Shown: in pieces, positions 1 through 64,000 of the stretch
Layout: each line of letters opens with the position of its first letter
Numbering within the stretch: position 1 is the first letter of the stretch
Assembly: GCA_004764695.1 (NCBI GenBank)
Contig: SMSO01000034.1
Coordinates: 2,170,001-2,234,000 of the forward strand
From: Schizochytrium sp. TIO01
Lineage: Eukaryota > Protista > Bigyra: Labyrinthulomycetes
Reading direction: 5' to 3'
Length of the DNA stretch: 64,000 bases
Program-made: the position numbers and the translations under genes
Notes under the pieces: generated by a model
Told to the model about the DNA's origin: nothing
The model's input: only the letters and a program-made list of their open reading frames with translations
The model's database searches: none

Positions 1-4
1 CATA

Positions 5-2131
5 ATGTCGCACGCCCCACTTCCTGCACACGCTAACAGGGCTCCTACAATACCGTCCCACCGTTCACAACAACCACAACATAATCCTGCTGCTCTCCCC
101 CCCTCTTCTTCTAATCCAGGCCTTTCTTCTTACACGAAATTGGATGGGGATGAAGATCTGGCTTGTGAGTTGCTGATGACCCGCCCTGATGCGCAAGGTG
201 AAGTTATGAGGAACGGTGGATATATAGATGGTCGCACCGGTGTTGCCTCCTACCCTTCGTCATATGAACCTGGAATGACGCACGAAAACCTTGACGAAAG
301 TGTGCTGCAACACCATCATCAGCAACAATCTCAACTTCAACAACACCAGCCACCAATGGCCTCGCGTGCACCACCCCACAACTCTTCTTATGAATACGAC
401 TCCCACCGCATGCACACTCCCACCGATGAATCAACAGTATCTGGAGGTGGAATGTCAGCTCATACGACCGGAGACTATTCCCATACAGATAGTGGAGACA
501 ATGAGACAGATGAATTTCGTCGTTTCTTTATTGACGCTTTCTGGGCAGATGAAGGACCGACTATTGATGAATTCTCTAGTTCAAGAGGTGCACCGAAGCG
601 CTCACGTAATGTACAAACACCCCCCATGGAGCCCATTCTCTCTCTGAATACATTTTCCACTAACAAGCTTGACAATGTGGACTTTGGGGCGGAGGAAGTT
701 CCAAAGAGCTTGCCAACACCTCCTCCTCTCAAACCTATGTTGAAACGAGAAGAGGCTCATCGCGAGGATCCTCCACCGCCGAAAGAGATTAGCGCTATCT
801 TTGGCCAACCTCTGGATACTGAAGAAGACGCCATCAATGCAAAGGTTTGGCGTCTTGTCTTGGTTCTTGCGCTTATTGAAGCTCACTGGTGCTCCATGGG
901 AAACAACAAACGTGGCATGGTCTCGCCATCGGCCACCTCCACCGCTGGTGTTGGTGGATCTGTCCCTGAACCTATTCCAGGTCATGCTACAGACATGTTC
1001 TCACGCATTCTCCAAAATGATGCTCTGCCTAATGACCTCCCCGAATCAGTTAAGGCAAACCAAGAGCACCTCTTTGCTCTGCAACGTGAGCAGCGCCGGC
1101 TTGATGCAGAGCATCGCGCTTCTCAAGAACATGGAGGTCAATCCACCAACAGTCAAGGCCCCGTTGACAGATATCTCACGCATATGTCTGACGACAATCG
1201 CGAAGTTGTACGTCAACTTGCGACATTTTTAGTGGAAGAGCAATCTTTTACACGGGCAATCGAGAAAACTCTCAACGGGCTGCCTCCGAACTCTTCCATG
1301 AAACGGCTCAAGATGGCGTTTATCAAGGTCACGCATGAACAACTGAATTTGTTTTGTGAATCGTATGGCTTGACACTTTACCAATTCGACCGCCTCTTCG
1401 AGGACCAACCCAACTTGTCATTCCTGAAGCAGGCTGCTGTACGTCTTAAAATGCTCAATGAGACTATGGCTCAGTACAAGGATACTGGTCGTGAGACGAT
1501 TAGTAGTGCGTTTGTGCCAGACCCTTCAAACAAGAAGGGCCGATACAATATGTCTCTTCCAGCCTCGTTACGTGACCAACATGTGAACATTAGCGGCGTA
1601 TATGAGATGGATGATAGCCTTTCCGAAGCACACGCCTTCTTCCGTGAACTACGTGGTGTACCTTGGACGCTGCGTACTATGATTGGCTACATTGAGAAGA
1701 CCATGAACATCTCGCAGACGTGTTACGAACGCATTTATATGCAGGGCCAAAGAAAGCTTCTTTCAAACGGAGGAAACCTGTACATCACCGATGGTCGTTT
1801 ACGTAAATTTACTTTGCTCAGCCCTGTCCCCTGGAGTCGTCCTCTTGCTGAGTATTACCGCGCTTGGTTTGCGGAACCCTACTTTTACCTTGTACATTAC
1901 TATTCAGAGACAGATCGCCTTACTCGCGTTATCCATTATCAACCCTACCGGCTGCACTTCCGCATATCGGCCGAGAGGTTGGATCTTGTGACTAACGAAT
2001 GGCAAACTATCGAGACCAGGGAGGGCTTCGCCAACCTTGTTCGCCCAGCGCCAAACTTCAACGCGGATAAGTGGACCACCCCTTCCTTTGCTTCAGACCC
2101 CGAAATGTTTTTAGAGCAAAGTCTAGGTTAA
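5..2131 (+). CDS. Hypothetical protein (708 aa); low-complexity N-terminus and a possible FABP/lipocalin-like beta-barrel near the C-terminus
   Basis: Long intronless ATG ORF with a P/Q/S-rich disordered N-half. The segment NISGVYEMDDSLSEAHAFFRELRGVPWTLRTMIGYIEKTMNISQ resembles the FABP/CRABP N-terminal strand-helix-helix motif (domain call is weak). The ORF could extend upstream of the window. Confidence 0.7.
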   Translation: MSHAPLPAHANRAPTIPSHRSQQPQHNPAALPPSSSNPGLSSYTKLDGDEDLACELLMTRPDAQGEVMRNGGYIDGRTGVASYPSSYEPGMTHENLDESVLQHHHQQQSQLQQHQPPMASRAPPHNSSYEYDSHRMHTPTDESTVSGGGMSAHTTGDYSHTDSGDNETDEFRRFFIDAFWADEGPTIDEFSSSRGAPKRSRNVQTPPMEPILSLNTFSTNKLDNVDFGAEEVPKSLPTPPPLKPMLKREEAHREDPPPPKEISAIFGQPLDTEEDAINAKVWRLVLVLALIEAHWCSMGNNKRGMVSPSATSTAGVGGSVPEPIPGHATDMFSRILQNDALPNDLPESVKANQEHLFALQREQRRLDAEHRASQEHGGQSTNSQGPVDRYLTHMSDDNREVVRQLATFLVEEQSFTRAIEKTLNGLPPNSSMKRLKMAFIKVTHEQLNLFCESYGLTLYQFDRLFEDQPNLSFLKQAAVRLKMLNETMAQYKDTGRETISSAFVPDPSNKKGRYNMSLPASLRDQHVNISGVYEMDDSLSEAHAFFRELRGVPWTLRTMIGYIEKTMNISQTCYERIYMQGQRKLLSNGGNLYITDGRLRKFTLLSPVPWSRPLAEYYRAWFAEPYFYLVHYYSETDRLTRVIHYQPYRLHFRISAERLDLVTNEWQTIETREGFANLVRPAPNFNADKWTTPSFASDPEMFLEQSLG

Positions 2132-2977
2132 AATGGGCTGTTCTGAACCGACAGAGCAGCTCCTCTTGCGAATGTCTATTGGAACAGAAAACGGCTCGTT
2201 CTTGCTCCTGTGACCAGCGCCAATGTGCTGGTCAATACCAATATACTTATGATCCGAGAAATCGATCATTAAAACCAGATCAGATAAATCGATCAATCGC
2301 CTATATTGATAGCTGTGCGGGAAGCTCAGTTCTTATCGGGAAAAGTTATGCAAGTATTGGTTAATCAATATAGCGTTTGCTTTATTGCGTTTCCTTTGCC
2401 TTTAGAGAGGAAATGACATGCAACCCTATATATTGTTGTACCTGTATTTCAGCTACTCTATTATTTTGACTCTCACCTACCAATAACTCGACAACTTCTG
2501 TCAAAGGTGAGAGTTCAGATCTTGGATGATTGATCTAAATCTCGTCTCAGTGAAACTGCCAATATTTCCAAAATATAAACTCAAATCTCAGCCTAAGGTA
2601 GATATAGATGTTCATTGCTGTGTTTATTCGTTATTGTTCTTTCTGTTGAAGCCGCGCATCCTTGCTGCATATTTGATTCGATCCTGAATGTATGTACTTC
2701 ATCTCTCCTTGAAAGTGATTGCAAATATACTTTTAATTTATTAACTGTAGATACCAATAGAAGAATAAAAAGCATTGGTTTGAAAAAGACGCAAGCTGAA
2801 GGAGATAGGGGATTTGACATTGATTTAGAAAGAAAATGTAGTAGAATTAAAAAAGAAAAAAGAAAAATGAATACGATTTTCAAGGAACGATTTACGCCTG
2901 AGTTGAGCACAGGGGCAAGCTGCTAGCGAATAAGGAAGACAAAATACAGGGTATTACGACAAATCAGGATACTACCA

Positions 2978-4252
2978 CTAAGGCAGATGGGAAGGTGGAG
3001 CACATGACAAAGGTAAAATGGAGTCTTCTGAAGCTGATGCAGTAGCATGAGCAGCTGGCGATGGGTCAGAGGCAACAGAATTTGATTCTGTTGCATTAGC
3101 GTCTCCTTTATTCTTCTCGCGCTCTTGGTTCAAGTTGCGACGTTTTTTTTCGAGTGCCTTTTCACGCTTGGCTCGTTTCTTTGCCTGACGCTTTGATAAT
3201 GGGTTTGGCGGTAAGTGTCCTTGCGGAAGCTGTGAATATGATTCTCTCTCTGGTAAGCTTGGTGAATCCGATGCGGTGCTGTTCATAGCAGCATTTGAAG
3301 TAGCTCCTGTGTTTTTATCATTCGCGATATCTCCAACAGACGTTTCACGGCGTCTTTGCACAAAAACGTCAATCAGTTGATTGGCTGGGGTACGGGCTAA
3401 TGTAAGGTGCCCGGGTGCTGCTCCAGCTTGACACTGGCGAAGGCGCTTAAGAAAATCTTCTCGGGGCACGCCCTTAGCGCCAAGGTGCGCCTTGTAGTCC
3501 AACAACATGCCTAGATCCCAGAGCGTCAAGCCCTGAGCCTCTAGAAAGCTGCCGGTAGCCGCCATCTGAACAGATCCCGAACTCGGCATACGTTTAAAGC
3601 CCGAGAGCGCGGTATACGAAGTCCCTACAACATAACCAACCTCGCCTGCTACAAGATCATCGCCATGCCACAACTCAAACGAGTGAACAAAGACCTTCCC
3701 ACCCAGAGCCCCTGTAGCTCCACGTTGCTGCAACGCTTTGAAGGCTTCCACAATCGGAGGGTAAAACCATGATTCTCCATGCTGTTGGTCAATTCCTCTG
3801 CAGACCTCATCAAATGCGGTGTCCATGCTCAACTCAAAGTTCCTCGCTTTTTTGCGAACTGATTTGGGCACATGCATGTCTTTCAGTTCCAAGAGACATC
3901 TTGTAGTGTGCAATTTGGGCAATAAAATGAACTGGTTTCTGCCCAGCGAGTGGGCCATTGGTAGAAATCCAAGGCTCATAAGCTCTGCAATAAAGTCAGG
4001 ATCAAAGGAAACGGCCCAGTTGAAGTCGTCTGGGTTCTTCTCTGCGATCAGGCCCGCCACGTGTTGCAAGTCGCAAAACGGGTGCACGAATGGCAGAGCT
4101 GAAAGCCAGTAGTGCCTTTTCCGCACAGCTTGCGCCAGGGCTACATGTTCCTGAAATCGTCGCTGCAACTCGGCAACTGCCTCTGCAGAAGGTTGGCTTG
4201 TGCCGGCACAGGTCGAGGACGAGCCCGCCTTGGAGCCTTCAGCAGGCTGCAT
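2978..4252 (-). CDS. Leucyl/phenylalanyl-tRNA-protein transferase (Aat/L/F-transferase family) homologue
   Basis: Motifs GFLPMA, HVPKSVRK, MDTAFDEVCRGI, ESWFYP, HSFELWHGDDLVAGEVGYVVG, SGF match the Leu_Phe_trans family. First in-frame ATG at 4252 (the ORF track starts at a TTG, 4303). Basic low-complexity C-tail. Confidence 0.9.
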   Translation of the reverse strand: MQPAEGSKAGSSSTCAGTSQPSAEAVAELQRRFQEHVALAQAVRKRHYWLSALPFVHPFCDLQHVAGLIAEKNPDDFNWAVSFDPDFIAELMSLGFLPMAHSLGRNQFILLPKLHTTRCLLELKDMHVPKSVRKKARNFELSMDTAFDEVCRGIDQQHGESWFYPPIVEAFKALQQRGATGALGGKVFVHSFELWHGDDLVAGEVGYVVGTSYTALSGFKRMPSSGSVQMAATGSFLEAQGLTLWDLGMLLDYKAHLGAKGVPREDFLKRLRQCQAGAAPGHLTLARTPANQLIDVFVQRRRETSVGDIANDKNTGATSNAAMNSTASDSPSLPERESYSQLPQGHLPPNPLSKRQAKKRAKREKALEKKRRNLNQEREKNKGDANATESNSVASDPSPAAHATASASEDSILPLSCAPPSHLP

Positions 4253-6145
4253 GGCGGCCTCTGGAGCCCTTGGGATCTGCGCAGACGTCTCTGCGCCAGC
4301 CAAAGAGCGACTTTCAATTGCCTAATGCAGCTTGTGGTGTCCCGACCGCGACTGAGACCTTCACGCAGTGGACTTTCAAGTTTGTTTGGCGCCTTCTTTT
4401 CTCATCGTCCTTCTCATTCCTTTTCTTCTTCTTCTCCTTCTTATCATCTCCTTTCTTCTTTTCACACACTCTGCCTAAGACTACTTACCTGAAGCTAGGC
4501 CAACCGAATAACTGCTCCAGGAAAGGGGACGCTTCTATTATACTGCGTCTTTCAGTCTTTCACAGTTTAGAACTGTTTGTGGCTTTTCGGAAAGGCTCGA
4601 GAGGTGCGAACATTTCTAACGAAGTCGCAAAGCAGTATCCACAATCCACATGTGAAATTTGGATAACTGGGAGGATTAGAGCAAAGGTTCTGCGTGGCAA
4701 GTTGTACTTGAAGTTGGTTGGAATCACTACTCTTGGTACAGCGATACAGCAAAGGTGGGACGAGCTGATTTGGAAACAAGGAAGTTCGTATGGTGGAGAA
4801 ATCGCGATAGTGTCTAGACCGCCGTTGAGGTCGTCAATGCAGAGGTCAGGAAGATACGATTGTAGTGCAAGGGGATGGTAGCAAAGGAAAACAGCTGATT
4901 GCAAAATGTGCAAGTCTCAGGTTTTCTACTTCCAGCCAGCGTGCGAACTTCTGGAGTCCACGATGCTGTTGCGTAAAATTGTTTTATAAAAATGGAGAAT
5001 GTTAAGGCTATCGTATGAAGTTTAAGTTCTTTTGATAACGTAAAGGTACATGTACCTTGTGCTTTTGTGCTTTCGGATGTAGCGAGATGTTCTTACTTAC
5101 CAAATCACAGAAGCGTTTTGGGTTTGTTTGCGCAGGTCTAACAATTTTGACGAACTCTCTGAGCTATAATCCTTGCATTTGCTCTACTTTAAGAAGACGT
5201 TTGGTTTTTAGAAAAAGAATAAACGTTGGAGAAAATTTCTGGCAATATGTGCGAATGTCAGCAAAGATCTTCCCATTTACCTATTCGCTGATTTTCTTCT
5301 AGAGATAGCTCTGATTATTGAGAGAATATATCTACATTTACCCAAGCTATCATCTCGAGAGTGCCCACCCCCATATAGTATATATATGAGCCAGTCTAGT
5401 ATTTTTAGCCACTTTCGAAATTACTGGCGACGCACAGGGAGTACAAGTCAAACCGTTGGGCTAGTGCTCAAGAAATTGTGTATGTACTCTTCTTCACAAC
5501 CTCGCAACATGGTGTGGCTTTTCATCAATCATTCACTTCAGAACTCTGTTGCAACTGTTCTAAAACTCAGGCACAACTAGTTTCCATAGTCAGCCATCAC
5601 TAAAGCAGTGCAGTGCTGATTCATCATAAAATCTTCACTTATTATTTTTGTCGCCCGTATACTAACATTGTCATTAACCTTCATCCAGGAAGGTCCGTTT
5701 CCCAAGCGTGCCAGCCTTCCTTCTCAATACTCATCTCTCGAACTAGAATCGTTCTCATTTACGCATTGATCATCAGATAAGTCCATGAGCCTTTGAGCAG
5801 ATGTAACTAAAAATCGTAGAATTCTGCCTCTCTCATTTAAAAAATAAATAAAATTGTATATATACAAGTGGGAAAAGTCTGGCACGACGTTGCATTTCCA
5901 CTATTCAGAGTCCTGAAGCCCACACTTTGAAATGATCTTTCAGTTGTGGCGATTTCCACTGTTGCAATGCTGAAAAAATGGAAAAGAGAGGAATGATTTT
6001 GATTGAGATTCATTTACACTTTGATCATTTTGGTTGATTATTCGAAATACTAAGTAATGAGTGACTGGAAGTAAACCTGTGGATGGATGTAACCATTCTC
6101 ACAAACTCCAATCCCGGAGGGCCTTGACGGTAGACTCTTGTGAAG

Positions 6146-8119
6146 ATGTCGTCCACTGCCTCCTCGTTGGAGCGCAAAGCATTTGAAGCAGACTCACTGA
6201 GTGACCGAGGTGATTGGCTCGGCGCTGCCAAGATCTACGAGTCAATCCTGGCTGAAGATGCCTCACATTTACATGCGCTTGCCAACTACGCTGTACTCTG
6301 CACAGAGATGGCTGACGCAGCCTCTCAAAAGGGTCGCGATGTAACTGCTCTTCGCGTGAAGGCAGCGAGTCTGTACTCGAGAGCATTGACTGAGAAACCA
6401 GACTGGTTCGACGGTCATTACAATCTCGCGAATCTGCTCGCTGAGCAGGGCCCTGAAGGCGAGAGCTCGGCAATTCTGCACTACCGTGAGGCACTCAAAG
6501 TCGAGCCAAACGACGCAGATGCGCACAACAACCTTTCCGTATGCCTCCTTCATGCGGGTCAGCTTGAAGTAAGTTAAGCTTGAGGAATGCCCCTTGCCAC
6601 GAGAATAGCGCTGTTGGATAGTCCTTCACAGACATACCAACTTTGCACGCTTATCAAAGATTACTGCATGCAAGAATACATTGGGCTGCATTGCAGTTTG
6701 AACAACAATGACACTGACGTTGAGAGAACCTAAATTACACCCTCTTTGTAAACATTGAAATGTAAAATGGAATAGACCGCGCTTGAGCACGCAAAGACTG
6801 CCGTTCGAATTGACCGCTTACGCCCGGCATTCCTGACAAACCTTGCTGAGTTGTATAACGCTATAGGAGATATCAAGAAGGCTATTTTCTTTGCGAACAA
6901 AAGTACGGAGCCGCAGGCTTTACTCATGCTTGCATCACTTCATCAGCAACAGGGTGAGCTAGATGAAGCTCGTAAAGCCCTCCAGCGCCTTGTGGACACC
7001 GACGCCAAGGGCGAGAACCTCCCAGCTCGGCTTCGGCTTTACTCCCTGTTGGCCTCACAGCCTACTCTCCGGAACGAGGCCAAGACACTTGCAGAAAAGA
7101 GTTCTGTTTTATATGCGAAGCTTTATCCTACAGATAAGGTCGGTCTCGATGCTCTGGAGATGCTTGCTGGTAAGGGCAGCGGTCTTGTGAGCAACGATGA
7201 TGAGGCGGAGCTATCACACGCTGCCGAGATGTGCCTCCTTCATCTTAAACTTGATGATGCGAGTCACCTTGCACACAAGTGTCTCGTGCATGAACGCCTT
7301 GTAGACGCAGGGTTCACAGATATTGCTCCTGTCACCCAGATTTGTGGAACAGATAAGGAGCTTGCTGCTGCTCTTAAGGACGTCCCAGTAGATTCATTGT
7401 GGTACATCAAAGACCCTGCTGTGCAGCGTGGCCAGGGAATCCGTATTGTCAAGGGGCCTGTGGAAGCAGGCCAGGTTGTCAATTGGGTTCCTGAAGGACG
7501 GCGAGTGTGTTTGCAAGAAGCCATCACCCCGATCTTATTGGATGGTCGAAAGTTTGGTGTTCGCATGCACGTTTTTGTTGTGCAGGCTGCAGATGGCGCC
7601 CTGCGTGTCTTCGTGAGCCGCGACGGCATTTTGACAAAGTGCGGTAAGCTCTATGCACACGACGACACCACACGACTTGCACAAATCACATGCACGAGTG
7701 TGCAGCGTGCCGAGGCTGGCTTTGATCGCGAGGCCGTTAAGGGTCCTGCTGTTGAGATGTGGGAGGGCTTCAGCGCCACACTGCCGCGCATTGATGAAAT
7801 TGTACTCTGTTCCATAAAGGCTGTTGCCTCGAGGCTTTGCGAGTCCGTGGAGCAGGCCGAGGGTGATTCAAATACTGCAGTGCGTGCACAGCTTTTCGGT
7901 TATGACTTTTGCTTCGATCAAGATGGCAAACCTTATTTTATTGAAGCAAATATCTCTCCTCAGTTCCAAGATGCCAAGAAGCTTGCGTCACTCCGCAAGG
8001 AGTTGGCTCCATCACTTATCAACACTGTTCCGGCCCTCCTGCGCAATGACGCTGCAGAAATTTTTGAAGACTCCCACCAAGGGTGGAAGCTCATAGGCTC
8101 TATCGCTCAGCAACTCTAA
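6146..8119 (+). CDS. TPR-repeat protein fused to a tubulin-tyrosine-ligase-like (TTL/TTLL) ATP-grasp domain; 2 exons join(6146..6568,6776..8119)
   Basis: Exon 1 has TPRs (HYNLANLL, ALKVEPNDADAHNNLSVCL). GTAAGT donor at 6569 and TAG acceptor ending 6775 join in phase 0 to the 6851..8119 frame. TTL motifs: WYIKDP..RGQGIRIV, LQEAITPILLDGRKFGVRMHV, LFGYDF..D..KPYFIEANISP. Confidence 0.85.
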
Positions 8120-8446
8120 TGAAACTAATTTTAACCAAACATATGTTGCATGCTTTGTACTCATTTATGTATAGACATACATATGTAAAGCAGGAAAGCA
8201 CATTTAAATCATAAAATGAAGGAGACGGGAAAAGGATGAAGATAAAAGTGGTAATAAAACAGTGATCAATCAAATCTAATCTTGTTGGCCATGGTAGAGC
8301 GCTTTGCAAACAGGCATGCGAGAATACGGACCTGGTGTTCGTGATTCTTTATCTTTTTCTCTATATGAGGAAATGTCGCGCTTCCTTTGATTTTTTTGCA
8401 CAAAGTAGGGGTGCCAATGTAGAGTTACGTATATGAACTCTTCGCC

Positions 8447-9238
8447 TTAAGCGTTCTCTTCCATAGACAATTTACCCAAGATGCGACGGTTCTGGCTACG
8501 GCAGATCTCCTGAACCTCATCGCTTGCTTCCTCGTTGACCTTGATCGCGTACATTCCCGGAATAAAGCGATCTGTGAAAGATGAATCCCAATGAAGAAAT
8601 CGCATTTAAAAGACACAGTAAACGCAAAAAGTGATTAGCACACAGAGCCAAATAACAAAACAAAGAAGAGAAAGTAGATGAGCCCACAATATGAAGCATT
8701 TCGTTTTCAATGGGACACATGGTTAGCCGTACGCTCATACAGTTCACATAATCAAATACGTAGAGCACTCGGCAAAGTAGATTGCGTCAGAAGCAACTTT
8801 TGTTTGATCGCACTTACCGATACGCTGCCATTTGGCAACCCAGCTTTCCTTGGGCTGCATCATAGCGACAAGACCTTCGTAGCTCTTTGTAGTTGCACCC
8901 TCCACGATCTCGCGGACTTCCCAGTCGAGAAACGTGCAGTTCGGGCAGCCATGCTCATAAAACTGCATAATTATTGTTGAAATGAATCTCATGACATTTT
9001 ATTTCATAAAGATGGCAAGTTAATCCAATTCACATTAAGTTAGACATCTTGCATCTTCGCAAACCAGTTGAATGTAGTCCATCGCGCTTCCACTAGCGCT
9101 CTCGCTGCTACCTACCTGGTCCGTGGTTTTGACGAGCATGCAAACGATGCAGGCACGGAGACCCTTCATCTCCGTGGGCACGTGGCGGTGGGCCTCGCCG
9201 CCAGCCACATCGTCCTCCATAACGTCTGCGTAAGACAT
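8447..9238 (-). CDS. SPT4: Transcription elongation factor SPT4; 3 exons complement(join(8447..8571,8818..8962,9116..9238)), 130 aa
   Basis: Spliced translation LRACIVCMLVKTTDQ|FYEHGCPNC...TTKSYEGLVAMMQPKESWVAKWQRI|DRFIPGMYAIKV matches the SPT4 zinc-finger and SWVAKWQ motifs. Both introns are GT...AG and keep the frame. Confidence 0.95.
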
Positions 9239-11582
9239 CTTTCCTCCGCCCCAGGCCCACGCGTGATTGCCGCTCGAGGTGCTTTTCGCAGCGATCTCAA
9301 TTTTGCGTTTGCTCTTCGTCGTTTATTCCTTCACGGCCGATTCATCATGATCATTGTTCCTGTACATAATGTCTATTCAGATCTATTCCTATAGTTTGGA
9401 TTATCTGGATTCTTATAGAGAGCACCAATATTGTGGCTAAGAAGATCAAGAACATCTAACTTTATTCTGCATGGATGCCGAAGGACATTGCAAAAGCGGC
9501 GAAACCTCAGAGTTAAAATCCGCCAGGACACAGGTATAGAGAGGACCTGTCGTCTAGTACTGAAAAAATGCTTCGTTGAGATTCGGTTGTGCGCTGGAAA
9601 TTGGTGAGCCATGTCAACCTTGACGATTCACGATATATGAAGGCTCTCTAAAAGAAAGAAAAGCATCTGTTGCTGTGGTTGCTGTGATGTAGTCGAACAT
9701 CTATCACGCGTATGCTCGTGCAGAATAAGATATGAGATGCAATGTATCTCCATGCTCAGGTTCATATTCTTAATTTCAACATAATAAAATAATTATGAGG
9801 AGTGCAATGTCCGTCTGCTTTCACCTGAGCACATCGCTATTCTAGACTACAGAGAGAAGGCAAACGAAGTAGTGAAAGCGCCTACTCTGATGCGGACTAG
9901 GCGTCCTTAAACATCGACCTTCAGCACGGTCTCGACACAATAACATTTGTCAGAGTGAGATGAGACCTGACTGAGAGATTTGGTTATTATATGTTGACCT
10001 TGAGACGACGTTCATCTTGAGCATGAGCAAACAGTAGTGCCTGCAGAAAATCTATGAATACATGTACCATGGTAGTTTTTATTTATAAAGCAACCTTGTA
10101 TTGCAGCTTATTTATTCTTTGAGTGTTAGCTCATTTCAGAACGGAGTCAGAGATCGAAAACTCAAGATTACAATATTTCTTTCTTCTGTTGTCCTTCAAT
10201 CGCACATTATGGATGCATAGGTCACTTATTCGATAATTAAGGTATCCACTGAAATGACTCAGTTGGCACATTTTCCCAGAATTAGTTCGGACCGTATGTC
10301 TGTTCTGCGTTGTAGAAAATAGCACCTAGTGTACAATGGTTTATTGAAATTGCCCTCAAAGCAGGCAGTTAGTTACCTGGATATGGTGGCTTTGTTTGCG
10401 TGACGGATACACGTTTAGAAGCAAGGTGCCAAATGCAACCTCTTTGATTAGCTTATTGCTCCTATTCAATCAAATTGTTTAGATTTAAAATGTATTTAAT
10501 TTAATATTTATTAAAATAAAAAAAAGGCACTACTTAGGTACAATTAAAATGTGCGATGGCACTGTAACTCTTTAAAACACCAGCTGGGACTACATAACTA
10601 GCAGTTTCCAATCAGAGACATTGCCAGAACCTCGAAGGAATTAAACCCTATCACCCTTGTTGTACCCGCTGAACAGCACATACCAGTCGTCATATTCAGG
10701 TTTGCAGCACTCTTCTACTCAAAAACTAATTTCTCACAACATTTGAGGTTGACCTCAATGCTCTCTAAGATCACCTTCAGAGCATCGAAAACCCTCAAGA
10801 GCACCTCAAGAGCAACTACTCAAGAGCGTTCCTGACTATTTCTGTCATCGAGGCTTTCATCTTTCGGCATTGATTGCAGTTGAGTCCTTCTTCGCTAAAT
10901 GGTGGTTGTCATCGGTGCGTTGGAGCATAATTGTGACAACATTTGTAAAGCGATTTAATCGCCTTGTTGATGCTTTTTATTCTTTTGGCTCTTCAATACT
11001 ATTTGATGTTATGTATTGTTTATATTAAAAAGCACTCTTATAGTTTGCAGCATCAAACTGTATATAGTAAGAGTAAGAAGAAAACAACTCTTAGATCTGC
11101 TATATATTTTTTGTATGTTTTCTATAATTTAATTTAAATTTTAATTGAATAATAATTTTTTAGTTAATACTAATAATAATATACAGGTATACGAATAATA
11201 CTTGAAAGAATAAAATTTTAATTTTAAAAAGATGATCAACCGAATTAAATTTTGACCAAATCGGGAATCACCTACTCGTAAACCCAAGTTGGCTTGCGTT
11301 TGAAGGGCAAAGAGCGTAGGCGCGTAAACAGATTTCAAGAACCTATCACGATTGCTTCTGCTGATATCATCTGCTTCGGTCTTGGTCCGACAGGCTCTTT
11401 CGGAGAGGTGACGTTGACGAGATTAGCAACTCGTACGGAGTTGTTGCGACGGATATTCTGCTCGTCACCACAGCACCAGCCAAAGCAGCTTCGCAGCGTC
11501 CATAAGGACATTCCAAAAGCCTACTGAAATCGTTCATTTGGGAGTCTGTCATAGCGGAGGTTTCGGACTCGTTCGAGAGACA

Positions 11583-12761
11583 ATGCAATTAAGTACTGCG
11601 GCTTTCTGTGCTGCTGTTGGTGGAGGTCTGTTTTTTGCCAGACTCAAAGCCCAGCGCAGCGACAGTAAGAATGAAGCCAAGGAAGCTACAAACGATGCGG
11701 CTGCCTTAGCCTCTAATCGTTTATACACGATCTTTGGAGGGCTCCTCACATCGTCCACAATCTATGTGGGCGACCAGCTTGGAATTTATGAGGAAATGGT
11801 TCGCCTCGGACCCATCACTAGCAAGGATCTGGCAGAGGAAACTGGCCTGCATGAGCGCTGGCTGCACGAGTGGCTCTTACAGAATGCTGCAGACAAACTT
11901 CTTACTTACGACCCCAAAACTAAAAAGTTCGCGCTTGCACCTGGCTATGATCAAGCTCTGACAAATCCCAATTCTGTTGGCCTGTTCCAAATGGGACCGG
12001 GTCTCTGCGCACGGATTTCGTCACTGAAGAATGTGATGAAGGATCCGCATGGCTTGGGAGAACCATATGACGGTACCTTCAAAGATGATTTCGCCAAGGC
12101 CATTGAGCGCATTCACACTGAGATTTACGAGAGAATCATACCAGATGAAGTACTTCCGTCACCAAAGGTAGCTGGAGGAGTTCTCCCAGAGTTGATGGAA
12201 AAGGGTGGCATACGCATTGCTGAGGTCGGATGTGGTACGGCCTCCGGAGTTGTTGAGCTTGCTCGGCGGTATCCAAGTACTCACTTTCATGGATTCGAAC
12301 TATCTGAGGAGGCAATCACACATGCTCGGAACCGCATTGCACGCTCAAGAGTCCAGAACGCAACCATCAATGACGTGAGGGATTCCCCTATGGAATCAGA
12401 TTCTTTTGACTTTGTGTACTGTCATGATGTCATCCATGACTGTGCGCACCCTATGCCGCTCATTCATGATGTCTTCCGTGGACTGCGTTCAGGAGGATCC
12501 TTTTTCATTGTGGATATTAAAACTCACGAGACAGATGAAGCAACCATTGCCGATCCTACTGCCCGTGTACGCCTCGGCTTCTCCTGTGGCCTTTGTCTGC
12601 ATTCCGGTTCAAGTGAGAAGGATGGTGCTCGCCTAGGCACAATGGGTCTTCGCCCAAGCATCTTTCAAAACATGCTCGAGGAAGCTGGCTTTGTTGACTT
12701 TGAGACAATTCATTTAGATTGCATGCCTGCAAATGCCTGCTATATTGCACGCAAGCCTTAA
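11583..12761 (+). CDS. Class I SAM-dependent methyltransferase with N-terminal winged-helix (Rv2258c-like), paralogue 1
   Basis: wHTH motif GDQLGIYEEM..GPITSKDLAEETGLHERWLHEWL; motif I IAEVGCGTA; FDFVYCHDVIHDCAHP; C-terminal GARLGTMG. First ATG at 11583; short hydrophobic N-terminus. Confidence 0.9.
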   Translation: MQLSTAAFCAAVGGGLFFARLKAQRSDSKNEAKEATNDAAALASNRLYTIFGGLLTSSTIYVGDQLGIYEEMVRLGPITSKDLAEETGLHERWLHEWLLQNAADKLLTYDPKTKKFALAPGYDQALTNPNSVGLFQMGPGLCARISSLKNVMKDPHGLGEPYDGTFKDDFAKAIERIHTEIYERIIPDEVLPSPKVAGGVLPELMEKGGIRIAEVGCGTASGVVELARRYPSTHFHGFELSEEAITHARNRIARSRVQNATINDVRDSPMESDSFDFVYCHDVIHDCAHPMPLIHDVFRGLRSGGSFFIVDIKTHETDEATIADPTARVRLGFSCGLCLHSGSSEKDGARLGTMGLRPSIFQNMLEEAGFVDFETIHLDCMPANACYIARKP

Positions 12762-13575
12762 ATATGCATTTAGCCCTTATTCTATACTGGTATATCTTTA
12801 TTGTTGTGGTGCTCTAAACGTAACATTACGTGTCTAATATTTTGACTCCCTCTTCTCCGCACATCTCCCCCTTCTGTCTTTTGATTAGGCAGTATTTTTC
12901 TATTATCTCATTTCAGTACTACCTTTTTGTAGGCAAACGGTCTTCGGCATATATTTCGAGACGCTCCGAAACGGACTTTGATCCCATAGCACCCTCTCGA
13001 AAACCTCGCCAGCACTTCCAAAGAGCAATGCATGCATTACAGCATGCATTACAGCATGCACGCAATATTTCCATTCCTAGTATCGAGGACCAAATGAGGA
13101 TGGATGAGTCCCAAAGTATCATTCCTCGCACACCTCGCGCAACCCTTGATTCATCCGTAGGTAGAGCACACCCAACACTTGTTGTTGTTTCCAAGTCTTT
13201 CTGAAATGCAATCTTGTGGCTCTGAATTAACCCATGAACAACCTCAGGCACCCCTGGGAAATGTTTCTGGACCACGCCACAACTTGAATTGTCGATTTAC
13301 TATACAACCTCGTCTTCACAACAAGAACTTTGAAGTTTTCTGGTGGCGATAATTATTTTTTCAAAGTTTATGAAAACTAAAAATTTGGTAAATCTTCTTT
13401 ATTCAATAGCAATATCAGAAATTGAACTGATTCGTTGATTCCATAGAGTTCTTCATTTAAAATTGACCCGCCTTCATTCAAACCCGAATGGCTTGCTCCC
13501 TTCACTGCAATTCTTCGGTGTTGACGTTCAAGTGATTTTGCTCTGGCTTTGCGGAAGTTGCTTTGAAGGTTTGCG

Positions 13576-14913
13576 ATGGCGTCTGCGGATGCGGCAAGGT
13601 CCACCGGTAATGGGCTCATGGATGCTCTCCGGGATAATCTTTGGGGCTCAAGAGCTCAAGAGCTCATCAGTCAGGGACATTCTTGGGCCCACACCGTACT
13701 TGGTTGGCCCTCGGCGCTCTTTTGGTTCGGCATGGGAAGTGGCATGGCTCTTGCATGTATGAAAGCAAAGCTACAGCGAACTCGAGATCGCGTTCAAACA
13801 AAACTTGAGCAAGACCGAGAGAATGCATCTGTCGAAAAAGATCGCAAAGCAGCGTTTGACGCTTCTGGACGTCTCTACCAGATCTTTGGAGGCTTACTGA
13901 CATCGTCTGCGATTTATGTTGGTGATCAGCTTGGTCTTTATGAAGAATTGCGCAAATCTGGACCGATGACCACGAAAGCCCTAGCATGCAAAACGGGTCT
14001 CCACGAACGCTGGTTGCATGAGTGGCTCTTACAGCAAGCAGCGGCTAAGATTTTAAATTATGATCCCAAGACTTGCGCCTTTAGTCTACCATATGGACTT
14101 GATATTGCGCTCACAGACCCAAATATTGTGAGTATGTTTCAAATGGGACCCGGACTTGCGTCGCGTATTGCTTCCCTCATGCACGTGATGCAAGATCCAG
14201 ACGGTCTTGGTGAACCTTACGATGGGTCTTTTAAGGAGGATTTTGCAACAGCTATTGAACGCAGGCACGTCAACGCCTACAAAATTGGACTTCCTGATCA
14301 TGTTTTTCGTTCAGCTTATCTTTTGAATGGTGAATTATCTACACTACTTGCAAAAGGCGGCATGCGGGTGGCAGAGGTTGGCTGTGGTACAGCAACGGGG
14401 CTCATTGAACTTGCACGCCGCTTCCCAAAGTCGGATTTCCACGGCTTTGAACTATCAGAAGAGGCGATTGCTCAAGCTCAGACCCATATTGCTCGCTCCC
14501 ATCTTTCTAACGTGCATATGCACGATGTGCGCGAGTCTCCTATGGAAGCCAACTCTTTTGACTTTGTCTATTGCCACGACGTAGTCCATGACTGTGCACA
14601 GCCTATGGCATTATTGCGTGATGTGTTTCGTGGCCTCCGTGCTGGCTGTAGTTTTCTAGCGATCGATATTAAGACGCACGAAAATGACGAAGGCATCCTT
14701 GCTGACCCCAGCGCTCCTGTAGCACTAGGTTTTTCCTGTGGGCTATGCCTCCACTCTGGCTCAAGCGAAAAGTCCGGTGCCCGCCTTGGTACTATGGGCT
14801 TGCGCCCTTCTCTTTTTAATGAAATGTTGACAGAGGTAGGCTTCACGTCTTTCCAAGCCTTTTCTGTAGACATTCTGCCAGGTAATGCATGCTATGTTGT
14901 GCGTAAGCCTTAG
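13576..14913 (+). CDS. Class I SAM-dependent methyltransferase with N-terminal winged-helix (Rv2258c-like), paralogue 2
   Basis: Collinear with and highly similar to 11583..12761 (IFGGLLTSS, GLHERWLHEWL, AEVGCGTA, FDFVYCHDV, GFSCGLCLHSGSSEK, ends RKP). Confidence 0.9.
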   Translation: MASADAARSTGNGLMDALRDNLWGSRAQELISQGHSWAHTVLGWPSALFWFGMGSGMALACMKAKLQRTRDRVQTKLEQDRENASVEKDRKAAFDASGRLYQIFGGLLTSSAIYVGDQLGLYEELRKSGPMTTKALACKTGLHERWLHEWLLQQAAAKILNYDPKTCAFSLPYGLDIALTDPNIVSMFQMGPGLASRIASLMHVMQDPDGLGEPYDGSFKEDFATAIERRHVNAYKIGLPDHVFRSAYLLNGELSTLLAKGGMRVAEVGCGTATGLIELARRFPKSDFHGFELSEEAIAQAQTHIARSHLSNVHMHDVRESPMEANSFDFVYCHDVVHDCAQPMALLRDVFRGLRAGCSFLAIDIKTHENDEGILADPSAPVALGFSCGLCLHSGSSEKSGARLGTMGLRPSLFNEMLTEVGFTSFQAFSVDILPGNACYVVRKP

Positions 14914-15084
14914 TTAAGTTTTTAGTTGCAAGGATGAAGCCTGACACCACTAGCAAGATTAGGTTCCCTCAAAGCGTACATACTAAGAGATATTTAGTAG
15001 AGTCTAGTTAATATAATGCAAACTTCTTGATCGTACCAATTTTTCAGACACCAGCCATTAATGCTATCATCTGTGCCACTAAAT

Positions 15085-16179
15085 CTAAGACAATGTGCCC
15101 ACACTCAGGGTATCAATATCTTTACCGCCTGAGATCGATTCCATATCCCCAGTTTGTCCCAGTCCTTGGCTATTTTTTCTACTGGCCTGCTGAGATGTCT
15201 GTTGTTGGCTAAACCTTCGAAGCGTTGTGGTGAGGGAGCGAGCACCAATGTCTCCAAGCGAGTCCTCATCTAAGATCTCAAGCTCGAGCTCGCGCTCGCG
15301 GCTCAATTGATCTACCTTGGCCGTAGTTGCCTGTAGCTGCTTTAAGAGCTGCTCGATGGTGTTTTGTTGCTTAGCTATCTGCTGCTCAAGAGCCGAGTTC
15401 ATCGGCCCCAATGCGGATGTTTTTCGAGCCTGGTGCTGCTGGTAATATTGCTGGAGAGGAATGTCCTCATTGTCCAATTCCGACATTGGTGACGGTTGTG
15501 TTGTTTCTGAAAAGTTTGTGCGGCCATTGTGCGTTTGCTGTTGCTGCCCAATTTGAGATTTCCGACGACCGCGCTCGTTTTCTTGACTCTGAAAACGGTC
15601 TTGCTGTACCTCAACACTATCATCTTGAAAGGTTCCTGAGGGTGACAGTGATGGTCGATTTGGCTGCTGATTTTGTTGATTCTGGTTATTATTTTTATTT
15701 TGTTGATTTTGATTTGGTTCAACATTGAAGCCTTGGTTTGGGTCTAAGTTTTGCTGCATGAGAAGCTGGTCCACCTTCTCGGAGAGCTTGGCTAGCTGCT
15801 GAGCCCAAGTCTGATCCTGACTTCCGTTTAGAGTAGGCATTGACTGCGGAGAACCCGGTGCATTTAAGCCTCCATGAGCTACGTTTTGTTGCGAAGTTGG
15901 TAATTCCACGCCTTGCATAGCCTCTGCCAGGAGCTTTTTGCCATGGTCACGAATATGCTTTACGAAAAGTCGCATCCGTGGTGGCACTTGCGGTTCAACG
16001 GCTGCCTTAGACGAGCCACGATCACTGCCAGACTCCGAGCCGCTGCCGTCTTGCGACTCAGATTCAGAGCCGGAACTAGATGCATCAGAGTCCGAATCGC
16101 TCATATCTTTCCACAGATCTTCTGAAGTAGAGTGCCGAGCAGCCTCGTTCTGTTTGACGTTGCTTTCCGGTTTTGACAC
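15085..16179 (-). CDS. Hypothetical low-complexity S/Q/N-rich protein with short coiled coils; 5' end uncertain
   Basis: 364-codon open frame. It starts at GTG just after an AG, so an upstream exon or a downstream ATG (MSDSDS) is possible. Coiled-coil segments LAKLSEKVDQLL and IEQLLKQLQATTAKVDQL. Confidence 0.6.
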   Translation of the reverse strand: MSKPESNVKQNEAARHSTSEDLWKDMSDSDSDASSSGSESESQDGSGSESGSDRGSSKAAVEPQVPPRMRLFVKHIRDHGKKLLAEAMQGVELPTSQQNVAHGGLNAPGSPQSMPTLNGSQDQTWAQQLAKLSEKVDQLLMQQNLDPNQGFNVEPNQNQQNKNNNQNQQNQQPNRPSLSPSGTFQDDSVEVQQDRFQSQENERGRRKSQIGQQQQTHNGRTNFSETTQPSPMSELDNEDIPLQQYYQQHQARKTSALGPMNSALEQQIAKQQNTIEQLLKQLQATTAKVDQLSRERELELEILDEDSLGDIGARSLTTTLRRFSQQQTSQQASRKNSQGLGQTGDMESISGGKDIDTLSVGTLS

Positions 16180-16663
16180 ATCCTTTTTTAATCTTCATAA
16201 CTACACGTTTTTCCTTCAATAGTACTAGTCAATTAACGTTTTCTCTAATTGAACTATTGAGAATCAATTGTTTGGTAATAATAAAGGAATATCACGCCCA
16301 GCTTGCAGTCGGGTCTCTGATAACCAGCTGCAAAGAGTACTAATCTGGTGTGAGGATTTATGTTGCTACATCTTTGGAAATATATTAACTACTCAGGCTG
16401 CTTTTAATTTATTCCAATTTATATTAGTCTAATTGAAAAACATTCAGGTAACTGGTGTGGTAAAACCGAGGAGATAAGAATGGGTAAAGCAAGTGTTCTT
16501 GTTGATAGTTTGCTTATACACAGAGTAGAACTGCGCACAAGCTTCTTACGAGGTGAGGAAGGTCAAGCAATTTCTAAATATGTGTTGCGCATACTGTGAT
16601 TGAATCGAAGAATAGACTGAAAATGATTAGCTGTACAAGTTCCGTCCTAAACATTTTCCCGAG

Positions 16664-17692
16664 CTACGGGTGAAGCTGGGAGAGGATGTGCGGCAAGGCC
16701 GGAAGAAAAACTTCAAGGGCCTCACGAACGGCCTTAGGGCGACCGGGAAGATTTACAATGAGGGTGCGGTTGTCTCGAATACCGGCTACTGCACGAGAGA
16801 GCATAGCCAAAGGTTCTACTTTAGATGTCTCGCGCCGGATTGATTCGGGAATACCACGGATCTCTCGTTGAATAACTTTCAACGTAGCCTCGGGTGTGAC
16901 ATCACGAGGACTGAGACCAGTGCCTCCAGTTGTGAGAATCACATCGCAGGTCGTCGAGAGCTTGATAAGTGCTTCAGAAATCTTCTCAGCTTCGTCAGGC
17001 ACCAAGAGCTTGGACGGTGAATCCACTATTTTGATAAGCTTGTAAGTGTTCGCAAACAATGACACGCACTTTTCCACTTCTGGACCGGAGAGATCCTCGT
17101 AAACTCCCTGAGAAGCTCGGTCACTAACGGTGAGAACACCAAGACGCATAATGGGGATTTCTTCTGGGGATTGTGAACTGCCGTGCAAAGGGTTCGGAAT
17201 GCACTTCATCTGTTTGATCATTGACTCTGCATCCGCTTCGACTGCATTTGGATCCTGACAGCAGACGTCTGACATGATCGGTCCGCTGGAGCTTGATATC
17301 GCCTGAGGTGCAAAAGAACTCTGGCGCGGTGCCACACTACCGGGCTGCCCTAGTGAGGTCTTTTTCACATCGAGATCCGCGGGATGTTGAGCCTGGAAGC
17401 CCTTGCTAGCTTCAAGAGCCTCCAGCTGAGCTTGAGTGGCTTTAGTTTGGAACTTTGATTTCCAGTCGTTGTAGGGCATGCCGTAAATCTCTTCAAGAGC
17501 CTGCTCATAGGTGATATCGACTCCGTTTTCTTTCGCAGCGCGGAAAATCCACTTACTCAGGCAGTTTCTGCAAAACCCGGAGATGGACATCATGTCAATA
17601 TTCTGCACGCATGTGTTTTTCTGCAAGTGCTCTACGAGATGCTCAAGAGCATTTGCATACAGGTCTTTCCGAACATCCTCTGCGACTTCCAT
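16664..17692 (-). CDS. Fusion of DUF1244 (N-terminal) and MogA/gephyrin-G-type molybdopterin adenylyltransferase (C-terminal)
   Basis: N-terminal HLQKNTCVQNIDMMSISGFCRNCLSKW...IYGMPYNDWKSKFQ is the DUF1244 signature. C-terminal GVLTVSDRASQGVYEDLSG, VPDE, ILTTGGTGLSPRDVTPEAT, AMLSRAVAGIR, LIVNLPGRPKAVRE is MogA/Cnx1G. Confidence 0.92.
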   Translation of the reverse strand: MEVAEDVRKDLYANALEHLVEHLQKNTCVQNIDMMSISGFCRNCLSKWIFRAAKENGVDITYEQALEEIYGMPYNDWKSKFQTKATQAQLEALEASKGFQAQHPADLDVKKTSLGQPGSVAPRQSSFAPQAISSSSGPIMSDVCCQDPNAVEADAESMIKQMKCIPNPLHGSSQSPEEIPIMRLGVLTVSDRASQGVYEDLSGPEVEKCVSLFANTYKLIKIVDSPSKLLVPDEAEKISEALIKLSTTCDVILTTGGTGLSPRDVTPEATLKVIQREIRGIPESIRRETSKVEPLAMLSRAVAGIRDNRTLIVNLPGRPKAVREALEVFLPALPHILSQLHP

Positions 17693-18272
17693 TGTATTAT
17701 GCTGTGCTGCTCGCTCGCACGACCAGAAAAGTTCCGCTTTGAAACCAATCCCCTCAGAAAACTAGGACAATCCCCGCTTTCTTGCCGAATTAACAAACCC
17801 AGTCTGGCCTGCTCCTTTTGGCTGTCACGATCCTGGGTCCAAGATCGTAGACCCCAAGCAATCGCTGTTGTTCAAGTTCTGCACAATCTTTCTCCATCAT
17901 CACTATCATTCCTCTCCGAAGATCTTCATCAATTTTATATTTTTTTTAAATTAAAAAAAGATTATGTTTAGTTCGGAGTAATAGCAACCCTTAACGTAAG
18001 CTTTATTCATATCTGTAACATATAGGTCACTAAAATAAATGTTCGAACAACTAAGGGACCTATATCTCCGTTTTGCACCTTGCGTCAAACCGCTGAGACT
18101 CCGCTCTCTCGAGCGTTTGCGGCAATTCCGAGACCAGGAATCGCTCCCGCGGGGTTCTAGGGTGAGTGTGGCACCTTTGTCACACGTGAAGCCAGGCTTA
18201 CGTGGTCGCCGAGTCGAGTGCTGACTTGGGTTGGTTGGGCCAAGCCCGTTCATTTGGCCAATTTCATCTGAC

Positions 18273-21200
18273 ATGGAGAATAACCGCCGAGGGTGGGAGC
18301 GCTCTGGATCAGACTCTGGCAACCTTGGAGCGATGCAGGGCTCTAGCCTGGGAAACTCGGGGTCCCATATACGCGTATTTGTGCGCATTCGACCTTCCGA
18401 AGTCGTTTCTGGGCATTCTGATGCTATTCGTAAATCTGGAGCACCGGCAATTAACAAGATTAGCGAGACTATCATTGGCGCCGATGCCAGTGCATCTCCA
18501 TCCAACGAGGAACAGCACTTTGTTTACGATGGCGTCTTCGATGGTAATGCTTCTCAAGAAATGGTGTATGCGGCTTGCGGAGAACCACTTGTTTCAGAGG
18601 TAGTCAAGGGTTTCAACTGTACAGTTTTTGCTTATGGTCAGACAGGATCTGGAAAAACCCACACTATCTTTGGACCAGACCACTCCATGGATGAGGATCA
18701 ACCCGAGCTCCACGGAGTATTGCCTCGGCTTCTTGAAGATCTCTTCGCTCGCTTCAAAACTGAAGCGAGAGAGCACGAGAATGTAGAGTTTTTATGTAAA
18801 GGTGGCCTCGTGGAAATTTACAATGAACGAATCCATGATCTTCTTGACTCCGCATCAGAATCCAATTTGCAACTTCGTGAGTCCATGCAACGTGGAGTCT
18901 ACGTCGAAGGCCAAACTGAAGTTGTCTTCGATACTGCTCAGGAAGCACTTGACACTGTTAAGCGAGGTGCCGAAGGCCGTCGCGTAGGTGCAACGGCAAT
19001 GAATCGTGAGAGTAGTCGCTCCCATACCGTGTTCACGCTCACTTTAGAGAGCAGGAAACCTGACGCAGACGGCGTGATTGTTTCACGTAAGTCTCGCGTG
19101 AACATTGTCGATCTTGCGGGTAGTGAGCGTCAGAAACTCACCAAGGCAACAGATGAGCGTCTCGTTGAAGCAAACTACATTAATAAGTCCCTGCTTTGTC
19201 TCGGCACTGTCATTAGCTCTCTTGCTGCCCTGGCAGACACCACCGCACCGAGTCTTCGCCCTCACATCAAATATCGTGACTCCAAGCTGACATTCCTCCT
19301 TCGTGATTCGTTGGGTGGAAACTCTAAAACGCACATGATCGCCAACGTGAACCCATCAATGCACTTCATTGGCGAAACTCTTTCAACTCTGAAGTTTGCA
19401 CAACGAGCCAAACGCATTCGTAACCGTGCAAAGGTAAACGAGGATCTTGCCAGTGCAAGTCTCGCTCAGCTCCGTGCTCAGGTCGCTAAGCTTAAGGATG
19501 AACTCGCGGAAGCTCAAGCAATGGCTGCCTCTGGGGTACCGCGGCCTCTGGCCTCCCCCGATCCTGAGAATGGAGATGACGATCACTTTACGATTGGAGC
19601 ATCTGCGAGCGAATGTGGAGATGCAAAAGACTCATTCGCTCTAGAAAGGGTCGAGCAACTCCTGGCTCACGCTCTGGCATCTGCAGAAGCTGCGCGTAAG
19701 CGTGCCGAAGAGTTAACCGGATTGGTCAAATCTCAATCACAAGCTCGTGACCAGCTCAGCAAAGCCTTGTCGTCGCAAAAATCTCTTTTTAAGCTGAAGA
19801 CCGGCCAAGTTGCACAACTTGTGAAGGATCGCACAGAGCTTGCAAAGGAGACTCTGGCAACCTGGCAAGCGCACGAAATGAAACTTGGCAAGATCTTCCT
19901 TGATGTAAACCCGGAGGCCGTAGAATGGCGCACAAGATTTGAGGAATTGCGAACATCGCACCGCATTGATGATGCTCGAGCAGAGGCGATGAAGGAAACC
20001 GAGGCGATGAACCGTCAGCTAAGCCAGGAAATAAAGGCTCTTCTGGAAAGCAAACGCGAACTCCAGGACCTTCTGGCCGCTCGGCCAATGCAGACTATTG
20101 ATGAAGACCTTCCATCGCCGGCAATGTCAGTGCGCTCCGGAGGTCAACGCAAGTCTCTGGGCACACCGATCAAGGCCATAGGAGATAACGACATGCAATT
20201 CGGAGCCGATGACAATTCCAGTCTACCGCCTCTGGCACCATCATCACGCTGCTCGACAACATCGTCAACGCCTGCTCGAGTAATACAAAATCGCAGACGT
20301 GAATCCGGAGGTTCTGTAGGTTCGGTCTGCCCGACTCCTACGCAGGTTGACATGGAGCGTGCAGAACTGTCAATGCTGCAAGATCAGAAACGCAAGGTCA
20401 TGACAAGTCTTGATCAGCAGCAACGCGAGGCCGAACTCACCAAACTTCGTGAAGAAGTTACAGATCTTCGCACAGAGCACGGGGAACTTCAGGAAAAATT
20501 TGACCTTGCCGACAAGGCTCTACAGGAGTCCAAGGCTGCCAATGAACAACTTCGCCATGCAGAGGCAAAGGCAAACAAGGAGATTATGACGCTTGAAACG
20601 CGGATTTCTGAGGCCATGGAGCAGCGTATGGAGCTTGAAAAGGCTCGCGAGGATCTTGAGAATCTGCAAGCTCAACACGCTGTGACGGAGAGATCACTTG
20701 AAGAACTTCAGAAGCGTGCTCAAGAGGAGAAACAGCGACTTGAGCTTGAGCTTGAGGATGTTCGCGCCACGGTCGACACTTTAATGCAGTCACACCGGGA
20801 GCGGGATGAAGCAGCAGAAGAACAAGAACAACAACAACAGATTCTTCAGGAAGAGGTGGAGCAGTTGACCCAATTGCGGGAAGCCCAGCAGACCACAGAC
20901 CGTCTCCGGATTGCCAAACTCAAATCTGATTTGACAGAAGCTGAAAGCCGTGAACAAAGTTCCCTCACTAAGATTGGAGAGCTAGAGCATGCTCTGTTGC
21001 AGTTTCGCGAAAGCTTGCGCAAAGAAAAGGCTCGTGCAGAGGAAGCTGAGGCAGACCGTGAGCGCCTTGAGGCCGATAAAAATGATTTTGAGCAGGCTGC
21101 ACAAAATGAAGCTGCGCAAAGTGAGGTTCTTCGCACAAATCTTTCCGAGGCCAAGGACGAACTTGCGCGGCTTGAGGAAGCACAACGCGCACGGGAGCGC

Positions 21201-21980
21201 CACCTCATTGCCGAGCTTGCGAGTCAGCATGCCCGTCTCAAACTTGGCGATTTGGATGCGGTTGAGAACACGCCTCATCAACCTGATGAAGGTGAACTCG
21301 TTGATGAAGATGCAATTAAAGCTGCAGAGGAAGACGAACATCAACTTCGATTAGAAGCAGAAGCACGAGTAGTAGAGCTGCAGCTCAAGGTGGAGGAGCT
21401 TTCTGCAGCCAATGCAAAGCTGGCAGGTAATACGAACGCCAAGCAACGCATTCGTTATGTGCAAGGCCTGCGGGATGAGATCTTGAGCTTGCGTGAGAAC
21501 GAAGAACGTCTCCGCCGAAAATTGCGTGCAGCTGAGGGCTCAAGCAAATCCCACACGGAGCACCCCGCTGCTCCACCAAGTCCCGCTCAACCTGAGAAAC
21601 CGAGCGAGGAGGTAAGCACAGCGTATGTCCGTGATTTGGAGTCTCAGATTCAGGATCTCCAGTCTGTAAGGGACCGTGAGGCAGAGCGTACTGAGAAACT
21701 TGAGGCCGAGCTTGAGAAACGTGTTGCTGCGTTCAATTCGTTATCTGAAAAGTCGTTGCATCTGAAAAACCTGATTGAGCAGATTCGGGAGCGCCGCCCT
21801 GAAGCGCTGGATCCTGACCACCCGACAATGGACGAGACTGAAGAGCTTCGTCTGGAGCGCGACGAATTGTTACTCGAGAAGCAAGCATGGCTTGCTGAGC
21901 GTGAGGCAATGCAGAAAAGGTTTTTATCTCAGAACCAACCTTCTTTTGCTGATGAGAACCAGGCAAGCAATTCTATCTAA
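18273..21980 (+). CDS. KIF15: Kinesin-12 / KIF15-like motor
   Basis: Motor motifs IRVFVRIRP, FAYGQTGSGKT, NRESSRSH, VDLAGSE, HIKYRDSKLTFLLRDSLGGNSKT; long coiled coil; C-terminal LAGNTNAKQRIRYVQGLRDE resembles the KIF15/HMMR C-terminal motif. First ATG at 18273. Confidence 0.85.
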   Translation: MENNRRGWERSGSDSGNLGAMQGSSLGNSGSHIRVFVRIRPSEVVSGHSDAIRKSGAPAINKISETIIGADASASPSNEEQHFVYDGVFDGNASQEMVYAACGEPLVSEVVKGFNCTVFAYGQTGSGKTHTIFGPDHSMDEDQPELHGVLPRLLEDLFARFKTEAREHENVEFLCKGGLVEIYNERIHDLLDSASESNLQLRESMQRGVYVEGQTEVVFDTAQEALDTVKRGAEGRRVGATAMNRESSRSHTVFTLTLESRKPDADGVIVSRKSRVNIVDLAGSERQKLTKATDERLVEANYINKSLLCLGTVISSLAALADTTAPSLRPHIKYRDSKLTFLLRDSLGGNSKTHMIANVNPSMHFIGETLSTLKFAQRAKRIRNRAKVNEDLASASLAQLRAQVAKLKDELAEAQAMAASGVPRPLASPDPENGDDDHFTIGASASECGDAKDSFALERVEQLLAHALASAEAARKRAEELTGLVKSQSQARDQLSKALSSQKSLFKLKTGQVAQLVKDRTELAKETLATWQAHEMKLGKIFLDVNPEAVEWRTRFEELRTSHRIDDARAEAMKETEAMNRQLSQEIKALLESKRELQDLLAARPMQTIDEDLPSPAMSVRSGGQRKSLGTPIKAIGDNDMQFGADDNSSLPPLAPSSRCSTTSSTPARVIQNRRRESGGSVGSVCPTPTQVDMERAELSMLQDQKRKVMTSLDQQQREAELTKLREEVTDLRTEHGELQEKFDLADKALQESKAANEQLRHAEAKANKEIMTLETRISEAMEQRMELEKAREDLENLQAQHAVTERSLEELQKRAQEEKQRLELELEDVRATVDTLMQSHRERDEAAEEQEQQQQILQEEVEQLTQLREAQQTTDRLRIAKLKSDLTEAESREQSSLTKIGELEHALLQFRESLRKEKARAEEAEADRERLEADKNDFEQAAQNEAAQSEVLRTNLSEAKDELARLEEAQRARERHLIAELASQHARLKLGDLDAVENTPHQPDEGELVDEDAIKAAEEDEHQLRLEAEARVVELQLKVEELSAANAKLAGNTNAKQRIRYVQGLRDEILSLRENEERLRRKLRAAEGSSKSHTEHPAAPPSPAQPEKPSEEVSTAYVRDLESQIQDLQSVRDREAERTEKLEAELEKRVAAFNSLSEKSLHLKNLIEQIRERRPEALDPDHPTMDETEELRLERDELLLEKQAWLAEREAMQKRFLSQNQPSFADENQASNSI

Positions 21981-22779
21981 TACAGACGAGAGTGTCTCTT
22001 GTAATGTTTTCATTGATCAATGCTTTGCTACCTTTGAAGGAGCCTGATCGCTTGTGAAGGATGCATTTACTCCACCACAACATAAGTTGCTTGCTACTTC
22101 TTCCCCTGATATGTTCGGTTGTTTGTCATTCTATTACCATTTTCCCTTTCGCCTGCTGCTAAGATTAACATGCTTTAATTGCACTTTCATAATACATTTC
22201 TGTACTTATCCTCATATAGATTTCGGTGAAGACCTTGCATAGCTTTGCTGGTTGAATTTATACATTCTCTTATTTTCTCTGGTTGAAATGATAAAACATG
22301 AAAAGCTTGTGTTCCTCCTGTTAATTTGGTTACTGAGATTGATAGAGGATGTCAAGTTAAGTTCCAACGCCAATGCTGACAAAAGTAAACCACTTTTTCA
22401 GAACAGAACGCATGACGAAAATTTACGATGGAAAGGAAAAATTCTACATTTTGGGTCTACTTTTTAAAATTGAAGGACTGAAAGAAGGACGGAAGTTTAG
22501 ATACATCTTGAAATCTCCAAAGGGCTTAGGGTTTTCTTTTCTCTTTGCTTATGTCCATTTGAAGATAATGAACCACTGGTCGACAGGTTAAGCAAGAAGA
22601 AGAGGTTTCATCGAGTAAAACCATGCTACGGGAATCTGTTCAGAAGGTAGTTAGACAAATGAGCTTTTGGACAGAAACAGGGAAGGAAGGGGTCTCATGT
22701 GCCAAAAGAAAAAAACAGACGATGGTCTTACAAAGAAGGCCATCATTACAAAAGGAGACCATTCACAGTAATAGACTGA

Positions 22780-25700
22780 CTAACGCGAAGACTCACTGAA
22801 TCGATCACTTGAATGCTGCATTTGCTGCATGAGTGATTCTCCACCGTCTTCGTAACAATCAATACAACGACATTTACTTTCGATGTCACAAGCGCGAAGG
22901 GCATTGTGCGCCTTATAGGCTGTGCAGGAGCGACAGTAGACAAGATTACAGCCTCCACAGGTATGGCGAGTCAGGGAGCCAACCTTTTTATTGCAACGTG
23001 AGCAGCGGTGAATGTTAGCTTCGATCGACATGCTCCCAGGACCTGACATCATCATCTGTTTGCGAACTGACGAGGGGGGAGGAACTGAGCGCGTAGAGTC
23101 ACCTGTTATAGTCTTGACCTTTTCAAAGGACTGTGAGAGTGCTTTGTGAGTCCGTTTGCGAATCTTTAGGAGAGATCGTTTATTCCTAAACATCGGAGAT
23201 GCTGTATCTCCGGAGGCTGCGCTCGAATTTTCTGTATCGCTCTGCATCGAAGAGCTGTCGTGCAAAGTGGACCGAAAGGCGTTTACAACACGCTTGAGCA
23301 CAACATGGCGCTTGACAATCTCCCACTTGGACTCTGAAGTTGGCGACAGAGGAATAGGGATATGTCTGTCCGAGCCCTCAGGTTCGGTTTGAGTATCAAT
23401 AGGACGAATGACTCGTCCGGGCGCGGAGTGGCTGAGAAGAGGCGCATTATTTGCAAAGTTAGCGGCACGGTGTGAAACTTTTCCACCGTTACGACTGCGT
23501 GAACCTCCCAATCCATTCCGACTAAAGGTGGGGAAAGTTGCCTCGACAGCCCTACTTACAAGCGCGTGGTGTGGTGACCGTGGAGACATGGCATCCCCTA
23601 ACATTGAGGACGTATCGTAATCGTCCTCGGAGTTCTGATTGAGGTTGCGACGACGACTATTGCTCCGCTCGAGATAACGAATGACCGTGTTAACGAGGGC
23701 ATCGAAGCCGAGGCTTGTACCAAGATAAGATTTTAGCACGAGTGTGAATCGTTCGCGAAGACCACGGAGAATGCGAATTTTCTCGCGCGTGGGAATTTTC
23801 CCAAACATCATCATACCACCAGCAATCGACCCGGCAGCCATGATGCGGTAATAGTTGTCAATGATAAATGACAGGAAGTAAATGGGTGAGAGAATAATAT
23901 TCTGAAGCAGGATGAGAAGCATATCAAGAATGCTCACGCAAGACTTGGTGTTTGGGCGCATCGGAGGCGACTCTGAGGCTGGAGAGACCCCAATAAGGTT
24001 CCACGCCTCGATACGGTAAACATAGTCATACCGCGAATCTAGGTACTCGTCAACGGTTGTTGCCGAAAGACCTTCGTATATTGTGGTCCACATGTTCTCG
24101 TTTGCTTGACGGCGGAGGAGGCGATATTTGTGGATAGGGATTTCATCACTATGGCCCATAGAATGGCCAATAGGGGCCCAGTGGAGCTTAATTGTACCGC
24201 AGGAGTCTCCTTCCCGTGCCTCGAGATGAAAATGATGAGTAGGAGCCGTGCCTAGTCCCATAAAAAGCACGGAGATGGCTCGGGTGATGAGGTGCTGGTG
24301 ATGCGCATCGATAATTCCAAGGTCTGCAAGACGAGCATTAGCATCCTTTCCCATTAGCCTTGCGAGTTCAAACCCTGTGATTTCATGTTGAAGAAATATA
24401 TCTGCATATTGGGGCAGTTCCACAGCATGCGCGATCCAATCGGCAGTCTTTGTGGAGGTCATGAGTCGCTGCATACCTCTCCATCGAAGTTCAAATTCAC
24501 GGGGCAGAATGACATCGTCTTCATCACTGTCCATAGATCCTATACCTACTTGAGCGCCTCTATTTTTCAAGAAGCGACGCAATTCTTTCTCCTTGCGGGC
24601 CTCTTCAGCATTGTTCGTACCAGCGGACTCCCGAGCGATCGAGTCACTAAGGTGGTTCGCGAATTTACGTAGTTCCTGACCATCAATATCTCCATCCCCG
24701 TCAAGGTCAGCATCAGAGAAGACATCTTGCATCACATAGCCATTGGGCTCTGGTAAGGCTGCCTGACCATTATAGCTATTACTGGAGGCAAGGCGAGCTA
24801 CTTCGTTGCCCTTGATCAGGTTTTGCGTCACTAAGTCAAGGCTCGCATTGGCCTCGCAGATTACTGACAACTGTGGAGCGGCCGTCTTGGCATGGTGCTT
24901 ATCTTGGCCCCGGCTTCGTCCTTGATGCCGATAATGAGTAAATTGAATATCATCAGGAATATCATGAATCCCTTCATTTTCATCTCGATCCTCATCGTCT
25001 CCAGGGTGCTGGACGCTTGAAGTCTTGATGCATTCGGAAAAAACATACTTACTGCGTCCCACAACATTCCAGGCTTCCAGGCGCATTTCTACCTCACTAT
25101 GTTTGGGAAGATCCGTCACCGTAAACTTCTGGGTATCAAGATCATCCACAGTGCCCGCGAGTTGCCAAGGCGTGATTTTTCCAGTTGCCTTGCTCGTTAG
25201 CCTCACAAAAAGTCTTATCCTATGCACAGGAAGCCTTCGTGACATCTTCGGCATTGGCTTAGTAAATTCATTATCGAACTCTTCTACCGAATCTCCCGTC
25301 GTAGAATATCTTGATTTTCTCGAAGTTGATTTTTCCGAATTCATCGATGACTTCTCAGCATCATGTGCATCACCTCCTCGAGGATCCATCTCCTCCCGTA
25401 GGTCCTCTTGGGTATCTCCATCAAAACCCTTGTCCTCTGGATTGAACCTCCAGCTAACCTCAACTTCAGATGGTCGCGTCATTTTGCAATCTACCTGAGG
25501 TGTTATTGGTAGGTCCCCCATGCCCAGGAGCCTTACAGAAATGGCTCGTTGGATCTGTCGCACATGCAATCTTGAATTGACGCCAAGATCACCAAGAAAA
25601 TCTGGGTTTTCAAGGAACATGGGAAGATCGAACCCCTTGACACTGTTCTCTTTAAAGGCAGATTTGTAGCGGGGCAAAAGCACAGCGTTCTCGACCCAGT

Positions 25701-26157
25701 CCGCGACTTCCTCGGGTGTAGCAAGAGAGGTGAGGCGGCGCCAGTGGTCCGAGAGCTCGCCAGCCTGCACGCCGGAGGGGTCACGGTCAACGTTGAGGCG
25801 GTCCACTGAGCCAGCTCCAGAGCTGGCGCCGTCAAGATCCGCAGCGCCATACCTCAGAGCAGCCCTCGAGAGCTCCCCTGCGGACAGCGACCCGTCAGCG
25901 TCAAGATCTACGCGCTTGAAGAACGAAGAGGAGGCAAGCTCCTGGTCAGAAATCTCGCCGTCTCCGTCGGCGTCCAGAGACCGCGGCTTCTCCGGCTCAC
26001 GAGCTGCGCCATGACGCTCAGGACGCAACTCACGATGAATTTCATCGACCTTGTGAACCTCGGCACTCGCAGTCGCAGCGACCGACAAGAATAAAACGAC
26101 CGCAAAAGCGGCGAAAAGTAACGCCAGAGGCGCCACCACAGTTCGGCCGCCCGCCAT
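22780..26157 (-). CDS. STIM-like type I membrane protein: signal peptide, (EF-hands-SAM-FN3) x2, TM, cytosolic tail ending in a FYVE-like zinc finger
   Basis: Signal peptide LALLFAAFAVVLFLSVAATASA. EF loops DADGDGEISDQE, DLDADGSLSAGE, DLDGDGDIDGQE. STIM-type SAMs VADWVENAVLLPRY and TADWIAHAVELPQY. FN3 ends RLEAWNVVGRS and YRIEAWNLIGVS. TM ILDMLLILL..IYFLSFII. C-terminal CSRC..RHTCGGC..YCRSC..CIDC. First ATG at 26157. Confidence 0.85.
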   Translation of the reverse strand: MAGGRTVVAPLALLFAAFAVVLFLSVAATASAEVHKVDEIHRELRPERHGAAREPEKPRSLDADGDGEISDQELASSSFFKRVDLDADGSLSAGELSRAALRYGAADLDGASSGAGSVDRLNVDRDPSGVQAGELSDHWRRLTSLATPEEVADWVENAVLLPRYKSAFKENSVKGFDLPMFLENPDFLGDLGVNSRLHVRQIQRAISVRLLGMGDLPITPQVDCKMTRPSEVEVSWRFNPEDKGFDGDTQEDLREEMDPRGGDAHDAEKSSMNSEKSTSRKSRYSTTGDSVEEFDNEFTKPMPKMSRRLPVHRIRLFVRLTSKATGKITPWQLAGTVDDLDTQKFTVTDLPKHSEVEMRLEAWNVVGRSKYVFSECIKTSSVQHPGDDEDRDENEGIHDIPDDIQFTHYRHQGRSRGQDKHHAKTAAPQLSVICEANASLDLVTQNLIKGNEVARLASSNSYNGQAALPEPNGYVMQDVFSDADLDGDGDIDGQELRKFANHLSDSIARESAGTNNAEEARKEKELRRFLKNRGAQVGIGSMDSDEDDVILPREFELRWRGMQRLMTSTKTADWIAHAVELPQYADIFLQHEITGFELARLMGKDANARLADLGIIDAHHQHLITRAISVLFMGLGTAPTHHFHLEAREGDSCGTIKLHWAPIGHSMGHSDEIPIHKYRLLRRQANENMWTTIYEGLSATTVDEYLDSRYDYVYRIEAWNLIGVSPASESPPMRPNTKSCVSILDMLLILLQNIILSPIYFLSFIIDNYYRIMAAGSIAGGMMMFGKIPTREKIRILRGLRERFTLVLKSYLGTSLGFDALVNTVIRYLERSNSRRRNLNQNSEDDYDTSSMLGDAMSPRSPHHALVSRAVEATFPTFSRNGLGGSRSRNGGKVSHRAANFANNAPLLSHSAPGRVIRPIDTQTEPEGSDRHIPIPLSPTSESKWEIVKRHVVLKRVVNAFRSTLHDSSSMQSDTENSSAASGDTASPMFRNKRSLLKIRKRTHKALSQSFEKVKTITGDSTRSVPPPSSVRKQMMMSGPGSMSIEANIHRCSRCNKKVGSLTRHTCGGCNLVYCRSCTAYKAHNALRACDIESKCRCIDCYEDGGESLMQQMQHSSDRFSESSR

Positions 26158-27454
26158 GGTGCAGCGGCGGCGGCGCTGTTTGGAGTTTGCCAAAGTAGGC
26201 CATCATGTCCGCTGAATTTGACCGCCGTCAATAGCACCTGTCAGTGCCTCGCCGCAAGCAAACGCGCAAAACAGCATCTCGAGACGCTCGGGCGTGCGGG
26301 TGTAATGCTCAATCAATGTCGCTAATATCCAGCTTGCAGCATAAGGTGACGCTCAGGCAGCTAGCTGGCAACGGCTCCGTGGCCATGATGAAGTTCATCA
26401 GCACAAACGGCGAAATCAGGTGCTTCGTGGGGATTTGAAGATGGAGAGGTTGAGACAAAAGGAAGTCGAGCTATGGTGCGAGCAGGTAGCAAGGAGATCC
26501 ATGTTGAGACAGGGTCTTCAGATTCCTGCGGAGTTTTCTGGCGAGGCGGCATCATTTTTCTTCTTGTAATTGTAGTAGTAGTTCTGTGGTTTTTTATTAT
26601 AAACAAGAGAGAAAGTGGAGTCCAATGAGGAATTCGGATGCCTTTGAAGCACGGCAGGAGCTTTTTGCCAGGACTAAAGCACAGCTGCAGAGATGTGCAA
26701 AGATGTACGCAGATATCGATACCTGGCAAACATGTCGGAGATGAGCTTTGAACGTGATGTTGGGCTCTCCAACATTAATGTCCGCCTTTGTGTGCCTATG
26801 TGTAACACATGAGTCCTTGAAAATGCATTCAGTGAATTTCACCTGGTGAAGCTTGTCTGAGCTATCTTTATACATGCTACTTGAACTTCTCACAGAGTAG
26901 CCCTACTGAGAAGAGGTTGTATCTCCAATTAATAGAAGTGCAAGCTGTAGTTTGATGAGGCTACATCTGTTAGATCTATGTCTCAATAGTCTGGTTTGAG
27001 CCTTGGCTTGAAGTATTGTTTTGCCTTGGCTCTTGGCCCTGGTCCTCGCTCATCCTGATTCTCGTCCTTGATTAGGGCTCGATTAGGTGTTTGGTTCTCG
27101 TTGATCTTTTGCAAAATTATACGCTGGGTCTGGCGTTTTTAAATTCAGATCCAAAGACTAGTGTGTCAGAATACCTGTTGAGAGACCTGTTGAATCTAAA
27201 GGTCACACGGACTTCTGATATGCCGCCTCTTACTTAAAGGAAAATTGTGCGCAACGTTGATCAAACTCAACCTCTTGCATAATTTATATTCTACGAATAG
27301 TAAATTATGCTAACTCATCTCAGAGTTATCCCCTTGACATGTTCAGCAACATATTAATCCATGCTAAAGGCAGCTTGTCTGTGTCCTCAACAACCCTTCC
27401 ACCTTGTACTATGCTCGAGCCTCAAGTAATGTGCGTTCCCTATGGTGAGGTCTG

Positions 27455-28069
27455 GTGAAAGGCTTCTGCCACTGTTATTGCTATTTTCTGAGGCGCAATG
27501 CTGGAAGTAAGCTGAGAGCTCTTCAAGACTCACTGCCGTACATCGTTGCGCAGTTCCCGTATCGAGGTGGGCTTGAAGGTGTTATTGAAGAGTACCCGAT
27601 GGGCCAATACTCGATCTCAGCGCGCGCAGTGACATACGGTGTCGAATATGTTGCCAAGGTGATGACTCCCAAGGACAACTTTAAAGAGTATGGGAGGGAT
27701 GCGATCGCAAGTTTTGAGAATTAAAAGGCTGTGTACGAGGAACTGCGGCCGCTGATGGGCATTCACGTCCTGTTCTACTTGTTCGGTGGGAGGCACATGT
27801 TGAACGATTTACTCATTGCAGTCACGTACCACGATGACGCGCTTTCTCGGCTACCGAGAGTCCAATCACAACTGACATTAAGCACAGCTCTGTCAGCTGT
27901 GCACGAGTGTGGCGTTGCGCACAATGATGTTCGATTGAACAACTTTGTCGTTGACACCAATCAAGTGGTGAGGGTGATTGACTTCGGCATGGCATCGATT
28001 GGAGCAAGTGATACGATGATCGCCGGTGATAATGCCACTTTTGACATACTATTTGCGTTTGTTTCTTAA
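27455..28069 (+). pseudogene. Protein-kinase-like pseudogene (minimal kinase of the kind found in Crinkler/CRN-type effectors), in-frame stop at 27722-27724
   Basis: ORFs 27455..27724 and 27731..28069 are in the same frame: YVAKV..SFEN*KAVYEEL..VHECGVAHNDVRLNNFVV..VRVIDFGMA. The TAA falls where the helix-C Glu (GAA) is expected. No clear ATG start. Confidence 0.75.
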
Positions 28070-31000
28070 AACAAGCTAACAAGTAAACATTTAAGTTTAT
28101 TAGTTTGCAGTTGAAATCAAACTTTTAATGAGGTGGGACGCGGTGGGAACTCACCGCCCAAATACGCACATATTTCTGGGAAGTGGCGGGTTGTGATTCG
28201 AGCATGCACGAAAACATTGCGCAACATCGGCCTATCATAAAGCTTTGGTCCAGAAGGGAAGAATTTCGTCGCAACACGCACGCGTGAACGTATGCTTGCT
28301 AGCATTTCTCTTCAAAAACTCCGAGTACAGCTTGATAGGAACTGTTTCCCTTCGAACAGGAATGTGTGGTCCTAATGCGTTTTAAGCCCGCATTTGTCCA
28401 TAAAAAGGCCCCGTCGTCATTTATTAAGACAGCTCCCCGAGGTGGGATTGCTATTAAATAATGGAAGACTGTATTTTGGTCATAAAAATTGTTTTGAGAG
28501 GTTTAAGCTTGGAAATGCAAGAGCTGGTCACCTGCCGAGGATAACAATTACCTATGTTGGTAATATACATACATAACTCAGATAGTACTACTACTAGCAT
28601 ATTCATTTCAAGTTTGATAGTTTTGAAGAAATATGTTCTACGAGTGGAGCTGATCATTTTGATGGAAGCACTGGAAAAGAAAATTTGCATGCTGCCTGTA
28701 CATGTTCAATTTCCTTACTCCATGAATGTGACTTCTATAGTAACTGGTATAGTAATACACTGGAATCGATCTATTCATCAGCTCGAAGGTCCACGAGTAA
28801 ATTTGCTACGATCTTATAAGAGCCAAATATACCAACATCCAAATGTAGGCCCCATTTCTTTTCATTCAGCGGAGCGGTGCCAATGCGCAAAGAAAGTTAT
28901 TTTATTTGAGGCTGTAATGGTTTGCTAACTCGAATCATAAGATTCAATTCATAATACCAAGTTCTGAACTTGCATCAAATACCAAATGATCATTCCAACT
29001 CATCGATCCTTGCTAGCCGCTTTAGTCCGAGCACACCACCACACGAGCAAAAAACTGCAACTGCAAGAGTAGTAACTTCGTTGTAAGGAATGTAAGTTCT
29101 GCCAGCGAGGGTGTTGTTTAGGCTCTGAGACGTGCTGCAAATCCTAGCAATTGATTGATGTGTATGCTCTACAACCAAGCTCAGTCTACAACCACGATAA
29201 GAAAGTTCTGATCACGGCTGTGAGTATCGGACAACTCGAGTGTCCGATGAAGCATGTCTTCTGAAGTGATTTGATGTGTTAGACTCGGACATCCAAACTT
29301 TTAACAACCGTGACGGCACTTGGGGTGTGCACATTCATAAGTTTTAGTCTGAAGTGTTTTATCAGGTACTTAGGTACTTGGTAGGTCGTCCGCATCAAGT
29401 TTTACATTTTCACCCTAGCTAGCAATAGGTACCTGGTAGCCAATTCTAAACAACAAAATTAAATTGACTGTAAAGTGTTTTTTAAATGTGTTTTTTATTT
29501 ATTTTTTACAAAATCGAGAAAAAATAAAAAGAGTACTTTCTTTTTCATTATAAAACTTATGATTTAAGTTGATGGGCCTACAATTGTGATCCTAAGTGGA
29601 ATTTGGGAGTCGCAGAATTGGAACCTTCGTAATGCATTGAGAGGGCCGTCAGTCTTTGGGCCTTCCCTTTTGGCCATGGCAGTTGGTTCTCTTCTTTCGA
29701 GTAGGCACACTCCTTCAGGAGTTCTCCAACGCACACGATTGTTTTCGTAGACTCGTAGAAATTGCAAAGTGCTACTAGTGTATAACCTACAAACAGAGCC
29801 GTCCATGGCCAGTTCCCCAGCCTTTGGAAACCCCGTCGACGACCTACGGTAGCATTGCTGTGACTCTGATTCAGCTCCTTCAAAGCTGGCACAGAATCTC
29901 TGCTGTGCAGATGTTTTGCTTTTGTCTTCCGCGAAGTTGTTTCGCATCCAAATCAATCAGTCGATGCTACGATTCGAGCTCCTTTTCACGGTACATGAGT
30001 GAATCGAATCATCGAAACCATTTGAGAACTCCAGGAGTCTATGTTTGGCAACAAAAGGTCAAGCTTCTGTTCAGTGGCGTCTTTCTGCTGCCAAGCCTCC
30101 CATTCATTATTGCGCGGCTGCCGAGAGAGCGATAGCGAGAGAAATCACCTAACATTTCTGGCAAGGTGATGTAATCCCTGAAGTTATCCAGGTATAACAT
30201 TGGAGTTAGAGAACCCAGCAATCGGTTTCTTCAATGAATAATAGTCGAACTATTGGCAAGCCGATTCCAAAACATTCCATTTCACTCACCCAAGCTCATG
30301 ATCTTGGAGGATCCTTCATCACTTTGTCACCCACCAAAACGTGCACTGCAAAGGGAACCAACCTTGGGCAGTCATCATAAGGTGTGCCCAAATAACAAGA
30401 AACAGCTCGGATCGTGGCGACGGCGGCGACGCTTCGCTCAGAGTGCACCTTCAGGACCTGAGCCTTGACGCCTTGGGCCAGAACTTGAAGGTTCCCACTC
30501 CGCAATCAACTCAATTTCTCCCCTCCACGGTCCTCATCGTCTAGCCCCAGGACCGACTTTGTCCGAGGCCTTTTCGTCTCCAGGAGGGACAGAGCTTCAA
30601 GGCAGTGAGTGCTCAACTTTCTGCTGCTTCTCTGCCTCGAAGAAGTAGTCGTGTACTGTTGTGAGTGAGTGAGTACGTGAGTACGTGTGTGCTCCATCTT
30701 GAAAATAACTTAGAAACGTGCTCTCTCATCGGCACGGAGCAGAACCTTCAGGAGAACGCTAGGCGCCTTAGGAGTCGCTTAGCCGTGCAAGTGCCAAGTT
30801 TACACTTTCACGTGCTAGACTTTGCTTTTTTGCGAAGCAGAGACTATCAATCAACGAAGAATCGAATCAGTCGATAAGGAAGAAGGTAGTCAACCAGGTA
30901 GGTAGGTAGGTACGAGTAACAGGATAGTCGTAGACAATGGGCTCTGGTCTCTTCTCGCATTGGAGTAAAATAGTGCAAATGGTAGCTGTGACGGCCTTTG

Positions 31001-31245
31001 AGGCTAGTACCCTTCCTTGCTAGTTGCCAGGGGAGCCAATAGTGCAGGCTGGGCAAACCCGAAACCTGTCTGGGTAGCGAAATTGCTCGTTCACTTACTT
31101 TGGGCTACTTGCGTGCATAACAGGCAGGCAGGTAGGCAGGCAAGAGGTTCTCCAGCGCAACCAACGGACGAAGTAAGAAACAACCACAGGTCACACAGCG
31201 TGACCAGCAAAGACGGAGTGGTTGTGACCTGAAAAGGAGCCAAAA

Positions 31246-32380
31246 ATGTCATTGTTGCAGCGGCTAAGGAACTCTCTAAAGAGCCCGTACAGTCTGTCAA
31301 GCACAGATGATGATGTGACGCTTGTGATCGATTTCCGGATGAGCGAAAAAGCATTTGCAAGCTCGGACCCCAGCGCGTATGCGATTGCGGCTGATGAGCA
31401 GCGCAAGGTCTTTATAGAATTCATTGACCCTCTGCAATACAACCTTCAGAAGGAAAGATTCATTGAGACTATTCCCTGGGAAGGCATCCCCGAAAATTGG
31501 ACCGTGACCTTCACCACGATTGTGAGCAATCTCGAAGTGTGGGATGCAAGCCTTTATGGCCCAGATGCTACCATGCCTGATTTCGTCTATGTTATGGCAT
31601 TCCGGGGATATGAGACCCTTGTTTCGGCGCTTATCACATCAGAGAGGACATGCATTTTGCAAGCCTCAACACATCGCTTTCATGGTCTCCCTACGCAACC
31701 GCATATTCTGAGGGATCTTACTGAAACGCCAGCAGGAAGGCTTTCGCTTTCAAAATATGGAAATTTTCATGATTAATTTTGATTTTCCAGAGGAGATTTT
31801 CGGTGGAAGCCCCGAATGCGGCGCTGGAGGACAAGACGGTGGTCATAACACGATTGTACATGCTCTTGAAAGATTTGGTACTTCCCTTGAGGATATCGAA
31901 ACCCTCCGATTTATAGGCTCAAAGAGTGTTGATCCGGTCATGCGAATCAATGGAGAAGAACATATTCTTCGTGGCTTGCTCTCCAAGCCGCATCGTGGGT
32001 CCCTTCGTAGTCTCGAGGTTACGGCGCTTGGCGAGTCCTTTATTGACAACGTTTTTCTTGATCCCACTCTGCACGCAAAGTTCCGGCATCTCGAAACACT
32101 CGTCATTCCGCACCTTTTTAGGTTTGATGATGCTAAATTAGGCGAGGAAGAGGACCTTTTGCATCTCGTAAAGAACCTTGGCATTCGAGATTTTCACCCA
32201 GACGACGATCTTTCGATGTTAAAGGATGTACTCACACGGCCGGATGTGCGTATCAAGACGTTGCAAGTTAGTGTTGTGGACAAAGCCACAGCTGAAGATA
32301 TTGCCAATTCTTCTTTAAGCCTCAACCACCTTGGGGTTGGGGACTCTTCAGTTTTCGGACCACTTCCCTCCATGTGCTGA
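31246..32380 (+). pseudogene. Frameshifted or truncated gene of unknown function; C-terminal part has LRR-like Leu spacing
   Basis: Two overlapping ORFs (31246..31776 and 31757..32380) in different frames with coding-like composition. LRR-like stretches LRSLEVT, FRHLETLVI, IKTLQV, LNHLGV. An intron is not excluded. Confidence 0.45.
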
Positions 32381-32652
32381 GTTACTGTGCGCTCCTAATG
32401 GAGTCTCATTTGTCATATCCTACGAGCTCGCTGTCAAAAACAAAAAGTGACCGACCTTTAAAATTCTGAACATATCCTTTTATTTCACATAGATAAAACA
32501 AGGAATTATTTTCAACTACCCAGAGGACCATTCTACATTATTCTTTTTGTAGAGCAGAAGAACAGTTGTGTTTGCAAAAACATCTGAAATGTTATTATCT
32601 GAATTTTCCTTTTTTCTTTTTCCTTTTTTTTTTTGCAAGCTTCCTAATTTTG

Positions 32653-33637
32653 TCATAGGCCTCGTAGCACGCTAAAGCAAACCAAAACTACAACTAAGAT
32701 CATTGAAGCTGCTAATCTGTTAATTCCACCTATCACTGTAGGGCTAGGTGTAGTTGGGCTTGTTGGGGTATTTGTTGGTGCATTGGTTGGTGCTGCAGTA
32801 AAATTACATAACGCCGCTACAGTCGAAAATTGAGATGAAAAGTCAATAAGTTTGGATGCATCCAATTCGGTGCTTGTGAGAAATTGGTCAGAGCATGCCT
32901 CGCCATTTCCAACGCATTCCTCGGTCTTAGTTCGGAAGAATATTCAGTGTCTTTTGTGGTCCAGCTGTAGAAGGGTTCTGTTAATGAAGTTTTCACACAA
33001 TTCTGCATCATCTTCACTTGCAAAAAGGTCCTCGTCAAATTCTCGAAGGCGCACTTGACCATCGTTGTAGAAGCCTGTAAATGGATCAATATCGTAGGTA
33101 TTAAACGCGAGTCCACACTCTAAACCTGGGTCGGTCTCTTGAAAGTATTCACACTTCGTCTGTAACAGAGCTTAATGAGGTTCCATACTTATAACCCATT
33201 TGTACAGTGTAAAAGATTGTAAACACGCAAAGACGCACACCCATGTATGTGACCAACTGGACATCAGTCCAGTCTCCATTGCGCTTAGATGACAACGATT
33301 CGAGTAGCTCGGCGTTGGCGTCTAGCTCGCATACAAACATATTCCATAGTCCAGCTTGCGAAAGACACGGCTCAATGTAGCTTGATGACACAATTTCTGA
33401 AACAATTGCAGCAAAATCAACTGTCTCTGTGGTTTTTCTAGAAATTCTAGACTTATCCGGATCAACATCGTCAATCTGAAGAAGCTGCCTCCGAAAAGTA
33501 TCGGCATCTGGCTTTTCCTCTCTAAACATTGCATCGCACATCATCCGCATTGTATCTTGGAGGCTAGGCCCATTTGCGTTAGATGGGTATACGAAGGAAA
33601 AAGTAACCAAAATAACAACAAGGACAGTGGCTCTCAT
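32653..33637 (-). pseudogene. Secreted/GPI-type Cys-containing protein family, paralogue A (about 3 frameshifts)
   Basis: Signal peptide MRATVLVVILVTFSFVYP; SSYIEPCLSQAGLWNMFVCELDAN; TYMGVRL. After TDEV the homology continues in other frames (EYFQETDPGLECGL; TKDTEYSSEL; LDASKLIDFSSQFSTVAALCNFTAAP plus a hydrophobic tail). Confidence 0.85.
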
Positions 33638-35623
33638 GCTGTAATTCTCTAACAGTGCCTGCAATTTGATTTGGGGCCATTTGGTTACTGATTTGCTCAT
33701 CCCCCAACTGAGAGCTGTCTAGTTCCCTGCAAGTTCGCGTGCTGTTCCACAACGAAGGGCTGTTTTCTTCTTTTTAACCTCCCCTCGATTTTCAAAAACG
33801 TTGAAATATTTCCCCAAATAATACATGAATGTTTGAACAACCAATCATATTTCTATCCGAGACACAAGCCCAAGTAGAATCCATCCCGCCCCGTCACGTT
33901 AGAAGAAAAGTCTCGAAATCGAAGTTTTTCAGCAACGGTGAAGGCCTTCCATGGCGCAGAAGAATATCGTCAAATGTTCTCTTGATGTTTTCTCAAAATA
34001 AATGGATGACAGTAATAATTCATCGCTAAATCAGTCAGAGAAGTGTTGTGCGAGAGTTCATGGGATTTCCTACATGGCTGGTGTAGGCTCAATAATCTAT
34101 GACGACTTCCTGTGCACTTCCTGAACATAATATTTTCTGACTATAATAAAGTAACTGTTTTACTTCGTAACGAACAAACTCAAGAAAACTAAGGCCTCTG
34201 GCTATGCGTTGAAGTAGCAACGAAAAGAACGAACTCGCCAACAAACACTCGTAGGGCAAACTTTCGTACCTCATTCATTTTTTTGTTTTGTTTTAACTGA
34301 GGGAACGTATCAGCATTAATATCCAACAGCCGTTGACTGATCTATAGAGATTAGGCCTCTCTTTCCCTGTGGTCTGACTCGTTTTCTTTTTGTAAAGGTT
34401 GAAACTGGGAAAGCTCATGGCCAAACTATGTCTTCAAGCTTATACATGTTTTTTCCGTGAAGCACAATATCAACCATCATGAAAGTTCTTGTATATTCTA
34501 TCATGTCTGAACACTAAGACACCGCAACTTACGTTCGTGGCCATTTTTCTTTAATATGGGAGGGGGGTAGATATGCAATCAGAAGCACTCAAGGCATGGA
34601 AGTATAGCTTGATTCCACGAAACAGTTCAGAGCGTGTGTAGGGTATCTAGGCAGGTACGTACTTCACTTGAGAAGTGGGAGATAAAATTTATACCCTCTC
34701 GCTAGTCAAAGGTAATGAGTTATTGTTTTATTAACTTGGGAAAAAAACTCAGCCCGAACAATCACTCAGTATGCAAACACCCACCAATAGCACGGTATGA
34801 GTGATATGCTTTGATTTCAAATTTCGCCAAAGTCAAAGGATTCATAGCAGTACCCTCTGACTAGTGGTAAGTGGTCGGTAACAAACAATCAACCAACGTT
34901 CGTTTGTTCTAGTACAACACAATGTATTCTTGCAGCCGGACTTCTAATTTCTCTTTTCCTTTTCTTACCAAGTCAATGTCGAATGTATAGTACAATTCTG
35001 ATCGCTATCAGAGCCAGAATTACATTGTGAGAGCATCACCAGACCTGTGTTGTTTCTCTTTATCTCTATACAATAACACAACAAATCTTTTTGTCTACTA
35101 GTCTGTATATAGTCATGCACTGAATGAAGTATTATAACATTATAACAATGTTGCCTATGTCGGCGCGTGCACGCGAGAAGTTGCTTCATCCCGTAAGAGG
35201 AAGAAGCAGAGGAAGAAGAAGAAGTATCATATCTGCCAACGACAGCTCATAGGGGGTTTTGTATACGAAGTTGAAATACAATATATGGACCATTAGGTTG
35301 TATGTGGTAGAATGTGTAGAACGACCCAGCTCAAACCCTCGAAGCACTCACATTAGAAAGAGAGAAACCCTAATGACGAACTAGTCTGATTATCACGTGA
35401 TCCGATGAATGGTAGGTACCTACGTACAGCTGAATTTAAGCTGAAGGCTACCAATATCACCTACATTATTAGTGAGCAAAACCGTCACAAATATTGCCTT
35501 ATCGAATCCTATAGAGCAATGCAGTGTACTACCAGTGTACTTCCCATATGAAATTGTACATCAGATCTTGGGACCAGCAAAACCAAATCGTGTAACACCA
35601 ACACTAGAAAAATATAGGAATCA

Positions 35624-36580
35624 ATGATGAAAAATCTTGGCGCTTACATTTTCTACTTCTCTTTGTCCCTTTTAAGCTATGCAAGCTGTGTTTGTGCTGC
35701 GGCCAGCGAGCTCTACGCGGCCAGGCAACTTCTACGAGATGCACTTTTAAGCGAAGAGGAACCAGATGCAGAAGCGCTTCGTTCAAAAATAGTAGGTGTT
35801 AAAAATACTTACACACTCCCCAGTACCACTGCTACGATCGATTTTGAGGCTATTGTAAAGAGTATCACCTCCAACTCAAGTTATGTTAAACCTTGCCTGT
35901 CAGGTGCAGGGCTTTGGGACATGTTTGCTTGCGAACTTGAGGCAAACAAGGAGTTTCTGCAGAATCTTGCAGCTGAGCGAAATGGCACTTGGAGTGACAC
36001 TGATGTGATTACATATTTAGGTGTGAGAACAGAACTTTATACAATCTTGTATCTGCTATACACTGGCTTCAGATATGGGAACTCTCTTTCTCTACTTACA
36101 GAGGATGTCTGTACATATTACTTCGTTGACGTAGACCCAGGTTTGCATTGCGGTCTTCAATTCGATGCAGTCAACATTGAGCTGCTAAGTGATTTTAATC
36201 AAGAGAATGGTGGACCTCAAAGGGAAGATTTCGATAACGATGAAGATTATCAATTGTGTTATGAGTTGTTGTATGAGGTGGTAAAGGGGAGCTCAACGGC
36301 AAATGCTACCCATGAAGAATCTGAATACTCGTCAGAGTTGAGCACCGAGGACTGTATGGGCATCTTCATAGACTATCGTTACAAGGTATCAAGTGGAAGT
36401 AGCTTCAACGAGACTGCTTTGTTGCAGTTTGCAAATGGATTTCATAAAGTCGCTACAAGATGTGAAAATCTTACGGCCTCGCCCTCTCCAAGTAGTCCAC
36501 CTAGCATGGCTAACTCAAAGTCAGTCTCCGTCTTGCTGACAATTTTACTTACCTTCGTCGTGCGTCCTGGGTGTTTTTGA
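35624..36580 (+). CDS. Secreted/GPI-type Cys-containing protein family, paralogue B (intact, 318 aa)
   Basis: Signal peptide; SYVKPCLSGAGLWDMFACELEAN; TYLGVR; DPGLHCGL; EYSSELSTEDC; S/P linker and hydrophobic C-terminus (VSVLLTILLTFVV) typical of a GPI signal; several N-x-S/T sequons. Confidence 0.85.
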   Translation: MMKNLGAYIFYFSLSLLSYASCVCAAASELYAARQLLRDALLSEEEPDAEALRSKIVGVKNTYTLPSTTATIDFEAIVKSITSNSSYVKPCLSGAGLWDMFACELEANKEFLQNLAAERNGTWSDTDVITYLGVRTELYTILYLLYTGFRYGNSLSLLTEDVCTYYFVDVDPGLHCGLQFDAVNIELLSDFNQENGGPQREDFDNDEDYQLCYELLYEVVKGSSTANATHEESEYSSELSTEDCMGIFIDYRYKVSSGSSFNETALLQFANGFHKVATRCENLTASPSPSSPPSMANSKSVSVLLTILLTFVVRPGCF

Positions 36581-37214
36581 TTTTGCGAAAATGAAGCGTA
36601 CAACAGTTTCATGAGAATGATTGCCTAAAGTGATCAGAACCTTTTTAGCCTCCCTAAAGATAACAACTGGATCTCACTTTTTGTTTTGTTTTTCCAATGA
36701 CAAGCAAAAGCCACATTGACTTTCTAGCAGAGAATAAGCGTTAACTGAAACAAATAAATAAATAATAAAAACGCCGTGGTGATCAACAGACGACGTAGAG
36801 GTGAGACAATTATTTATTGCATTAAAAATCCATTCCTGGATATGATGAATCATCTTCCTTCTGTAGCTTTTCCAAATTAGGTGAACTTGGTTGATAGCTT
36901 GGCTCGCCGAACTAATTTGGGCAATACTTGCATTCTGAAAGCAATGGCACATGTGAAAGGAACATAATAGTCACTTGTTGTCAAAGGCAGATCATGCGGG
37001 GTATGGGGTTGTGTGTTTTCAATTGGAGAATACTTTTTTTTCTATGAGGATAAAAACGATGGCATGCAGCAGCACCACATTAACTTTTGTTATACGAGAT
37101 TAACGTTTATTTGTAAATCAGGATAGGGAGACCTTTGTGAAGTCGAGAACATCTGGTACTCTTAGCTTTTTCAAACGTAGCCGGTACTCGGGGACATTTT
37201 GCTTGCAAGGAAAT

Positions 37215-38207
37215 CTAAAATATGCCAATATAAAGTAGGGCGACTAATAAGGTCATTGACGCTGCTAGCCCACTTGAAATGTTTAGCACGGTTGGTATCA
37301 ATGTAGGTGCCGAGGTTGGTGCACTGGGTGTAGCAGTTGGTGCTGCTGTCAAATTGCACATAGCTGCTACATTTTGAAACTGGGATGTAAAGTCCAAAAA
37401 CTTGGCCAAGTCAAGCGCACTATCTGTAGCAACCTGATACAGATACGAATCAACAGCGGTGTCAAGGCAATCCTCGGTACTGATTTCTGACGCGTACTCT
37501 GTATCTTTGGTGTCTGGGCTACTGAAAGTGGAGGCAACGGATTCCAATAGTTTGGCACACAGTTGTTCATCTGCTTCACTCTCGAAAAGATTATTTCCGT
37601 TGGAGTCTTCAGAACGTAGATCACCATAGCTGTAAATATCTACAAATGTCTCAACATTGTAGACAGAAAACATCAGAGCACATTCTAGACCTGGATCACT
37701 CTGTTGAAAATATTCATAACATACTTCATCTGACACGGAGTCCCGCGCGGTACCATATGTGTGACCCATTTTCATCGTGTAGAACATTGAGAAAAGACAA
37801 AGTCGTACGCCTAAGTATGTCACTACTTGAAGATCGCTTCAATCGCCATCTCGGTCAGCCGCCAAAGTCCCCAGCATGTCTGCGTAGGCCTCTAACTCTC
37901 AGAGAAACATATGGTACAGTCCGGCTTGCGAAAGGCAAGGCTCAATGTAGCTTTGGGAAATAACTTCTGTGAGAAGCGTATCATAATCAACTGCCTCGGT
38001 ATTTTGTCTTGACGCATTGGAACTGGCGAAGGGAAAATCACTGACTTTAAGAATGCGATCCCGGAGGAGTTTGGCGTCTGGTATCTGGTCATCTTGAACA
38101 GTTTTGCGCATATTCCAAATTAGAGACTGCCAACTAGGCGTGTCACCGCTACATACATGTACAAGCACGAAAAGAATGGAAAGGAGGAAACAACGAATTT
38201 CCATCAT
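37215..38207 (-). pseudogene. Secreted/GPI-type Cys-containing protein family, paralogue C (no frameshift; two in-frame TGA at 37899-37901 and 37839-37841)
   Basis: ORFs 37899..38207 and 37215..37823 are in the same frame. Read-through gives MFL*ELEAYADMLGTLAADRDGD*SDLQVVTYLGVRL, which aligns with FACELEAN..NGTWSD in paralogue B. Confidence 0.8.
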
Positions 38208-39387
38208 TGAAAGTTACAAACAAGAGTACGTAGGTGGCTTATTGTATGTACCTGACCAGGGCTTGCACAATCGCGATTTGCATTCCAAAATTACCTACAG
38301 CAAACTTCTTGCGGGCAAATTCTACCCAAGGTTTGTAAGGATGAACACTTGCCAGGAAAGGAAAGCATCTCTTAACAGTTACAGAGCCCTCAAGTGTCAA
38401 TATTTGGCCGACTAAGTCTACATATGGAATAGAAGGTGTTTGTCATTTTCAGACCTCCAAAAGAAACAGTCATAACTAGGCATAACTTGCATACTATTCA
38501 AGACATAGAATTGCATCACGCTTTAATATATTCTTCGTTTCCAGCTCAACTATATGTATAATTAACCAGACCATAATATATTCTAACATTCTGTAGCCAC
38601 CTGAAGTTGGATAGCAGTATTAACCAACACTTGTCATCAAGTGGTGTAACTGAAATCGTGTTTATAAACCGTGGTGTACAAGAGCTCTTACAAAGAGTTT
38701 CAAAGTGTATGTATGATGCACTAGGGTCTCGCCATCATTGTAGCTACCCAATACCTCTAGATCAGAATCCTAGATAAATGATAGTACAGCGACCGTTGCA
38801 CTCTACAAGTTAGAGGCCTGAAGAATCAGTCCACTCTGCTCTGATTGTTTCAAATATAAACGGAAAACTCTCCCGTCCTGTATTCCCCTTTCTTTTGTTT
38901 AAAAGCGCAAAAAACCAAAAACTGTAAACATTGTCACTGCAGGAAGGTTATTATTACAAAGTGTTGTTTCTACTTCGTCCAAGTCCATCACAATTAAAAA
39001 TTGGAAAATAGAGAAAAGCAGCATGGCAGTGTTTTTCTACCGAATGTACCAAAAAACAAACAGCCAACAAACTTAGTATTCCTTAGTATTTCCCCTAGTA
39101 GTAATAGAAAAAAAATGATTTTTATTTTATATTTATTACTAATTTTACAGAAAAAGTAAAATTGACCCCGGCCATGAAATGTCCAAGTCTTTGTAGCTAC
39201 CTGAAAATAGTGTAGAGATGGACTCCTTTACAACTCGAATTAGATAATCCAGAGCAGTGCGTATGGGTTCATACTTATCTGTACGAATGCTCTTGTATTA
39301 AATATTGGATTCTTTGCTACGACAATCAAGTTGCAGAACCCTACAATTACAATTAATGTAGAGAAAGCAATATTTGGTGTTTGTGTG

Positions 39388-39411
39388 CAGGATTTCAAAC
39401 TTAAGAGCGCT
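39388..39411 (+). promoter_or_regulatory. Shared upstream dyad motif, copy 1 (degenerate)
   Basis: caggatttcaaacttaagagcgct, about 290 bp upstream of ATG 39680. Confidence 0.6.
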
Positions 39412-39679
39412 CAATCATACTATCCCACCAGATCCATTCAAGCAAGCGCTAATAGGACTCTCTCGTACGGAATTGTGAGCAAGCAAAGTTGGCAGTATTC
39501 GCATCGCAGATGCTAGCAAATCTGAAACGCTGTTTATGGAAAAGTTCAAGCCACTTCAACAGGGGCGTTCATCGTTCTTTGCGAAAGTCAAGTCCCACTA
39601 ATATTAGATTTGCCAATATATCCCATCCAAAGCTTTCAAGCTTACGTTTGCAAGCTGTATATTGCATTTCCCAAGAACG

Positions 39680-40882
39680 ATGAGTAGTAATATCCCAAAG
39701 CCAGATGAGCATGAGCCAGAGTATGGGCTGGAGTTTGGGCTGAAGCTTGCGCCAGAGCTTGGACTGGGGCTTGAACCAGAGTTGGAGTCAAAGTTTTCGC
39801 TGGAGCTTGAGTCAAAGCGTAAGCATGAGTCAGACCCAGAACTTGAGCTTGAGCAGAAGACTGAGAATGGTACAACTCAGCTAAACAAAGAGCATGAGCA
39901 AGAACAGTTGCACAAGCAAGCGCAGCGGGCGTCTCTGGGGATAGTTCTCATTGACACAGTCACATCGACCTTCATGAGCGTTCTTCCAGAATGGATAACC
40001 TCGCAACAGCGCAAAAAGTTTGAGCAAGAACTGCAAGATCAAGAGATCGAGTTTAAATGTCGGCTCTTACAACAACAATACAAATATAAGCAAGAACTGC
40101 AGCAACTTGAAAAGCATTATGGTCAGCAGCTGAGTTCTAAGCAGGAGGAACAACAAAACCTAGAGAAGCAACACAACCAGCAATTGTACCAGCAAGGCAG
40201 AAAGTGGCAAGAATGGCAAATGCAACATCAAGACCATCAGGAAAAGACACAACAGGATCTGCAGGAGCAATACGAGAAGGAACTACATCGGCAAGAAGCA
40301 TTGTGGCAACAACGGCTAAGACAACAGCAACTGTTGCACAACCAGCAGCTGCGTCGTCAAGAAGAGCTATGGCGACAACAGCTACAACAAGAACAAGACC
40401 AGCTCGACGAGCTATAGAAGCAAAGTAAAGAGAGAGAGAGAGAGAGAGAGGCAGAGAGAGAACAAGTTACAGCATCAACATCGCATCAGCAAGACCTTCA
40501 ATAGCAAGAGAGATTAGGGCAAGGGCAGCTTATACAGCTGCAGGAGCTGTAGCAGCAGCTGCATGCGTGTATGTCTTCGTCTCTGCCTATGTTTACTCTT
40601 ACTTGTTCGTTTTCGTCTTCGCCTTTGTCTTCGTCTTTAGCATCGTCAGAATCTAAGCCTAAAAGCTATTTTTATCTTTGTCTACTTCTGCGCCTATGTC
40701 TCCGTCTGTGCCTTCGCTCACGTCTTCTGGTCTCGGTGATATTTTTGCTGGTAGCAGCATCAACAGTCGGAATTATTGTTGGACCATGCGTTGGAAAATA
40801 CTACATCAACCAGAACAGGAATAAACATGGGCATCTTCGTAATAGAAGTTTACTGCAACATGGCAGTATACCTATTCGTTAG
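39680..40882 (+). pseudogene. Q/E-rich coiled-coil family member 1 (decayed); retains a degenerate GPRGG module
   Basis: Acidic N-terminus, hydrophobic segment LGIVLIDTVTSTFMSVLPEW, then Q-rich coiled coil. TAG at 40415-40417 and further stops. Downstream GIIVGPCVGKYYINQNRNKHGHLR (40769-40840) aligns to TGPRGGEYYINSNGNKQYLR. Confidence 0.75.
40429..40450 (+). repeat. (AG)11 microsatellite within the decayed coiled-coil gene
   Basis: Direct reading of the sequence. Confidence 0.9.
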
Positions 40883-41749
40883 CAAGCATTGAGATATTCT
40901 AAAAGAATCAATTCTCAGACTTCGAGCAAACAAAAGATTCAGAAGTCAACTTGATGTAATACAGGTGTAGGGACAGTACTAGGTAGTCCTGCAGTCTCTC
41001 GGGACAGATGACTAAGTTGACAAACACATGGACCACTAGTCAGAGAATACTCTAGTCAATCCATTTATATTGGGGAAACTTTAGTTAAGTGGATATTTAA
41101 TACCTATAGAAGAACGAATATGGAAATAGATTGGTTTTTAGGTAGTACCTAGAGCTGTAAAAAAACAAAACAAAAAGAAAAAAACGATCGGATTGCAGAA
41201 TAAAAAAATGGAAAAAACGAATAAATTTCAGAACAATATTGCTATGATGCGCTAGGTGAGTGCTAATCACATTTATTATTTCATTTAAATAGAATAAAAA
41301 TCAAAATCGTAATAATGTGTATTCACAGTGCTCTCTCAAAGCTCCCGAAGAAAGCTTGTGCGAAGTGGTTCTTTTAGTCTGGCAGTGTGGAGTTTCCGAT
41401 AATTGTAGAACACTCGAATGATATCTAGAGGGCACGCACGTTCTTTTTCTTCCTTTTTCTTTCCACACTCAAAGTTGCCTTTTCAATTTGTAGAAAAAAA
41501 AATATTTTAAAAAATATAGGTTACGAAGAAGCAACATCCTTCAAGTTGGCATTGCGTACTCCGTCCAAGAACGTGATTTCAGGGTCTGCGCCACGTGCTG
41601 TGTTTTGTAAATTGATCTACCACTCCACTTTTCATTATTCATGGCACCCTGAGCTACGAGTAGCGATGGTCTGTAGATTATCTTCGCTACTGAATTTCAG
41701 ATCGATTGCGCTACCGTCGCGCCTAAGAGTCGCTGTAGCACTACATAGA

Positions 41750-41801
41750 CTGGATCCCAATCTTGAGAGCGCTTCCTTGGACTACGCACATCAGTTGGAC
41801 T
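41750..41801 (+). promoter_or_regulatory. Shared upstream dyad motif, copy 2, with second box TCAGTTGGAC
   Basis: ctggatcccaatcttgagagcgcttccttgga...tcagttggact, about 337 bp upstream of ATG 42087. Confidence 0.7.
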
Positions 41802-42086
41802 GCTTCAAGTTCTCAAAATCCAAGTCGGCAAGCGCGGAGTTTCAGCCGCAAGATCTTCACGACCAAGCCTCAAGATCGACAGCGCGAGCTTCGTTGATGT
41901 CCGCAGGCAGGCAGACCTGAATCAAAAGACATACAACCAAACCTCAATTCACTTCTTCTGCAAGGCGCAGTCCTTTATCCAAGAGGGCCAGTCGATCGCA
42001 GAGTTTGGTCTTACTTGCACCCCGTGCAAAATTCTCGCAAGAACTGCAGTAGAGCTCTGCAATCGTCATTTGTCTTGGCCTCATCG

Positions 42087-43601
42087 ATGGCAGATATTCC
42101 TCTTCGCTACCGGCGCCCTGCCCAGGCTCGCGAAGACGACCGGGGCCGTGTTCACGGCAATGCGCCAGCTCAAGAGTCTTGGTGGACATGGCTGGTTCGC
42201 CTTTTCCACCTCGTCGCGAGCTTCTTGGTTGAGTCCTGGCAAAGCGGGGTGAATTGGGTGTCTCGATGGCTAGAATCTCGACGGCAGGCGCAGCAGGAGT
42301 TAAGGGCGCAGCAGGAGCAGGAGCAGCAGGAGTTAAGGGCGCAGCAGGAGCAAGAGCAGCAGGAGCAAGCGCGAATGGAGCAAGAGCGGCAGGAAGAAAT
42401 CCAGGACCTGCAAAGACAAGTGGCGCGGCTGACACGGCAGCTTGAAGAGGAGAGGGAGCGGCACGCAAGAAATTTGTCAGAGCAAGAGATCCTTTCTGAG
42501 CGGCGGCTCCAAGATGGGCGGGACGAGTTAGAGGAGAACAGGCGGCAGCTTGCAAATGACAAGGATGCTTGGCACAGGGAGAAACAGAGGGACATGCAGA
42601 AATGGGCCGAGGAAAGAAACGAGTGGTTGAAAGAACTAGAGGAGTGGCGAAAAGAAAAGGAGAAGAAGCAAGAGGAGTGGGATGCAAAGCTACAGGAGTG
42701 GAACACAGAAAGAGAGAAGCTGGAGAAGCAAATTTGCAACGAGCGAGACGATTTTGAAGTGCAGCGTCAACATTATCAAATAAGAGATGCAGAATATCAA
42801 GGGCAGGTACAACAGCTTCAGAACCAATATCGGAACCTAGATCTGCGTTGGCAAGAGAAAGAAAACGAATGGAGAGCTCAGGAACAACAGCACCGGGCAG
42901 AACAGGAACAGTGGCAAAGGGAAAGGAATACATGGCAAGAGAAGGTAAACGGATTGCAAGAGCAGCTGCAAGAGCAGCAACGAACACACCGAGAAGAGAA
43001 GAATCAGTGGGAAAACTTAAAGACTGTTTTGGAAAACCAGCGGGCAGAGGAGAGGCGGCAAAAGGAAGAGTGGGAAAACAAGCATGCAGCTTTACTGAGG
43101 GTGCAGCAACAGCAGGACAGAAATTACAAGTCCAAGCAGGAGGAATGGAAGGCCAAAAAAGAAGAGCTGAAAAAGCAGTTGAAAGACCAGCAAGATCACC
43201 ATAACCAAGAAAAGCAGCAATGGCAAAGCGCCAAAGAAGCTTTACTGAAACTGCAGCAAGACCAGCAAGATCACCACAAGCGAGAACAGGAGCAATGGCA
43301 AAGCGCCAAAAAAGCTTTACTGAAACTGCAGCAAGACCAGCAAGATCACCACAAGCGAGAACAAGAGCAATGGCAAACCGACAAGCAAGCTTTAGAAAAG
43401 CAGCTGCACGACCTACAAGAATTGCACAATCATGAAAAGTCAGAATGGGAAGCTGAAAAAGAAGCCTTGAAACAGCATCACGTAAAGCAGCAAGATGAAC
43501 ACCAGCAACAACAGCAGCAATGGCAAACCGACAAACAAGCTTTAGATCTCCTTCTCTTACCGCTGCTGCCGCTTTTTGCGATGTTCGTGTTCCTTGTCTA
43601 A
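42087..43601 (+). CDS. Q/E/K/W-rich coiled-coil family member 2, 5' part (truncated by an inversion)
   Basis: First ATG at 42087 (MADIPL). Trp-rich amphipathic segment SWWTWLVRLFHLVASFLVESWQSGVNWVSRWL; 25-aa repeats. The last 18 residues (DLLLLPLLPLFAMFVFLV) are read from the inverted segment. Confidence 0.75.
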   Translation: MADIPLRYRRPAQAREDDRGRVHGNAPAQESWWTWLVRLFHLVASFLVESWQSGVNWVSRWLESRRQAQQELRAQQEQEQQELRAQQEQEQQEQARMEQERQEEIQDLQRQVARLTRQLEEERERHARNLSEQEILSERRLQDGRDELEENRRQLANDKDAWHREKQRDMQKWAEERNEWLKELEEWRKEKEKKQEEWDAKLQEWNTEREKLEKQICNERDDFEVQRQHYQIRDAEYQGQVQQLQNQYRNLDLRWQEKENEWRAQEQQHRAEQEQWQRERNTWQEKVNGLQEQLQEQQRTHREEKNQWENLKTVLENQRAEERRQKEEWENKHAALLRVQQQQDRNYKSKQEEWKAKKEELKKQLKDQQDHHNQEKQQWQSAKEALLKLQQDQQDHHKREQEQWQSAKKALLKLQQDQQDHHKREQEQWQTDKQALEKQLHDLQELHNHEKSEWEAEKEALKQHHVKQQDEHQQQQQQWQTDKQALDLLLLPLLPLFAMFVFLV

Positions 43602-43834
43602 GTCATCCTCCTTATCTTGCAACTCCTGCAACTCCTGCAGCTTCTGCTGGTGCTGTTGTTGCTGTTGTTGCTGCTGTTTATGCAATTCTTCTTCTCTAAT
43701 TTGCCATTTGGAATTTTCACGATTGTGCTGTTCTTGCTGTTCTTGCTGCTGCTGTTGCAAACCTGCTTTTTCGGTTTGCCATTCGGACTTTTCACGATTG
43801 TGCAATTCTTGTAGGTCGTGCAGCTGCTTTTCTA
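43546..43834 (-). repeat. Inverted, slightly diverged copy of the 3' coding part of member 2 (compare about 45149-45430)
   Basis: The reverse complement encodes LEKQLHDLQELHNREKSEW...LQELQDKEDDLDKEHEHRKKRQQR*EKE, matching the forward copy in 43839..45854. Breakpoints carry TAGA/TCTA microhomology. Confidence 0.9.
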
Positions 43835-45854
43835 GTGGTTGAAAGAACTAGAGGAGTGGCGAAAAGAAAAGGAGAAGAAGCAAGAGGAGTGGGATGCAAA
43901 GCTACAGGAGTGGAACACAGAAAGAGAGAAGCTGGAGAAGCAAATTTGCAACGAGCGAAACGAGTTTGAAGTGCAGCGTCAACATTATCAAATAAGAGAT
44001 GCAGAATATCAAGGGCAGGTACAACAGCTTCAGAACCAATATCGGAACCTAGATCTGCGTTGGCAAGAGAAAGAAAACGAATGGAGAGCTCAGGAACAAC
44101 AGCACCGGGCAGAACAGGAACAGTGGCAAAGGGAAAGGAATGCATGGCAAGAGAAGGTAAACGGATTGCAAGAGCAGCTGCAAGAGCAGCAACGAACACA
44201 CCGAGAAGAGAAGGATCAGTGGGAAAACTTAAAGACTGTTTTGGAAAACCAGCGGGCAGAGGAGAGGCGGCAAAAGGAAGAGTGGGAAAACAAGCATGCA
44301 GCTTTACTGAGGGTGCAGCAACAGCAGGACAGAAATTACAAGTCCAAGCAGGAGGAATGGAAGGCCAAAAAAGAAGAGCTGAAAAAGCAGTTGAAAGACC
44401 AGCAAGATCACCATAACCAAGAAAAGCAGCAATGGCAAAGCGCCAAAGAAGCTTTACTGAAACTGCAGCAAGACCAGCAAGATCACCACAAGCGAGAACA
44501 GGAGCAATGGCAAAGCGCCAAAGAAGCTTTAGAAAAGCAGCTGCACGACCTACAAGAACAGCACGACCGAGAAAAGCAGCAATGGCAAACCGAGAAATCA
44601 AATTTACAAAAGCAGCTGCAAGACCAGAAGCAAAAATTGCAAGAACAAGATAAAGCATTTTTTGAAAAAGAGGGACAGTGGCTAGTAGATAAAGGAAAGC
44701 TACAAAGAAACGTTGCAGCTCTACAGAATCAAGTGGCAGAATGGCAGGAGAAAGAAGCGGCCTGGCAAAAGAAGCAGCGAGACCAGCAACAACAGCACCA
44801 GCAACAGCAGCAGCAATGGCAAACCGACAAACAAGCTTTAGAAAAGCAGCTGCACGACCTACAAGAATTGCACAATCATGAAAAGTCCGAATGGGAAGCT
44901 GAAAAAGAAGCCTTGAAACAGCAACACGTAAAGCAGCAAGATGAACACCAGCAACAACAGCAGCAATGGCAAACCGACAAACAAGCTTTAGAAAAGCAGC
45001 TGCACGACCTACAAGAATTGCACAATCGTGAAAAGTCAGAATGGGAAGCTGAAAAAGAAGACTTGGAACTGCAACACATAACGCAGCAAGATGAACACCA
45101 GCAACAACACCAGCAACAACACCAGCAATGGCAAACCGACAAACAAGCTTTAGAAAATCAGCTGCACGACCTACAAGAATTGCACAATCGTGAAAAGTCC
45201 AAATGGGAAGCTGAAAAAGAAGCCTTGAAACAGCAACACGTAAAGCAGCAAGATGAACACCAGCAACAACAGCAGCAATGGCAAATTAGAGAAGACGAAT
45301 TGCATAAACAGCAGCAACAACAGCGAGAACAGCACCAGCAGAAGCTGCAGGAGTTGCAAGATAAGGAGGATGACTTAGACAAGGAACACGAACATCGCAA
45401 AAAGCGGCAGCAGCGGCAAGAGAAGGAGATGGGTTGGTTGAAGAAAGACGTCGACTGGCACAAAAGAGAAGTAGATCGGGAACGCCGAAATTATAAACAG
45501 GAGCTGCAAGACAAAGAGAGAGAACTACAAGACAAAGAAGCATTATGGAAAAAGAAAGAAGCAATGCGGCAACAGGAGGAGGAACGTCAGCAGTGGGAAA
45601 AAGAGAGAGCAGAATGGAAGAAGAAAGAAGAAGACTGGAAGAAGATAGAAGAAGAGTGGAAGAAGAAAGAAGAAGACTGGAACAAGAAAGAAGCAGACCT
45701 TAGTAAACAAGATGAATCACAATACCCTGAGAACGAGTCTTTAACACAGAGTTCGGATGAGGAGCAATATCCAAATAGAAGCCCTAGCAACAGCCCTGGT
45801 GCCACTGGCGCCACTGGCGCCAGAGCTAAAAATAAAAAAGGACGACGTGGATAA
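43834..45854 (+). pseudogene. Q/E/K/W-rich coiled-coil family member 2, duplicated 3' part lacking its own start (direct repeat of 42622-~43315, offset 1212 bp)
   Basis: Sequence from 43834 (agtggttgaaagaactagagg) repeats 42622 onward almost exactly. The open frame runs to TAA at 45854 with no ATG or N-terminal helix of its own. Confidence 0.75.
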
Positions 45855-47138
45855 TACAATCAGAGTGGAAGAAATCCGGAATCTGGGAGGGCTTTCTCTG
45901 ATTCTGCGCCACCAGGAAGCCTTGCCGGAGCTGTAGACTCCGATATTGACGAGAACACAAACTAGGCATATTCTGCTACACTTGCAAACGTCGAAGGAGC
46001 TTCCGAAACTGCACCTCTATACTTCGCGCGAAATCTGTAGGGGTCAAAGTTGATCCAATGCACCCTGGTACACCAGGTGATCAGACAGAAACACCTTGGA
46101 AGTGAGAAATCAAAAGTACAGATACATAATCCCGCGCCATGTCACGTGGCTTGACAGATTTTATCGAACTTATTTGATTCAATATTTAGACTTGAGCTAT
46201 ACAGCCCGACATAGAACGAGAGATTCGAGTCATTTAAGTTATCAAACATATTTTTATAGTTAAAATTGGTCGTAAACCCTTTGCCTATGATTTTTTTCGT
46301 ATAAATCAAGATATTGGCCTCCACTAATTGGCTTCTGGTTAATGAAAACCATTATTGCCTTTAGAGCATAACAATGCTGCCGTATCTAGGCCGTGCTAAA
46401 GCGTGTAAACTGATGTCATACGGCACTTGTCCCATCGGTGCGTTATTTTTGGTCCTTTTGAAGGTAAGTTGCATGAGTTGGATAGCTGTATACTATGATG
46501 ATAGGGCGTGCAAGCCGTGTGATCGTAACGATGGCTATTCATATCTTAGACTTGAGCGAATCGGTGGCTTTGTACAAAGCAAACTAGCTGCAGGCTGGGC
46601 GTGACTTCGTTCACAAAGTCATGTGAAGGTAATGATGGGTTGTATACAGAGATTAGGAAAATGTTTGTCACGCTAAAATCGCGCTTCTCTGTAATAAAAT
46701 CATTCATCTCGTTCGTTTAGTGCGCTCTCTCTTAGGTACCTTTTCATCTATTCTGCAACATTGTTAGTAGCTTGGTTAAAGCGTTCCTTTGCTAATATCT
46801 TTTTTGGTTCATGTCAGTGAATCTTTCGAACATAAGCGTTGATTCGTCCTCAGCTGTTGCGTACCTTCGGACATAAGTCTTGCACTCACTTTTAAGCTAC
46901 TTTTAAAAAACAAAACAAAATTTAGCCTTGAGCATTGGACTAGCGTGATGTAAACAGCCTTGATTTGGACTAATCAGAGCAAAACTTAATTCTTGCAGAC
47001 GTAACACAGATTAAAAAGGAACACTTGAATGATCACCCCACTGGCAACATTATGAGTGTCATGGTTTGACTGAAGTTTTCACTTATGACAAACTCTGCTT
47101 TTATTATCACGCAGGTATTATATAGTGGATTGAACGTT

Positions 47139-47166
47139 CTGGACTTCCAACTCAGGAGCGTTTTTT
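47139..47166 (+). promoter_or_regulatory. Possible degenerate orphan copy of the shared upstream motif
   Basis: ctggacttccaactcaggagcgtttttt resembles copy 6 (tggacttcagtcctgggagcgctttc). No family gene directly follows. Confidence 0.35.
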
Positions 47167-47788
47167 AAAAGCATGTTCATCCTTCGTGGACAAGCACAGA
47201 AATACTATTGAAATAGATGTATCAAGAAACACCATAGTAAAATTATAAAGAAATGTATCCACCCAATTTATTGTTATTATTGCCACGAAATTCTGCAACC
47301 TTTTTAGATAAATAAAATTTATTATTAATATAATAATTAAAGAGTTTTTTTTTAAGTTAAAAAAACAAAAACAAAAAAACAAAAGTAAAATATAAAGTAA
47401 AATCTAGAGGCATCAGAAATAACTTCCATACCGCCCAGAGTTTCACAGTATGCGTATCTACGTGTCTTAGATTTGGAATGTACAATATAGTCCTCACATA
47501 CTCGAATGAGATCTCTGGAAATTGACATTGGATTCAAGATCACATAAGTGCATACAAACATGGATCAACCCAAGGAATGGAAGTCTTTAGCAACATGCTA
47601 AGATTGAATCAGAACTACTTCAGATCTAACCCATCCTATTCTTTCGAGTGCGTACTCTGAGATCTTTTGGTAACCGACCGCCTTTCCTCTGCTCGTACTG
47701 TTGCACAGTCTTCAGAGGGTGGACACTCCTTTCAAGTAATCTTAGGATAAACTGTAGGGTTGTACTATACCTCATCAAGGCCGCTTTG

Positions 47789-47843
47789 CTGGATCTCAAA
47801 CTTGAGAGCGCATTCTCAGGCTGCGATCCATGTCAATTGGACT
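47789..47843 (+). promoter_or_regulatory. Shared upstream dyad motif, copy 4 (perfect TCTCAA-AC-TTGAGA dyad), with second box TCAATTGGAC
   Basis: ctggatctcaaacttgagagcgcattctcagg...tcaattggact, about 323 bp upstream of ATG 48112. Confidence 0.7.
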
Positions 47844-48111
47844 GCCTCACAAATACAATTAAGCGAGCGCGGAGATAAGCCTCTGCCACGCACGGTCTTG
47901 ATTGATGAGTCAGCCGCGCGCTGATTGGAGATGACAGCAGGCCCGAATTAAGGCTGACGCTTGAGTACAGCAGAACCTCAACCAACTTCGATTGGAGAGC
48001 TCCTTTCTTTAGCAGAAGCAAACCCCATTGAGAAAAAAGCTCAGTATAGGCTTCCAAGCTCGTGCTCTCTCGAAACAACAGACGATTCCTGCTTTAGCTT
48101 GTGCGCAAGCA

Positions 48112-49830
48112 ATGTGTTCGAACTCTCGCGAGACGCTCCGCAACCAAGGCTCGGCAGGTGAACCGGAAGGCGAGCCGATAGACCAGCAAGAACAAGGAAA
48201 AGAACAAGGAAAAGAACAAGAACGAGAACAAGAACAAGGAAAAGAACAAGGAAAAGAACAAGAACGAGAACGAGAACAAGAACGAGAACGGGGACACCAC
48301 TCTGGACAGGAACTCGGGCAACAGCCAGAAAGCGAGCTAGCGCCAGAGCAAAGCTCTTGGTGGAGATCGCTCGTTTGCCTTTACCATGCCCTTGTCGCAG
48401 CGCTGGTGATTGCGATCCATGGTGCAGTGCAACGACTTCCCGACTGGCCTCCTGCGAAACAGCGAAAGCTGCAGGCGCAACTGGAAGAGCAAGAAGAACG
48501 ATGGAAAGAGCGGCTGGCGCAACATGAGAAGGAAGCCGAGGCGCAGCGCGGAGACGCTCTGCAGAAGGCGCAGGGAGGCTGGCAAGAGAAAGAGGAAGAA
48601 CTGAAAGCGCAGCTAGGTGATCTTCAGCGGCAACATGCTGAGTTGCAAGGAGCAGAAGCATCACTGAGAAAGGAGCTCCATGACCGGGAAGAATCTTGGC
48701 GAAAGACTGACACAAAGTCTCAACAAGAGATAGGAAAACACCAGCAGCAATTGCAGGATTTTCAAAGCAAAGTAGACTCGTTGAATAGCAAGTGTCAGCA
48801 GCAGCAAGGAGATCAGCAGAAGCTGCAAGATCATGCAAAAGAATTGGCAACGAATATAGAGGAAATGGAAGCCCGTGAAGCAGAACTGAACCGTCTCGTA
48901 GAAGATTGGGTCGAGAAAGGAAAAGAGTGGGACGAGAAAGTATCAGAATGGAACGGGTATCAAACGGATCTGATTGATCAACATCGGCAAGAGCAGGAGC
49001 AGTGGCGCAGCGAACTTGAACAATTGCAAAAGCAGCACGAACAAGAGAGGCAAGAGCAGCAAGAGCAGCACGAACAAGCGCAGGAGCAGTGGGAGGCCAA
49101 GGTAGTGACCCTAAAGGAGCAGTACGAACAAGAGAGGCACGAGCAACAAGAGCAGCACGAACAAGCACAGGAGCAGTGGCAAAGTAAAGTAGAGACACTA
49201 AAGGAGCAGCACAACCAAGAGAGGCAAGAGCAGCAAGATCAGCACGTGCAAGATAAACAGCAGTGGCAAGCCAAAGTAGATACATTAAAGGAGCAGCAAA
49301 AAGAGCAGAAGGAGCAGCACCTCCAAGATAAACAGGAGTGGCAAGAGAAAGTAGTTCAGTTGCGCGAGCAGCAACGAGAGCAGCTCGAGCAGCAGTGCAA
49401 AGAAAAGGAGGAGTGGCAAGAGAAGGTAGCGGAGCTGCGAGAGCAGCAACGGCAACAGCTGGAGGAGCATCGACAAGAGTCGCTGCAGTGGCGAGAAAAA
49501 GAAGCAGAGTTGCAGCAGCAGCTGCTGCAGCAGCAAGAACGACAGCAGCAGAAGAAGAAAGATATCGAGTGGCAAAAGAAAGAAACAGCATGGCAAAAGA
49601 CAGAAGTTGCACGACAGAGGCAAGAAGCAGAACAGAAACGTCGGCATGAACAACAGCAACTGCAAGCAACCATAGAAGAATTGCGAGAACAGCAACAACA
49701 GCAACAACAGCAACACCGGCGAGAGCAGCTGCAGTGGCAAGAGAGAGAGACCAACTGGGAACAGCAGCAATACCAGCACCAGCAGCAGCTGCAGCAGTGG
49801 CAAGATAGAGAAAAAGAGTTCAAAGACCAG

Positions 49831-49863
<33 letters not shown>

Positions 49864-50250
49864 ATGAAAGAGTTAGAGTGGCAGAAGAAAAAAACCGATT
49901 TTCATAAGAAGGAAGTGGAACGACACAAAATAGAAGCAGAACGACAACAGCAGAAACAACAGCAAGAGTGGCAAGGAAAACTAGCAAGACTGCGAAAGGA
50001 ACAGCACGAACAGCAACAAAAATACACGCAGGAACAGAACAAGCTGCAAGAGATGGTAGGCGAATTGCAAAAGCAACGTCAAGAGCAGCAGGAGAGTAGG
50101 AAACCTAAAAAGACAGAACGGGGAAAGAAAGCAAACCAACAACAACTAACCCAATCAGCGTCTGCCCGTGCACCAAAGGGTAAGCTCCAGACTATAAGGT
50201 CGTTTTCCTCAAGTGATGAATCCACCTCTGGCCTAGAAGCAAAGCATTAG
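48112..50250 (+). CDS. Q/E/K/W-rich coiled-coil family member 3 (intact; no GPRGG module)
   Basis: First ATG at 48112. EQGK/ER repeats; SSWWRSLVCLYHALVAALVIAIHGAVQRLPDW; long coiled coil with 29- and 25-aa repeats. Confidence 0.8.
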
Positions 50251-50453
50251 TAAAATTCTCAATGCGACACCAGTCAAATCTGGCACAAATCAAGTCAAAA
50301 AATAAGTAAATATAAATAAATAAATATAAAAACGTTTTTAACTTTAACTTAATTAAAAAAATTTAAAATGTTTTAAATTTAAATATAAAATTCCCTCAAT
50401 ATTCAAAGGTGCTGTCTAACCAGGACCAAGGATACGATTATAGAGTGACTAAC

Positions 50454-50485
50454 CTGGATCTCAAACTTGGGAGCGCTCTCTTGGA
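50454..50485 (+). promoter_or_regulatory. Shared dyad motif, copy 5 (orphan; no family gene downstream)
   Basis: ctggatctcaaacttgggagcgctctcttgga, near-consensus. Confidence 0.65.
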
Positions 50486-50910
50486 TGATCCAGTTCGTTG
50501 AGCTGTCTAGCCCATTAGGTATGTATAGACCGGAAAGATAGCCAACGGATTGGCGCAACTTCACTTTTACCATTCTAACTAGTTAAGGGCTGCTCGAATC
50601 AATACTTTTACATGGACAAATACCCAAGCCAAAACCTACTTGGCTCTTTGGTACCTCATTCTTATCAATCTTACTGCTTGGTTTTGTAAACTCAACTTGG
50701 AATTAGATCTCTTCTTAAAAGAAAGAAAAGAGCATCCGTAAAAAAATTTAGCTCAAGGAGCTAAAATCTGCATTTAACTTTTAAAGCTAGGTAGAACTTT
50801 AACATCTAACGCTTAAGTGCACTTTAGAAGCAAAAAGACCTTACTGTTATAAAACGGAAACTAAGAATACAAGTCTAAACTTGATTTATACTATGTATTA
50901 TGAGTGAAAT

Positions 50911-51800
50911 CTACTCAGTCTTCGGCTCACTCAGGCTCTTGCCAATGCGATCGTGCGAGACTAACTTTGACTTATCCTCAATATTGTCGTACATGGAATA
51001 GTCAATGTATCCATCAGGGGACCCAAACTTGTAAAAAGAATCGCGATGATAAGGAAGTCCTTCACGAATGCGGTGGACTATGTCTGGATTGGAGATAAAC
51101 CAGCGTCCAAATGCAATAGCATCATAAAGCCCGCCCTGTACGGCATCGTTGCTAGTGATGAGCGTAACTCCACCAGTGCCAATGGTGGGACCGCGATAGA
51201 GTTTGCGGAAGTGCTGAGGGTTGTGAAGACCCATCGCATTGCCTGGATCCACCTCGTGGTCGTCAACAAGCGCATTCCAGCGTGGTTCCATGAGAAGAAG
51301 ATATACCAGGTCGTAGGAGTCTAAGAGTCGGATCACATAGGAGTAGAGCTCCAAGCATTGCAGTCTTCACATCCATAATACCGCCTAGTATCTTCAAATT
51401 GAGGCGAGATGCGTACACCAATACGCGCAAACGGCATCTCCTCGCCCACAGCAGCAAGGACTTCTCTCAAGAACCTGCACCGGTTCTCCAAACTGTCTCC
51501 ATAGTTGTCCATACGGTTGTTGGAGTTGTTGTTCAGGAACTGGTCGACGAGGTACCCATATGCAGCGTGGATCTCGATTGTATCAACTCCAGCTTCGCGC
51601 GCATTTCTTGCCCCGCGTCTGTAGTCATCCACGATGCGTGAGATATCCTCTTCTGTTAGTGCACGTCGCTTAGAATAGTCCAGTGACTCGCCTGTTATGG
51701 TTCCAAATGTTTCGCCCGGCGCTGGGATGTCACTTGGACCTACCGTCGGCATGCGCTCAGGATCAGCCATAGGATGGCGACCCATGCTGTCATGTACCAA
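50911..51800 (-). pseudogene. Old Yellow Enzyme / NADH:flavin oxidoreductase pseudogene (5'-truncated, frameshifted)
   Basis: RALTEEDISRIVDDYRRGARNAREAGVDTIEIHAAYGYLVDQFL..NNRMDNYGDSLENRCRFLREV..IGVRISP, then in another frame DAIAFGRWFISNPD..GYIDY. The N-terminal part of the barrel is missing and the catalytic HxxN/H is HAAY. Confidence 0.9.
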
Positions 51801-53371
51801 AAATATCTTGTTACATTCAGAGGTACTAGTACTGAGTCTTTTCCAAGTACCTCATAGAAAAACGTAATGCACATCCAAGTGAGAGTGATTCCGGGCAAAA
51901 AAGATAACCCGATCCTCTGACTCCAAGCTCGGTCTTTATTTACGCAAGAACCGACTAGGAGACCTTTTCTTGGCTCCTCCCCGCTCATATCACATGCCTT
52001 ACAAAGCCAAACATTCACTCCTGCTATGACTTCTGAATTCTATAGAACCTAGGCACCTCTCCTTTTCGCAAAACTCCTTAAGATTTGGTTCCCATCGACA
52101 TAGAAACAGCGAAACCCTATACGAAACCCTCCGAAGACATTCTTCACTCGCTTGGATGGCTGGATAGTCGGGTGGGACATTGAAGTTCGCGTCTTTGTTT
52201 TCAATTTTCAATATTTGTTTCTGTTTCGTCCACGGGAAATGAGCGTTTTGAAAACTGAAACAAGAATAATTAGTCTCATTCGTTCCATAATACTGTGGCC
52301 ATGAGAATGCCCTTCGCTTGTCTGAATAGTGCCTAAGTTTTAGCTTAATGAGAATAGAACAGTTGCATAGAGCCCTTAAGTAGGAAAGTACTCTTAAATA
52401 TGGCTCATATCAATCAAGGGAAAATGTTAGCGAAGGTTTTGGAGAACAGAACGTGGAGACAATTACTACGTACTTAGTAGAAAAGATAATGTATAATTAG
52501 AACGGAAGAATTATGTGAGCATTCGTGAAACGAAGTATAAGTTGAAGTATTTCTCTTGCCTCTGGTCTATAAGTAGAACAGGGCAGTTCTTCAATTTAAG
52601 TATTCTGTTTAAAGTAAATATAAAGCGTGAGTAGTATAAAAGCTGTTCCAGTAGCCTAAGTCATAGAAGGGCTGTTTCATAATAAGAACGTAGTCTGTAA
52701 GACAATCCACAACAGCAACAGCACAAAATATTTAGTACTCGTGTTTCCATAAGTAGGTAATAGCAAAGTTGTTCCATAAGTAGAACAAAGATCTAAATTA
52801 TCAGTGTTCCTCTCAGTAAACGTACTTTGTGAGACTGAGAGTAGTATAGTAAAGCTGTTACCTTTAAAAAAGAGTAATGCAGCATTGTTAAGTTTAAATG
52901 TGTCTTTGCAGTGAACTAATAACATAGAGTTTAAGAAGAACGCATCAATAACATGAAGTTTATGAAGAACAGTATCGCTAACATTGATTAAACAACAACA
53001 CCAGGTAATGTTAACAAGAATATAATTAAATATAAAATCTATCTAACGAATAATTGTGGGCTAGCATAAATTGAGGACGTCCGTAGATAATTCTGTGAGG
53101 CCGGAAACTAGGCAAATGGCATACGAAAAAAGGAAGGATTAGATTTAAGCTACTTCGGAGAAGTTTGTTGGCGGAGTTCGCGTCTACATACACCCCTGGA
53201 TGATAAACTTCAATATAATTAATTTGAAATTGCGGAATATGTAGGCTTCAATGCGGCAACTAAAATTGCGTGACCTCTCGCTAATATCCTAATTTCAAAC
53301 ACACTACTGGAGATCTCTTCACTGGGTGCGAATTTACAATGATAATATCACGATGGAATGCTTTGCCTCAG

Positions 53372-55444
53372 TCACCGTTTGATATATTGCTTATTTCCAT
53401 TGCTGTTGATGAAATACTCTCCACCACGAGGACCGGTATGGATCTCTCGGCTGTTTCCAGTCCCAGCGCTAGCTTTGTTACTGGGACTGGGGTACGATGG
53501 CGACTGTGTTGGTGTCACAGGAGCAGGCTGAGGTGAAGACTTACGTAGATACTGCTTGTTTCCACTGCTATTGTAATAATACTCTCCACCAAGAGGACCG
53601 GTATGGATCTCTCGGCTGTTTCCAGTCCCAGCGCTAGCTTTGTTAATGGGACTGGGGTACGATGGCGACTGTGTTGGTGTCACAGGAGCAGGCTGAGGAG
53701 AAGACTTACGTAGATACTGCTTGTTTCCACTGCTATTGTAATAATACTCTCCACCAAGAGGACCGGTATGGATCTCTCGGCTGTTTCCAGTCCCAGCGCT
53801 AGCTTTGTTAATGGGACTGGAGTACGAGGGCGACTGTGTTGGTGTCACAGGAGCAGGCTGAGGTGAAGACTTACGTAGATACTGCTTGTTTCCGTTGCTG
53901 TTGATGTAATACTCTCCACCAAGAGGACCGGTATGGATCTCTCGGCTGTTTCCAGTCCCAGCGCTAGCTTTGTTAATGGGACTGGAGTACGAGGGCGACT
54001 GTGTTGGTGTCACAGGAGCAGGCTGAGGTGAAGACTTACGTAGATACTGCTTGTTTCCATTGCTGTTGATGTAATACTCTCCACCAAGAGGACCGGTATG
54101 GATCTCTCGGCTGTTTCCAGTCCCAGCGCTAGCTTTGTTAATGGGACTGGAGTACGAGGGCGACTGTGTTGGTGTCACAGGAGCAGGCTGAGGTGAAGAC
54201 TTACGTAGATACTGCTTGTTTCCATTGCTGTTGATGTAATACTCTCCACCAAGAGGACCGGTATGGATCTCTCGGCTCTTTGCACCGGTGCCAGTACTGT
54301 AATCACAAGCAAAAGTTTCTATGGAATAATGGAAAGAAAGTGGTTCTACATCTGATGGCGATGAAGATAATTGGCGCCTCATTTGTGAACGTGCTGGCGA
54401 GCGCAATACCGGTGACTTAAATTCAGGTTCATTTGACTCATGTGGTTCATCTTTAGGCACTAGTTCCTGTGAAAGCTTGTGTACTTCTTGTTCCCTCTTT
54501 GTTCTTTCCTCTTGCAGATCTTTTTTCTGCTGGGTTTGTTGCTGCTGCCACTTTGCTTTTTCCTCTTGCAGATCTTTTTTCTGCTGGCTGAGTTGCTGCT
54601 GCCACTTTGTTTTTTCCTCTTGCAGATCTTTTTTCTGCTGGGTTTGTTGCTGCTGCCACTTTGCTTTTTCCTCTTGCAGATCTTTTTTCTGCTGGCTGAG
54701 TTGCTGCTGCCACTTTGTTTTTTCCTCTTGCAGATCTTTTTTCTGCTGGGTTTGTTGCTTCTGCCACTTTGCTTTTTCCTCTTGCAGATCTTTTTTCTGC
54801 TGGCTGAGTTGCTGCTGCCACTTTGTTTTTTCCGCTTGTAGTTCTTTTTTCTGCTGGCTGAGTTGCTGCTGCCACTTTGTCTTTTCCTCTTGCAACAACT
54901 GCTTTTCCTGCTGCAGATCGTCGTTCTGCTGGCTTTGTTGCTTCTGCAACTTTATCTTTTCGAATTGCAGCAGCTGCCTCTGCTGTTCTAGCGGAGGGAT
55001 TAGTCTACGTTCCATCCGTCGTTCTTTTTCTTCCCTTTGCAACTCTTGCTTTTCGTGATCGAGTCGAATCTGCTGCCGTTCAATTTCCATTAGGCATTCA
55101 TTCGTTTTGTCTTCCAACTCCTTCTGTTTGCTTTGTCGCTGTTGCATGTCTGTCTCTTTTCCTTCAAGCGCCAGTCTTTCAAGCTGGAGTTCTTGCAGTT
55201 GCTGCTGATACCATTCATGTTGTTTTGCAAACAGCCACTGAGAAAGCTGTCGTAATATCCAATGATACGCGCCTGACCAAATTAAAACAAAAGCGTGAAG
55301 AGTGTCAACAAGAAATGCCCACCACGCACTGCGCTCTTCTAATGCTGCGCTATTATCTGAAGTATGTTCTTGCTTTTGGTTCTGTTGATGTTGATATCCT
55401 AATTCTCTCCTGTGCCCCTTCTGCTTAAGTATGGTGTAACGCAT
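53372..55444 (-). CDS. Q/E/K/W-rich coiled-coil family member 4 with six C-terminal GP(R/L)GGEYYINSNGNKQY modules (PBCV basic-adaptor-like)
   Basis: SAWWAFLVDTLHAFVLIWSGAYHWILRQLSQWL; 18-aa coiled-coil repeats; 55-aa tandem repeats at the C-terminus. Confidence 0.85.
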   Translation of the reverse strand: MRYTILKQKGHRRELGYQHQQNQKQEHTSDNSAALEERSAWWAFLVDTLHAFVLIWSGAYHWILRQLSQWLFAKQHEWYQQQLQELQLERLALEGKETDMQQRQSKQKELEDKTNECLMEIERQQIRLDHEKQELQREEKERRMERRLIPPLEQQRQLLQFEKIKLQKQQSQQNDDLQQEKQLLQEEKTKWQQQLSQQKKELQAEKTKWQQQLSQQKKDLQEEKAKWQKQQTQQKKDLQEEKTKWQQQLSQQKKDLQEEKAKWQQQQTQQKKDLQEEKTKWQQQLSQQKKDLQEEKAKWQQQQTQQKKDLQEERTKREQEVHKLSQELVPKDEPHESNEPEFKSPVLRSPARSQMRRQLSSSPSDVEPLSFHYSIETFACDYSTGTGAKSREIHTGPLGGEYYINSNGNKQYLRKSSPQPAPVTPTQSPSYSSPINKASAGTGNSREIHTGPLGGEYYINSNGNKQYLRKSSPQPAPVTPTQSPSYSSPINKASAGTGNSREIHTGPLGGEYYINSNGNKQYLRKSSPQPAPVTPTQSPSYSSPINKASAGTGNSREIHTGPLGGEYYYNSSGNKQYLRKSSPQPAPVTPTQSPSYPSPINKASAGTGNSREIHTGPLGGEYYYNSSGNKQYLRKSSPQPAPVTPTQSPSYPSPSNKASAGTGNSREIHTGPRGGEYFINSNGNKQYIKR
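53375..54276 (-). repeat. 165-bp (55-aa) coding tandem repeat, about 5.5 near-identical units
   Basis: gaccggtatggatctctcggct recurs at 53431, 53596, 53761, 53926, 54091 and 54256 (period 165). Confidence 0.95.
54500..54895 (-). repeat. 54-bp (18-aa) coding tandem repeat QEEK(T/A)KWQQQ(LS/QT)QQKKDL, about 7 units in alternating variants
   Basis: Direct reading of the translation and DNA (ttcctcttgcagatcttttttctgctgg recurring). Confidence 0.9.
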
Positions 55445-55746
55445 CGTTCCTTTAAAACTCGACGTGAGGTTTGTCTGTTTTCAATGGGAGCGTAAGCCTG
55501 GATGCGCCTTGCCGAAGCTGAGGCACTCGAATGAGCTTTGTTTTGATTTCTCGTGTTTACAACTAAGGCGGCGCGCCCTTTACAAGTACGTGGCTTGGAA
55601 CGCAAGCTCCTGATCTGATTCAGATCTGCTGTCGTCAAAGACGTCTATCTGCTTAACCTTGGGCAGACTAAATAGTCAATTCCGAGAGAAAGTCAATTCT
55701 TCTTTGTAGCATATTTTGTGAGGAGCTCGATTGGTATATTAGATAA

Positions 55747-55777
55747 TCCAAGAAAGCGCTCCCAGGACTGAAGTCCA
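55747..55777 (-). promoter_or_regulatory. Shared upstream motif, copy 6
   Basis: Reverse complement tggacttcagtcctgggagcgctttcttgga, about 333 bp upstream of ATG 55444. Confidence 0.65.
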
Positions 55778-55839
55778 TAATCGTTAGTTCAATATTAGTT
55801 GAACCTAGCATCATAGTGGATCTAGGAGCACTCCTTCAA

Positions 55840-55841
<2 letters not shown>

Positions 55842-55871
<30 letters not shown>
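55842..55871. repeat. Poly(T)30 / poly(A)30 homopolymer
   Basis: Direct reading. Confidence 0.9.
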
Positions 55872-55878
<7 letters not shown>

Positions 55879-56506
55879 ATAAAAGTTTGCTTGTTTCCTT
55901 CTGTTAAAAGGCTGTGTTGGTTTCTTTCCTTTCGGAACAAGAATTCTACCACAAAGTCAAAGCAAACATATCTCAATTTGGTGAAAAGAAAAAAATGCAA
56001 TGAAAAAATTAGAAAAGAAGGGGGGGAGTTAATTTTAATTAAAATTATAAAATAAACAATCAAGTTTAAAATCAATATCACAAATCCAATATCATTCGTT
56101 AGAGAGTTTGAGATGGTTTCAGTCCGTCATATTGAATGAACCCGGCAAGTACATTGTTAATATAAGACTAAGCTTGGTGCAGATGGAGAGTACTTCTGGC
56201 GCACTTCAAATAGCTTGTAATACCTTTTCATCACTCAATTTTATCTGAGCAAACAATTTCAAATATATTGAAAAATCTGGTTTACAGAATCTGGCAGGGT
56301 GTCAGAAAAGTCAAATTATATATCATTTATCTCACTAAAGAGGAGGAACAGCCGTGTCATTTTGCATTTGATAGTTGTATTACTGTTGCATATGCCTATT
56401 GTGTATCAAAGAACAAATTGGCATTCAAATATCTTAGTTTGAAGCTACCTAAGTTAATGCTTGTAAGAGTAAAGGTGTATTCCCATGGTATTACGTTTTG
56501 CTCCAT

Positions 56507-58630
56507 TTACTCTTTGGGCTTGGGCTGGTACTGCTTCTTTCCACTGCTGTTGATATAATATGTCCCGCCACGTGGTCCAGTGAAGATTTCCCGGCTGTTG
56601 CCAGACGTTGTATTACTATCACTGGCGAACAATTGTGATCGAGGCGGGGTCACAGGAGCAGGCTCAGGTGAAGACTTGCGTAAATACTGCTTGTTTCCAC
56701 TGCTGTTGATGTAATACTCTCCACCACGAGGACCAGTATGGATCTCTCGGCTGTTTCCAGTCCCAGCACTAGCTTTGTTACTGGGACTGGCGAACAATTG
56801 CGATCGAGGCGGAGTTACAAGTGCAGGCTCAGGTGAAGACTTGCGTAAATACTGCTTGTATTCACTGCTGTTGATGAAATAGTCTCCACTACGAGGACCG
56901 GTATGGGTCTCTCGATTGCGAGCAGTGGCGCCAGTACTGCTTCCAGAACTAGAGCTGTCAGTACTACCATCCAATGAATATGACTCACCAAATAATGATG
57001 ACGTCCTTTTGCTCTGTTGTGGCATGGGCTGTGGCACGTACGATCCAAAGTACACCTCAGAGGCAGGTGAAAACAAATTATTGTACTTCATACTACCGCT
57101 GAAGTTGAACTGATCTGATCCATAAGGTGATCCAAAATTAAAACCTGGCTTCTCCTGACTATAAACATTATCACCAAAGCTAATGCCGAGGCCTGACAGG
57201 CTGGATGCAGTATTATGGGATCCTTGCGATTTATTCAGCATTTTCAGTGATTCATTATATCTTCTTTGCAACTGATCCTCTTTTTCATGCCACTCCTTCT
57301 CTTTCTCTTGCCACTCAACCTCTTGTTCATGCCAGACAATTTTTTCCTTCTCCCACTTCATTCTTTCCTCTAGGAGGCATTCCCTTTCCTTGTCTAGCTC
57401 CTTATACAGTTTGCTTTTTTCTTGATGCAATTTGTCATCGAGAAGCTGCCATTCTCCCTGTAAGAGTTCCTCTAATTGGCTTTGCTGCTGCAGCCACTTT
57501 GTCTTTTCCTCTTGAAACAACTGTTTCTCCTGCTGAAAATCGTCTTTCTGCTGGCTTAGTTGCTGCTGCCACTTTGCTTTTTCCTCTTGCAACAACTTTT
57601 TTTCCTGCTGCAAATCGTCTTTCTGCTGGCTAAGTTTCTGCTGCCACTTTGTCTTTTCCTCTTGCAACAGCTGTTTTTTCTGCTGCAAATCGTCTTTCTG
57701 CTGGCTTAGTTGCTGCTGCCACTTTGCTTTTTCCTGTTCCAGATTTTTTTTCTGTTCGGTTTGTTGCTGCTGCCATTGTACCTTTTCCTCTTGCAACAAC
57801 TGTTTTTCCTGCTGCAGGTCTTCTATCTGTCGGATTTGATGCTGCCACTTTGTCTTTTCCTCTTGCAACAACTGTTTTTCCTGCTGCAAATTGTCTTTCT
57901 GCTGGCTTAGTTGCTGCTGCCACTCTGTCTTTTCTTTTTCCCACTGTTGCTTTACCTGCGCCTGCCTTTCCTGCTGTTGTCTAAGTTGCTCCATTGAAAG
58001 TTTCGTATTGGCATGCAAGTCCTCCCGTTGCTGACTGAGCTTCTCCAGGTCTTGGTTTCTTTGCCTTTCCCAGGTTGTCGCGTATTCTTCGAACTGGAGC
58101 TGCATTACCACTTGCTGGCTGCTCTGCTGCTGAAGGTCTTCCTCTTGTTGAGCTAAACGTCGCTTCCATAGTTTCTCTTGCTCCCTAAGTTGCCGTTCGA
58201 AACGCTCCTGGTCCAGTTCCTTCTGTTGCCTTAGTCGCCTTTCCAATTGCTCTACTTGCAACTGCAACTCCTGCTGGAGCAGATCATCTTCTTGCTGCTG
58301 CTCTTTTTGTTGCTGTCTTTGCTCGTGCTGGCCCGGTTGGTGTTGCTGTTTGGGAGATAGCCAATGGTGTAGCCGTCGTGATCTCTCATGCAAGGCGCCC
58401 AGCAAGATTGAAATTAAAGCGACCAAAATCCACCCGACGCCTTGCTTTAACGCTAGCTCGTTTGATGGATTTTGAGGTTCTTCAGGTTCTTCAGATTGTT
58501 CGTGGGACGGCTCATCGTACGTTCCCTTATCGCCCGGGTCGTCCCCGTTTTTTGGTTCGTGCTCATGCTCGACATCCGGTTCTTCCTCATCACCCTGCTC
58601 GTATTCCGGGAGCAGCGCCTCGGCCATCAT
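56507..58630 (-). CDS. Q/E/K/W-rich coiled-coil family member 5 with three C-terminal GPRGG modules
   Basis: First ATG at 58630. Acidic N-terminus; GVGWILVALISILLGALHERSRRLHHWL; 25-aa repeats; TGPRSGDYFINS, TGPRGGEYYINSSGNKQY, TGPRGGTYYINSSGKKQY. Confidence 0.85.
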   Translation of the reverse strand: MMAEALLPEYEQGDEEEPDVEHEHEPKNGDDPGDKGTYDEPSHEQSEEPEEPQNPSNELALKQGVGWILVALISILLGALHERSRRLHHWLSPKQQHQPGQHEQRQQQKEQQQEDDLLQQELQLQVEQLERRLRQQKELDQERFERQLREQEKLWKRRLAQQEEDLQQQSSQQVVMQLQFEEYATTWERQRNQDLEKLSQQREDLHANTKLSMEQLRQQQERQAQVKQQWEKEKTEWQQQLSQQKDNLQQEKQLLQEEKTKWQHQIRQIEDLQQEKQLLQEEKVQWQQQQTEQKKNLEQEKAKWQQQLSQQKDDLQQKKQLLQEEKTKWQQKLSQQKDDLQQEKKLLQEEKAKWQQQLSQQKDDFQQEKQLFQEEKTKWLQQQSQLEELLQGEWQLLDDKLHQEKSKLYKELDKERECLLEERMKWEKEKIVWHEQEVEWQEKEKEWHEKEDQLQRRYNESLKMLNKSQGSHNTASSLSGLGISFGDNVYSQEKPGFNFGSPYGSDQFNFSGSMKYNNLFSPASEVYFGSYVPQPMPQQSKRTSSLFGESYSLDGSTDSSSSGSSTGATARNRETHTGPRSGDYFINSSEYKQYLRKSSPEPALVTPPRSQLFASPSNKASAGTGNSREIHTGPRGGEYYINSSGNKQYLRKSSPEPAPVTPPRSQLFASDSNTTSGNSREIFTGPRGGTYYINSSGKKQYQPKPKE

Positions 58631-58913
58631 GCAATTCAACGAAGACTTCAACTGTAGTCCTTGTGGACGTGCGCTGCGAGGCCGTGCCGAGGCAAAGCAG
58701 AACTTTGTTCGAGGCGAGCTTTGTCAACAACGAGGGAAGGAGGGCCACGCATATGCATTTGCCATCGATCCAGGTTTGCAGGTATTGTCTTGACCGATTT
58801 AAGACCTTCAAGCGCGGCCTTTTTACTACTGCCGTGCGCGTTGCGCTTGCCCAGTTGGACTAAGTGAACTCGGCGTGGATTAAGTGAACCTGGCGTAGTC
58901 CAAGAGTTGAAAT

Positions 58914-58971
58914 GGTCCAACTGATAGGAATAGTGTTTGTCCAAGAAAGCGCTCCCAACCTTGAGATCCAG
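58914..58971 (-). promoter_or_regulatory. Shared upstream dyad motif, copy 7, with second box TCAGTTGGAC; lies in the divergent spacer shared with the TIR gene
   Basis: Reverse complement ctggatctcaaggttgggagcgctttcttgga...tcagttggacc, about 341 bp upstream of ATG 58630. Confidence 0.7.
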
Positions 58972-59683
58972 GTATCAACTTCCTAATTTTAATTTCATAA
59001 TTTTAATTCCATAACAAGGTAGAACATTTCTTTTTTCTCTTCTCATTGAGAAGAAGCGCCTTTTTTTATTCAATAAAAAGAGAATCAACTTTAAAAAACA
59101 AAACAAAACAATTTTTATTTTTATTTTTTAAAAATAATAAAATGTTACACATAATTTGAATATATCTATATAGGCCGTTTCCCTCGTTTTGTTTCTTTTC
59201 TTTTTTCATATGATAATAATGATATCGAATAATAAAACATAAAAAGAATAACAAGATCGCAGTTGCAAACATGAGCACGCTTAAATGAGATTAGATTACT
59301 GAATTAAAACATGCACGCACGACTTGGCTTGAAGAGGAGTTAGCAAAGAGTTTGCGAAGGATCCATAATTCCGAGTTGACTGTTTGACATTGTTCATTGA
59401 AAGCGCAATGAACCTTGTGACAAATATAGAGGCTTAATTTGTTGAATCTTGGACAGCACGATACTATGTTTATATTGATCAAGTTGTACTGGATTTCAAC
59501 CATGAGAGCGTTCTGCTGGATTGCCTATCTTCGTGTAGGCTGCTATGCAAGTCCAATTTCGCAAGTCCGGGGACTCCATATGAACTAATGACAAGCAAGT
59601 CGCAAGGCTGAAAGTTGCACATGGCTGACAGCAATCCCATATCATAGAGACAAGCGTTGCGCAAGTCAGAAACCCTCACAGCG

Positions 59684-62521
59684 ATGTGGACCTTTTCACG
59701 AGAAAGACACGTGGGTATGCCTCCAAGAACAGTGCGATGCATGCAAAACGCAAGAATGCCTCCGACGGGCCTTTTCCCGGGATGTGTAGAAGAGATGTTC
59801 TTCGGTTTCGACGAATCGCCATTCGGTTTCAACACCATGGAGGCTGCTAGAATTGAAGCTTTGCAGAAACGACAAGAAGCAAAGGAGCTTCGAAAGATGC
59901 TCGTCATTGCGTGTAAGGAAGGTGATCTGAAGCTGGCCAAGCGCTGTATCTGTAACGGAGCAAGTGAAAACTCCCAAGATCGGGAGGGTAAAACTGCCCT
60001 GATGTGGGCATCTCAGAGTGGAAACTTGGAGCTCGTTAAGTTTCTTGTGAACTCAGGAGCACAGGTAAATGCAAGAACGAAAACTGGCGGAGGCACAGCG
60101 CTAATGTGGGCATGCGAATTTGGCCATATTTCCATTGCTAAGCTCTTGATTAAATGCGGCGCCGACGTGAACCTAGGAATGCACATCAACGCAACTCCTC
60201 TTATAATGGCCAGCCAGTCTGGGTGCATTGATGCTATTACTTGCTTAATCAAACACGGAGCAAACATCAATGTGCAAGAGATGGGTGGTGGAAGGAGTGC
60301 GCTCATGCTCGCATGCTCCCATGGCTATTTTGAGGTTGTAAATATACTCTTAAAACACAGAGCAGAGGTAAACCTCCAAGACAAAAGGGGATTTACTGCA
60401 CTATGGCATGCATGCATGTCAAATGTTTTGGATATAGTGACGCTGCTACTCCAGAACAACGCGAACTTATGCTTGCGTGACCAATATGGAAGGCAATTGC
60501 ATGAAGTGCAGTCGAACAAGAACCCCAATTCTCCTATTACAAAGCTTCTCCTATTTATCAGAGGTAGTATTGTGTCCGACTTTCTTTTGAAGCAACTCAA
60601 GCTCTCACAGCGTGTACCAGTTGCCTTCTATCAGCAGCATGTGCTTACTGTTAAAGATTGTGAGCGCCTTGATCACGAGGATTTACAAACTCTTGGAGTT
60701 AAATCCATGAAGGACCGTCTCGCCTTCTTGCGAAGATTCAATCCTACGAGTGAGGCTGCTCAAACGAAGAGTTTCTCTACTACGACGAGTGGGTCGGAGG
60801 AAAACGTATCGACTTACACGCCAGGCACAACTCTAGTCGCAGTCAAGACCTTCTCTGGCGAGCTAAACGTCACAAAGGGTACTCGTCTACGAGCATTGAA
60901 AAGGAGCGATGACAATTGGATCATCGCTGAGATCGAAGCCAGCAAGCAAAGAGGCATGATTCCTGTAAGCTATGTTGTCACCGAAGAAGAGTTTGCAAAT
61001 GATAGTGAAAACCAAGACAAAGTTGGACACAGTGATCAAAGTGATGCACGTAATTCCACAGGAGAGCGTAGCGATGATGACTGTGAAAGTGACGAGGAAG
61101 GAAAGGGCAATGATTTCCTGGATTTTCTTCACTTTCTTGACAGCGAAGAAGACAGCGAAGAAGACAGCGAAGATGAGGATGAAGAAGAATTCTATTATGA
61201 AGATGAGCAAGAAGAAGAGGAGGAGGAGGAGGAGGAGGAGGAAGAAGAAGAGGAAGAAGAAGAAGGAGAAGACAGCGAATACGATGAAACAGAAAACAAT
61301 GAAGTAGATAAAGTAGAAAATAAGGATATAGAGCATGGTCTAGAGAATGAAGATCTTGATTCAGACAACTCCAGCCAAGAGGAAGAAGAGGAAGAGGGAA
61401 AGAATGAATGCGACGATGACGATGGAAAACCCAAGAACAAATCAAAAGAGGCAGGAAAGCTGTTTACCGACACTGAAAAGAGCAGCACTTCCCAGGCTTC
61501 AAAGTTGAAAGTCTCCACTAGCTTTCGCATTCCGTCGGCCCCAAAAGAAAGGCCGTCTCAAACAAGTTCCGAATCATCCGTGGACCGCTGTTCAAGTATG
61601 TCAGGTTTAGCAACAACAGGTTTCGGATTTGGCGAGACTTCATCGCTACCGGCAGCAGACAAAATTTCGCCCCCTTCAGAAAATCCTTTTATTGAGTTTT
61701 CCACGTCTTCGAACAAACAATCACCAAATCCTGGTCCAGAATGTCCTCGCGTTTGGTCGTCAGAGGGTCCGCTCCGTAATATTCCAGATTTCGACTTTGG
61801 CGTTAAATTTTCTTGCCCATCATCGCGTCTTGGTGGCGATTCTGCGCAGGCAAAGGCACGCCAACCTTCTACAAGTGGAGGATTTCGAGTTGGCAAGGCT
61901 AGGCGACGATTGTACTTGGGAGTCCGTACAAGACAGAGTAACGACAAAGCGCCTTCACCATTCTCACCGGAGCATTCTCCGTTTACATCTGAAACACCGC
62001 CTTGTAGGCCCAACACAAAGGCTAACCAAGGTGCCGAAAGCAGTGACAAGAATTTTGATGTGTTCTTATCCCATGCTTGGGGAGAGGATGCAAAAACTCA
62101 CAAGCTTGTAAAACGTGTAAAGGACACGCTGGAAGAGAAACACTTAATTAGTTGTTGGTTCGACGAGGACCAGATTACCCATGGTGATGTAAAGCAAGCC
62201 ATGGCAGATGGAATTTCGAAAAGCAAGGCCAGTATTATTTTTGTGACACGGCAATACATGGAAAAAGTGAATATGAAACCAGGCTCTCAGGACAACTGCT
62301 GTCTTGAATTCAACTATATCACAAAGCGACATTCGGTTGCTATGATGATACCTGTGGTTCTTGAGTCTGAAATGAAAAACCAGAATCTATGGGACGGAGT
62401 CTTTGGCATGACTTGGGGCAGCCCACTCTATGTGGATATGACGAAAGGCGGTGAAGAAATTGAAGTCAGAAGACTTGTTACTATGATTCAAAACGTTCTT
62501 CAATCAGCTATTACTTGCTAG
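59684..62521 (+). CDS. Ankyrin-repeat + SAM + SH3 + acidic linker + TIR (TIR_2-type) protein
   Basis: About 6 ankyrin repeats (GKTALMWASQSGNLELVKFLV etc.). SAM (LDHEDLQTLGVKSMKDRLAF). SH3 (ELNVTKG..DDNWIIAE..RGMIPVSYV). Poly-E tract. TIR: FDVFLSHAWG, CWFDEDQI, DGISKSKASIIFVTRQY, DNCCLEFNY, MIPVVLE. Start codon uncertain among several ATGs. Confidence 0.9.
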   Translation: MWTFSRERHVGMPPRTVRCMQNARMPPTGLFPGCVEEMFFGFDESPFGFNTMEAARIEALQKRQEAKELRKMLVIACKEGDLKLAKRCICNGASENSQDREGKTALMWASQSGNLELVKFLVNSGAQVNARTKTGGGTALMWACEFGHISIAKLLIKCGADVNLGMHINATPLIMASQSGCIDAITCLIKHGANINVQEMGGGRSALMLACSHGYFEVVNILLKHRAEVNLQDKRGFTALWHACMSNVLDIVTLLLQNNANLCLRDQYGRQLHEVQSNKNPNSPITKLLLFIRGSIVSDFLLKQLKLSQRVPVAFYQQHVLTVKDCERLDHEDLQTLGVKSMKDRLAFLRRFNPTSEAAQTKSFSTTTSGSEENVSTYTPGTTLVAVKTFSGELNVTKGTRLRALKRSDDNWIIAEIEASKQRGMIPVSYVVTEEEFANDSENQDKVGHSDQSDARNSTGERSDDDCESDEEGKGNDFLDFLHFLDSEEDSEEDSEDEDEEEFYYEDEQEEEEEEEEEEEEEEEEEEGEDSEYDETENNEVDKVENKDIEHGLENEDLDSDNSSQEEEEEEGKNECDDDDGKPKNKSKEAGKLFTDTEKSSTSQASKLKVSTSFRIPSAPKERPSQTSSESSVDRCSSMSGLATTGFGFGETSSLPAADKISPPSENPFIEFSTSSNKQSPNPGPECPRVWSSEGPLRNIPDFDFGVKFSCPSSRLGGDSAQAKARQPSTSGGFRVGKARRRLYLGVRTRQSNDKAPSPFSPEHSPFTSETPPCRPNTKANQGAESSDKNFDVFLSHAWGEDAKTHKLVKRVKDTLEEKHLISCWFDEDQITHGDVKQAMADGISKSKASIIFVTRQYMEKVNMKPGSQDNCCLEFNYITKRHSVAMMIPVVLESEMKNQNLWDGVFGMTWGSPLYVDMTKGGEEIEVRRLVTMIQNVLQSAITC

Positions 62522-64000
62522 CGCAACATCCAATTTGGAGGTTCAGATGAAGGTTCAGATTGTAAATATATAAACAAAACTTCCGCATTCTGCTTTTCTT
62601 AAAATTTTCGGTATATAAAAAGTGACGGAGATAGGTGATGACATCACTGGACTAACTGTGCCTCTACAGAAAATAGATATTCGACGACTAGGCGCTCTCA
62701 CTAGACAGAGGTAAAGAGCTTAAATCTTTTAGATCCTGAAAATGGGCAAGCCAAAACAATCACTGATGACTACGCCTTTTGCAAGCGCGTGTCGAAGACT
62801 ACAAATCTTGATGACATGATCAAGGATGTTTGGTTTTCTCCAGATTTTATTTGCGAGGATCAAGAACTGGTATTCCATCCATAGCAGCTTGCAAATAAAC
62901 GGATACCCTTTGCCTCAAAGATTGCTACTGCGAAACCAAAAGCTTACCACGCCTTCAGAACAAAAGCTTTACAGAGTAAGTGATATTTTTCATTCTTGGT
63001 TGAGCTGCAAAAAGTAGCATAGTACAAAATGAAATTAATTTTTTTTGTTTATTTTATTTGCTCCCAAAGTTTAAAATTTGTCTTTGTCGACTTACTCTGC
63101 GCGTGCCTTTGTAACCTTATTTCACGCTAGTCTTAGACATTGAGCTCCTGCAGAAATGGATTCGCAAAACCACAGTAGATTTTGAAAAAAATAAAATCTG
63201 TTTTTCCAATGATAAACCGTGTATATATAGACGTTTCGGACGGCGCGTGTCTTGATTGTGTAAAGTGCTGTTTTTGGCTTGCTTCTATGTAAATTGTTTG
63301 ATCGTCAACCCACACATAGACCGTCCCTCTGTAGCTAAATAAAGTGATAGACCTGTTGGCCATGGGCTAAACTCTGATCTTGCGTGTAATCAATATGCAT
63401 GAGTGAAGGGGTCCTCGGAAAGATCACTAACAGCATTATTTTATTAAAAATTTTGTTAACGAAAAAAGTAGACGCGTGCACGCGCTCCCTCATTTGGCAT
63501 AGACAGACTTGCTTCGAGTTCCCGGAAACCTTGCTTCAGGCGTTCTTTTACGCTAGAAGTTTACAACGGAGCCCTTGGTCCTGGAGAGTGTATACGCCAT
63601 TACGCCATAAACTGCATGGTCGATCGTGCTGCACACACTAGTCGTGGACACCATTGAAGCTTCAAAGTAGGGTAGAATCTACTAGTATTGCACTATACTT
63701 ATGTCTAAGCTAAAAGAGAATTGCATGTTTGGCTGTGTATGTAGCCGCCTATATAATTTTCTATTCACCTTCGAAAGACTGTATTGGTGTTCATAATCAG
63801 CCCAGATTTTACTCTAGTTCTTATTACTTGATAGATTTTAGTTTAGTTTTAAAAGTTTTTGTATCTAAATATGTATGTATTTCTTTTAATATACAAATAG
63901 TCTCTTCAAGTTCACCAAGCTCCTAAAGCAAAACCAAAACGCAAGGCATCCAACGCAGCGCTGTCTGTTTCAAGCACGGAAGTAAGGGGAGGCCGATTTC

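Follow-up and report, generated by a model that had tools for sequence, protein, structure and literature searches.

Coiled-coil rod genes, PF08789 modules and a TIR gene at one locus of Schizochytrium sp. TIO01: a new arrangement of known parts

Why do five genes for long coiled-coil rods, two of them tipped with small basic domains, lie beside a gene for a TIR protein and carry the same upstream element? The question is raised by a 64,000-nt stretch of the genome of Schizochytrium sp. TIO01, hereafter the window. An ORF scan finds the starts of the rod genes at 39680, 42087 and 48112 and, on the minus strand, at 55444 and 58630, together with the TIR gene at 59684-62521. The locus as a whole (Table 1) puts known parts together in a new way.

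Table 1. Features of the locus, in window coordinates.
Feature	Position	Strand	Details
Upstream element of rod 1	39388..39420	+	292 nt 5' of rod 1; pattern match and profile
Rod 1	39680..40417	+	245-aa ORF; N-terminal helix and short rod, early stop; probable pseudogene
Decayed PF08789-like module	40769..40831	+	past rod 1 stop; read by eye
Upstream element of rod 2	41750..41782	+	337 nt 5' of rod 2; pattern match and profile
Rod 2, first copy	42087..43601	+	504 aa; helix and rod, truncated by inverted piece, which supplies a hydrophobic tail
Inverted piece of rod-2 copy	43546..43834	-	diverged, 83% to 45151-45430; indels, one stop
Rod 2, second copy	43836..45854	+	672-codon open frame; lacks 5' part and module
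Upstream element of rod 3	47789..47821	+	323 nt 5' of rod 3; pattern match and profile
Rod 3	48112..50250	+	712 aa; repeats of 25 and 29 residues; no module
Orphan element	50454..50486	+	no rod gene downstream; held-out score 44.1
Rod 4	53372..55444	-	690 aa; 18-residue repeats; six 55-aa units
Rod 4 PF08789 modules	53384-54284	-	six, one per 55-aa unit; five with Leu for Arg
Upstream element of rod 4	55746..55778	-	334 nt 5' of rod 4; held-out score 26.7
Rod 5	56507..58630	-	707 aa; 25-residue repeats
Rod 5 modules	56519-56914	-	three
Upstream element of rod 5	58939..58971	-	341 nt 5' of rod 5; pattern match and profile
Upstream element of TIR gene	59489..59521	+	348 nt 5' of ATG 59837; held-out score 24.4
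TIR gene	59684..62521	+	945-aa ORF; likely start 59837
Parts of TIR gene	within 59684..62521	+	ankyrin repeats, weak SAM, weak SH3, acidic linker, TIR_2

The five rod loci share one layout, a Trp-rich or hydrophobic N-terminal helix followed by a long Q/E/K/W coiled-coil-type rod, and form one gene family, as a sequence-only reading of the locus had proposed. The helix is homologous in 7/10 gene pairs (0/500 shuffles reach the score) and its similarity is not significant by the same shuffle test in 3/10. Trp spacings of 7, 11, 18, 25 and 29 accompany long regular heptad/hendecad repeats, and the rod is predicted to be one continuous helix. The rods had also been called membrane-anchored. The helix is present, but its hydrophobicity is only moderate (best KD19 1.3-2.1 across four genes) and it contains His, Asp and Arg, so the anchor is a prediction. 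In rod 2 the most hydrophobic stretch is the C-terminal tail encoded by the inverted piece. Helices of three genes are flanked by acidic residues before and basic residues after, a charge pattern that favours a cytosolic rod; inspection by eye shows no cleavable signal peptide, and the linkers are rich in S/T-P sites. Three frames of about 700 codons each are still open. Among 7984 candidates 388-1238 aa long, none is related to full-length rod 5 at E<=1e-3, and an Atlas search gave no usable match for rod 5 and only a sub-0.9 lead for a bacterial module carrier; no rod matches a defence-system profile. Golgins and KASH-type tethers are long coiled coils too, anchored in a membrane by one end and carrying a binding site on the opposite end. 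The rods are like them in predicted anchor, coiled coil and putative terminal binding site. They differ in having the anchor at the N-terminus and in belonging to an unstable, lineage-specific family, and no sequence similarity was found.

The repeat of the tips does match Pfam PF08789 (PBCV_basic_adap), with scores of 84 bits in rod 4 (E 7.8e-24, 6 stretches) and 42 bits in rod 5 (E 1e-10, 2 stretches) against a curated cut-off of 20.4. A motif scan agrees with the earlier count of six modules in rod 4 and three in rod 5, with one decayed past the rod 1 stop and none in rods 2 and 3. Since intact modules occur in only two of five rods, the module does not define the family. Five of the six rod 4 modules read GPLGG rather than the GPRGG signature originally assigned, with Leu where 223/241 related modules have Arg or Lys. 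Like PF08789 generally, the modules are basic (tip pI 9.8-9.9), repeated, C-terminal and predicted to form a three-strand meander; PF08789 in PBCV-1 sits on the kinases A278L and A282L, whereas here it caps eukaryotic coiled-coil rods. With a two-module model, no fold match was obtained at E<=0.001 in the PDB or a viral library and nothing at Z>=2 in a wider search. Rows weaker than E<=0.001 included WW domains, choline-binding domains and PBCV adaptor proteins; these searches leave a WW relationship unsupported. The literature searched contains no experiment on the isolated domain, nucleic-acid binding included; from its context, we propose that the module may bind nucleic acid.

The description of the modules as virus-type was not upheld. 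Their nearest counterparts come from bacteria or prophages, with 19-20 of 24 residues identical, and from protists, with up to 18; both are nearer than the PBCV type. Chlorovirus-style modules share 13-15 of 24 residues at most (median 10-11) and are set apart by a 99/100 branch in a tree of 29 columns. The viral label there follows from sequence style, and the bacterial sets were retrieved by window-led queries. In this comparison giant-virus modules are not the closest, as they would be for a gene derived from chloroviruses or giant viruses. Exact window-type module peptides or DNA were absent from the viral and metagenome contigs searched. A chlorovirus-style query found no locus, and no close relative was seen in metagenome or viral contigs. 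The closest carriers are secreted Bacteroidota and prophage proteins and proteins of other protists, some of them fused or adjacent to nucleases. Among 64 scanned relatives, HNH occurs in 4, SNase in 3 and kinase in 3. In 6/36 phage groups SNase is fused or lies within 2 kb, and in 4/48 genome groups the same holds for SNase or HNH at up to 2.5 kb, both being counts without a background rate. Most bacterial carriers are secreted with no nuclease nearby (30/36 phage and 44/48 genome groups), so a glycan or a protein may be the ligand instead. Bacterial genome matches have a hydrophobic N-terminus in 76/80 cases and a C-terminal module in 79/80, several with a helical stalk between. Bacteroidota and prophage proteins such as L017, L013 and L103 share the order of anchor, stalk and tip, in their case a signal peptide, a coiled-coil stalk or one of Ala/Lys/Glu, and PF08789 at the C-terminus, with up to 20/24 module residues identical; they differ in size (about 70-400 aa), in their mostly single module, in the signal peptide and in stalks unrelated to the rods, and their function is not described in the literature searched. 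None of the module-bearing relatives (120 among 152 examined) is as Q/E-rich as the window rods.

Birth and death of genes, noted earlier from the letters, is borne out by two loci broken in this assembly (rods 1 and 2), a duplication, an inversion, an orphan element and diverged duplicates. Segments 42622-43413 and 43834-44625 are 96% identical, and the piece at 43546-43834 is inverted, 83% identical and stop-bearing. Its divergence and its stop rule out read fold-back as the origin of the piece. Among the joints listed for four sequencing runs, none lies at the inversion. Between one sequencing run and the window, rods 2 and 3 show 27 amino-acid-changing and 4 silent differences, about the neutral expectation (31 differences within 40 of 217 rows). 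pN/pS is 0.33 for modules between paralogues (uncorrected, pairs not independent) and 0.33-0.38 for modules with linkers.

The genes also share a 33-nt element, the dyad motif formerly noted before all five rods, where it lies 292-341 nt 5' of the start. A divergent spacer shared by the cluster and the TIR gene had been described as well; the TIR gene has a copy of the element of its own, a link that went unstated. A pattern scan gives 7 matches against 0.07 expected, a circular figure as the pattern derives from those copies. A held-out profile trained on four rod copies recovers the sites at 50454 (44.1), 55778 (26.7) and 59489 on the TIR side (24.4), all above the best scores of 20 shuffled windows (7.0-18.3). 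The TIR-side copy is the weakest of the six linked to genes. A further candidate at 47139 (14.8) falls within the shuffle null, bases 1-39000 hold no element above it (best site 11.6), and Rfam gives no match in 38000-64000. The element is a sharp island at fixed distance within diverged flanks, which points to selection. Since rods and TIR gene have it in common, the six genes are likely to be switched on together, and a shared regulatory element, one mark of a multi-gene defence system, is present.

As for the TIR gene itself, the proposed ANK-SAM-SH3-TIR order survives in its ankyrin repeats and TIR_2 domain (E 1.1e-13, above cut-off), but SAM and SH3 fall under the Pfam cut-offs. SARM1 has the architecture ARM, tandem SAM, TIR; the window protein has ankyrin rather than ARM repeats and one sub-threshold SAM and a sub-threshold SH3 about 350 residues before the TIR. 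Likeness to enzymatic TIRs (SARM1, Thoeris ThsB, protist TIRs) lies in TIR_2 and in weak matches to ThsB profiles. A Glu in a CCLEF stretch would fit the catalytic motif; the domain alignments stop short of that stretch. The best 120 of 885 matches align over the ankyrin part only, at <=40% identity, and include no full-length relative. Two metagenome TIR matches are distant (32-37%), with no module motif near them. Protist TIRs, including one from an oomycete, make cADPR (10.64898/2026.04.20.719644).

In contigs of sequencing runs guessed to be RNA, four rod loci are covered and the spacers uncovered. Run X13 holds 0.13 of the words of 53000-62600, the TIR region being 0.335 of those words, and nearly no cover of rods 4 and 5; its type is guessed and missing cover proves nothing. 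TIR transcripts without rods 4 and 5 would fit this pattern, to which we give no weight as evidence.

Taken on sequence, the reading we prefer, at a probability of roughly 0.4, is an inducible conflict or defence locus in which membrane-tethered rods would catch nucleic acid and the TIR gene would be switched on with them. One transcription factor would bind the dyad element; the N-terminal helix would be embedded in a membrane or attached to it, leaving the rod in the cytosol; the rod, with a length of 20-90 nm if it is helical, would act as a spacer whose amino-acid sequence is little constrained; at each module-bearing tip, 3-6 basic three-strand modules would bind DNA or another polyanion by avidity; and the TIR protein would be the putative NAD-cleaving signalling arm of the same response. 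In favour are the presence of the element 292-348 nt before each of the six genes, with its held-out test passed and no site above the null in bases 1-39000, the breakage of loci, orphan element, diverged duplicates and near-neutral rod differences, the module pN/pS of 0.33, the want of full-length relatives among scored candidates, the nuclease-linked module contexts, the basic tips and the cADPR made by protist TIRs. Chlorovirus kinases with this domain, found among virion DNA-associated proteins (PMC3281028), also speak for it. Against it stand three of five rods without intact modules, Leu in 5/6 rod 4 modules, the mostly secreted bacterial carriers without a nearby nuclease and rods that match no defence profile. 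Duplication of promoters is another way for an element to become shared, and in the displayed text of two mirusvirus annotation tables (PMC12606086) no PF08789 domain names or motifs matched.

The same rods could instead form a structural family specific to one life stage, as spacers or tethers in the zoospore, the ectoplasmic net, organelles or lipid droplets. The module would then be an optional extra, for example tethering chromatin or RNA, and the element would act as a developmental switch common to the rods and the TIR gene. Regular repeats, a continuous predicted helix, a conserved N-terminal helix, three module-free rods and coverage of four loci in the guessed-RNA runs speak for this, but near-neutral rod differences, two broken loci and no relative found suit an essential structure poorly, and the main text of a zoospore proteome paper gives no match for 'coiled' (PMC12221091); we hold it to be rather unlikely. 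Much of the turnover would be expected of a relaxed gene nursery, in which a low-complexity gene and its promoter were copied repeatedly without joint function, a module of bacterial type entered one lineage, and a copy of the promoter simply ended up before the TIR gene. Neutral-like rod differences, Arg-to-Leu changes in most rod 4 modules, broken copies, the orphan element and the weak TIR-side copy all agree with it; the sharpness of the element, the pN/pS of modules and linkers and three long open frames do not, leaving this, too, a doubtful account. A further account, which we consider improbable, has the rods pointing out of the cell or into a vacuole, where the module would bind extracellular DNA or glycans in the service of feeding or adhesion, as it may in the secreted bacterial relatives. 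The bacterial build of hydrophobic N-terminus, stalk and C-terminal module invites the comparison, but the lack of an evident signal peptide, the charge pattern of three rods and the S/T-P-rich linkers argue against it.

A bolder form of the defence reading, which we think quite unlikely, is a protist immunity regulon in which one transcription factor would induce tethered rods, whose multivalent tips would trap viral or bacterial DNA entering the cell or compete with viral proteins bearing the same tag, together with a TIR enzyme for signalling or killing. Thraustochytrids persistently carry mirusviruses (PMC12606086). PF08789 is portable across bacteria, phages, giant viruses and protists, and has no functional study in the literature searched; the six-module array is a natural substrate for a first binding test. 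Thraustochytrid immunity is little described in the literature searched, and the 33-nt element, common to the TIR gene and the polymorphic family of rods, would offer a direct way into a putative inducible regulon of a protist that can be cultured. If the immunity regulon were real, a module that viruses put on DNA-associated proteins would have been turned into a host trap.

Five rods, coiled-coil-type proteins with an N-terminal helix, begin at the ORF starts that the sequence-only reading had given, in a eukaryotic window where ORFs are long and single and spacers AT-rich. Every rod displays a charged leader followed by a Trp-flanked block of about 40 residues. This block is homologous in 7 of the 10 rod pairs (z 4.8-11.3; 0/500 shuffles), homology not being seen in 3 of 10 by the same comparison, and is predicted to continue as a single unbroken helix, with pLDDT >90 from residue 41. 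Along the rods, Trp is spaced at 7, 11, 18, 25 and 29 residues and the hydrophobic periodicity is 3.56-3.64; predicted lengths are 21-92 nm. Rod 1 has an early stop, its decayed module lying past it. Rod 2 is a 96% duplicate, broken up by an inverted, diverged piece that contains a stop; beyond this piece lies a frame of 672 codons that lacks its start. Homologous blocks, stopped rod 1 and rod 2 with its duplication and inverted piece bear out the earlier proposal of a cluster under birth-and-death turnover. S/T-P sites abound in the linkers that separate the modules (23 in rod 4 and 8 in rod 5). One PxxPxR motif of class II SH3 type in the rod 5 linker is a candidate SH3 ligand.

Features of the locus and its surroundings (window positions)
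Feature	Position	Strand	Element to start (nt)	Remarks
Rod 1	39680 (start)		292	
Rod 2	42087 (start)		337	
Rod 3	48112 (start)		323	
Rod 4	55444 (start)	-	334	six modules
Rod 5	58630 (start)	-	341	three modules
Rod 4 modules and linkers	53372-54284	-		
Rod 5 modules and linkers	56507-56914	-		
TIR gene	59684-62521	+	348	likely start 59837, the ATG of most start-like context
Element copies outside rods	50454; 59489			orphan; oriented into TIR gene
Candidate second short motif	39233, 41412, 47500, 55525 (+)			shared, precedes four rods; distance to main element 150-340 nt; fifth match at 12917
Second tandem family	33149-38207			just upstream of rods; 35624 (318 aa), fragments 33149, 37215, 37899; secreted-looking, Cys-containing, hydrophobic C-terminus; two members 36% identical; no Pfam match for the single member scanned
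Old-yellow-enzyme (Oxidored_FMN) gene	50911-51785	-		split into two ORFs; lies after rod 3 and before rod 4
Two tandem paralogous genes	11583-14913			methyltransferase-like by eye

The upstream motif claimed for all five rods stands as an island of 33 nt that has a dyad at its centre, within flanks mostly unrelated between rods. A profile built from four rod copies and scored on the remainder of the window recovered the rod-4 copy, the orphan at 50454 and a copy at 59489, all outscoring the best site of 20/20 locally shuffled windows. A further candidate copy at 47139 did not score above such windows and was rejected, and no site exceeded this null in the first 39 kb. Since the 59489 copy beats the null and points into the gene, the TIR gene, judged by sequence, bears the family element in its own right. 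The element is the strongest link between rods and TIR gene; promoter capture by duplication would give the same picture.

Four sequencing runs were compared with 41600-59050 (rods 2-5). Contigs of X1 and X8, runs guessed to be RNA, span the four rod loci. Three spacer bins are empty in X1, X8 and X13 together, two of them being covered by X15. Contig ends fall some 53-166 nt past the elements on the downstream side. They cannot show transcription starts, but their placing agrees with a promoter role for the element. In X1, one contig is missing a repeat of 29 codons from rod 3 and a second is missing one module unit of rod 5; strain variation or assembly collapse may account for either.

The TIR protein had been read as ANK-SAM-SH3-TIR; ankyrin and TIR_2 lie above Pfam cut-offs, whereas SAM and SH3 fall below. 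The TIR domain gives weak Thoeris ThsB profile matches, and a Glu falls in what we take to be the catalytic motif. No close relative was found in protein, metagenome and viral-contig searches. Section 8 of 10.64898/2026.04.20.719644 describes cADPR made by protist TIRs, one TIR clade including thraustochytrids. PMC12606086 reports persistent mirusvirus infection, and a search of its tables gave no match for PF08789. Text passages and four supplements of PMC12221091 likewise gave no match. Supplement file 4 of PMC12606086 lists in row 185, for an ORF of AurliV-2, an integrated mirusvirus, a protein with a TIR domain as the best pHMMER match.

The repeat does match the expected Pfam profile, PF08789, and its supposed viral type is not borne out. 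Window modules have at best 19-20/24 residues in common with bacterial or prophage modules, the bacterial sets having been retrieved with window-led queries, versus 13-15/24 with ten chlorovirus-style modules, so labelled from sequence style. A 29-column tree of 64 modules, which cannot name a donor, places the window's seven as a clade (98/91) nested in a mixed bacterial-protist group, with chlorovirus-style rows apart (99/100). Five rod-4 modules carry Leu where 223/241 relatives have Arg or Lys. As a known portable domain, the module is of bacterial-protist type and no viral signature. Its predicted fold, a three-strand meander, had no significant match in fold searches.

At E<=1e-3, a full search brought up 298 relatives. 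Among 152 examined (150 listed plus two), 120 carry the motif, C-terminally in 92 and with a hydrophobic N-terminus in 60; none of the 120 matches the rods in Q/E richness. In 64 relatives that were scanned (63 drawn from the 150 by rank and length, plus one), the partner domains were HNH in 4, SNase in 3, kinase in 3 and bacterial SH3 in 3. Prokaryote genomes yielded 585 confirmed stretches, the best 80 being Bacteroidota by title in 69 and hydrophobic at the N-terminus in 76. The best 80 of 96 viral matches look phage-like in 31 loci with neighbours scanned (140/193 ORFs). SNase is fused or adjacent in 6/36 phage groups, as is a repressor or integrase nearby in 6/36, both without a background rate for comparison. 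On the eukaryotic side, two choanoflagellates, a foraminiferan and Vitrella are among the named carriers. Judged by eye only, the eukaryotic or eukaryote-like carriers P0002, P0001, P0144, P0004 and P0156 show HNH-like domains at the N-terminus or, in P0002, coiled coil together with a P-loop GTPase-like domain; the Pfam scan gave no name to them. Passages of PMC3281028 place kinases with PF08789 among PBCV-1 DNA-associated virion proteins; a literature search by domain names, accession and GPRGG found no functional study. Bacterial or prophage loci L013, L029, L030, L055, L107 and L115 encode a secreted coiled-coil protein with C-terminal PF08789, then directly an SNase-family nuclease, a recurrent pair that is possibly an undescribed module; DUF5763 was detected in one relative, L089. 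A Flavobacterium chromosomal family (L103, L105, L108, L110, others) combines signal peptide, Ala/Lys/Glu-rich stalk and C-terminal module.

The cluster is real, as are its turnover and the element that its genes share, and through this element the TIR gene is tied in. A structural family is an unlikely reading. A relaxed gene nursery, equally unlikely, is to be set beside two comparisons: rods 2 and 3 hold 31 of the 40 differences listed (of 217) between a sequencing run and the window, 27 amino-acid-changing and 4 silent, a ratio near neutral; rods 4 and 5 give pN/pS of 0.33 for modules and 0.38 for linkers, uncorrected and from non-independent pairs. Outward-facing binders are highly improbable. 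The positive-inside rule relates flank charge to membrane topology; because hydropathy of the N-terminal block is moderate and its flanks in three rod genes are acidic before and basic after, the block is suggested to be a predicted anchor or surface helix, with the rod cytosolic. The best reading, held tentatively at a probability of about 0.4, is an inducible conflict locus. The locus is a new arrangement of known parts.
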